Below are positions 1 through 39,650 of a DNA stretch of 39,650 nt, piece by piece. Every line of letters starts with the position of its first letter. Positions within the stretch are counted from its first letter, which is position 1. The stretch spans positions 1 to 39,650 of the forward strand of contig JYFJ02003652.1 in NCBI GenBank assembly GCA_000934665.2, read 5' to 3'. The DNA comes from Catajapyx aquilonaris (Eukaryota). Made by a program: the position numbers and the translations under genes. The notes beneath the pieces were generated by a model. The model was not told the DNA's origin, ran no database searches, and worked only from the letters and a program-made list of their open reading frames with translations.

Positions 1-324
1 GCGTAATTGGTGGATGCGTTGAATTTACGGCAATGCTTTAATTTTCTAGGCGGTATTATTGCATAAGGGCATTTCCATGGGAATGTGAATCGATATAGCT
101 TATTGTTATATTTGATGTTTATGTAAGTTAATTGTTAAGGCGTGAGAAGATTCGGGAATATGCGTGTTGTGGGAGTTAGGTTCGTTTTCGGAAGCTGAAA
201 CATGCGGCATTAAATTCCTTGAAAAATGTAACCCCCGATATGCTAATTTAAGGCGGTGTAGGGGCTCTCCCCTGGATTTCTATAAGGGACAAACAAACAA
301 ACTCTCCTCATTTATAGATTAAGA
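1..324 (-). mobile_element. Probable Helitron 5' portion (runs off the window)
   Basis: Minus strand begins a|TCTTAATCTATAAATGAGGAGAGTTTGTTTGTTTG, resembling insect non-autonomous Helitron 5' ends. The 3' end is not visible. Confidence 0.5.
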
Positions 325-344
325 TAGCCAGTATGATGGATACA

Positions 345-535
345 CAGGGTGTTCGAAATTCGTGGCTCGTTTTTATATTAGTTATTATTTGTAGCTTGTT
401 GTGCCCCTAACCAGATGGCCCATTCTATAGCAACTCGACCCCCTGGGAGTAAAATGGAGCACAACAAGCCACAAAAATAACTTCTATTGGGTGATATCAG
501 TTATAAAAATCTACCCAGGAATTTCGAACACCCTG
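345..535. mobile_element. Tc1/mariner-type MITE
   Basis: TIRs CAGGGTGTTCGAAATT / AATTTCGAACACCCTG, with TA on the right and CA on the left. Confidence 0.7.
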
Positions 536-537
536 TA

Positions 538-812
538 TAACCAATAAACCTGTATGACAATCATAACTGAGTTATATTGGTTATTATGGTAGTTGTATAT
601 GTTACGCACATTGGTTATAACTTGTATGATGTAACCAATGTAACCAGTATGTCTGATATAACCATTATAACAACAGTAGTATGACAGTTATATTAGTTAT
701 AACTAATATAACTAACATAGCCAATGTAACTATGGTAGTATGATAGTAATATATTGGTTACAACTAGTATGTATGATGTAACCAATATAACTATATACTA
801 TGGAATAACTGA
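538..812. repeat. Degenerate low-complexity repeat (accaatataac / gttatattggt units in both orientations)
   Basis: Recurring taaccaatrtaac-like motifs and their reverse complements. Confidence 0.5.
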
Positions 813-1826
813 TATCACAATGCAGTTTCGCACCAAATGTCAGGCAAAAAAATCTGGAGCTTGTTCCTATCAGTTATTATAGCTACCTCTAAATATACTG
901 TCTGCCAAAATAGCCGCGTTAAAACTCGCGGCCTGGGACTGAATAATCCATAGTTATAACTTGGTGGGACCAAATTGTATCAAAATATTGTGCTTTATCT
1001 TTGACTGGACAACTGACAATGGATGACGATGAAAAATTGTGACCATGTACATTATTGGGCTGTCATTGGATGGCTGGCGGCTCTGGACCATAATATAATT
1101 TATTCTGTGATATATGAAAGATATATGTGATGATGATGATGGTAGTGGCAGTGGTGGTGGTGTTACACAGAACACCTATCCCCATAATGCTTACATTAAG
1201 TCAAGGTGGGGTGGAGGGCCCATATTCAAAGCTGAAAGATCCGCATATATGAAGAATGCTACAGAGATAATTTTGTGCTGCAGGTTCAGATAGCCACATT
1301 TAGAACTTCTCTCACACACTCCAGCATGTCCCCCGAGACGATGGACCTGCACCGAACAGTTAGTTATGGTTTAAAGTCTACCGCAAATAATAATGATAAT
1401 TATCCGAGCACAATTAACCGCAATTGTAGGCATAAAACTACCCGCGTCCATGCAGCCCGCCGTAAGCGGCAGGCAGGGGAGGTGAACATCTGTCGACAGC
1501 AGTGCCGCCTGGCGCCGTTCGATTTTTTGGGGAGGCTGAGCTTTTCCATCGGAGGGATACCCGAGCGGCATTTTAGGTTAGTCTAGGTACTATAACAATG
1601 TGTATAACAATGGGTATAACAAACGTGACGTCATGATATGGCTTCCCTCCTGGCGGTTTCCGTATTTCCAAACCTGCCTACTTGCAGTCCGACCGCAACA
1701 TTTGCAACCGCCCGAAAACGGTGTTCTTCTTAGCTCGCACAGTAACTATGGAGACCGAACGCAGGTAACTTGTTTACTGCAAGTACTTGCAGGCGGGCGT
1801 TCATTTTGCAGCCCTAAAAGTTCTTA

Positions 1827-1975
1827 GGGCCAGTTGCACCGGCCTCAGTATAACTTAGAACCTCGGGTATAACAAGAATTGCCATAGCAATCATTGTTGG
1901 GTCAACAATGATTGCTATGGCAATTCTTGTTATACCCGAGGTTCTAAGTTATACTGAGGCCGGTGCAACTGGCCC
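1827..1975. mobile_element. PIF/Harbinger-type palindromic MITE
   Basis: Perfect 73-bp arms (GGGCCAGTTGCACC...) with a 3-nt loop and TTA TSD. The empty site aagttcTTAatgaccc is present in G4 at about 39412-39427. Confidence 0.9.
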
Positions 1976-2438
1976 TTAATGACCCACATAAATCTTCTAT
2001 AATATTAAAATGCTTGCGTTGGGGGGCCGATCGAGCCCTCTGATTGGTCCGCCCCCCTATTGTTGCCGCCACCTCTTCCTATTCGCCCCCCGTCGATTGT
2101 TGCTGCGACGTATCCATGACGCATTGTTACCATGACGCCTCCGATTGGCCCCCTTTCCGAGCATGCGCAATGGGTGGAAGAACGCCTCAGTCGCTTGCTG
2201 GACGTCAACTAAGACGCATCATTCTCCTCTCCCGTGAAGACGCCCCTTCCACCTACCCTTCTACCCACGTCTTACTCACGGTGACCTCACAATAACAGAG
2301 GAGGGGGAAAATAATGGAAGCCGTAAACAAGCCGAACACTGGACTACGGTCGATCGTTGATTATCAGTGCAGTGCAGTGGTGCCAAACTGCCAACTCCGT
2401 GGACGTTTATAAAGCAAAATATAATTTCAGTTTTTTAA

Positions 2439-3192
2439 CCTTTTGACGACGGAGTTTTTGAGCCATTGCCTTAGGGCCTGAGTTCATTTTCCCCTTTTCC
2501 GGAAATTTGATAAAGAGTGATATTTTTAATGAATAATAATCCGCGGACTGCCCGGATTACCTATCGTTACCTGATCAAAATGACCCTGTGACCCATTTTT
2601 GAGGGGGGGCAGAGGTCAAGTGGCTGAAGTCGAGTTTACAGGCCATTCGCCGAATCAATTAGTCACGATTTCCACATTTTCATCGCTGTGTTTGTTCATC
2701 ACCTAGCAACATACGATTCGGAAACAATGACAACAATGCTCCCATCTGCATTCTGCTTCAGCTCGAGGAATTACTTCCGGGGTTCCTGCTGGTCACTACC
2801 ACAACTTCAAACCCAGTAGCAAAACAACGATTCAAAGAAGGGTCAGCAAGCCTCAGGTACTGTTTCCTAATAATAATGATTCGGCGAATGGCCTGTAAAC
2901 CCGACATAAGCCCAAAAGGACCCTGCGACCCATATTGGAGGGGGGCAGAGGTGAAATTCCGCCCTCACCGATTTATCTTGAAATGCGGTGCATTGACATA
3001 TACCCCCCTCCAATGTGGGTCAATTTATTTCGAGCAGGTAATAGGTGCGTTTTCATCCCTTGGAGTGGGCTACCAATGCACCGAATTTCAAAAAAATCGG
3101 TGAGGCCGGAATTTTACGAGTTTAAAAATGTCCCAAGTTGTCAGGGCAAATGTCAAGACATCATAACTATGATGTCCGTAGTCGTCAAAGGG
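2439..3192. mobile_element. piggyBac-type MITE nested in the Helitron
   Basis: TTAA on both sides; TIRs CC(T/C)TTTGACGAC / GTCGTCAAAGGG. Confidence 0.8.
2639..2895. mobile_element. Tc1/mariner-type MITE nested in the piggyBac-type MITE
   Basis: Perfect TIR CAGGCCATTCGCCGAATCA with TA TSD. Confidence 0.85.
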
Positions 3193-3385
3193 TTAAAGAA
3201 GGTCAACCTCCTGTCAACACCGCAGGGAGAGTTTGTAAGCAGGATTGGCTGCGATATTCAACACTGAACCAGGGAATATAGGTCGAGAATATCAAAAGAA
3301 ATTGTCGGGAAGAATAATGAAATCAGTCCTTGATCATCTCTCTCACAGAGTTCCATGGATGTTTATAATAAAGGGGAGTTATGAG

Positions 3386-4304
3386 CAGGGCCGCATTAAG
3401 GTTTTTTGCGCCCCAAGCCCGAAGAAGAAATGCGCCCCCCCNTATTTTTCAATTTGAAATGCCAAATTATTTTACAATTTAATGTCATTAGGCCACTTGC
3501 AGGTGAGTAATTATTATACAATTATTCGATTTCGAAAACGTCAGGAAATAGACTTCAAATTGCACAATTTTAAATTACAATTAACTTCAAAGCCTCATTT
3601 CAGATGAGAGCTGGGAGCATTTTGTTCAGATAGATTCTTCTTATGAAGAATCAACAGGAATTATTTTAACTTGTTTTACTTGCACTTAAATTGTCTTAAA
3701 TGTTAACACCAAGTAACGCTTACAAGTTCAGCATTTAGTGGAAAACCTTTTTTCTAGACTTCTTTTCTGCAAACTGAATTAATAACTTGTCAAGGCACAG
3801 TGTTTCAAGTTTATCACTTTCGATTGAAAGCAAAGACAGTGCAGACAATCGTTCCTGCTTCATTGTAGCACGGAGTTCTGATTTGATTAGTTTAAGTTTT
3901 GAGCAAGTCCTTTCACCCTTGCAATTGGTTGCAAAATTGCACAAATACATTCTTAGAATAATGTCAACGTGGGGATCCTTAATGGGCACCTTTTCGGCAG
4001 GGCGCATTTTCGGCAGGGGCACATTTTCAGAAGGGGCGCCTTATTTTGGGCAGGGCGCATTTTCTCGGCGCCCCCTCCGTGATTTTAGCCCCCCCCCCCN
4101 CCCCCCCCCCCCCCATGCCGTTACGCCACTGATAGAATTAGCAAAGCAGTGCATAATAATTTTAATAATAATAATTTTAAATAAATTAATAAATTAATGA
4201 ATAATTTTTTCATTATATCTAGTGCAGAGCCCAAAATTTTGCGCCCCTAAAACTCGCGCGCCCCAAGCCCGGGCTTGTTGGGCTTGTTGGTTAATGCAGC
4301 ACTG
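3386..4304 (-). mobile_element. Deleted hAT element carrying the transposase C-terminal dimerisation-domain fragment
   Basis: 8-bp TSD GTTATGAG (3378-3385 and 4305-4312); TIRs CAGGGCCGCATTAA / CAGTGCTGCATTAA. ORF 3735..4022 contains ERTCSKLKLIKSELRATMKQERLSALSLLSIE, a hAT (ERxFSxLKxIK) motif. Confidence 0.9.
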
Positions 4305-4829
4305 GTTATGAGCAGTTACAAAACCTGGTCGGGAAGTGTGCATAATATAATTTAGATACATATGTGTGCGATGAGTGCATGCGAGTAGAGCCGGTAGAGG
4401 TTGTGAATTTCTGTTCGTACAATAATTTATTGGGGTTTTTAAAAATTCAAAAGGAATTGGTATGTTGAGGTGAGCAAGTGCATACAGAGTATTTCCCAGC
4501 CAATGCAATGCAAAGGTGGGATTTCAGACGGTTCGCAAGGTAGTACGGAATCGTGGATAGCAGTTCAGAATCACGGACGGAGGAAAGGGGTGGGGTGGGA
4601 GTACACATATGATTGGGGGATGGGCATCATCACTGGCTATAAGTCGGAAGCGATTTAAAATGCGGTGTCCACCACAGGCGTAGAAAAACGTGAGCGAAGC
4701 AAGCGGTTTTCTACGCCTGTGCCATAGAAAAATTCGAGTGGAGCGAGGGTTTTTCTAGTATATATAAATAAAATGCCGCATAATTACTTATTGTAGCAAT
4801 CATTAGGCTTCGGTGCAGTTGAGATTCAC

Positions 4830-5067
4830 AAAAACAGGGACAATCTGAACGGATAGGGATATTTGGGGAGGGAACATTCGTGCAAGTGCAAAGTCGGTAA
4901 AGGGGTCATGTGCTGTTCCCCAGGAGGTTAGGTTGCCAGACACCTCCTTGGTGCAGGTCAGAGACCCTCCCGACGCAGGTGAAAGGAAAGTTCCCCAGGC
5001 GAGGATCGAACCTGGGGCCTTTCACTCAGCAAGCCAAGACGTTACCATCTCGGCCATCTACACCTCC
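4830..5067 (-). mobile_element. Old tRNA-derived SINE
   Basis: Minus-strand A box TGGCCGAGATGG and B box GGTTCGATCC. The left boundary is approximate. Confidence 0.6.
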
Positions 5068-5157
5068 CTTCATCTAGTAGATTCAGAAAATACATAGAAA
5101 CCTGCAAGTCTTTTGTGGGGTTAAACTGCACCCTTGCCAATAATTATGTCCTCCAGT

Positions 5158-5452
5158 ACCGAAGCAGGTTGGCATAGTGGATAAGGCGCCCGACTGCTAA
5201 TCGGGAGGTCCTGGGTTCGAATCCCGGGGCCGGCAACTCCGACCGTGGTTTTCTGTGGTTTCCCACGGTCCTTCCAGGGAAATTCCGGAGTTGCTTCCAT
5301 AATTAATAGGCCACAGCCGCTTCCTTTCGTCCCTATCCTATCCCAAAAAGCGCAGTAAAATGAAAGCAAGGAGTTCCAGGCAAAACAAAAACTTCCCCCC
5401 TAAAGAGCCGACAGGCTGATAACGGGGTATGAATTATTATGAATTATTATTT
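5158..5452 (+). mobile_element. tRNA-derived SINE, family 1
   Basis: A box TGGCATAGTGG, B box GGTTCGAATCC, (ATT)-rich tail, and 15-bp TSD ATTATGTCCTCCAGT. The empty site is in G3 at about 30810-30825. Confidence 0.95.
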
Positions 5453-5915
5453 ATTATGTCCTCCAGTCCCCCTGATCAAATTATGTGAGGACCTGTGACA
5501 CTGCCTTACTTATGGTGCTGAAAACGAAACAGTGCTCTGATGTCATCAAGGTTTCTTTGAAAATACCCTCACAGAACTATATGAGTAAACAGCAGCAACA
5601 AAAAGCAACAATGCAAGAAACAATGGCATCAGATCTTAGTTTGGTTTTGCGCAGCCTACATAGTGTTCCAGTTCTACAATGGAATTATTTCATGGCTGGG
5701 AACAACAGCATAAGTTTGTGTCTTTTGGAAATGGGATACAAACTTGGCAATGCTGTCTATCAACATATTGCTTGCAAATTAGTGGTAAAATATAATAGAT
5801 CCCTAATATTTTAATATGGAATAAAGAATCCAAGTTTTGCAAAGTAGCCAAAAAATGTCGTCCTCAGGGTTGAAAATAGAAAACATTTCCTTTTTTTCAC
5901 CATAACATCACTCAC

Positions 5916-8900
5916 AGATGCTCGTTTGTTCCTGGTCACCCTTCCGCTTGGGCCAGGATGTGGTTCATTTGATGGGTCAGCTGCAGCCGATGGCATGGAT
6001 TCATCCCCATCAGGTTCAGTGCCACTGGAAACTTCTGAAGCAGCACCCTAGGGTAATAAATAATAGTGTGGCCTTAGATATCGTCATACAAAATCACTTC
6101 CGAAGTCCCAGTTACACCACTTTCCACTTCCAGAATCCCCCATCCGTGAACTAAGTCCAAATTCAGAGTTCTATTCACTTATCAATTGTAATGGTTTTAC
6201 ATTCAAACTGTACTTCTGAGATACGTAAAAAAATATACAGGGAGTAAATGAATTCAAATGACAAACTTCTAGGGGTGATAGAGGGGACCAAGACACACAT
6301 TGTTCACATAGGAACCCGTGTCCAGAAACGCCATCTAGAGGGGGTTCATAGACAAGGAACAGTGCACACAGACGCTTCAGGTTGGTGGCGTTAGCGAGCG
6401 GACCGTTTAGTTGCTAGGTGCCGGGCGGATTGTACACAACTTTGCATTTCGCCATAACCTGGCAACAACAGAGTTGTTGTTTATTATCTGCGTGCTACCC
6501 AAAGAGTTCTGCTATATTATATATACACCTAGAGGAGGTACTCGGCCTGAAATGTGAGGCAGGCAACAATGCATGCAACAATATGACCTTCAACAAGATG
6601 GCGGACGCCTGACCTTATTGAACTAATTGTCGCCCAGTTGTCATTATTGGTTGTTGTCCCAGTTGCTAGACAACTGTTAGAACAACAATATGACCTTCAA
6701 CAAGATGGCGGCTGCCTCAGCCTGTCTAATGGAAAAGTATAGGGAGTACCTCCTCTAGGTATTATATTATATAATAGCAGAACTCTTTGGTGCTACCTAG
6801 CATGCTGACTTTACTTGCTAGGTGGCTCTGTTGTTGCCAGGTTATGGTGAATTGCAAAGCTGTGTAAATCCACCCGCCACCTAGCAACTAAACGGTCCGC
6901 TCATTAGCGCCTCCCGCGTGACACGTCTGAGCGCACCCGTTCCTTGTCTATGAACCCCCTCTAGACGGTGTTTCTGGACACGGGTTCCTATGTCAAATAT
7001 GTTTGTCTTGGCCCCCTCTATTACCCCTACAAGTTTGTTGGCTGAATTCATTTACACCCTGTATAAGTAAACATTGTTCATTTTGCTTCAACATTTGTGT
7101 CAGTACCAAATTGATACGGAAAAATGTCTGGTATTCTTCCCATACCACAGTGTTTTGCCTGCTCCCAAGTTCTGCATCTTGATGCGAGTCTCCCTCATCA
7201 AGTGTGGAGCATTGGGGATCTTCTTCAGGTTGGTCATGGCCACATGTTGAGGCTGCTTCTCCACCTGCAAAAATGCAATGACATTAAACTGTACTTCTGC
7301 AAAAAAAAATCTCTATATTTTCAAAGATTGCCCTTCCCCCCTTCCTTCTAAATGGGGAGGAGGCAGTTAGAAGGAGATGGGCCAATCACTGCCTTTGATA
7401 TTAAATAACCCGGGCCAACAATAAACGTCTAAGGTGCATTCCTGGGCATCAAGGGAATGCTTTTGGCAGCAGTGCTATTGGGTCCATGCAGTCTAGTTGC
7501 TGAATAAAGACTACATTATACAGTACCATATTCTATGTCAAAGATAAGTCCTACGACTTTACTTTAAAGATAATTAAGATAAACCCTCTGTGCATTCTGA
7601 CAATCATACCTTCATTTGCCAAACTGCCAACTACTGCTTCTGATTTGGACTGAGTCTCATTCAAGGGTACAGCAATTTCACTGATGTTTATGGATGTCCT
7701 GTCTTCTTCGGATTCCCAGTCTTGATTCTACCATTATAGAGGAAAGGACATTACTATTTAACTAACAGTACGTATATTAGCTTTAAGCAAAAACTCTGCA
7801 ATGAAAAATATCGTCGGCCGGGGATCAAAACCTCGTAACTCCATTTATGCGCGAAAATGGACTTACGAGTGAGGTCGTAAGTCCCTTTGCACATGTGACC
7901 ATATTATGGTTAGGTCACGTAAGTGTGTCTAATGTCCAACACTCGACTTATTGTAACCGAGTATCAATAGTGTTCACGCCCAATAATTCCTCTGAGTCAC
8001 GATTGAGCCATTGCATCATTCCCAATTATCACCTGCGTAAAACGTTGCATAACATAACCTTGTACTGCACGCGCCAATATAGGCCTCTCGCTCATCAAGG
8101 ATAGAGTGTCCTCTCCAGTGCAAGCTGACGCAGCATTCCTGTGACAATATGTCAGCCCCGTGCTCGGTACATGCAGCTGCAGAACTGTGGATGCATTCCA
8201 CCACTTCCAGCCTTGAATCACGCCGAGATCAGCACTATTCCTTCCGGGTAGTTTCCTTATAAATAGGGGCGTTTTCCCCCAAGAAAGTGGAGAGAACCCA
8301 GGAGAGAACTGGGGAGAAGGAGAGAGGCACCACACAGAGAGCACCGGAGACGACCGAAGAGCGGACACCATGGTAGGAATTGTTAGCATGAACAGAAAAC
8401 ATTATTTTACTAAATGTTTTTTGTCCCTCCTGTGAAATTTGGCCTTGAGGAGTTACGAGGTTTTGATCCGCCGCCGACGATATGTCATCTGTAGCAACAA
8501 TGGTCAACAGGTTTCACTGCACAATGAAATTATTGTGATGTAAACAATTTTCATTGGTAATCAACAATTATTTCACTTCCACTACAACCAATGAAAAATT
8601 GACTTTACACAGCTGGCATTTGGAAATTTCTGCTCTCATCATGACTGTAAACCAGATTGACATTGACTTCACCACCTCTTTAGAGTTAATTGTGTCATTA
8701 TAATGGTCTTTTACTATTAAACCGAGTAATACCAGTTAGTTTACACCATGGATTTGTACTATGTGTATGTTCCAAAAATATGACTCTGGTGCAACAGAAC
8801 GTCTCATACCCTATTCATATTTGAGCTGGCCATTTCATTTGGCCTAGCCATACCCTATAAATGAGCAATTACAGTCATCCTCACCCAGCAGTTGATCTCT

Positions 8901-9539
8901 TGTGGTCCTTCATTCTCCACCATGACCTCCTCCTCCACCATGCACTGGTCCAGCTCAGTTTCCATGCTGCCCACAGGCACGGAATCTCCATTTTCAACTT
9001 GCGCATCAACTGAACAAGTGAGATCTTCAGAAAGTGAGTTTCCTGGATCATCTGCAGCTGAAGAGGTAAAGCGCATTCCAGTCAAACCCTGACTCTCAGT
9101 CAGCACTCTCGTTCACATGTCACCCACAGAGGGCTTTTACTTGGGAGATGTCATTGGGCATGTCGGTATGAGAAGGTCAGGTTTACGTTCAGAAAGCAAT
9201 ATGAGGGTCCAACTTTTTTACTACTTGCGAGGGGTTACCCTATGGCATACCTGTTCATTATGGAATAATTACATTTGATTTTAATTTGAGAGGGTTGGCA
9301 ACCCTGATTGGAATGCCACCGCCACTTGTCTTACAACAGCGCCTCATGCCGAAGTCCCCCTTCCACTCACCCTCTTCCTCCTCTCCACTTATTCTGCACC
9401 CGCCACACCAGGCCCACTCCTTCAGGGCCCCCACACCATCCTCCAGTGAGTCCAGTCGAGGAAGGATCAGCTCCAGGATAAGACGCTTCACGGACAATGT
9501 TGTCATCTCCATCACCAACTCACTGTCGACTGGGGCCAT
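5916..9539 (-). CDS. ZnF-family paralog G1, 5' part (5 coding exons; acidic/NLS and finger exons not in window)
   Basis: Exons 9539-9371 (MAPVDSEL...WAWCGGC...EEEE), 9057-8885, 7727-7610, 7264-7146 and 6047-5916. All have AG/GT boundaries, compatible phases (1,0,1,0,0) and no stops, and all are homologous to G2/G3 exons. Intron homology to G2/G4 resumes at 4759-4820 and 1817-1992, so the next exon should lie left of position 1. Confidence 0.8.
6238..7061. mobile_element. Tc1/mariner-type foldback MITE with long TIRs
   Basis: TA-CAGGG(A/T)GTAAATGAATTCA at both ends; imperfect inverted arms of about 240 bp. Confidence 0.85.
6500..6789. mobile_element. P- or hAT-type MITE nested in 6238-7061
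   Basis: TIR CAAAGAGTTCTGCTAT with 8-bp TSD GTGCTACC; internal direct repeat caacaatatgaccttcaacaagatggcgg twice. Confidence 0.75.
7809..8482. mobile_element. Unclassified TIR element in a G1 intron
   Basis: TIRs of about 34 bp (TATCGTCGGC...GGATCAAAACCTCGTAACTCC). The paralogous empty site in G3 reads gaaaaa|tgtcatc (about 33661-33673). Confidence 0.8.
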
Positions 9540-9647
9540 GGCTCCTTCCCCTTTCGACTTCTCTCTGCAACTCCCTTGATTAGAAATAGACAACTTGTGA
9601 CTCGATCCAACCCTGTTCCACCTCCACAATCCGGACCAACAAACGTC

Positions 9648-9680
9648 TCAAGAAGAGAAAATCCTCGCAACAGACGCCAT
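9648..9680 (-). promoter_or_regulatory. Candidate uORF MASVARIFSS* upstream of G1 start
   Basis: aacATGgcg...TGA, 33 nt, also present in G2 and G3. It overlaps a YY1/Pho-like CGCCAT motif. Confidence 0.5.
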
Positions 9681-10459
9681 GTTGGATTCAGGTGTGGGGG
9701 GGGAGAATGTCGCGTAGCTGTTGGGCCCAAGGAAAGCAGCGACCGTGAAGAACTAATACGGAACGGATAGCACTGAAGTTGTGCTGAACCTCATCAACTC
9801 AAATCAAGTTCCAAATTATAAAGTGGGCCATGATTTCAGCTGCGCAGGGGGCTCCAGGCCTCAGTGTGACATCATGGATGGCTATGGTCATCCAATGGGA
9901 GTTTAGCTTTTCAATTGGTTCACTAAAAAGTTGGGATTATTATTCTGATTACCTGATTACCTTTTTCACCCCCTTCATAATCCACCATATGAGAATAATG
10001 TGTCAAAATCTGTAAACCCTAATTATTTTGTATTACTATATTACAATATGTACAGTGCACTTGAAGATTTCTCTACCCCAATCTCGAAAAAAGGGTATAG
10101 GTCTCCTCTAGCAGCATATTTATTTTTTCCTGTAAGGCACGCATGATCATCTGTCCAATGGCTTGATAACTAGACAGTACTATTGGAACAGGGTACATAA
10201 CCATTAACCAATATGTGCAGTATCATTCTGTCAGTACAGTACATCGTCATGATAAGGGTCTCATCTCAAGTGAACAGGTTACAAATCAGGTAGGCCTATA
10301 GTAAAAATTCTGTATGGATATGCCTTCTTGCAACAGAGCAGGTGACAAATCGGGTAATGAGGTGTGTATTTCCCTCCAATTATGATTTACATCACTGTGT
10401 GCAATCTTAAATCCCCTACAAACCAAAACTTATATTATCAACCAAACCCCCTTCCCCGT

Positions 10460-11200
10460 CCCTTCCCCTTTTGGTTGAACAGTTTCACACATGTTACATT
10501 TACATAGGTTTCTCTCATGTGTGAATTAGTATGTATGTCTTTGCAGGTCAGGTGAATGGTTTCAATCCCTTGTGAAGCCAAGCATGATAGCCGTAACTAC
10601 AACTTGAAACAACAACAACAAACAAACAAAAAACTCGGCACACTTTGCACTAGAATGACTTTTCTCCTCTGTGAATCTTTCTGCCTTCAGCAGGAAAATA
10701 CTCCGACTAACTTTTATAAACAAGTTCTGATCCATGGTTCAAGAAGTCTGATCCACCAAAATCAGAATCTCATCTTCGAACCGCAGCAAGCAGCAAATTC
10801 CAAGAAACTTTCCACAGCCGTGGCCGGGTGTAGCACTCAAACATTTTTGTTCAGGCGCATTTTTAGCATCAACAATTAAATTTTTAAACTATTAACTGCA
10901 AAAGGTTCTGGTTTTAAATTATTTCATTACATTTTGCCTGGGGATAAACTGGTGAGAGTTGTGAATTATACACTTTTGAACCAGGAAAACTACTGGACAT
11001 CAACTTGATTCTCTATTTGAATGAGAGGAGATTCAGATGAAATTGTGAGACTGTGAAATAATTAGTCGCCAATTTGACAAATAGACGAAGAATACAACTG
11101 AAATATTATCATTTCTGCAATGCAAAGTTGCAAATAAGGCTATTTTTTAGATTTCATATTTCAGTAGTGATTCATCCTCTCAAATCTCGACTTATTCCCC
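10460..11200 (-). pseudogene. Decayed zinc-finger exon and intron remnant of an older paralog
   Basis: Minus strand reads RKIHRGEKSF*CKVC...YHAWLHKGLKPF...LIHT*EKP...CNMC...FNQKG (about 10683-10465). Sequence at 10696-10925 resembles the last intron of G2 (13150-13370). Boundaries are approximate. Confidence 0.7.
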
Positions 11201-11795
11201 ACTGCCTCTCGCATCATTATTAACAGTACCAAAAGATATTTTACTCCAGATTGTGTAACTTAGTTATTGATTAATTTGTTATAAATTATCGCTTAATTTT
11301 GTTCATACTGAGGTATCATGTTATGCAGTGTTTCACTTAATATTCCTTACCAAACCTGTAATTCTCATGCAATATGATACCCCGGATAAATCTCATTATT
11401 GTGTACGCCTTCATATACCGGTACATACGTCATTTAAGCAACAATCACTTTGTCCAAACAAAAGCTGACAGAAGGGCAAATTCGCAACAATAATATCATT
11501 GATGCATAAGTAGTTCATGCATATGCCCCATGAGCACTGTCCCGCTCCGCTCTATTTTACTTATATGGCATTCTCTTTTTTCTAGAGCAGTTTGCAGGTT
11601 TCTTTTGGCTCCGGTGTAAAATTCTGAAAATGTCAGTCCTTTTGTTATATGCATGACGAAATTATTGTGCTGAACCTCAACTCAACTCAATTCCAAACTC
11701 AAATGAGCCACGATTTCAACTGTATAGGTGGGTCTATCTTGGTATTTTTTTTTTCAATTTCGTTTTTTTAAATAATATGCAACTCTGTGCCTTGC

Positions 11796-12506
11796 CTAAT
11801 GGACTAATTTCATGTGGCGGTGCATGGAGCGTTTGTTGTTGAACTGTTTCCCACAAGTGCTGCATTCAAAAGGCTTCTCACCCGAGTGAATTAACATGTG
11901 CTGGTGTAAGGTTCCAGACCGACCAAATCTTTTCCCACAAGTGCTACATTCAAAAGACTTCTCACCAGAGTGAATTAACATGTGAGAGTGTAAGTGTGCT
12001 GACTGAACAAATCTATTGCCACAAATGGTGCAGTGAAATGGTTTCAATCCCTTGTGAATCCGAACATGAAGGTGGTACTGAGAACTTGAAGGAAAACATT
12101 TTTCGCACCATTCGCACTGGAAGGGCCTTTCTCCTGTGTGACTCCTCCTGTGAATAACCACGTAAGACTTCCTAACAAATTTCTTGTCACACATGTCACA
12201 TGAGTAAGGCCTCACACCAAGATGGACATCCTTGCAATGCCTTTGTAACCCCCACTTTGAAGTGTACCTCTTATCACAATCACTGCATGGGTAAGGCCCA
12301 CCATCAGATCTGAGTCTTTCATGGCCAGTCAACTTCTGCTTCACTTGAGTAGTGTGTACTGATCCTGGCTTCTTCTTGTTTTCTGTCTTTTCCCCTGGTT
12401 TCTTTTTCAAGCCCACACACAATTCATCTGCAGTTGTACCATCCATATGGAAGTCTCCAGTGGTTCTCGAAGTATTTGTTTCAGTTGATTGCATATTGCA
12501 GTTACC
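11796..12506 (-). CDS. G2 terminal exon: six C2H2 zinc fingers
   Basis: ORF 11796..12494 has six C-x2-C...H-x3/4-H units with GEKP/GERP-type linkers. The acceptor tttaaaag|GGT at 12506 is conserved in G3 and G4. Confidence 0.95.
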   Translation of the reverse strand, partial: GNCNMQSTETNTSRTTGDFHMDGTTADELCVGLKKKPGEKTENKKKPGSVHTTQVKQKLTGHERLRSDGGPYPCSDCDKRYTSKWGLQRHCKDVHLGVRPYSCDMCDKKFVRKSYVVIHRRSHTGERPFQCEWCEKCFPSSSQYHLHVRIHKGLKPFHCTICGNRFVQSAHLHSHMLIHSGEKSFECSTCGKRFGRSGTLHQHMLIHSGEKPFECSTCGKQFNNKRSMHRHMKLVH

Positions 12507-15500
12507 CTTTTAAAAAACTCCACATTACTACTGAACAAAATTAAACACACACTAGGAAAACCCCTCGCTACACTCGCATTTTCCTAGAAAACCACTCACT
12601 TCGTTTGCTCTTTTCTAGGCCTGCGGCCTGGGGTATCTACTCGCGTACCACATCACCAGGGGAGGGTGTAACGTTAGAACTGCAGCAGTCTTTGAACGGC
12701 ACGATTAGTGAGATATGTCTGTGCTGTGTCTGTCATTCCGAAGAGTGAGACTCTGTCAAAGGACTCTGTAAACAACTTCACAGCAGTGCCAACTGGGCAA
12801 CAGCGCAGAGAAGGAATGGACAGTTTCCCCAGCAACCCAACAGAGGAGTTGTTTACATATCTTTGTACATGAGTAGAAGGCAGGCGAATGGGGAGGTGGC
12901 GGCAACAATATGCGGCGGACCAATCAGAGGGCTTGGTCAAACACCGCAAGGATTTTAATATGATAGATTCTAAACTGTATTAGTGTTGTTCATTGATCCA
13001 ATCATGGCAAGCAAAATCAAAATGGAAATCTGGACCTTCACACCACCACAGCTCAAAGGCAATCTTGAATCAAGTAGGATCAAGTAGGATTTTTTGCCAG
13101 ATTTTTAGACCCAAACTTGTTTTTTGAGTGGAATGTCCCTTTAAGACAGAAAATACTCCCACCGAAACGGTCTCAGGATAATTATGTTCAGGTCTGATCT
13201 GCCAAAATCAGCAGCTCATCTTTGAACAGTGGGACACTCCAATATTATTACAAAACAGGAGCCACATGATGGACAGTTGTAGAATTCATACATTTGCACT
13301 TATTGGGCTCTCTTTCAGTTAAATTTTTCAACTTTCAACTGTGAAGCCATTGCCTTTTAACTATTGGACAGCATTTCCCAAGGTATTTTAGTGAGCGAGT
13401 TCACAATCAGTGTTGACTATGAACACAGCTGATGTTTCATGGGTTGATCTGGTGATCTGGTTTTGCCACATTTTCACCCCTGCAATGCTCATCTTCCTCT
13501 CCCTTCCATTCTCGCCTCAGATATGTGAATCACAAACTGCATTAGGAGTCAGAAGTAACTCACCCTTCCCCTAAAGACAAATAACTGCAACCTTAAATGA
13601 CCCCTAATTAATTTCGCATAGCTTACCTTTTCTCTTGGTTTCTTCCTCTTCCTCTTCAAGAGAGCACATGTCTTGTCATCTGAGCGACTAGGAGGAATGT
13701 ACTCATCCCCAGAGTCACTCAGATCAGATAAGGACTGCTCACTGTAGTCTTTGTCCTCATAAACAGGAACCTGCAACACGAAAAATCAGTGATAATGAGT
13801 ATCTAAATCCACTCAATCCTTTGCTACTGGTGATGGACTAGGGATGTGCATATTAAGTACTTAATGACCCACATAAATTTATATAAATAAAATCCCACAT
13901 AATTACTTATCGTGGCAATAATAATTAGGCTTCGGTGCAGTTTAGCCCCACAAAAATCTTGCATATTTCTGTATATTTTTTGAATAAGCTTCATGAGCGG
14001 AGTCTAAAATGATACTCTTCCTAGTGTGCGGAAATGCTTGGTTCAAAAGTAATTGAATTTTGAAGTTGCAAGTAATAACAATGAATGAAATGAAAGTAAA
14101 CAAGTGTTCCTTTGTTGAAAACTGTCCACTCCCATTGCAGCGGGAGGTGATTCTCCGTGGAAACGTGTGAGTTGCCCCGGCAATGTGCTGTGAGGGATGC
14201 TGAGTGATGTAAATAAATGGTTGTTTGTCTGGAATTGGGCAAGCCAGGGGTTAACCACTCGACTGTAAAGTGTACACTGGAGTACCAAGGAGAACCCAGG
14301 AGTACCAAAGAGTATAAGGTACCTATAATGAGTACCTGGGAGTACCATCGCACTTCAGGTGTACACCAGAGTACTAAGCCTTCCTAGAAATAAGGAGGGT
14401 GGATGGTGTCTCATCGGCCATTGATGCTCGAGGTCTCTTCCACGCCAACAATACTGTTGCAGTAAAATGCATATTAAGCTTTTCGTAAATTACTCAAGGC
14501 ATGCCCCACGCTGATTGTGTTGGTGTTATATGTGTTATATGTTGAAAAATAAATGCAAGTTTAGCTATGCGGCCAAAAAATGTCCTCTTCACTGTTGAAA
14601 ATGGAAACAATTTTTTTTTTTTTTTTCACTCACAGACGCTCGTTTGTTCCTGGTCACCCTTCTGCTTGGGCCAGGAGATGACTCACTGGATGGATCAGAT
14701 GGAGTAGGCGGCATGGGTTCATCCGCATCAGGTTCACATCCACTGGAGACTTCTGAAGCAGCACCCTAGGGCAGTAAAATAATAGTGTGGCCTAAGATAT
14801 CATGATAAAACATTACTTCCAAAGGCCCAATTACACTACCCTCCACCCCCAGAATCCCCCACCCAGGAAGTCAGTCCAACATCTGTCAATTCTGGTTGCT
14901 TTATATTCAAATTGTACTCATGAGATGCAAAAAATACACATATGGCAATCCATCAAAGCAGGTTGTAATGATTAAGGGCAAAGTCGGGAACTAATTCTCT
15001 TTACCACATAAAAAATCAGTCCCAATTTGTTTTGACTCGCCCTGGTATATTGCAATGAATGCGGAAATATTATGGGTTAATCATTGTGGTGAATATATGG
15101 CAATGCTGCCTCACACTAGATAAGTACAATCAATTGGTGCACATGGAAATGTGTCTGAATGAGAGGAAATTCTACCATGACCTGACTCAGCACCAGTAAT
15201 CTATATTCTTTAGCAAGAGCGTTACACTACAAGAAGTACAAAAACCAAGTTACGGGATATCTAATTCCACTCAATCATTCATTACTATGCATATAAGTGG
15301 CGTGTTAATAAGGCTCCATAGTAGTATAAATACCATCACATATTATCTGCTAACACCTATTTATTTGAGGATCATGATTCAAAGCTAAAGTTGACCACTG
15401 GAATATCCATGTGAACGGACAGCCATCCCAGAGCTCCTCTTATCACACTCTTGATAGTTTCCTTTCCAAATAATAATAAAATTTACCCTACCTCAGTATT

Positions 15501-17362
15501 TTGCACGTGCCAGTGTTCTGCTTCCTGATGTGATGAGTCTCCCCTGTCCGGTGTGGATAGTCCAGGAGAATCTTCCGAGAGGACATCGCCAGATGTGAAA
15601 GCTGCTTCTCCACCTGGCAGAAATGTGATGGAAATATGCTATAGGTCTTAAAATATTTACTTTAATCATAAACCCTGCACTCCCAAGAACTTTCACTTGG
15701 ATATTACAGAATGTTGTAAGTTCCATTTACCCTTAACTAAATTGCTTAGGTTTGGGAAATAATACTGCTGTGTTAAGTGGAAGTGTTAAAGTGTACAAGG
15801 CACACAAATTGCCAATGGTAAAACTTCTTGCATCACACTACTATCCGTTTATTTAATGTAGAGCCCTATGTTTGACTCTAAACAACTCCCAGGAAAATTT
15901 GTATTGTTAGAAAGCTTGTTTAAATCCACGTTACATATATGCGAGTAGTTTTCCTATTGTCAGTCTCTAATTTTTTATCGTAAATAGAAGGCGGAAAAGT
16001 GTCATTTTTTGACAAGTTGCCGACATTACACCGCAAAGTGAATTTTTAATTCGATGCAATGCCCTAAACTGGGGTCAGATTGTGCCAGGTGGGGGTGAGT
16101 TGGATATTATGAATGTCTGTTTCTTTGCACACTCGACAGTGTTTTTTTCGCAGTCCTCTGACGATTGTAGGCCCATGATAAGGAATGGAAAAATGTAGGA
16201 CTAGAGGCCGGAGCACACGGAAAACGATATACAGGGGTTGGACAGAATAATAGGGCCATCGATGATGCCTGAGACGTCACTCATTTGACAAGGCAGGCAA
16301 AAGTCTCATTTTCTATAGATTGGGCAGACCCCGGAGTGAAAAGAAAAGGTACCAGGTGGGGGGAACCCTAGAAGGCAAGGAGAGGGTCCAAAGAGAGGTA
16401 GTGGTTGAAGTGTTGGGGGACTGGACTTGTGGTTTGTGGCGGTTGGTGTGAAGGTAAAAGTAGCCGGCAATCAGTTTCGTAGACTGTCACCAGCGGACGC
16501 TACAGTGGTCGTCAACACCAGCGCAACTTGCGAAAATTTGAGTAAGTAGGCCCACTATGCTAGTCTGTTAATTGTGATAATGCCAGACATGCATGAGCAT
16601 GCCCACTTTATATGGATGGGCAACTCAAATGTGATGCACACAATCCAAACGTGAAATGTAGTATTACCATGCAAAAACATTAGGGTCAGTCCTCTACCTC
16701 TGAAGATTTCTTGAGCTGATTGCCCCACTGCAACTTTTGAGATTTAAATTCTGCATTGTTTACAACAGAAGGCTTCAATAAGATATGCATACATAGATTG
16801 TTCATTATGTGAATGACAAACTTCTAGGATACAATCCTAGGCATCAGGGAAAGCAGACTTTGAGTAAAGGTGATATCTGCTCCATGCAATCCTGTTACTG
16901 AAATAATCAAAATGACATAAACACTGCCTTATTCCATATTCTGGATGTCATAGACAGTGAGTAGCCAATTACTTTTCCAGCGCCTAACTTATATTGCCTT
17001 CTAATCCTATTGGGAGAAGTTTGGGAGGCAAATACAATAAAAAATCCTCTGCAAAACAAAATCATACCTGTGTTTCCCAAGCTGTCAACTTCTGCAACTG
17101 AATCTGACTGAATCTCACTCAAGGAGGCAGCAATTTCACTGATGTTTCTCAATGCGCCATCATTTTCTGCTTCTAAGTCTTGATTCTACCATCACAGGGG
17201 ATAATATGAGCATTAGACAAGCAGTTTTTACAACGAAAAATTTGCTATCTGTTGTAACACTGATCAACATGTTGACATATGAACTAAATTAAAATGTTTC
17301 AAAATAAAACTATAAACTACCCGTCCCACCTTCCACCCCCAACCCTGCCCATGTCAGACTAT

Positions 17363-17398
<36 letters not shown>

Positions 17399-17451
17399 AA
17401 TATTATATTATATTATTATGTATTTACTAATAATACTAATAATACTAATAC

Positions 17452-17507
<56 letters not shown>

Positions 17508-20500
17508 GGCAATGGTTACATTCCCTTTGGGGTATATTGCACAGACCTTTATTGACGGTTTCTATGTACAGCATTGTACATCAGAACTTTTGTATGAAGG
17601 GCCCCGGCCCAAGGACAGGGTGACTGGGAGGGGATGTGCAAGGTGCAGTGCAATGTCGTTGCTTTGGTCATTTTGTGAACTCCCCAGTGTGGTTAGTCTA
17701 GCAGAAATCCCACGCGAGGTGAAACCACAGACTATGCAACTCTGCACAAGGTGAAGGGGAGAAATATTGGGCTTGGGATCGAACCCGGGAACAGTACATC
17801 TGTGGGTACATATTTACAATTGTATGTACTGCTGCACCACTCTGCCTCCCCTACAATTATTTCAATACATATATCGTCGCTGTGGAGTCAAAACCGCGTA
17901 ACTCTCTTTTCGGCAGATTTCGGGTTTTTGATTCTGAAAATCGGGCATTTTGCGCTGCATCTGCCATCAAATCGGCGTAATGCTTTGCTCAATAGGAGCG
18001 AAGATATGGGCAGGTTTAAAGATTAAATCTCAATGCAAGTGTAATATTTGTATTCAGTTTTTTAGTGTTCAGCACAGTAACTGTGCTGAACACTAGGTTG
18101 TGCTAGAGGTTGTGCTGGTTTTAAAAATTTGGCTATTTACACCATCATCATCACTGTCATAGCCCTTAAATTCTTCGTCTCTCTATTTCATTTGACCCCC
18201 AGACCAAATGAATTAGACATTTCAACCTCACCCAACTGTCAATTCCTTGTCCTTCATCCTCCACCATCACCTCCTCTGTCTTGCACTGGTCCAATTCAAC
18301 TTTTGTGCAGCCCACAGGCACGGAATGTCCAGTTTCAACATGAGCATTGCCTGAAGTGAGAGCTTCAGGAGGTATGTTGCCTGGAATGTCATCAGGAACT
18401 GAAAAGGGAAAGAGCATTCCAGTCTCTCTGACCCTCAGGAATCTCATTTACTTGGCAAGTACACATGTCCCAAACAGAATAGATATTGACATAATACTAT
18501 AATAACAGACTTTTCCGTCCAACTCATCATCATAAGTCGTAACTACCCCTGGTTTTTCTTCAATACGAGTTGTGAAAAGAACAGCATGGTGGCATAAGCA
18601 TAGTTTTAAAGGGACAGTACACCACAGCCATACAGTTCTACTGCCAGAGTTCAATCTCTGAGTGGAGCAGATAATACTGTATAGTCACATGGGAAGAGCT
18701 ATGAGGACTTCTCTCTGTGCACATTTTCTCTGATTATTCTCATTGCCTCCTACAAGCAAAATTCATCATCATGCTTAACGCTTCAAGGTAAGAACCCTCC
18801 AAGTTAGTCGTAAATAAGACTCTCACGTGACACAGAATCAAGATTCCAGCTCTTTCTGCAACAGCCGTAATCTGAGACGGTTGGAAGCCCTGTTTGTGGG
18901 CACCTCCCCTACAACCCAAAAATGCAAGTCCCCAATTCACCATGTCCTGATCCACACCCTTTGGACCCAACAAATGGCCTAGGGAATATCACAAAATGCG
19001 AAGTTAAAACCCTGAGTATAGGACCTTAACTGTAACACTTTGCCTGCTACATCCAATTCGGTGGCATCTTTAAATTGCAGGGTTACGCCCAAAATTTAAT
19101 CAAAATGATTAGGTAATGCACAGGAATGCATTCAAGCAGGGATATTTTAAACATTACGCTTGAAGATAACGCTCTCATCAGTAAGGAGGGTTAAGTGGCA
19201 AAATGACATCTCTACATGAAGTGACCCTCTGTACCACAGCAGTTCACCCTGGGCGTTTGTCAGTTATGATGTCAATGATGATAAAACCTGTGTGCGTGCC
19301 AACCATACCTGTTTTTGCCAAACTGCCAACTTTGACATCTGAATCCGCCTGAATCGCACACAAGAGGGCAGCAGTTTCACTCATGTTTCTGGCTGTTCTC
19401 TCTTCTTCAGATTCACAGTCTTGATTCTACCATTACAAGGGGAAACACTTTGCTAGTTAACTAACAATATTTTATAATTGCTTTAAACAAACAAAAACTC
19501 TGTAATGAAAAATTTGCCTATCTGTAGTCGCACTGGTCAACATATTAGGTACAGTCAATAAGTTCCCGTCCCTGCAGGCCGGCAGGTGACACGGAGACAG
19601 GTGCTGCTGTGGTTGGCTGTGAGGTACATTAGCAGTCACCAATCTGGCCAAGAGTGAACTCGGTGTGCTGTGTAATAGCTGCGGTACACAGTCGAAAAAT
19701 GTCGTTCACCATATCACGCGCTTCCAAGGCGGATGAACGGGCAGTAACTCAGTTCCTGTGAGCAGAGGGAGCGGGACCGAAGGAGATACATACACGCATG
19801 AGGGCTGTGTATGGAGACACTTTCCAGGCGTACTCGACAGTGAAGGACTGGGTACGCCATTTCCGCAGTGGTCGACAAGGCGCTTGTCCATCAACAGGAT
19901 TGCTGAACAGGCTTGCATCGTTGGAGGCGGTAACAGGTCGGCCTGACCGTGCCATGTCTGACGTGCCTTGTCGACCACTGCGGAAATGGCGTACCCAGTC
20001 CTTCACTGTCGAGTACGCCACGAAAGTGTCTCCATACACAGCCCTCGTGCATGTATGAATCTCCTACGGTCCCGCTCCCTCTCCACACAGGAACTGAATT
20101 ACTGCCTGTTCGTCCGCCTTGGACGCGCGTGATATAGTGAACGACATTTTTCGAATGTGTACCGCAGCTATTACGCAGCACACCGAGTTCACTCTTGGCC
20201 AGATTGGTGACTGCTAATGTACTATATCGCTCAAAAAGATAGAGACGATTGGCATTTGATTCAAGTGCAAGTTGCACTTGAGTCAAATGCAAAATCGTCT
20301 CTATCTTTTTGGGCGATATAGTACCTCACAGCCAACCACAGCAGCACCTGTCTCCGTGTCACCTGCTGGCCTCCAGCCAGCTGGGACGGGAACTTATTGA
20401 CTACACTAATATTTCATTGCACAATGAAATTGGTATGTAAGGAATTTTCATTGGTCATCAACAATGATTTCACTTCCATTGCTAATAATGAAAAATTGAT

Positions 20501-21442
20501 TTAAGCAGCTGGCATTTGGAAATTTCTGCTCTCATCATGACTGTATTGACATTGACACCAGCACCTCTAGAGATAACTGAGTCATTATAATGGTCTTTTA
20601 CAATTAAACCGAATAATACCAGTCAGTTTACACCATGGATTTGTACTACGGTATGTTTATGTTCCAAAAATATGACTCGGTTGCAACATAACATCTCATA
20701 CCCCGTAAATATTTGAGCTCGCAATTTCATTTGACCTAGCCATACCCTATAAATGAGCAATTTCAGTCATCCTCACCCAGCAGTTGATCTCTTGTGGTCC
20801 TTCATTCTCCACCATGACCTCCTCCTGCTCCGTCTTGCACTGGTCCAGCTCAATTTGGATGCTGCCCACAGGCACGGAATCTCCATTTTCAACTTGAGCA
20901 TCAACTGAACAAGTGAGATCTTCAGAAGGTGAGTTGCCTGGATCATCTGCAGCTGAAGAGGTAAAGCGCATTCCAGTCAAACCCTGACTCTCATTCACAT
21001 GTCACCCACAGAGGCATTTAGCCTACATGGGAAATGGTCATTGGGCATGTCGGTATGAGGAGGACAGGTGTTCAGAATGCATTATGAGGGTCCAACTCTT
21101 TTACTATAGGACGTGGGATATTATTATTACGTTTGATCATGGTTCGATTTCAGCTTGAGAGGGTTGGCAGCCCTGATTGGAATATATGCCACCACTTATT
21201 GTCACACAACCACATCACATCATGTCGAAGTCCCCCTTGAACTCACCCCCTTCCTCCTCTTCACTCGTCACTCTGCAGCCCCCACACCAGGCCCACTCCT
21301 TCAGGGCGCCCACACCATCCTCCAGTGCCTCCAGTCTGGACAGGATCAGGTCCAGGTTGTCCAGTCGAGGCAACATAAGCTCCAAGAGACGTTTCGTGGC
21401 CAAGATTGTCTCCATCATCAACTCCAGGTCGACTGGGGCCAT
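11796..21442 (-). CDS. ZnF-family paralog G2, complete 9-exon gene, about 627 aa, 6 C2H2 fingers
   Basis: Exons 21442-21247, 20952-20777, 19426-19309, 18398-18232, 17185-17068, 15613-15492, 14765-14634, 13770-13627 and 12506-11796. Lengths sum to 1884 nt (627 codons plus TAG). Junctions are canonical and phase-compatible, with splice positions conserved in paralogs. Confidence 0.85.
12552..12967 (-). mobile_element. Non-autonomous Helitron related to 1993-4758
   Basis: Minus strand 5' TCTATCATATTAAAATCC...GCCCTCTGATTGGTCCGC and 3' ...GCGAGGGGTTTTCCTAG. Flanked by A and T; absent from the same intron in G3 and G4. Confidence 0.85.
14244..14376. mobile_element. Single terminus of the element family seen at 22804-26613
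   Basis: ccaggggttaaccactcgactgtaaagtgtacactggagtacc matches the reverse complement of 26525-26613; GAGTACC subterminal repeats. Confidence 0.55.
17362..17852 (-). mobile_element. tRNA-derived SINE, family 2, with (ATT)n/(GTT)n tail
   Basis: Reverse-complement similarity to 24370-24786; B box GGTTCGATCC; microsatellite tail at 17362-17506. Confidence 0.8.
19548..20406. mobile_element. Foldback mariner derivative: two inverted copies of the 5' end including transposase HTH coding sequence
   Basis: Inverted arms of about 330 bp with TA flanks. Both arms encode VYGDTFxAYSTVKDWVRHFRSGR, and the spacer continues with RSGRP, typical of the mariner N-terminus. Absent from the equivalent G1 and G3 introns. 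Confidence 0.9.
20222..20321. mobile_element. 100-bp palindromic MITE nested in the right arm of the foldback mariner
   Basis: TA TSD; the left arm supplies the empty site (gctaatgTAcctcac). Confidence 0.85.
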
Positions 21443-21536
21443 GATGGCTCGTTCCCCTATCGAGACTCCTCTGCGACTCCCTCGATTCGAAAAGTGACGA
21501 CCTGTGACCAGACCAACAAACGTGTCTCGAAGCTGC

Positions 21537-21569
21537 TCAAAGAGAGAAAATCCTCGCAACGGACGCCAT
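21537..21569 (-). promoter_or_regulatory. Candidate uORF MASVARIFSL* upstream of G2 start
   Basis: Same position and length as in G1 and G3. Confidence 0.5.
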
Positions 21570-21599
21570 GTTAAATTCAGGATGGGGGGAGAAAGTCGC

Positions 21600-21660
21600 G
21601 TAGCTGTTGGGGTCAAGGAAAGCAGCGACTGTGAAGAACTAATATGGAACGGATAGCGCT
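21600..21660 (-). promoter_or_regulatory. Conserved putative core promoter/TSS block (copies at about 9715-9775 and 35415-35475)
   Basis: Minus-strand GCTATCCGTTCC(G/A)TATTAGTTCTT is shared by three paralogs just upstream of the uORF. TTAGTT resembles the arthropod Inr (TCAKTY). TSS not verified. Confidence 0.4.
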
Positions 21661-21787
21661 TAATGGAAAGATGCGATTTCCTAATTGTGAGTTTTTTTTT
21701 TTTTTTTTTTTTTGCTACACGTTAAACTGCAAAACGTTCAAAGGGCATCATTCTCGCCCATGGATCATCAATTCTCAATGCTCTGTG

Positions 21788-22075
21788 TAATAATAATTCA
21801 TACCCTGTTATCAGCCATCGGCTCTTTAGGGGGGAAGTTTGTTTTGCCTGGAACTCTCTTTGCTTTTTCATTTTACAGTGCTCTTTGGGTTAGCATAGGG
21901 ACGGAAGGAAGCGGCTGTGGCCTATTAATTACGGAAGCAACTCCGGAATTTTCCTGGAAGGACCGTGGGAAACCATAGAAAACCACGGTCAGCGAGTTGC
22001 CGGCCCCGGCATTTGATCCCAGGACCTCCCGATTAGCAGTCGGACACCATATCCCCTCCTCCAAACTGCTTCGGT
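21788..22075 (-). mobile_element. tRNA-derived SINE, family 1
   Basis: Reverse complement of 5158-5452; TSD ATGCTCTGTG (21778-21787 and 22076-22085). The empty site is at about 35537. Confidence 0.9.
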
Positions 22076-22836
22076 ATGCTCTGTGAATGCTCTTGTGAAG
22101 CTTTTTCTGTTGCTAAAAAGCATCACAAGAACATTGTCCAGGCTGGCACTGTTGCATTTCCTCATGAATATTCTCGCACAATTCGTATCAACTGCCTCCA
22201 TTTCGCATACGAGGTGTGATCAAAAAGTTCCCGGACTGTCGATATACCGTGCAATCCAGTGGAGGTACGAACTTGTGACGTTAGGGGGCGCTAGGTGCGC
22301 CTGTCAGCTATCAGTCTGAAAAATGTCGTCTTCATAGGTGCACATGTTTCCGAGTTTCGGCAGTTTTCTTGACACCATCTTCTTGTGCTTCTGCGATTTT
22401 TCGAAATCACTGATATGTTAGGGAGCAAAAGATTCGTATTAAATTTTGCCTCCAGCTCAACAAAACTTCGGATGCAACCAACCAAATGCTGAACAAGGCT
22501 ATTGATGAGCAAGTTGTAAGACATGCAATAACATATGTGGGTTAACAGCTTCGAAGGTGGCGCGTCAAGTGTGCAGCAAAATCAACTCAATGCTGATCAT
22601 TTTCTTTGACATTTTAGGAATTGTGCATATGGAGTTTCTTCCTCCTGGTAAAACTGTCAACGGCAAGTATTACTGCGATCGTTTGAGACGATTTAGGCTC
22701 AAATGGCCGGAGATGTGGAAGAACATAGACTGGTTGCTGCACCATGACAATGCAGCCTGCACACACCTCACGCGTAGTCAGGGACTTCCTGACAAAAAAC
22801 AACCAAGGGGGTAATCTACACCCATACATTTTCTGC

Positions 22837-23155
22837 CATGGGACAAAATGTATGGGTCAGTGGCCTTCCGTTCGATTTGCCTGAAAATGGGATATGTTGT
22901 CGCCCAGACCGTCCTGATCAATGTTGGATTGGGACATTTCGAGATAGGACGTACAGGTAGCATGCTAATGGCCTCCGAAGGTAATATGGGGAGTAATAGT
23001 AACTACTCCCCATATTATATTAGCACGCTTCCTGTACTTCCTACCTCGAAATGTCCCTATCTAACATTGATCAGGACAGTCTGGGCTACAACGAACATAT
23101 CCAATTTTCAGGCAAATTGAACGGAAGGCCACTGGCCCATACATTTTGTGCCATG
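22837..23155. mobile_element. Foldback MITE-like inverted repeat
   Basis: Imperfect inverted arms of about 130 bp starting CATGG(G/C)ACAAAATGTATGGG; no clear TSD. Confidence 0.7.
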
Positions 23156-23642
23156 TCCTTTACACATCCAAAATCACCCAAAACATTATATCCATATCCA
23201 GTTTATTGACCTGCCAGTTATTTAAATGAAAATGCAAGATATTTTATGCAAGATGAAAATGCAAGATAATTACAAATTCTGGCAAATGACCCAACAGACT
23301 CTTTGGGAATTGGCTGAAATATATACAAAGAGCGTAATATATTCAAGATATATACATACATACATACATACATAGATACATTCATTCACGGCATATTCCC
23401 ATCAAGATGGGGTTACCAGCGATGACCAGGTAGGGCTTATAGTCCACCTGGCCATCTCGAACGACCATTATAATGAATCCTCTGGTGACTGGTCAGGCCA
23501 CGCAGAGGATATAATGAGTAGGATGATAATGAAAAGGATGACATGAATACATACAGATACACAAACACATGCACAATACACACATATAAATATACAAAAA
23601 AACCATATAAAACTATGTAAAGTCTATGTAAAAATGAGTCTC

Positions 23643-24122
23643 CGGTGTTGAGCCATGTTGGGGTTGGAACAACCACTCTTGTGACCTTCCAGTCCAACAG
23701 CCAGGCACAGAATGGATAGTTGATGGCGATGTAAACAACCAGAACACCCAGGAAGACTCTATCTCACCAGGGGGTGCTTGTTGACAGATGTCTCCTAGGC
23801 GACGGTGTTGAGCCATGATGGGGTTGGAACAACCACTCTTGTGACCTTCCAGTCCAACAGCCAGGCACAGAATGGATTGCTGATGGCGATGTAAACAACC
23901 AGAACACCCAGGAAGACTCCATCTCACCAGGAGGTGCTTGTTGACAGATGTCTCCTAGGCGACGGTGTTGAGCCATGATGGGGTTGGAACAACCACTCTT
24001 GTGACCTTCCAGTCCAACAGCCAGGCACAGAATGGATTGCTGATGGCGATGTAAACAACCAGAACACCCAGGAAGACTCTATCTCACCAGGGGGTGCTTG
24101 TTGACAGATGTCTCCTAGGCGA
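23643..24122. repeat. Three near-identical 160-bp tandem units
   Basis: Units start at 23643, 23803 and 23963 and differ at only a few positions. Confidence 0.95.
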
Positions 24123-24369
24123 CAATACCAGAAAACCAGAAAAACCAGAAAAGTGTGTTCATGGGATATATAATAATTATAGTACAAGTTGTAGTCAAAC
24201 TCCATATTCGACATTAGCCTACATTACATGGGAAAAAGAAATAGGATGAGAAGTAATTTTAAAACTCAGAAAAAAAAACTTGCTTTGTTGCACTTTTACT
24301 GTGGTGGAATCTGATTCTAACAAAAAAAAGGTGACACAAGCAGTAGTGATAGGCAATTAGGCATACTGA

Positions 24370-24730
24370 CAGGGGAGGCGGAGTGGTGCTGCGGTAATGT
24401 ATGCGCCCACGGATGTTAAGGTCCCAGGTTCGATCCCAGCCCGGGGACACCCCCTTCATCTCGTGCAGAGTTCAGGGTCACCTCTGGCTTCGTCTCGGGT
24501 GGTATTTCCACAGACTAAACCACCCGGGGGAGTTCACTAAAAATGGCCACAGCGTCAGATGCACTGCACCTTGCACATCCCCTCCTGTCATCCTGCCCGT
24601 GGGCCCGGGCTGTAATTAAATAGGCACCACGTACTGAACAACTCAAAATACAATAAAGGTCCATGCGATATACCCGGGAAGGAGTGAAAGCATTACCCAC
24701 AAAATATTCTTCTTCTTCTTCTTCTTCTTC

Positions 24731-24786
<56 letters not shown>
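24370..24786 (+). mobile_element. tRNA-derived SINE, family 2, with (CTT)n(ATT)n tail
   Basis: A-box-like GGCGGAGTGG and B box GGTTCGATCC; related to 17362-17852. Confidence 0.85.
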
Positions 24787-26000
24787 GTGTTAGAACTAGT
24801 GGGGGTTTCTCTGACTGGTTTAACATTAGTGTTGGGGTTAAGCAGGGTTGTGTCATGTCTCCCTGGTTATTTAACTTGTACTTAGATGCATGTGTAAGGG
24901 AAGCTATGGTTGAAGGTGTAGGAGTGCAGTTTGGGGATGAGTTAGTTAGTCACTTGCTGTATGCAGATGATTCTGCCCTTCTGGCGGAGAGTGAGGCTGA
25001 TTTACAGTTGATCCTATGCAAGTTAGATAATGTTTGTGAAAAGAGGGGTATGAGGATTAATGTAGATAAGACTAAGGTATTGGTATTTGAGAGGGGACAG
25101 CAGGTTTCTCCTTGTACGTTGCAGGTACGAGGAAAACTGGTTGAGCAGGTCAGCCAGTTTGTATACCTGGGTAGTGTCCTTGAGAGTAATGGTAGAATAA
25201 TTGATGGGGAGATTGACAGGAGAGTTAGTTCTGGGTTGAAAGTAATAGGTGCCACAAGTAGGTTTTCTAGAAATAAGGACTTATCTTCTGCCTGTAGGTT
25301 GTCTGTCTATTCTCACGTTATTGTTCCTTCACTTATGTGTGGTAGTGAAGCGTGGGATTGGTCAGATAGGCTTAAGAGTAGGGTGTTGGCTACAGAGATG
25401 CGTTATCTCCGGGCTGTTTGTGGGGTTACCAAGTTCGATAGGATTAGGAATGAGGAGATTTTGGAGAGGTGTAATGTTAAGGAGACTGTTAAAGATAAGG
25501 TGTGTAGGTCTACTCTAAGGTGGTTTGGCCATGTGGAGAGGATGAAGGAGGAGGAGATTGTGAAGAAGGTTTATTTGGGTGTCAGAGTAGTTGGTAAGAG
25601 GGGCAAGGGTAGGCCTAGGAAGACATGGTTGGACCAGGAGGGTCAGTGTCTTAAGGGTGCTGCTAGTGTTAAGCCGAGACGTTCTTGTGTCAATAGGACC
25701 ATGGACGTGGCTGAGGCTAGGGTTGTTTGTTTGGATAGGTGTAAATGGCGTAGGTTAATTAATGGGTAAATAGGTAAATACGTCTGAGGATAAGGTGATG
25801 TCTGAGGTGGGCAGGGGTGGGGGGTGGGACGGGTTGTTTTTAGGTTTATTCTCATGAGTTTTATTAGTTTATTGTTGGGTTAGCTTGCGTCTCCCTTCAT
25901 CGCTGACTACCCCTCACAGGGAAATGTCGTGATGTTGTTGTTGTTGTTATTATTATTATTCTTCTTCTTCTTATTATTATTCTTATTATTCTTATTATTA
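24787..26000 (+). mobile_element. 5'-truncated RTE-clade LINE (C-terminal reverse transcriptase ORF 24787-25769, 3' UTR, (GTT)n tail)
   Basis: GVKQGCVMSPWLFN, LLYADD, YLGS, LRWFGHVERM and GRPRKTW motifs typical of RTE/BovB ORFs. The frame is open throughout. Confidence 0.95.
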
Positions 26001-27092
26001 TAGGCATACTGATGTCCAGAACTGTATGCTAGATTAGTTTTTCCATTTTTGTACTGACAAGTTGGAATAGCCTACATCACAAAAAATGGAAATATTTTAT
26101 GATTGTGCGACCTTTGATCTCACCATTTTATGTGTTAAATATTTGAAACATAATCTATGCAGATTTTCTGTTAAAAGTCTGGGTCTTTGTAAAAGAACGA
26201 GAGAAACCCAAATTTTCCTAGGAAAAAACGAAAAATCAGGTTTTCCCTGGCCTTTACAACACTAGCCCTAACTGTGACAGTCTGGCCGAATCCGGGACAA
26301 ATGGGTGTCCCGAATGACACTTGAAAAAATCAGGGACAAAGGATGAAAATTCGGGACTGCCCCGGAAAATTCGGGTTGTCTTATCACGTTTACAGTTATT
26401 TTCCATTTGGAATATATGACTTACATCATCCACCACATACAATATTTGCGAAGGTGCGGTTTTATACCTTAAAATAGCTGATTTGAACTATTAATAGACC
26501 TATGTTTGAGGTCCGGGGGGAGGGGGTACTCCTCGGTACTCCCAGGTGGTTACTCCTTGGCACTCCTTGGTACTCCGGTGTACACTTTTCAGTCGAGTGA
26601 TTATACCCCCTTGAAAACAACATGACCACTGTTCCACACCCTGCCTATTCGTTTGTCCTGGCCCAATGTGATTTCTATATCTTCCCTAAAATGAAATTTG
26701 GGTAGAAAAGGAGGCATGTTGACTCCACTAAAGAGATCTAAGCAAAATCGCAGCAGGTGTTGAACACACTACTGTTGCCCGCCCCCCCCCCCTTTTNCCC
26801 TTTTTTTGGTGCTTCCAAAAATGGTAAATTCGCTGGAATTGTTGTATACGCGCCCAAGGTGACTACTTTGAAGGTGGCAGTGGAAATTAGGACTTAAAAT
26901 AAATATTCATGTTTTTATGAACACAGTCCGGGAACTTTTCGATCACACCTCGAATATGTGCTGCAGAGTAATTCAGCAATACCACAAAAATTCATACTCG
27001 CAAAATTATTCTGACTGGTTTGATCTAAACAGGGGAAACAACAACCAAAAAAAAAAAAAAGTGAAACTCACAGTCAGTGTGACATTGAGAGC

Positions 27093-27098
27093 TTTATT
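27093..27098 (-). terminator. Putative poly(A) signal AATAAA of G3 (equivalent for G4 at 35770-35775)
   Basis: AATAAA on the minus strand about 550-600 nt downstream of the stop, conserved in G3 and G4. Confidence 0.45.
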
Positions 27099-27640
27099 TA
27101 TTCCAGAATACATTTTCTACACTATGACCAAAATTATTGTTGGGTCGTGCTGTGGAAAAAAGAGATTCTACACTTGTTAAAACAACATGAATTGAACAGC
27201 CACCACCAGATGTCATGAGGTGCAATAATGAAGTACTTTCTCAGTAGGTACGGTTGCAAGTGAACTGTTACATTGCCATGCTCATTTTCAACAAACGTTT
27301 CAACCTTTTCATATCACCTGCATAGCAATGTATACCAACTCTGCCAACTCTGCCAATGGGGTGTGCATATTTCCCTCCACTTATGTATGGCATAGTCTGC
27401 AATCCAAATCGCCCAGCACACATCTCCATTAGCCTACCATAACACTTGCATCTGTATAACTAGCTGGCTTTAATTATAACTCTTATGACTGACATATCAG
27501 TCCTGATATTTAACCAAATTAGTGCTGCTGGTTAAAAATTTGCTGAATAATGAAACTGCCTTAAATCCAATGCCCAGATATGTGATGAATCATGCAAGAA
27601 TTCCCACAAAGTTTGAAGTTGTCTTTGGATCTATTAAAAT

Positions 27641-28297
27641 TCATTTTCTCTTCATGTGCAACTTTATGCCTTGCCTATGCACTAATTTCATATGGGTATG
27701 CATCTTACCTTTTCGGTTGAAATTTTTCCCACAAGTGCTACATTCAAAAGGCTTCTCACCTGAGTGAATTAACATGTGCTGGTGTAAGTGTGCTGACCGA
27801 CCAAATCTTTTCCCACAAGTGATGCATTCAAAATGCTTCTCACCAGAGTGAATTAACATGTGCCGGTGTAAGTGTCCTCTACGAACAAATCTTTTGCCAC
27901 AAATCGTGCAATGGAATGGTTTCAATCCTGTGTGACTCCTCCTGTGAAGAACCATGTGAAACTTACAAACAAATTTCTTGTCACACATATCACATGAGTA
28001 AGGCCTAACACCAAGATGGACATCCTTGCAATGCCTTTGTAACCCCCACTTTGAAGTGTACCTCTTATCACAATCACTGCATGGGTAAGGTCCACCATCA
28101 GATCTGAGTCTTTCATGGCCAGTCAACTTCTGCTTTACTTGAGTGTGGACTGATCCTGGCTTCTTCTTGTTTGCTGTCTTTTCCCTTGGTTTCTTTTTCA
28201 AGCCCACACACAAATTATCTGAAGTTGCATCATTCCTATGGAAGTCTCCAGTGGTTCTCGAAGTATTTGTTTCAGCTGATTGCATATTGCAGTTACT
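27641..28297 (-). CDS. G3 terminal exon: five C2H2 fingers (frame open; third finger of G2/G4 deleted in frame)
   Basis: ORF 27641..28339. HRRSHTG joins directly to LKPFHC, so the 28-aa finger present in G2 and G4 is missing. Confidence 0.85.
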   Translation of the reverse strand, partial: SNCNMQSAETNTSRTTGDFHRNDATSDNLCVGLKKKPREKTANKKKPGSVHTQVKQKLTGHERLRSDGGPYPCSDCDKRYTSKWGLQRHCKDVHLGVRPYSCDMCDKKFVCKFHMVLHRRSHTGLKPFHCTICGKRFVRRGHLHRHMLIHSGEKHFECITCGKRFGRSAHLHQHMLIHSGEKPFECSTCGKNFNRKGKMHTHMKLVHRQGIKLHMKRK

Positions 28298-28437
28298 CTT
28301 TAAAAAAAATTCAACATTACTACTGCACGAATTAAACACACCATCAAAAAGGTTTTAGTGTTGTTCAATGATCCAATCTTGAACAGCGGTACACTCTCAA
28401 TTCCAAGATAGGAGTCACATGATGGACAGGCAATAAA

Positions 28438-28988
28438 GGACCTCATGCATTAAGCATACTAAAAAGGATCCCAAAATTGATTTCTTCGTGTTTCGGATAT
28501 GTTGTTGGGGGTGACGAGTAGGCCCCGTGTGCAAAAGGAGCAGCCTCGATTGGCCGGGGTTTGGCTTGTAGGCCGGTCAAGTGACCTAGCCTTTTAAAAA
28601 TCACCACGCCCAAACGACTTTGATTATTTAAGAAATTATTTTTGGCATGGAGGTATATCTAGCCTAGTACTATCTAACTCTACGATAGAATTCTATCTAG
28701 CTCATCTCTGATTGGCCGAAATAGACAACTAATGAATAACAAGTGACCTTTTTACCAATTTAAAGCTGACCGCCCAACATGACGTATACCTTATTTGACA
28801 GCTCCAAAGAAGTTTTACGCCATATTAAAAAATCAGACAATTCTATCCGTGGACACTACCCTTATAATTCACACAAATGTACTACTGTTGTACATTTGTG
28901 TGAATTATAAGCCACCCCCAACAACATATCCGAAACATGAAGAAATCAATTTCGGGATCCTTTTTAGTATGCTTAATGCATGAGGTCC
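28438..28988. mobile_element. MITE with about 75-bp TIRs
   Basis: GGACCTCATGCATTAAGCATACTAAAAAGGATCCC inverted at both ends, flanked by AAA; absent from G2 and G4. Superfamily uncertain. Confidence 0.85.
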
Positions 28989-30095
28989 AAAGCACTTGGG
29001 CTCTCAATCAGTTAAATTTTTCAACTTTCAACTGTGAAGCCATTGGCTTTTAACTATTGGTCAGCATTTGCGAATGGATTTTAGTACATAGTGAGCTAGT
29101 TCACAATCAATAGTGTTCACTATGAACACAGCTGATGACGTTTTATGGGTTTATCTGGCGGTTATCTGGTTTTGCCACATTTTCACATATATGTAATGCT
29201 CATCTTCCTCTCCCTCCCACTCTCGCCTCATAAATATGTGAATCACGAACTGCCTTAGGAGTCAGAAATAACATACCCTTCCCCTAAAGACAAATTGCAA
29301 CCTCAAATGGCCCCTAATTAATTTGGCAACACCTACCTTCCCTCTTCGATTCTTCCTCTTCCGCTTCAATACAGCACAGGTCTTATCATCTGAGTGACTT
29401 GCAGGAATATACTCATCCCCCGAGTCACTAAGATCAGAAAAGGACTGCTCACTGTCCTCTTTGTCCTCATAAACAGGAGCCTGCAACATGTAGAATCAAT
29501 CATAGAGAGGATCTAAATCCACACAATCCTATGCTACCATACTGTCCATCCTGTAGCCCTGTCAGGCATTGTACGTCGCCCATGCATGATAATTTTAGTT
29601 AAAGAGGATCGCTAGCGGAGCTAGGCCCTTATTGGGAGTTTTGAATTCTCAATATTTACCGCACTGTCTGTCTTGTGGAGCCGCAGGCCAATGAACGTTT
29701 GCCACATCCACATCACGCAACACCCACATCTACTCCGCCACAAGGCGAACAGTAATGCTGGGAACACACAACCCCCAAATTACTTGTAAAATTGCCATGT
29801 ACTACATTGCATTCCCTCAAGAATGGGAGTAACTGTTTCAACAAAGGAACAGCTAGTTGTTTATTTTCATTTATTGATTGTTATTACTTGCAATTTCAAA
29901 ATTCAATTCCTCTTGAACCAAACATTTCCGAACACTAGGAATCAGGACCGGCGCAACACACTTAGCGCGCTAAGCATGGCACGGGCGCGCCGAAGAAAAA
30001 TGGAAAGCCACTGCGCCAGGCGTAGAGCACTGCATATTTACTTCTGAAAGTTAACCTGCAATGTTAATTTATGTCATGATGATTGAAAACACAGA

Positions 30096-30371
30096 ACCGA
30101 AGCAGGTTGGCATAGTGGATAAGGCGTCCGACTGCTAATCGGGAGGTCCTGGGTTCGAATCCCGGGGCCGACAACTCTGACCGTGGTTTTCTGTGGTTTC
30201 CCACGGTCCTTCCAGGGAATTTCCGGAGTTGCTTCCGTAATTAATAGGCCACAGCCGCTTCCTTCCGTCCCTATCCTATCCCAAAGAGCACTGTAAAATG
30301 AAAAAGCAAAGAGAGTTCCAGGCAAAACAAACTTCCCCCCTAAAGAGCCGATGGCTCATAACGGGATATGA

Positions 30372-30437
<66 letters not shown>
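30096..30437 (+). mobile_element. tRNA-derived SINE, family 1, long (ATT)n tail
   Basis: Close to 5158-5452; 14-bp TSD ATTGAAAACACAGA. Confidence 0.95.
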
Positions 30438-30440
<3 letters not shown>

Positions 30441-30481
30441 GAAAACACAGACTGAGTGAACCTGGAGTACTTGTACTATCA

Positions 30482-30590
30482 GTCCAACAAGAATTGTCGC
30501 AGCGGCAGCGCACGAACTACAATCTAAGAGCACAGGGACACGAGAGACTGTAGTTCGTGCGCTGCCGCTGCGACAATATTCTTGTTGGAC
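30482..30590. repeat. Short palindromic (MITE-like) hairpin
   Basis: gtccaacaagaattgtcgcagcggcagcgcacgaactaca and its inverted copy. Confidence 0.7.
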
Positions 30591-31136
30591 ACCAGGTACA
30601 TCAGAAATGCATTTGTAAGTATAGAGAGTGTAGGCTGTCGTAAAACATGAGGGTGCCGAATTTCAGGCTTNGGGGGGGGGGGGGGGCTGGAAACTCCAGA
30701 ACTGGTCCTGCTAGGAATAGTGTCTTTCGACTCAGCTCATCAACTAGATTCAGTAAATATAAGAAACCAGAAAGACTTTCGTGGGGCTAAACTGCACCCT
30801 TAGTAATACAATATGTCCTGCAGTTCCCCTGATCCAATTATGTGACTTCCTGTCACACTCTTCTGATGAACAATATGCCGTACTTACAGTGCGGAAAATG
30901 AAACAGCCATCTGACTTCATCAAGGTTTCCATGGTAATACCCTAACAGGACAATATGAGTATACAGCAGCCACAAAAAGCAACACTACTGTAAGAATGGA
31001 TGACATCAGATCGTTGCTTGGTTTTCCACACCGTACATAGTTTTCAAGTTCTATAACGGAAATATTTCACGGCTGGGAACAATGAAGCATACGTTTATGT
31101 CTTATGTAAATGGTAGTACACAAACTTGGCAATGTA

Positions 31137-31301
31137 CTGCCGTCAGATGTAAGAAGACAGTAACTCAAAAACCAGTAGGGGTGAAAGTCGCATGCATGCC
31201 CTGCACTCATCCCCTCTGAGTCAGGGGGATTAGTGCAGGGCATGCATGGGATTTTCACCCTTACTAGTATATGAGTTATGGTCTTCTGACATCCGACGGC
31301 A
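31137..31301. mobile_element. Small palindromic MITE
   Basis: TIR CTGCCGTC(A/G)GATGT.AGAAGAC; absent from the homologous G1 intron at about 5750. Confidence 0.7.
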
Positions 31302-31594
31302 GCATAGGCCTATATCTCGTAAATTATTGGCAAAATAGAATAGATCACTAATATTTTAATATTTAAAAAAGAATGCAAGTTTCGGAAAGTAGCCAAAAAA
31401 TGTCGTCCTCACTGTTGAAAATGGAAAACATTTACTTTTTCTCAACATAACATTACTCACAGATGCTCTTTTGTTCCTGGGCAAGGAGATGGCTCACTTG
31501 ATGGGTCAGCTGCAGCAGATGGCATGGATTCATCCCCATCAGGTTCAGTGCCACTTTAGACTTCTGAAGCAGCACCCTAGGGCAGTACATAATA

Positions 31595-32229
31595 GCAACA
31601 AACTTTTGGTGGCAGCGTACGGATACGCGAAGGCACAACCAGTTCAAAGATCTGTCCCAATAGGTTGGCGCAGGGATGTCAATAAGCTGTTACCCCCAGG
31701 TATCTATACGTAAATGCTTAACTCCAACCCAAGTGAGGTGCTCACTTACTTGACAGATTTTTACGCCAAGCAAGAAGAGGAACTTTTGGCATACAATATT
31801 TCCTACGTCCCATACTCCGCAGCCAAATCTCTAACCTACCCGGAACTCTATTGGTCTTATAATCTCCCACTAAACCCACTGCGCACTTGGATTCGATTGC
31901 GTGGTTTACCAAAAGTTTTCTGGTTTCAAAACTACAAGTTTTCATTTGACGGCGAACCATGTGTGTGGTGTAATACGGCCTCCGAATTTGACCACTTTCA
32001 TCTTCTTTTTGACTGTCCTTTTTTTTGTACCCCTCGCTCTCTACACCTGGCAGACTTACCCCGTATGCCGCCTGACAAACTAGCTTTTGTGTTCAATAAC
32101 CCCTCAAAAAGACTGTTATTAGATATGCATTATTTTTTCTGTGAATGTCAAAAAAAGTGTGTATAATGACTGTATATTTGGTTGTGGTGTCCCCCTTAAA
32201 GGGTTAGCTCTAACCCTATAGTCGGGGTA

Positions 32230-32264
<35 letters not shown>

Positions 32265-32265
32265 A
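31595..32265 (+). mobile_element. 3' fragment of a non-LTR retrotransposon
   Basis: ORF 31714..32166 has a C-x2-C...H-x4-C knuckle (CVWC...HLLFDC) followed by a (TAAA)n tail. It replaces intron sequence seen in G1 and G2. Confidence 0.75.
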
Positions 32266-33829
32266 TATGCAATTCGGAAGAAAAAGATGGGATTATAAAC
32301 TAGTTTTTTGGCACTTAGGGCGTCAGACATGTCCCTCTTCAATATATATTATCTACTGAGACTAATAGTTGTGGATCATGATTCAATGCTACAACTGACC
32401 AATGCACTATCCATACGGAGGGACAGCCATTCCACAGATCCCGTATCATACTTGATAGTTTCCTTTCAAATATAATGAAATTTCTCCTACCTCAATATTT
32501 TGCAAATTCGAGTGTTCTGCTTCCTGCTGTGAGTCTCCCCTGTCCAGTGTGGATGGTCCAGGAGAATCTTCTGAGAGGACATCTCTGGAAGTGGACGCTG
32601 CTTCTCCATCTGCAGAAATGTGATGGAAATGTACTCTAATTCTTAAAATGTATGAGTTATAAATAAGAGGAGATATCCTAAACCCTGCACTCCCAAGAAC
32701 CTTCACTAGGATATTACAGAATGTTGTAAATATACTTAGGCTGAGTTCATACTAGGCGTTTTCGTCGCCCGACAAGTCGCTGAAAACAGAACACATGCAA
32801 AAGTACGGAGCACGACACACCATGACTACTTTCCTGCTTGGTTGCCGCCAAATGCAGCATGTTGCATTTTTGCTGCCGTGACTGAATGTACAGCCGGAAA
32901 CAGAACACATGGTTACCAGTACGCGCAGACACACCAGGCGATAAAATCGCGTGAAAAGTGAGCTGTGGGGAGTGGACTCGGGTTGCAGGGCTGCAGGGCT
33001 GCAGGGGAAGCATACTGGCATCTGGGACTAGCCTGAAGCCACTATGGTGTTTAAAGCCAATCTTTTATAGAAACTGTAGGTTTTACAGGGTCCTTTTTAT
33101 GGAAAAAAAATTCGTTTTTTAGTACTTTTTCGTCTATTTTTGCGGAACAGTGTAAGGGCTTTAAAAAAAATCGTTTAGCGTAATTGGCTCTTTAGAGACC
33201 CTACAATCAAGGAATAATAGTAGAACTTTCCTACGCAACCCTAGTACATGTGTGCAAAAGCCTAATCTTGGGTAAAATCGCGTTATTTCGTATTTTTGGT
33301 GATTTGACTTTTCGATTCCTGGGCTTTAAAATAAGTTTTTCAGTCAAATAATGGAAAATCTGGTGGGCATCACAATAATTATATTCTACCTGTGTTTGCC
33401 ATACTGCCATCCTCTGTGTCTGAATCAGATTGAATCTCACTCAAGTGGGCAGCAATTTCAATGCTGTTTGTGGATGATCCGGTTTCTGCTTCCAAGTCCT
33501 GATTCTACCATCACAGAGGAAAAAGTATTACTCTTCAGCTAACAATATTTCACATCTGCATAAGTAAACATTGTTCATTTGGCTTCAACAGTCTTGATTC
33601 TACCATTATATTATAGGAAAGGACATTACCATTATTAAGGTTAAACAAAAACTCTGGATTGAAAAATGTCATCTGTAGCAACACTGGTCAGCTTAATATT
33701 TCATTGCACAATGAAATTGTTATGTAAGTAATTTTCATTGGTCATCAGCAATCATTATTTCACAACCACTGCTAATAATGGAAAATTGACTTTACACAGA
33801 CACTGGCATTTGCAAATTTCTGCTCTCGA

Positions 33830-33962
33830 TGGTTTTGGTTTTTGGTCGCGTTGATGCTGCGGACCAATCATGACTCATGTAAACAAGCGCAACCCATTGT
33901 TTACAGCTTGTTTACATGGGTCATGATTGGTCCGCGGCGTCAACGCAACCAAAAACCAAAAT
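33830..33962. mobile_element. Palindromic MITE remnant
   Basis: Inverted arms ttttggtttttggtcgcgttga...gtaaacaagc; absent from the G1 and G2 introns. Confidence 0.6.
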
Positions 33963-34249
33963 CTTCGAAGGCCTGTGTGTATGGTCCTTTAACCAGATTG
34001 ATACAGACACCTGCACCTCCTTAGAGATGATAGGTCTTTTACAATGAAACCAAGTAAAGGTGGGTTTAATGTGAACGATTTGACTAGCGAAGTCTTCCCT
34101 GAGCAATAGCATCACTGAGTAACCCAAGTAACCGGTATTGTTTGAGGCGAAAATCTATTGTCACTTTCACCTCATACAATATTGGTTACTCGGCTTACTC
34201 AGCGATGTTAACGCTAGGCGATGACATCGTCCATCAAAGCGCTCGCAGT

Positions 34250-34413
34250 TACAGTGCGGAAGCCGAAATTGTGATCTGACGTCACCAAGGTTTCCATGAA
34301 AATACTCTTACTTAACTATATGCTACTGTTTACTCATATATGAGTAGACAGTAGCAACAAAAAGGAACACTGTAAGAAAGATGACATCATATCGTAATTT
34401 GGCTTTCCGCACT
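34250..34413. mobile_element. Old small MITE (related copies at about 5511-5659 and 30886-31034)
   Basis: Ends AGTGCGGAA / TTCCGCACT; shared body caaggtttccatg...tatgagta.acag...atgacatca.atc. Confidence 0.6.
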
Positions 34414-35349
34414 TTAGTTTACAGCATGGATATGTACTATGTTTATGTTCCTAAATATGACTCGGTTGCACCATAACGTCTCATACCCCTTAGATATTTC
34501 ATATTTGAGCTCGCAAATTCATTTGACCTAGCCATTCCCTATGAACGAGTAACTTCAGTCATTCTCACCCAGCAGTTGATCTCTTGTGGTCCTTCATTCT
34601 CCGCTATGACCTCCTCCTCCTCCTCCACCTGGTCCAGCTCAGTTTCGATGCTGTCCACAGGCACAGATTCTCCATTTTCAACTTGAGCATCAACTGAACA
34701 AGTGAGATCTTCAGAAGGTGAGTTCCCTGGATCATCTGCAGCTGAAGAGGTAAAGCACATTCCAGTCAAACCCTGACTCTCAGTCAGCACTCTCGTTCAC
34801 ATGTCACCCACAGAGGGCTTTTACATGGGATATATGGGAATGGTTGGTCATGGAGCATGTCAGCATGGGAAGGTCAGGTATGTTCAGAGAGCAACATGAC
34901 GGTCCAACTTTTTCACTATGGCGAGAGGTATACCCTGTAGCTCGTTAGGGAATAATTACATGTGATTTTAATTTGAGAGGGTTGGCAGCCCTGATTGGAA
35001 AGCGACCACGTCTTGTCTTACAACAACAGCGCCTCATGTCGAAATCCCCCTTTTAAAAAATGCACGTCCCCCTTCAACTCACCCTCTTCCTCCTCTTCAC
35101 TTATTCTGCAGCCACCACACCAGGCCCTTGCACCAGGCCCACTCCTTCAGGGCGCCCACGCCATCCTCCAGTGCCTCCAGTCGAGGCAAGATCAGCTCCA
35201 GGAGACGCTTCACGGTCAAGACTGTCTCCATCATCAGCTCCAGGTCCACGGGGGCCATGATGGCTCCCACCCCTTTCGACTCCTCTCTGCAACCCTGTTC
35301 CACCCACAATCCGGACCAACAAACGTCCACGAAACGTCTCAAGCAGGAC

Positions 35350-35382
35350 TCAAGAAGAGAAAATTCTCGCAACGGACGCCAT
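35350..35382 (-). promoter_or_regulatory. Candidate uORF MASVARIFSS* upstream of G3 start
   Basis: Differs from G1 only by synonymous TCT/TCC and AGG/AGA. Confidence 0.5.
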
Positions 35383-36376
35383 GTTGGATTCAGGGGTGGT
35401 GGGGGAGAATATCGCGTAGCTGTTGGGGTCAAGGAACAGCTACTGTTAAGAACTAATATGGAACGGATAGCTCTGAATGGAAAGATGCTATTTCCTCATT
35501 CTCCCCCATGTGTTATCACTTATCAATAATTCTTAATGCTCGGTGTAATGCTTCCGTGGCACCTTTTTTTGTAGCTAAAAAGCATCACAAGATCATTTTT
35601 CAGGCTGGAATACTGTTGCATTTCCTCATGAAATAAATTCTCTCGCCATTCATATCAACTGTCTCCTTTTTGCATGCGCTGCAGAAAAATTCATATTCGC
35701 AAAATTATTATGATTGTACAGCGTAAACGAATAGAGAGTGAAACTCACAGTCAGTGCGACATTGAGAGCTTTATTTATCCCACAATACATTTTCTATGCT
35801 ATGACCGAAATTTATTATTGTTGGGTTGTGCTGTGGAATAAAGAGATTCTACACTAGTTAAAACAACATGAATTGAACAGATACAACCAAATGTCATCAG
35901 GTGCAATAAATGGATTTTCTCAGTAGGTACAGTTGCATGAGCACTGCCACATTGCCATGATAATTTTCAACAAACCTTTCAACCTTTTCATATAACCTGC
36001 ATAGCAATGTAGCAGCAAAGGAAGCAACAAACAGGAGGCAACAACTCTGCCAATGCGGTGTGCATATTTCCCTCCACTTATGTATGGCAATCTCTGCAGT
36101 CTCAAATCGCCCTGCAAACATCTCCATTAGCCTACCATAACACTTGCAACTGAATAACTATCTGGCTTTAATTACAAATCACCAGACTGACATATCAGTC
36201 CTGATGATATTGAACCAAATTAGTGCTGCTAGTTAAGAATTTGGTGAATAATGAGACTGCCTTAAATCCAATGCCCAGATGTGTGATGAATCACGCAAGA
36301 ATTCCCACAAAGTTTGAAGCAATCTTGGCATTTTTTAAAAGGGCATTATTTCTTCACTTGCAACTTGATGCTTTGC

Positions 36377-37252
36377 CTAATGCATTAATTTCATATGGCG
36401 TTGCAAGTAAGCTTTCTGGTTGAAATTTTTCCCACAAGTGCTACATTGAAAAGGCTTCTCACCTGAGTGAATTAACATATGCCGGTGCATGTCTCGTGAG
36501 TGACGAAATCTTTTCCCACAAGTGCTACATTGAAAAGGCTTCTCACCTGAGTGAATTAACATGTGCTGGTGTAAGGTTCCTGACAATGAAAATCTTTTCC
36601 CACAAGTGCTACATTCAAAAGGCTTCTCACCAGAGTGAATTAACATGTGCTGGTGTAAGTGTCCTGACCGACCAAATCTCTTGCCACAAGTGCTACATTC
36701 AAAAGGCTTCTCACCTGAGTGAAGTAACATGTGCCGGCGTAAGGTTCCTGACCGACCAAATCTTTTCCCACAAGTGGTGCAGTGAAATGGTTTCAATCCT
36801 TTGTGAATCCGAACATGACGGTGGTAAACAGAACTTGAAGAAAAACATTTTTCACACCATTTGCACTTGAATGGCCTTTCTCCTGTGTGACTCCTCCTGT
36901 GAACAACCATGTGAGACTTCCCAGCAAATTTCTTGTCACACATGTCACATGAGTAAGGCCTCACACCAAGATGGACATCCTTGAAATGCCTTTGTAAAGC
37001 CCCCTTTGTAGTATACCGCTTATCACAATCACTGCATGGGTAAGGCCCACCATCAGATCTGGGTCTTTCATGACTAGTCAACTTCTGCTTCACTTGAGTG
37101 TGTACTGATCCTGACTTCTTCTTGTTAGCTGTCTTTTCCCTTGCTTTCTTTTTCAAGCCCACACACAAATCATCTGAAGATGCAGCATCCATATGGAAGT
37201 CTCCAGTGGTTCTCGATGTATTTGTTTCAGCTGATTGCACATTGCAGTTGCC
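36377..37252 (-). CDS. G4 terminal exon: eight C2H2 zinc fingers
   Basis: ORF 36377..37240 has eight C2H2 units. Fingers 4-8 form a near-identical 84-nt tandem repeat. Confidence 0.95.
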   Translation of the reverse strand, partial: GNCNVQSAETNTSRTTGDFHMDAASSDDLCVGLKKKAREKTANKKKSGSVHTQVKQKLTSHERPRSDGGPYPCSDCDKRYTTKGALQRHFKDVHLGVRPYSCDMCDKKFAGKSHMVVHRRSHTGERPFKCKWCEKCFSSSSVYHRHVRIHKGLKPFHCTTCGKRFGRSGTLRRHMLLHSGEKPFECSTCGKRFGRSGHLHQHMLIHSGEKPFECSTCGKRFSLSGTLHQHMLIHSGEKPFQCSTCGKRFRHSRDMHRHMLIHSGEKPFQCSTCGKNFNQKAYLQRHMKLMH

Positions 37253-39325
37253 CTTTGAAAAAATTCAACATTACTACTGCACAAATTAAACACACCATCA
37301 AAAAGTTGTTCAATGATCTAATCATGGCAAACAAAATCAATGGAAATCTGGACCTTCACACCACCGCAGCTCAAAGACAATCTTGAATCAAGTGGTAGCT
37401 TAATCCAGAAAATACTCCCACCAACATAAAATAGGTCTCACAAGGGAAAGTCACGGGGTGATAATGACGAATCTTGATGAAATTTAACATGCTAATACAG
37501 GACAATATATTATGACACCCAAAAATGAAATATTTCGTGCGGAACCCCATCGCTTTCATCGCTTTATCGCTTTCATCGCTGACCACCCCTCATAGGGAAA
37601 TGTCGTGATGTTGTTGTTGTTGTTGTTGGAACCCCATATTTGCAAACGTTATGACGTCTTAAAGTTCTAAAAATAATACATTTTCATACTCCATGGAATT
37701 ACATTAGCAACCACATATAATGACATTGAAGTGTGTAATCAGTTTCTAGACCTTTTCTCATAGGAAAAAGTCCTACAGAACGGTTCTGGCCGTCCATCCG
37801 TGGCCGTCTGTGGACAGGTATCAAGGCCTAAACCGTAAGAGATAGCGACAAACGTTTTTCATATTCGGATTGAGCGCGACCAAAATAGGTTTCCTGGTCA
37901 ACTTCTGGTGACCCGCCACTTCCGGTCTTCCGGGTTCACTCTATCCGCACAAGTCTACTTTATGGGCAGGTTATCGTTGGATTTCGATGTTAGTTTCCGT
38001 GTATTCCTGACCGTGTTTTTCGAGGATTTATTCCGGGTTGTACCTCATGTGAGCGTGATTTGATGAGACCTTTTCTCATTCTTTCAGGGAGCATGTGAAT
38101 CGATATATCGTAACCTAGGCAACATATCGATTCCAGTATCGGCTTGGGCGATAACATCTTGGCAGCCGATGACGCTCATTGCAAATATGTCCAACTTCAG
38201 GAATAAATTCCACAGCCCCTGTGCCAGAGAGTCAGGTAAAACCCGGAGTAAATCCCCGAAAAACACGGTCAGGAATACACGGAAACTATAACTTAGAAAT
38301 CCAACGATAACCCCTCCCGTAAAGTAGACTTGTGCGGATAGAGTGAACCCGGAATAGACCGGAAGTGGCGGGTCACCAGAAGTTGATCATGAAACCTATT
38401 TTGGTCACGCTCAATCCGAATATGAAAACCGTTTGTCGCTATCTCTTACGGTTTAGGCCTTGATACCTGTCCACAGACGGCCACGGACGGACGACCAGAA
38501 CCGTTCTGTATCACTTTTTTCCGACATCTGAGAAAAGGTCTAGAAACTGATTACACACTTCAATGTCATTATATGTGGTCGCTAATGGAATCCCATGGAG
38601 TATGGAAATGTATTATTTTAGGAAATTTAAGACGTCATAATTTTTGCAAATATGGGGTTCCGCACGAAATATTTCATTTTTGGGTATCATATATTGTCCT
38701 GTATTAGCATGTTAAATTTCATCAAGATCCGTCATTATCACCCCGTGACCTTCCCTTGTCAGCATAATTATGTTCAAGTCTGATCTGCCAAAATCAGCAG
38801 CTCATCTTTGAACAGCGGTACACCCAAAATTCCAAGAGAACAGCCACATGATGGACAGGTGTAGAAGACATACATTTCCACTTGTTGGGCTCTCTTTCAG
38901 TTAAATATTTCAACTTTCAACTGTGAAGCCATTGGCCTTTAACTATTGGACAGCATTTGCCTAGGTATTTTAGTCAGCTAGGTCACAATCAGTGTTGACT
39001 ATGAACACAGCTGATAATGTTTTATGGGTTGATCTGGTTATCCGGTTTTGCCACATTCCATCTTCTTCCCTCTCATCACCTCAGATATGTGAACCACGAA
39101 CTGCCTTAGGTGTCAGAAATAACTCACCCATCCCCTAAAGACAAATTGCAACCTTAAATGGCTCCTAATTAATTTGGCAAAACCCACCTTTCCTCTTCGA
39201 TTCTTCCTCTTCAAGACAGCACAGGCCTTGTCATCTGAGCGACTTGGAGGAATATACTCATCCCCAGAGTCACTCAAATCAGAAAAGGACTGATCATGGT
39301 CCTCCTTGTCCTCATAAACAGGAGT
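36377..39325 (-). CDS. ZnF-family paralog G4, 3' part (acidic/NLS exon plus terminal exon)
   Basis: Exons 39325-39188 (TPVYEDK...KRKNRRGK, 138 nt) and 37252-36377. Both junctions are phase 0 and canonical. Upstream exons lie beyond the window. Confidence 0.85.
37441..38758. mobile_element. 1.3-kb foldback element with about 500-bp TIRs and 3-bp TSD
   Basis: CAAGGGAA(A/G)GTCACGGGGTGATAATGACG inverted at both ends; TSD TCA. The empty site ggtcTCAggataatt is in G2 at about 13169-13183. Confidence 0.9.
37551..37627 (+). mobile_element. Extremely 5'-truncated RTE insertion
   Basis: Matches the 3' end of the LINE at about 25896-25947; (GTT)n tail; 10-bp TSD GGAACCCCAT. Confidence 0.85.
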
Positions 39326-39497
39326 CTGCAACATATATAGAATCAATGATAAAGAGGATCTAAATCCACTCAATCCTTTGCTACTAGTGATGGACTAGGG
39401 ATGTGCTTATTAAGTTCTTAATGACCCACATAAATTTATACAAATAAAATATGCCACATAATTACGTATTGTAGCAATAATGACGACCTGCTTATAT

Positions 39498-39650
39498 ACG
39501 AGGGAGGGTCAAAAAGTTATCTACCTAGGTATGAAGGACATGTGTTACAACTCTCATTTTTTTTCGATGTAATCTCCCTTCATCTCAATGCATTTGCGTC
39601 ATTTGTCTGAAAGTGATCCGATCCCACCTGAAAAAAATTCCAAAGTTTGG
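39498..39650. mobile_element. One end of a probable mariner-type element
   Basis: TA-CGAGGGAGGGTCAAAAAG resembles mariner TIR starts, and homology to the paralogous intron stops shortly before. The other end is outside the window. Confidence 0.5.

Follow-up and report, generated by a model that had tools for sequence, protein, structure and literature searches.

A 39,650-nucleotide stretch of the Catajapyx aquilonaris genome (contig JYFJ02003652.1; hereafter the window) was found to carry a cluster of zinc-finger genes, all on the minus strand, in which the base-contacting residues of the fingers have diverged faster than synonymous sites while the framework was conserved. This acceleration at the contact residues of an otherwise conserved finger, together with in-register gain and loss of fingers, is the new result of the analysis. 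Our main reading, to which we assign a probability of roughly 60%, is that the cluster is a tandem array of young C2H2 zinc-finger transcription factor paralogs subject to birth-and-death evolution, organized as head, linker and fingers in the way first proposed. The family is probably a rapidly diversifying group of predicted DNA-binding proteins with an uncatalogued head that probably mediates oligomerisation.

It is well established that animal genomes have repeatedly met changing DNA targets with clusters of rapidly evolving zinc-finger genes. To our knowledge, the effector heads of such families are known in few lineages only (KRAB, SCAN, ZAD and FiNZ), and a new head peptide of about 60 residues would offer a concrete handle on how such families work without KAP1.

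Organization of the cluster

Four co-oriented paralogs, designated A to D, and a decayed remnant were located (Table 1), as the sequence-only reading had described: gene C was complete, gene B was disabled, gene A was cut on its 5' side by the window edge, and gene D had no visible 3' part. The limits given for the cluster, 5916 and 39325, proved to be exact exon ends (gene D exon 5 and gene A exon 6). The gene models also bore out the predicted architecture, with the head encoded by exon 1, acidic linker exons, and every finger in one last exon. The presence of one intact gene, one pseudogene and one remnant, together with finger counts of 5, 6 and 8, upheld the postulated birth-and-death pattern.

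Table 1. Exons and remnant of the zinc-finger cluster, with positions in the window
Feature	Position	Strand	Remarks
Gene A exon 6	39188..39325	-	upstream exons past window end
Gene A last exon	36377..37252	-	8 fingers; extra internal 84-nt finger units
Gene B exon 1	35083..35258	-	176 nt; 10-nt tandem duplication after W-A-W-C causing frameshift and TGA
Gene B exon 2	34569..34741	-	
Gene B exon 3	33390..33504	-	115 nt
Gene B exon 4	32491..32609	-	119 nt
Gene B exon 5, disabled	31461..31576	-	TAA at codon 7; 16-nt deletion
Gene B exon 6	29337..29480	-	
Gene B last exon	27641..28297	-	still open, 5 fingers; finger 3 lost in register, leaving hybrid linker
Gene C exon 1	21247..21442	-	196 nt, phase 0 to 1; start codon, heptad helix (predicted), W-A-W-C-G-G-C, acidic tail
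Gene C exon 2	20777..20952	-	176 nt, phase 1 to 0, acidic
Gene C exon 3	19309..19426	-	118 nt, phase 0 to 1, acidic
Gene C exon 2'	18232..18398	-	167 nt; diverged internal duplicate of exon 2
Gene C exon 3'	17068..17185	-	118 nt; internal duplicate of exon 3
Gene C exon 4	15492..15613	-	122 nt, phase 1 to 0
Gene C exon 5	14634..14765	-	132 nt, phase 0 to 0; Ser/Pro/acidic, basic end
Gene C exon 6	13627..13770	-	144 nt, phase 0 to 0; Ser-rich acidic stretch followed by basic K/R cluster
Gene C last exon	11796..12506	-	71 aa before the fingers, then 6 C2H2 fingers and stop codon
Decayed zinc-finger remnant	10446..10682	-	stop codons; between genes C and D; tblastn E 1.1e-5
Gene D exon 1	9368..9539	-	172 nt
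Gene D exon 2	8885..9057	-	
Gene D exon 3	7610..7727	-	
Gene D exon 4	7146..7264	-	119 nt, diverged
Gene D exon 5	5916..6047	-	

The nine-exon model suggested for the complete gene assembled as gene C, with a 1884-nt open reading frame encoding 627 residues and six fingers. All of its splice sites were intact (GT-AG at 8 of 8 introns), the phases were compatible, and the splice sites were common to the paralogs. Exon 1 of gene C had a 30-nt in-frame insertion relative to the copies in genes B and D, which are the only other exon 1 copies in the window. Exons 2' and 3' together amount to 285 nt, so that the frame is kept; omission of this pair would likewise preserve it. A reading of the two exon 3 copies as mutually exclusive exons was provisionally rejected since all phases fit with exon 2' between them, making the nine-exon reading possible. 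No AATAAA or ATTAAA was found within 1.5 kb 3' of the stop codon, and conservation over the 200 nt preceding the start codon (78-80%) did not exceed that of intron 1 (82%).

Three disabling lesions were present in gene B, which retains five fingers. Only exon 6 and the finger exon of gene A lay in the window, the 5' part being past its end. The five visible exons of gene D (9539-5916) were all open and in phase. A tblastn search (E ≤ 10) of bases 1-5900 found neither exon 6 nor a finger exon for this gene, which consequently either continues past the window edge or is truncated. With gene B dead and gene D perhaps truncated, the cluster may perhaps contain just one or two functional genes.

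Turnover and selection in the fingers

The three open finger exons, those of genes A, B and C, contained 19 fingers, and 3 of 3 scored far over the Pfam cut-offs for zf-C2H2 and zf-H2C2_2. The fingers were tandem C-x2-C-x12-H-x3-4-H units joined by TGEKP-like linkers (SGEKP, TGERP or KGLKP), which places them in the C2H2 class. The units had an 84-nt period, and fingers had been gained and lost in register. When the whole last exon of gene C was compared with proteins of near its own length, 146 of 200 candidates matched at E ≤ 1e-10; the 120 matches listed were generic zinc-finger proteins from vertebrates, insects and others, with 27-50% identity, and no close family member was among them.

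Selection was evaluated over 14 orthologous finger pairs. The dN/dS ratio was 1.50 for the recognition helix (-1 to +6) and 2.55 for the contact positions -1, 2, 3 and 6, as against 0.14 for the framework (0.08-0.21 between paralogs), the counts being small and the paralog pairs non-independent. Amino acid differences occurred at 43 of 98 helix positions versus 16 of 224 in the framework. Between paralogs, strong purifying selection acts on the framework, and change at the base-contacting positions is accelerated, at about two to three times the rate of synonymous sites. These results fit the earlier idea of a fast-adapting family like the KRAB-ZFPs.

In the four sequence-distinct fingers alone, the contact dN was 0.60-0.73, the contact-codon dS 0.23-0.35, and the framework dN 0.02-0.06, with the helix differing from the framework in each gene pair (Fisher p 3e-4 to 3e-5). 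Comparison of contact nonsynonymous with all synonymous changes gave p values of 0.02-0.05 per pair, for small counts and three pairs that are not independent. In the internal fingers, conversion between units could account for some of this signal, but the persistence of the contrast in the distinct-finger subset speaks against it. At the level of predicted base contacts, the signal suggests that the paralogs are being pushed towards different targets, which makes a binding survey worthwhile.

The head and the linker

The exon 1 head consisted of about 55-65 residues, in which leucines recur in a heptad pattern ahead of W-A-W-C-G-G-C, with one Cys pair, and then an acidic tail. Exon 1 is under purifying selection; its dN/dS between paralogs was 0.21-0.30, and for the three pairs the Fisher p values of the synonymous versus nonsynonymous comparison were 2e-4, 3e-3 and 0.015.

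The absence of a recognizable KRAB, ZAD, SCAN or BTB domain was substantiated by Pfam. The six non-finger exon peptides matched no family at cut-off; even at E ≤ 1 they gave just two sub-threshold matches, MYRF_ICA and DUF2155. KRAB (PF01352), ZAD (PF07776), SCAN (PF02023) and BTB (PF00651) gave no match at E ≤ 1 in these six peptides, and KRAB gave none in the three exon 1 open reading frames; the head was ruled out as any of these four domains by these blanks.

Relatives of exon 1 were sought in several libraries. Among longer proteins there were 189 candidates, 0 at E ≤ 0.01, and a profile built from the three copies, a very shallow alignment, found one protein at E ≤ 0.001 among 1.84 billion representatives. 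This protein (P0002; 2558 residues, E 3.7e-5) had seven repeated stretches and no Pfam family, and the match was attributed to the composition of a repetitive sequence. The top score in the ESM Atlas was 0.84, under the level at which matches carry meaning, and a sequence search of the PDB gave 0 matches at E ≤ 1. Pattern searches of JGI metagenome contigs yielded 76 candidates with exon 1 and 192 with exon 6, of which tblastn confirmed 0. The main texts of the papers searched contained no description of such a head, nor the strings WAWCGGC, LKEWAWC or MAPVDLEL. By sequence comparison, the head is uncatalogued, none of these libraries having yielded a relative. The genes of the window were likewise not returned by these libraries, so the blank searches say little about the spread of the family.

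The linker, of about 300 residues, was acidic, Ser/Pro-rich and built from small exons, and is probably disordered. Residues 66-390 of gene C included 71 D/E versus 24 K/R, a net charge of -47, and basic clusters followed; the K/R cluster of exon 6 resembles, and may be, a nuclear localisation signal. The dN/dS of exons 2 and 3 was near 1 between paralogs. The pre-finger part of the last exon, compared with longer proteins, gave 14 candidates, 0 at E ≤ 0.001.

Possible modes of action

In the mechanism that we propose, 1) the head would form a long amphipathic helix with leucine heptads, ending in W-A-W-C-G-G-C and the acidic tail, 2) the five to eight fingers would bind DNA sequence-specifically, 3) the paralogs would be driven towards differing target sequences, 4) the acidic linker may be an effector or partner-docking part, and 5) the basic K/R clusters may be a nuclear localisation signal, which they resemble. 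Candidate targets are transposons or satellites, or promoters and insulators.

The KRAB-ZFPs of tetrapods recruit KAP1/TRIM28 and bring about H3K9me3 silencing, often at transposons. The cluster resembles them in its tandem birth and death, in having a putative effector on small 5' exons and the fingers in one last exon, in the gain and loss of fingers in register, and in its fast-changing base-contacting residues, but it has no KRAB domain. Insects are reported to have no direct KAP1 orthologue (PMC6444547). The FiNZ-ZNFs of cyprinid fish, about 700 copies in zebrafish, are described as lineage-restricted and adaptively evolving, with a short Glu-rich N-terminal sequence before the fingers that reportedly resembles no known domain (PMC10547256). 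That sequence has 28 residues and is given as confined to cyprinids, whereas the head described here, compared by description, is a predicted heptad helix of 55-65 residues with a W-A-W-C-G-G-C end (PMC10547256). Hemipteran ZF271-like/APEZ clusters are similar in their tandem groups of 4-8 genes, differing exon structures, disrupted pseudogenes and variable finger arrays; fingers are reportedly the sole domain there (PMC6444547), whereas the genes described here also have a conserved head and linker exons.

A tentative, less likely alternative is that the proteins are functional analogues of the KRAB-ZFPs and FiNZ-ZNFs, whose fingers would recognise transposons, whose head and linker would recruit silencing, and whose contact residues would turn over in an arms race. 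The contact residues that outpace synonymous sites, the turnover of the fingers, the birth and death of genes leaving a pseudogene and a remnant, and a short, Glu-rich, matchless head like that reported for FiNZ (PMC10547256) all argue for it, as do the transposon fragments located within and between the cluster genes. The surroundings had been called TE-dense. Their transposon content was real, yet moderate: 2 of the 31 other open reading frames of at least 100 residues were over the Pfam cut-offs for transposon proteins (RVT_1 and mariner Transposase_1), and two more were just under (hAT dimerisation, Mos1 HTH). In addition, a tRNA-derived SINE-like element had three copies in the window. 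However, fragments near a gene are uninformative about its targets, and hemipteran ZF271-like expansions are reported to be uncorrelated with repeat content, their authors noting that they may have arisen otherwise than by an arms race (PMC6444547).

Insulator-binding ZAD-ZnFs are an arthropod alternative to a transposon arms race (PMC12947871). An architectural role of this kind, in which a dimerising head would pair DNA-bound proteins at promoters, insulators or heterochromatin, with lineage-specific duplication and no transposon defence, is likewise conceivable but doubtful. The predicted coiled-coil helix would suit such a role, ZADs are reported to homodimerise (PMC7913770), and many ZAD-ZnFs colocalise with insulator proteins (PMC12947871). 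Like arthropod ZAD-C2H2 genes, those of the cluster have an N-terminal module ahead of the fingers and lie in clusters formed by lineage-specific duplication; their head would probably dimerise as well. The ZAD fold coordinates zinc with two Cys pairs. The head described here is not a ZAD: its plain predicted helix is followed by a single Cys pair, and PF07776 gave no match at E ≤ 1. Conserved architectural sites would not predict acceleration at the contact residues.

The head itself was modelled with AlphaFold2 on a very shallow alignment, three exon 1 copies being available. The gene D exon 1 was predicted as a single helix (residues 6-44, 39 residues; mean pLDDT 76.9) and that of gene C as a hairpin of two helices (6-23 and 30-52; mean pLDDT 73.9). 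The helix would not be stable alone; a coiled coil is most likely, and the proteins would thus be dimers or oligomers, by analogy with the ZAD, SCAN, BTB and DUF3669 heads elsewhere. The DUF3669 head of a subset of KRAB-ZNFs is a comparable extra N-terminal module, reported to oligomerise and contribute to repression (PMC6923878); no sequence relation to it was found (no Pfam match) for the present head, whose oligomerisation is a prediction.

It is unlikely that the helix instead docks onto one partner, or is a leucine-rich signal of the nuclear-export type, with no self-association. Exon 1 abounds in leucine and its hydrophobic residues lie close together, the models show only an isolated helix or a hairpin, and of the 90 Foldseek matches in the PDB 0 reached E ≤ 0.001, all being generic helical hairpins with E values above 1. 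Against this, hydrophobic residues occupied 10 of 12 a/d positions of the best heptad register in gene C, 10 of 12 in gene B and 8 of 12 in gene D, a regular pattern over about 40 residues that exceeds the length of an export signal, and the 10-residue insertion of gene C (7+3) preserves the register, which better suits a coiled coil.

That the cluster is a decaying, unexpressed relic of recent duplicates turning into pseudogenes, with no current function, would accord with the lesions of gene B, the finger remnant, the missing 3' part of gene D, the lack of a canonical poly(A) signal near the gene C stop and the unexceptional upstream conservation, but is very improbable given the framework and exon 1 dN/dS values, which indicate selection since the duplications, the 627-codon frame of gene C intact over nine exons with all splice sites, and the open exons of gene D.

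The tandem array of transcription factor paralogs is compatible with a bolder and rather unlikely extension, that an arthropod lineage invented its own KRAB-like or FiNZ-like system without KAP1 or ZAD. The coiled-coil head and acidic linker would then be the silencing or chromatin-targeting effector, and a transposon or satellite arms race would drive the contact residues. Exon 2 was conserved at the nucleotide level, and a conserved 10-codon upstream open reading frame was observed; if this extension were true, both would indicate tight post-transcriptional control.

Structure of the cluster

The window, with a G+C content of approximately 42%, is eukaryotic DNA. A search for stop-to-stop ORFs gave three minus-strand zinc-finger exons, all open, and three related ORFs in which a start codon was followed by a leucine-rich peptide, and self-comparison showed that the whole region was a tandem array of related units with approximately 75-92% identity. 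Gene models were built by aligning the conserved unit blocks and then listing the open acceptor-donor pairs. The sequence-only reading had described a KRAB-ZFP-like zinc-finger cluster at 5916..39325. Models were rebuilt for the four tandem paralogs, designated genes A to D, and a decayed remnant of fingers, interrupted by stop codons, was located between C and D (10446-10682); these results bore out both the description and the end coordinates. The cluster is real and was accurately described.

Gene C was the one complete gene, with nine predicted exons. All eight introns were GT-AG with compatible phases, and the joined frame of 1884 nt (627 codons) closed at the stop codon of the finger exon. 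The fourth and fifth exons, designated 2' and 3' (17068-18398, minus strand), were an internal duplicate, diverged and in frame, of the exon 2-exon 3 pair; since the two sum to 285 nt, the frame is kept whether they are included or skipped. At the amino acid level, exon 3 of gene B was 64% identical to exon 3' of gene C vs 49% to exon 3, so that the duplication of this module may predate the gene duplications. No AATAAA or ATTAAA was present within 1.5 kb 3' of the gene C stop codon (10296-11795, minus strand); signals of this poly(A) type were found 167-205 nt past the stop codons of genes B and A.

Gene B had the exon set of gene C without the 2'/3' duplicate and is disabled. In exon 1, a tandem duplication of 10 nt caused a frameshift leading to a TGA, and exon 5 had a TAA at codon 7 and a 16-nt deletion, while the finger exon was still open. 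Of gene A, the window took in just exon 6 and the finger exon before ending. Exons 1 to 5 of gene D were present, every one open and in phase; the remaining 5.9 kb of the window yielded neither an exon 6 nor a finger exon. The expected location of these exons (1-5150) had no homology to the other units and contained a weak hAT dimerisation remnant just under the Pfam cut-off (3735-4040, minus strand), which together suggest an insertion or rearrangement.

Coordinates of the gene C exons and of the transposon-related features
Feature	Position	Strand	Remarks
Gene C exon 1	21442-21247	minus	
Gene C exon 2	20952-20777	minus	
Gene C exon 3	19426-19309	minus	
Gene C exon 2'	18398-18232	minus	fourth in order
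Gene C exon 3'	17185-17068	minus	fifth in order
Gene C exon 4	15613-15492	minus	
Gene C exon 5	14765-14634	minus	
Gene C exon 6	13770-13627	minus	
Gene C last exon	12506-11796	minus	fingers
Reverse transcriptase ORF	24657-25769		above Pfam cut-off
Mariner transposase ORF	22509-22814		above Pfam cut-off
Mos1 HTH ORF	19749-20063		gene C intron 2; below Pfam cut-off
~290-bp element, copy 1	5154-5457	plus	copies 88-93% identical
~290-bp element, copy 2	30092-30394	plus	
~290-bp element, copy 3	21788-22076	minus	

Divergence of the fingers

There were six fingers in gene C, five in gene B and eight in gene A. Nucleotide identity set fingers 1, 2, 3 and the last finger apart as distinct: it was 34-66% to the other finger types and 76-100% to their orthologues in the other genes. 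The internal fingers all belonged to one homogeneous class of 84-nt repeats, and this class explains the extra units of gene A. Gene B had lost finger 3 exactly in register.

In 14 orthologous finger pairs, dN/dS was 1.50 for the recognition helix and 2.55 for its four base-contacting positions (-1, 2, 3 and 6), vs 0.14 for the framework. Amino acid differences occurred at 43 of 98 helix positions vs 16 of 224 framework positions. A second test used the distinct fingers alone, among which inter-unit conversion is unlikely. The contact dN was 0.60-0.73, the dS of the contact codons 0.23-0.35 and the framework dN 0.02-0.06. The helix differed from the framework in each gene pair (p 3e-4 to 3e-5), and contact change exceeded synonymous change with p values of 0.02-0.05 per pair. 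Counts were small and the gene pairs non-independent, so diversifying selection acting on DNA specificity is well indicated, not proven. The comparisons give fresh evidence that the paralogs have been driven towards different DNA targets.

The exon 1 head and the linker

Exon 1 encodes an N-terminal head of 55-65 residues with 36 invariant columns over the three copies. Its dN/dS between paralogs was 0.21-0.30, a range indicative of purifying selection. None of the six non-finger exon peptides matched a Pfam family at its cut-off, even at E <= 1, and a PDB sequence search with exon 1 gave no match. The comparison with 1.84 billion representatives returned one match, a weak one to a repetitive protein. 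Nothing was found for exon 1 in a word-indexed protein library, the ESM Atlas or metagenome contigs; since these libraries also failed to return the window's own genes, the blanks identify the head as uncatalogued, without implying restriction to a single species. Assignment of the head as KRAB, ZAD, SCAN or BTB was rejected, the defining test for each having been negative, and the family is a member of none of these.

AlphaFold2, using an alignment of only three sequences, predicted a single helix for the gene D head (residues 6 to 44, mean pLDDT 76.9) and, again from only three sequences, two helices for that of gene C (6-23 and 30-52, mean pLDDT 73.9). In one heptad register, hydrophobic residues occupied 10 of 12 a/d positions in C, 10 of 12 in B and 8 of 12 in D. 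Exon 1 of gene C had a 30-nt in-frame insertion (~21332-21361, minus strand) repeating a 10-residue leucine-rich unit; as 10 residues amount to 7+3, the heptad register was kept. An isolated 39-residue amphipathic helix is unlikely to be stable on its own, so we infer that the head would form a coiled coil, either by self-association or with a helical partner. The head is uncatalogued and probably a coiled coil.

The linker, comprising the small exons between head and fingers, was acidic (71 D/E vs 24 K/R in residues 66-390 of gene C). Basic clusters came after the acidic stretch, where exons 5 and 6 end and where the last exon begins, and could serve as a nuclear localisation signal. The dN/dS of the linker exons ranged from 0.2 to approximately 1.2. 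Exon 2 of gene C and its copies in D (8885-9057) and B (34569-34741) were 92-95% identical vs 82% for intron 1 (p 8e-5 and 2e-3), and despite this high nucleotide identity dN/dS was close to 1, a pattern that looks like nucleotide-level constraint or a gene-conversion tract.

A putative 10-codon upstream ORF with a strong start context was located on the minus strand at 21569 (C), 9680 (D) and 35382 (B), 124-141 nt ahead of the main start codon. It was kept in all three exon 1 copies, the differences including two synonymous and one nonsynonymous.

Related families and the surrounding repeats

The cluster is a lineage-specific clustered zinc-finger family of a known type, whose head is uncatalogued. 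Its design and dynamics are those of tetrapod KRAB-ZFP clusters and cyprinid FiNZ-ZNFs. FiNZ is described as a Glu-rich head of 28 residues that has no known relatives, with positive selection acting on many FiNZ-ZNF genes (PMC10547256). The arthropod ZAD-ZnFs have a dimerising head (PMC7913770), and many of them are described as binding insulators (PMC12947871). In Hemiptera, ZF271-like genes occur in clusters of 4-8 with pseudogenes, and are described as having no extra domain; the authors considered that an arms race was not necessarily the cause (PMC6444547). One crustacean genome is reported to have 699 C2H2 genes (PMC5111886). The present family may work like the KRAB, ZAD, SCAN or BTB families, though it is a member of none. 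Transposon recognition and repression are putative functions, and the transposons in and between the genes carry no information on what the proteins bind.

These transposons were surveyed by comparing the 31 other window ORFs of 100 aa or more with Pfam. Two passed the cut-offs for transposon proteins, and two others, a hAT dimerisation region and a Mos1 HTH, were just below. The ~290-bp element occurred in intron 5 of D, in intron 5 of B and upstream of C. It looks like a tRNA-derived SINE, the 5' part of both plus-strand copies matching the Rfam tRNA model (5164-5235; 30106-30173).

Between C and B, a 160-bp unit was present in three tandem copies with 97% matches (23643-24123), adjoining the mariner and reverse transcriptase fragments. 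Two inverted repeat pairs were also observed, one in the last intron of gene A (37628-38045 and 38234-38661, 91% over ~420 bp) and the other in intron 4 of gene D (6234-6543 and 6744-7065, 81% over ~320 bp), which may be foldback or MITE-like insertions.

Follow-up and report, generated by a model that had tools for sequence, protein, structure and literature searches.

Three tandem C2H2 zinc-finger genes on contig JYFJ02003652.1 of Catajapyx aquilonaris differ from one another mainly at the four helix positions that read DNA bases (-1, +2, +3, and +6), and the nonsynonymous divergence of these contact codons exceeds both the synonymous divergence and the divergence of the introns. We consider it probable that positive diversifying selection for altered DNA specificity changed the base-reading residues of these young duplicates.

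The three paralogs, G2, G3, and G4, were recognised by an open reading frame listing and a finger regular expression, and all of them lie on the minus strand. The window, i.e., the whole stretch of 39,650 nucleotides that was analysed, includes the region under study, which extends from the G2 stop codon (11796) to the splice acceptor of G4 (37252). Exon models were drawn from conservation among the paralogs, together with GT/AG sites and phase of the reading frame. The last exon of G2 (11796..12506, minus strand) encodes a 71-residue basic N-terminal part, followed by six fingers (F1, F2, F3, Fa, Fb, and FL) and the stop codon. The last exon of G3 (27641..28297, minus strand) encodes five fingers, with F3 absent, and that of G4 (36377..37252, minus strand) encodes eight, F1, F2, F3, Fa, Fb, Fc, Fd, and FL; the arrays are C-terminal in all three copies. 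The preceding exon A of G2 (13627..13770, minus strand) is bounded by AG and GT, runs from phase 0 to phase 0, and encodes an acidic, serine-rich product with a basic run, KRKRKK, at its end. Its paralogs lie at 29337..29480 in G3 and 39188..39325 in G4, both on the minus strand, and the dN/dS of exon A among the copies was 0.23-0.52. The G4 exons upstream of exon A fall past the end of the window.

Further upstream, G2 has three acidic minus-strand exons: exon B at 15492..15613 (copies at ~32491-32609 in G3 and ~7146-7264 in G1), exon C, phase 0 to 1, at 19308..19426 (copies at 33389-33504 and 7609-7727, respectively), and exon 2 at 20777..20952 (copies at 34569-34741 and 8885-9057, respectively). 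The coding part of exon 1 (21247..21442, minus strand) carries the start codon and a leucine-rich stretch; its G1 copy lies at 9371-9539 and its G3 copy, which is frameshifted, at 35083..35258 (minus strand). G1 is a fourth copy, of which the upstream exons alone are present in the window. Judged from these models and a synonymous divergence of approximately 0.2, G2-G4 appear to be young tandem duplicates of a six-exon gene.

All 19 fingers fit the C-X2-C-X12-H-X3-4-H spacing by regular expression and keep the conserved aromatic residue and hydrophobic core, and the Cys and first-His columns do not vary at all among the fingers. The linkers are TGEKP-like (SGEKP, TGERP, KGLKP, and LGVRP). Pfam PF00096 (zf-C2H2) scored 93, 66, and 136 bits for G2, G3, and G4, respectively (cut-off 25.2), and PF13465 scored 113, 97, and 174 bits for the three finger exons (cut-off 40). 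The closest solved structures by sequence were the DNA-bound arrays of ZNF568, CTCF, Aart, and PRDM9. The gene encodes a canonical poly-C2H2 protein, with putative sequence-specific DNA binding via positions -1, 2, 3, and 6. The finger exons also contain an 84-bp tandem repeat, in 2.1, 2.2, and 4.4 copies, the 4.4-copy array of G4 lying at 36423-36794.

With the fingers mapped as C-X2-C-X3-F/Y-X-[-1][+1][+2][+3][+4][+5][+6]-H, the contact strings quoted in an earlier, sequence-only reading of this DNA were re-read, and all 12 were exact. At positions -1/2/3/6, the last finger reads N-R-S-R in G2, R-G-K-T in G3, and Q-A-Y-R in G4; finger 2 reads R-S-Y-I, C-F-H-L, and G-S-H-V, and the first repeat finger reads Q-A-H-S, R-G-H-R, and R-G-T-R, in the same order. 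Finger 1 reads S-W-G-R in both G2 and G3 and T-G-A-R in G4; the string is common to G2 and G3 because these copies hardly differ here, G3 being the same as G2 at 7 of 8 variable sites. That reading had also placed the divergence at the contact positions, which the column counts bear out: 19 of 24 contact columns were variable, compared with 21 of 141 others, the latter comprising 5 of 18 at the remaining helix positions (+1, +4, and +5) and 16 of 123 in the scaffold or linker. Its description of scaffold and linker as nearly invariant is fair, with 107 of these 123 columns unchanged. Among all 10,626 sets of four positions that can be taken from the 24 finger positions, -1/+2/+3/+6 was the most variable, and no other set reached its 19 variable columns or its 41 pairwise differences. 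By pair, amino-acid differences were found at 13/20, 16/24, and 12/20 contact codons, compared with 8/117, 17/141, and 15/117 of all other finger codons (Fisher p = 2e-8, 5e-8, and 1.5e-5, respectively).

Substitution rates were estimated from three sequences of one genome, with codon models run in our own scripts rather than in PAML. For the three pairs, contact dN was 0.70, 0.65, and 0.48 and contact dS was 0.28, 0.19, and 0.26, while the pooled exon dS was 0.20, 0.16, and 0.24. Intron divergence K was 0.095-0.106 in BLAST-aligned blocks, and the raw p of the introns was 0.118-0.194 in global alignment. The sequence-only reading would fall if the nonsynonymous rate at contact codons were no higher than the local synonymous or intron rate; contact dN was above contact dS, exon dS, and intron divergence, and the reading therefore stands on this point. 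Nei-Gojobori dN/dS was 2.5, 3.4, and 1.9 for contact codons, and 0.15, 0.27, and 0.21 for other finger codons. In the eight repeat-type fingers, the mean contact dN/dS was 3.3, versus 0.35 at non-contact codons. Nonsynonymous and synonymous contact changes numbered 24 and 4, compared with 21 and 19 at non-contact codons (p=0.005), and every branch contributed to the nonsynonymous ones (10, 8, and 6).

A fixed-class codon model gave an omega of 3.4 for contact and 0.26 for non-contact codons (LRT 18.7, p=1.5e-5), a significance that borrows the synonymous rate of neighbouring codons, since the four synonymous events of the contact codons themselves lack power. In five subsets of finger codons alone, including those without Fa/Fb, without FL, with F1-F3 alone, and with G2-G4 alone, contact omega was 2.1-3.2 (p 0.003-0.03); many contact codons differ at two or three bases, and single-step codon models over-reward such changes. 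The claim of selection made from the sequence thus finds support in the fixed partitions, with contact omega from 2.1 to 3.4 and p from 1.5e-5 to 0.03, but not in a blind, M1a/M2a-like random-sites test on the three sequences (LRT 3.98, p=0.14), in which contact codons nevertheless made up 7 of the 10 top-ranked codons.

This non-significant test is what would be expected if the contact residues had simply drifted under relaxed constraint, with omega near 1 and the fold conserved, so that values above 1 reflect sampling noise in three short sequences. The small contact class, with few synonymous sites (~15-20 per comparison), and the marginal result for the weakest pair, G3-G4 (p=0.045), are also compatible with such drift. 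Nevertheless, a contact omega of 1 was rejected in all six partitions (p 1.5e-5 to 0.027), contact dN was 2-6 times the intron divergence, and the neighbouring helix positions +1, +4, and +5 had an omega of 0.39. We therefore regard drift of the contact residues as rather improbable.

The sequence-only reading had also allowed that the changes in G3 may partly be neutral decay. Taken further, a dead G3 collecting random changes could drive the whole pattern, and G3 does carry lesions. Its exon 1 has a 13-nt tandem duplication (~35128-35140), which causes the frameshift and a premature stop ahead of the splice donor. Its finger 3 is missing, an in-frame loss that turned TGERP..KGLKP into TGLKP, and a 1-nt deletion where the stop codon normally lies extends the protein by 14 residues. 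However, neutral decay found no support in the finger exon, in which non-contact changes on the G3 branch comprised 7 nonsynonymous and 8 synonymous ones, whereas neutrality would predict 82% nonsynonymous (P=0.002). The zinc ligands of G3 are all intact, and random changes would not pick out -1/2/3/6. Furthermore, of the 24 nonsynonymous contact changes that could be assigned to a branch, only 8 fall on G3, and G2 and G4 compared alone still gave a contact omega of 3.2 (p=0.003), by which decay of G3 as the main cause is already contradicted; we hold it to be very improbable. Though its first exon is frameshifted, the finger exon of G3 still bears the mark of purifying selection.

The copies have also exchanged sequence. 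G2-G4 are mosaics: G3 sides with G4 by 13 sites to 0 over the final stretch of the intron and by 27 to 4 over the 3' flank, but with G2 by 7 to 0 in finger 1. Finger Fa of G4 is chimeric, with a 5' end like Fa and a helix region like Fb of G2 and Fc of G4; its helix bases match G2 Fb at 18/21 and G4 Fc at 17/21, compared with 13/21 and 15/21 for its positional counterparts, G2 Fa and G3 Fa. In addition, the +3 codons CAC and ACC (H/T) have traded places between Fa and Fb when G2 is compared with G4. Therefore, some of the apparent substitutions are copied cassettes, and the difference among the repeat fingers appears to be due in part to exchange between fingers rather than new substitution.

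These chimeric, swapped, and mosaic segments, in arrays built of 84-bp tandem repeats, raise the question of whether non-allelic gene conversion or unequal exchange mainly made the contact differences. Ready-made recognition helices would then have been copied from other fingers or family members, and positive selection of new point substitutions would not be needed; because the scaffolds are nearly identical, the helix alone would look changed. However, the helices of F1-F3 and FL have no look-alike in the window, and these fingers still gave a contact omega of 2.9-3.0 (p 0.005 and 0.023). Moreover, the synonymous divergence of contact codons was not raised (pS 0.17-0.23, compared with 0.18-0.24 elsewhere in the fingers), which argues against helices having come from much older donors, as far as these sequences can tell. 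Copying would also leave the origin of the helix diversity unexplained. We think it unlikely that copied helices account for most of the contact differences, and infer that selection rather than cassette import lies behind the contact excess.

The front half of the protein appears to be an orphan, with a predicted helical hairpin, acidic exons, and a basic run resembling a nuclear-localisation signal. Exon 1 was modelled as a helical hairpin by AlphaFold2 (pLDDT 73.6), and a Foldseek search of the predicted fold against the PDB returned no match at E<=0.001. When exons 1, 2, C, B, and A were scanned singly, a design that a junction-spanning domain could escape, no Pfam family reached its curated cut-off; neither KRAB (PF01352) nor ZAD (PF07776) was found in these single-exon scans, and none of the exons upstream of the array matched SET in Pfam. 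Two sub-threshold Pfam rows (E 0.06-0.11) on the upstream exons were neither KRAB nor another zinc-finger accessory domain, and exon 1 holds a single C-X2-C, compared with the two Cys pairs of ZAD. Against longer proteins, exon 1 had 189 candidates with none at E<=0.01, and residues 1-100 of the last exon of G2 had 20 candidates with none at E<=0.001. In a search with the finger exon of G4, 6294 of 8000 candidate proteins scored at E<=0.001; the best 120 of the 6294 were generic poly-ZNFs of 32-54% identity, none of them a close member of the family. In a search of 1.84 billion representatives, nearly all of the 150 matches listed covered the finger part of the query alone, and the top score of 0.84 in the ESM Atlas was uninformative.

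PRDM9 arrays are 84-bp minisatellites. The genes described here share with PRDM9 the 84-bp finger repeat, the variable copy number, and the hypervariable contact residues, and the solved structures nearest in sequence include PRDM9 arrays; however, neither a PR/SET nor a KRAB-like domain was found here, and the variation is among paralogs, not alleles. Contact-residue diversification in tandem ZNF paralogs is itself already known from vertebrate KRAB-ZNF and fish FiNZ-ZNF genes. For tetrapod KRAB-ZNF clusters, Emerson and Thomas (2009, PMC2604467) describe positive selection concentrated at the helix residues that contact nucleotides, among tandem lineage-specific paralogs with conserved scaffold and linker and unequal finger numbers, as in the present cluster. 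The present genes differ in having no KRAB or other Pfam domain on five upstream exons, 5-8 fingers, and an arthropod-like genome. For cyprinid FiNZ-ZNF genes, Wells et al. (2023, PMC10547256) describe young paralog clades with omega >1 enriched at base-contacting residues, in a lineage-restricted poly-ZNF family marked, like ours, by its own conserved N-terminal sequence; the N-terminal sequence here is unrelated, and the window holds three finger exons plus G1.

Reports from insects point the opposite way. Section 8 of Emerson and Thomas (2009, PMC2604467) gives no significant signal for the largest poly-ZF expansions of fly and mosquito. The insect ZAD-ZNFs are likewise a tandem arthropod C2H2 family, in which a disordered linker joins an N-terminal module for protein interaction to C-terminal fingers; in Drosophila, according to Kasinathan et al. 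(2020, PMC7655104), positive selection is not mainly in the C2H2 domain. Here, in contrast, no ZAD match was found and the signal is in the contact residues.

We propose diversifying selection on DNA specificity, as in the vertebrate KRAB-ZNF and fish FiNZ-ZNF clusters, as the likeliest driver. After duplication, the zinc-binding scaffold and linkers would have been held by purifying selection, while the base-reading residues (-1, +2, +3, and +6) would have been replaced 2-4 times faster than expected under neutrality. Unequal exchange within the 84-bp repeat would have altered the length of the arrays (6, 5, and 8 fingers), and the copies would also have traded segments. The DNA targets presumably differ between the copies. 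Transposable elements are the usual suspected targets.

More tentatively, the cluster might belong to an arthropod-lineage poly-ZNF family in which an orphan helical N-terminal module replaces KRAB, ZAD, or FiNZ, and which is engaged in a KZNF-style arms race, in that case probably against transposable elements; we regard this as possible but doubtful. Since the fly, mosquito, and ZAD-ZNF reports run contrary to contact-residue diversification in arthropods, a clean arthropod-like case lacking any known accessory domain would extend the pattern to further taxa. G2 and G4 would then offer a small, tractable gene pair for studying the divergence of specificity and the targets. If true, the arms-race reading would mean an independent, convergent origin of a rapidly evolving system of ZNF repressors, within a phylum whose insect families tested so far gave no contact-residue selection.

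C2H2 fingers were found at only three places in the window, all on the minus strand, when a stop-to-stop ORF list was searched with a finger regular expression. These were the finger exons of the paralogs G2 (11796-12506, 6 fingers), G3 (27641-28297, 5 fingers), and G4 (36377-37252, 8 fingers). Self-BLAST and three-way alignments revealed that the three exons are parts of tandem duplicates of one multi-exon gene. The divergence among the paralogs had been proposed to concentrate at the DNA-contact positions of the finger helix (-1, +2, +3, and +6), and column counts and Fisher tests showed this concentration to be real and strong; the four-residue strings listed in that sequence-only reading were all exact under standard numbering. 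Variable columns amounted to 19 of 24 at contact positions, 5 of 18 at the other helix positions (+1, +4, and +5; p=0.0015 against contact), 16 of 123 in the scaffold and linker (p=2.5e-10), and 21 of 141 over all non-contact finger codons. Amino acid differences at contact and non-contact positions were 13/20 and 8/117 for G2-G3 (Fisher p=2e-8), 16/24 and 17/141 for G2-G4 (5e-8), and 12/20 and 15/117 for G3-G4 (1.5e-5). Furthermore, when all 10,626 four-position sets were scanned without prior knowledge, {-1, +2, +3, +6} was the sole top scorer.

The substitution rates were then compared for the pairs G2-G3, G2-G4, and G3-G4, respectively. The Nei-Gojobori dN of contact codons was 0.70, 0.65, and 0.48, with a contact dS of 0.28, 0.19, and 0.26, whereas non-contact finger codons gave a dN of 0.043, 0.055, and 0.061 and a dS of 0.29, 0.20, and 0.29. 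The pooled exon dS was 0.20, 0.16, and 0.24. Intron divergence was 0.095-0.106 (K, BLAST-aligned blocks of 303-418 nt) or 0.118-0.194 (raw p, first 450 nt, global alignment). Contact dN thus exceeded both the synonymous and the intron rate, and the outcome named in the sequence-only reading as refuting selection did not occur. Among the eight repeat-type fingers, the mean pairwise dN/dS was 3.3 at contact codons versus 0.35 elsewhere.

An own-script GY94-type codon model (F3x4 frequencies, three-taxon tree, site classes set a priori) was fitted. In the fixed-class model, omega was 3.4 for contact codons, 0.26 for other finger codons, and 0.37 for the N-terminal part; holding contact omega at 1 cost 9.4 log-likelihood units (LRT 18.7, p=1.5e-5). 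Omega at the other helix positions was 0.39. Since finger codons have the highest synonymous rate, a comparison restricted to them is conservative. Contact omega in this comparison was 2.3 with all fingers (p=0.005), 2.9 without the repeat-type fingers Fa and Fb (p=0.005), 2.1 without the last finger FL (p=0.027), 3.0 with only the first fingers F1-F3 (p=0.023), and 3.2 for G2 versus G4 alone (p=0.003). A position-blind analogue of M1a versus M2a, which is without power on three sequences, was not significant (LRT 3.98, p=0.14). It placed 4.8% of codons in a class with omega 5.7, and its ranking agreed with the other tests, in that contact codons, 24 of 235 overall, filled 7 of the 10 highest ranks and 14 of the highest 25. 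The assignable contact-codon changes were 24 nonsynonymous and 4 synonymous, against a non-contact ratio of 21:19 (p=0.005), although these 24:4 changes alone are too few to prove an omega above 1. Positive selection at the contact codons, which had been proposed to favour new targets, is a reading that the a-priori tests support, but one based on three mosaic sequences.

The mosaicism was evident from the discriminating sites. Toward the end of the intron, all 13 of them grouped G3 with G4, as did 27 of 31 in the 3' flank, and all 7 in finger 1 grouped it with G2. Exchange among G2, G3, and G4 does not mislead the codon model because only one topology exists for three taxa; sequence imported from unseen paralogs could do so. 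The finger arrays are also 84-bp tandem repeats (2.1, 2.2, and 4.4 copies), the Fa of G4 is chimeric, its 5' end being of Fa type and its helix of Fb/Fc type, and between G2 and G4 the codons CAC and ACC at +3 have traded places in Fa and Fb. Therefore, the difference seen in the first repeat finger partly consists of recycled cassettes. Two results speak against cassette import as the main cause of the contact differences: synonymous divergence at contact codons was not raised, and the signal persisted in F1-F3 and FL taken by themselves, unique fingers for which the window contains no donor.

It had also been suggested that the G3 changes partly reflect neutral decay. This was not borne out in the finger exon, where all zinc ligands of G3 are intact and non-contact changes are constrained: 7 nonsynonymous and 8 synonymous changes fell on the G3 branch, where neutrality would predict 82% nonsynonymous (P=0.002), and 2 of these 7 simply mark the seam where finger 3 dropped out in frame. 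Of the 24 nonsynonymous contact changes that could be assigned, G3 contributed 8. Nevertheless, G3 has three structural lesions, one of which is the missing finger 3. In another, a 1-nt deletion hit its stop codon, adding 14 residues. In G3 exon 1 (35083-35258, minus strand), a 13-nt tandem duplication at approximately 35128-35140 causes a frameshift and a stop before the splice donor, while the exon 1 copies of G1, a fourth paralog, and G2 have an open reading frame. Most likely, G3 is a recently disabled copy, or its exon 1 contains an assembly error.

The gene model, with predicted splicing, was built on conservation among the paralogs, GT/AG sites, and agreement of the reading phases. Exon 1, with the start codon and a leucine-rich stretch, would be followed by the acidic exons 2, C, and B, in that order, and by exon A, acidic and serine-rich with KRKRKK at its end, before the finger exon. 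The predicted G2 gene, from 21442 to 11796, has a reading frame open throughout (approximately 488 residues); the G4 upstream exons lie past the window end. In G1 (7146-9539, minus strand), exons 1, 2, C, and B are intact, and neither exon A nor a finger exon was found within the window; G1 either has been cut short or contains a very long intron. The exon 2 copies at 8885-9057, 20777-20952, and 34569-34741 (minus strand) showed a very low dS of 0.06-0.11, with dN/dS near 1, versus 0.32-0.35 for the adjoining exon 1, which suggests patchy recent homogenisation. A diverged extra exon-2-like copy (approximately 74% identity) is located at 18157-18438 (minus strand), in the G2 intron between exons C and B.

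The finger exons exceeded the Pfam C2H2 family thresholds by far, and their nearest solved structures by sequence were the DNA-bound ZNF568, CTCF, Aart, and PRDM9 arrays. Among the matches listed, a broad search with the finger exon gave only generic poly-ZNFs (32-54% identity), and long multi-finger proteins dominated those of a further broad search. The five upstream exons, scanned singly against Pfam, reached no family cut-off, and no KRAB, ZAD, BTB, SCAN, or SET domain was detected. Exon 1 (9371-9539 in G1 and 21247-21442 in G2, minus strand) was predicted to form a helical hairpin (helices at residues 6-22 and 30-52, pLDDT 73.6), for which a structural search gave no significant match. 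Sequence searches found no relatives of exon 1 or of the N-terminal part of the finger exon. The N-terminal region of the family is an orphan, and the leucine-rich stretch of exon 1 may serve as a dimerisation or effector module in place of KRAB or ZAD.

The G+C content of the window, which is eukaryotic DNA, was approximately 37-46%. Between the G2 3' end and the first exon of G1 lie the decayed remains of a zinc-finger sequence (10446-10682, minus strand), interrupted by several stop codons. Transposon debris in the cluster (24657-25769, plus; 19749-20063, minus; 22509-22814, plus) comprised an ORF for reverse transcriptase (RVT_1, E 2e-15) and fragments of mariner-type transposase (HTH_48 and Transposase_1). 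A tandem repeat at 23643-24123 contained three copies of a 160-bp unit (97% matches), and in the last intron of G4, two inverted copies of a 420-bp repeat (37628-38045 and 38234-38661), which share 91% identity, may represent a foldback or MITE-like insertion.

Fast contact-residue change among paralogs is a phenomenon of an already known kind. Emerson and Thomas (2009, PMC2604467) showed for poly-ZF paralogs specific to the lineages of human, mouse, cow, chicken, frog, fugu, and zebrafish that positive selection centres on helix positions -1, 3, and 6, to which positions 1 and 2 add, and that finger number differs between paralogs; caution is urged there for chicken owing to gene conversion. 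Wells et al. (2023, PMC10547256) also showed contact-residue positive selection, in zebrafish FiNZ-ZNFs. The fly and mosquito poly-ZF expansions are entered as N/S in Table 2 of Emerson and Thomas, and C2H2 domains are described as not the primary location of positive selection in the ZAD-ZNF passages of Kasinathan et al. (2020, PMC7655104). In these accounts, insect ZNF families are thus negative or under selection elsewhere, whereas in G2, G3, and G4 the signal lies at contact residues. Our literature search, as weak evidence of absence, found no paper on contact-residue selection in non-insect arthropod ZNFs. The G2/G3/G4 cluster of Catajapyx aquilonaris is a new, taxonomically somewhat unexpected case, with an orphan N-terminal region.

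Follow-up and report, generated by a model that had tools for sequence, protein, structure and literature searches.

What a large and rapidly evolving family of zinc-finger proteins does is decided by its N-terminal head, a constant module (KRAB, SCAN, ZAD, BTB, or FiNZ) by which such families are usually defined. The stretch of DNA analysed here, a 39,650-nt window from a Catajapyx aquilonaris contig, carries C2H2 zinc-finger genes in a head-to-tail array on the minus strand. The question considered here is whether the short first exon of these genes encodes a head of this sort and, if so, what the head might do.

The DNA of the window is of animal type: it contains introns and microsatellites as well as transposon debris. 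The debris includes a reverse-transcriptase fragment on the plus strand (24657-25769; RVT_1, 2e-15) and a mariner-type HTH_48 remnant on the minus strand (19749-20063). A repeat of approximately 300 bp is present three times (5154-5457, 21788-22075, and 30092-30394) and is covered by very many contigs in DNA runs.

The first exon and the gene model

Exon 1 was identified in three genes, termed G1, G2, and G3 (Table 1). In each of them it encodes a peptide that starts with MAPVD and continues with a predicted helix of approximately 40 residues, the invariant LEDGVGALKEWAWCGGC, and an acidic tail. Translation of 21240-21442, 9366-9539, and 35076-35258, all on the minus strand, reproduced the consensus that an initial annotation of this DNA had proposed. 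That annotation had also described an invariant block and an additional in-frame duplication of 10 residues in G2. Both were recovered: LEDGVGALKEWAWC was the same in all three copies, 35 positions were invariant across the three-copy alignment, and the duplication was present in the alignment of G2. In none of the open frames did an in-frame ATG precede the start codon, and the exon ends (21247, 9371, and 35083) each adjoined a GTGAGT donor downstream on the minus strand. A tblastn search within the window returned no head copies beyond these three.

Table 1 Coordinates of the head exon, its parts, and the downstream exons in the window.
Feature	Positions	Strand	Remarks
G2 exon 1, coding part	21247..21442	(-)	196 nt = 65 codons + 1 nt, phase 1 end; carries the 10-residue duplication
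G2 start codon and donor	ATG 21442-21440; GTGAGT 21246-21241	(-)	read from the sequence
G2 core LEDGVGALKEWAWCGGC	21275..21325	(-)	residues 40-56; protein-identical in 3/3 copies (alignment)
G2-only in-frame 30-nt duplication	21338..21367	(-)	RLDNLDLILS, 10 residues; L-x-L-x-L-x-R-L-x-x unit doubled; heptad register moved by 3
G1 exon 1, coding part	9371..9539	(-)	169 nt = 56 codons + 1 nt; intact
G3 exon 1	35083..35258	(-)	disrupted; 13-nt insertion after the WAWC codons
Exon 2	G2 20777..20952 (176 nt); G1 8885-9057; G3 34569-34741	(-)	from acceptor/donor and frames
Exon 3	G2 14634..14765; G1 5916-6047	(-)	Ser/Pro/acidic, ends RVTRNKRAS; G3 copy with stop and deletion
Exon 4	G2 13627..13770; G3 29337-29480; G4 39188-39325	(-)	acidic SDLSDSGDEYIP motif, then KRKRKK basic tract
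Last exon	G2 11796..12506	(-)	basic linker and six C2H2 fingers, ends at the stop codon
Finger-exon equivalents	G3 within 27641-28354; G4 within 36377-37264	(-)	ORFs, zinc-finger arrays

According to the alignment, the G1 head has two single-residue insertions in its first half. Apart from the G2 duplication, no copy shows insertions or deletions in the second half of the head, which extends from L-E-L-I-L-P-R-L to W-A-W. The insertion in exon 1 of G3 shifts the frame and leads to a stop codon ahead of the donor, and exon 3 of the same gene (31330-31600, minus strand) is interrupted by an in-frame TAA and has lost approximately 16 nt. From these three lesions, we concluded that G3 is a pseudogene. 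Exon 1 is intact in G1 and G2, which are the only two intact copies in the window. Furthermore, DNA contigs from a public sample showed a synonymous GGC>GGG change at 21278 (6 and 7 contigs in two runs of the one sample). Other head copies thus exist in that DNA, an observation from which we claim no copy number. Long open frames on the plus strand overlap exon 1 in all copies, but they are devoid of splice or start signals. Hence, a gene on the opposite strand was rejected, and these frames are probably the usual antisense by-product of a CTG/GAG-rich coding sequence.

The phase 1 end of exon 1 gives a predicted in-frame junction with an acidic exon 2 in all copies. Exon 2 opens approximately 300 nt downstream at a conserved acceptor (cctcttcag) and encodes approximately 58 residues, which are acidic and include no basic residue. 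The long intron of G2 contains a further, diverged copy of exon 2 (approximately 74% identity; 18157-18437, minus strand), and no copy of exon 1 is close to it. This copy may be left over from a lost gene or may serve as an alternative exon. The single Cys residues of exon 2 (in LTC, DQC, and INC) are kept in G1 and G2, and some of them are lost in the degenerate copies, where G3 reads DQV and the copy at 18166-18447 reads LTS and IDS.

The finger exon of G2 matched Pfam zf-C2H2 (4.6e-27) in six stretches, and that of G3 is still open despite the lesions upstream. A fourth gene, G4, at the right end of the window is represented by exon 4 and an eight-finger exon, its exon 1 being outside the window. 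Exon 4 and the finger exon of G1 were not found to the left of G1 exons 1-3, where the region has runs of N. Downstream of G1 exon 3, an open frame (3735-4040, minus strand) resembles the C-terminal dimerisation region of hAT transposases, although below threshold (E = 0.0017; 18.6 bits, cut-off 21.4).

Purifying selection on exon 1

G1, G2, and G3 share a 5' block of 1.1-1.3 kb, which comprises the upstream region, exon 1, intron 1, and exon 2. The pairwise mismatch was 0.19-0.22 in the upstream region, 0.16-0.23 in the intron, and 0.11-0.16 in exon 1. Between such young paralogs, whose non-coding flanks come close to exon 1 in similarity, identity alone is weak evidence for function. The three-way identity profile gave the same picture: the highest value in the block (0.95) was that of exon 2 with its flanks, the exon 1 core reached 0.8, and a 5' element (0.72-0.85 at 21540-21660) and an element in the intron (0.8) both equalled the core.

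Two elements of this block outside the exons were observed. Within the best-conserved part of the 5' flank, a 10-codon ATG...TGA element (21537..21569, minus strand) is located approximately 95 nt upstream of the start codon and kept in all three copies; it is a candidate uORF or promoter element. The intron 1 element, found at 21156-21195 and at the equivalent positions of G1 and G3, is approximately 40 nt long, contains a CCAAT-like word, and has a three-way identity of 0.8.

The pattern of substitution was more informative than identity. The dN/dS values of exon 1 were 0.23 (G1-G2), 0.25 (G1-G3), and 0.19 (G2-G3), with dS of 0.35-0.59. Comparison of G1 with G2 assigned 15.2 of the 31 changes in exon 1 to synonymous sites, as against 23% expected (binomial p = 0.0016). 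The 17-codon core has four variable sites with at least five changes, all of them synonymous and at third positions of Gly codons (p ~6e-4). The core shows no replacement change at all, and over the whole of exon 1 such changes are depleted approximately 4-5-fold relative to synonymous ones. A dN/dS near 1 had been named in the initial annotation as an outcome that would speak against a functional module; the values obtained, 0.19-0.25, lie far from it. From these ratios and the synonymous-only core, we concluded that exon 1 codes for a constrained peptide under purifying selection.

Exon 2 behaved differently: its dS was 0.06-0.11 as compared with 0.35-0.59 in exon 1, and its dN/dS, which is based on very few changes, was 0.85-1.23 and thus near 1. 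Its conservation at the DNA level could be the result of local gene conversion or of a constraint on the nucleotide sequence.

Database searches and predicted structure of the head

The initial annotation had regarded the head as possibly novel, and the searches for relatives were blank throughout. Neither of the two exon 1 peptides reached a Pfam gathering cut-off, the sole row being MYRF_ICA (E = 0.15; 11.8 bits against 24.1), and the Pfam profiles of KRAB, SCAN, BTB, and DUF3669 had no match among the two peptides. None of 177,635 PDB sequences matched the head profile at E<=10. A profile search of 1,835,955,588 protein cluster representatives yielded a single match at E<=0.001. This was an acidic repeat protein of 2558 residues; its six stretches all cover profile positions 9-32 only, and it was judged to be spurious, reflecting composition. 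Word-indexed protein searches gave 20 candidates for exon 1, none of which scored, as well as 6 candidates for the linker of the finger exon and 8 for exon 4, with no match in either case. Among JGI metagenome contigs, 76 pattern matches were obtained and none was confirmed, and the ESM Atlas returned nothing usable (best 0.80 against the 0.9 level). Foldseek comparison of the G2 model with the PDB returned 66 rows at E<=10 and none at E<=0.001; all were generic helical hairpins, including designed heterodimers, ROP, and the CENP-B dimerisation domain. The three core peptide strings did not occur in a full-text literature search.

The head is thus uncatalogued, which does not imply that it is unique. 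The search of the protein libraries did not recover the protein of the window itself, and a profile of 54 positions is too short to reach distant relatives in a library of 1.84 billion. As the linker and exon 4 were also without matches, the lineage is probably poorly represented in the protein libraries. With nothing from the N-terminal half of the protein matched, the absence of hits is hardly informative on whether relatives exist where sampling is poor.

Several known modules were considered as candidates for the head and rejected. ZAD binds zinc through four Cys residues, which form two CxxC pairs in the same chain. Exon 1 has one CxxC, exon 2 has only isolated Cys residues, and no zf-AD (PF07776) row appeared at E<=1 for the exon 1 and exon 2 peptides; ZAD was therefore excluded, in agreement with the initial annotation. 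A resemblance of PVDLE to the CtBP-binding PxDLS motif, which had also been suggested, did not survive the comparison of copies, as the sequence is PVDSE in the intact G1. The W-C-G-x-C-[KR] of the head resembles the active-site motif of thioredoxin and PDI. A thioredoxin fold was nevertheless rejected: there was no thioredoxin row at E<=1 and no PDB match at E<=10, and the predicted model contains helix only and no strand.

The structure of the head was predicted with AlphaFold2. With the three-sequence alignment, residues 6-44 were modelled as a single helix that stops at W44; the mean pLDDT was 78.6, and the blocks within residues 1-30 reached 83-93. CGGC and the acidic tail were drawn as coil (pLDDT 50-66). 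When G2 was used alone, two helices (residues 6-22 and 30-52) were obtained, broken at the conserved Pro into a hairpin (pLDDT 81.1). Both models thus predict the head to be helical, as had been expected. AlphaFold2 run on one or three sequences readily draws a helix for any amphipathic peptide, and the models mainly restate helix propensity.

The coiled coil proposed in the initial annotation was only partly borne out by the heptad pattern. In the G3-type sequence free of indels, all 11 heptad a/d positions are hydrophobic (L6, M9, V13, V16, L20, I23, L27, L30, V34, L37, and A41), a score reached in 45 of 20000 shuffles. The scores of the two intact copies were not significant: 9 of 11 positions are hydrophobic in G1 (reached in 1489 of 20000 shuffles) and 11 of 14 in G2 when a single register is applied (3030 of 20000). 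The in-frame duplication in G2 preserves the hydrophobic spacing.

The R-hxxhE trimerisation motif, which is defined as Arg(g)-h(a)-x-x-h(d)-Glu(e) and also occurs in some dimers, is described in an earlier report (PMC3653964). In the head, R-L-(D/E)-(S/A)-L-E occupies exactly g-a-b-c-d-e of the best register, as RLDSLE in G1 and RLEALE in G2 and G3, and starts at residue 28 (G1), 36 (G2), or 26 (G3). Composition-preserving shuffles of the three peptides contained it in 905, 1204, and 812 of 20000 cases, that is, in 4-6%, and so the motif carries little weight alone. Its presence and register were accordingly as claimed, but a trimer does not follow from a motif that is this frequent by chance and not specific to trimers. 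Moreover, the predicted helix contains a conserved Pro at position f and a G-x-G, both of which are atypical for coiled coils; a helix-kink-helix or a hairpin may thus be accommodated.

Proposed role and comparison with known heads

Here, we tentatively propose that exon 1 is the coding first exon of a tandemly duplicated, lineage-restricted C2H2 family and supplies a self-association head of approximately 55-65 residues, a proposal whose chances we regard as close to balanced. In this model, for which we infer oligomerisation, its stoichiometry, and any metal binding, an amphipathic heptad helix would extend from approximately residue 6 to W-A-W and be followed by a C-G-G-C knuckle and a Glu run; the very acidic exon 2, a basic nuclear-localisation-like tract, and the finger array would come after the head. 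Helices of different chains would come together in a short parallel coiled coil, with no particular number of strands assumed, and members of the family would then bind DNA as homo- or hetero-oligomers, in the manner of the SCAN, ZAD, BTB, and DUF3669 heads in other zinc-finger families. Such a parallel assembly would bring the CxxC at the helix end, within the invariant W-A-W-C-G-G-C, beside that of the partner chain, and the juxtaposed pairs might clamp the oligomer via a shared zinc ion or a disulfide. That the head is a new type of zinc-finger-associated domain in this full sense, a parallel coiled coil whose end is locked by inter-chain CxxC zinc or disulfide, we consider improbable. If it were so, hetero-oligomers under metal or redox control could be assembled from dozens of paralogous finger arrays, and the head would do in this lineage what SCAN and ZAD do elsewhere, on a different principle.

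Self-association is weakened by the register broken through the G1 insertions, by the Pro and Gly residues in the helix, and by an exon 2 more conserved than exon 1. It also counts against it that the evidence comes from three copies, one of them a pseudogene, with flanks almost as conserved as exon 1. On this evidence, the head is a plausible and constrained domain of putative function, represented by a few young copies.

Effector domains typically combine acidic stretches and bulky hydrophobic residues. The amphipathic helix with its W-rich end and the acidic exon 2 might accordingly dock a shared co-repressor or co-activator. The first approximately 113 residues of G1 contain 28 Asp/Glu and 5 Lys/Arg, exon 2 adds no basic residue, and the layout, a constant head exon on tandem and fast-changing finger genes, is that of KRAB and FiNZ. 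A hydrophobic periodicity over 5.5 heptads is, however, more regular than a docking helix needs, Pfam showed no similarity to KRAB, no partner is known, and the PxDLS-like motif is lost in G1. An effector head hence appears rather unlikely to us, although it and self-association are not mutually exclusive.

The remaining explanations concern the CxxC and the conservation itself. The CxxC might not be an inter-chain clamp but might form an intramolecular metal site with Cys residues of exon 2, or a redox-sensitive pair. C-G-G-C-R is strictly kept with only synonymous changes within it, and exon 2 offers three single Cys residues conserved in G1 and G2; these are, however, 20-25 residues apart, unpaired, and in part lost in the degenerate copies. 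For a redox pair of the thioredoxin kind, there was no Pfam row at E<=1, and in the models the motif has a helix before it and coil after it, unlike the thioredoxin beta-alpha unit. Taken together, we give either of these roles little credence. Finally, the head could have no specific function and owe its conservation to recent tandem duplication, possibly with gene conversion. The mismatch in the flanks (0.16-0.23) is not far above that in exon 1 (0.11-0.16), the 5' element, the intron element, and exon 2 match or exceed exon 1 in conservation, and one of the three copies is a pseudogene. Absence of function is nonetheless hard to reconcile with the 4-5-fold depletion of replacement changes and their absence from the 17-codon core; in addition, dS in exon 1 (0.35-0.59) is not low, and therefore recent conversion does not account for the identical core. 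We rate this explanation as very improbable and retain the self-association head as our proposal.

How the head relates to known systems can be seen at several levels. With SCAN, ZAD, BTB, and DUF3669, it shares the form of a short N-terminal module that is encoded by an exon apart from the fingers and sits on a tandemly expanded family. It differs from them in having no Pfam match and in being predicted as a single helix or helical hairpin rather than a globular domain. The DUF3669 head of some KRAB zinc-finger proteins was shown to mediate homo- and hetero-oligomers (PMC6923878), and self-association has also been shown for ZAD (PMC12649048).

With KRAB and FiNZ, the head has in common that it is a lineage-restricted, acidic, and constant N-terminal exon on rapidly duplicating finger arrays. 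KRAB of tetrapods recruits TRIM28, and the heads of both kinds recruit silencing machinery, as has been proposed in the case of FiNZ. To our knowledge, KRAB and FiNZ heads are without a heptad pattern and CxxC. Compared by description only, FiNZ is also similar in being short and without similarity to known domains: a report on cyprinid fish characterises it as a Glu-rich N-terminal sequence of 28 residues with no similarity to known domains (PMC10547256).

The R-hxxhE trimers of coronin-1, ccbeta, and GCN4p-M3 resemble the head in that the motif is in register, whereas the head has one motif per chain and a Pro and two Gly residues in the helix. In Rad50, an antiparallel coiled-coil hairpin carries the CxxC at its apex, flanked by helix on either side. 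In the head, the motif marks the end of the helix, after which come an acidic coil and the exon boundary, and no sequence relation to the zinc hook was found. A hook of the Rad50 type, with an apex CxxC between antiparallel arms, was thus rejected, as the predicted helix ends at W44 and is followed by coil from CGGC onward. The Rad50 hook is nevertheless the known precedent for a shared zinc: two CxxC motifs from two chains, carried on coiled coils, bind one ion and dimerise the protein (PMC5093744, PMC6969161).

A constant, lineage-restricted N-terminal head on an amplified zinc-finger family is a design that is already well known. The present head is not related in sequence to the catalogued ones, and it has a combination of heptad helix and terminal CxxC that we did not find described. 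If it were a metal-clamped oligomeriser, it would represent a compact new protein-assembly module. As an unrelated head in another animal lineage, it would add one more independent invention of the constant-head design to those of KRAB, SCAN, ZAD, BTB, and FiNZ.
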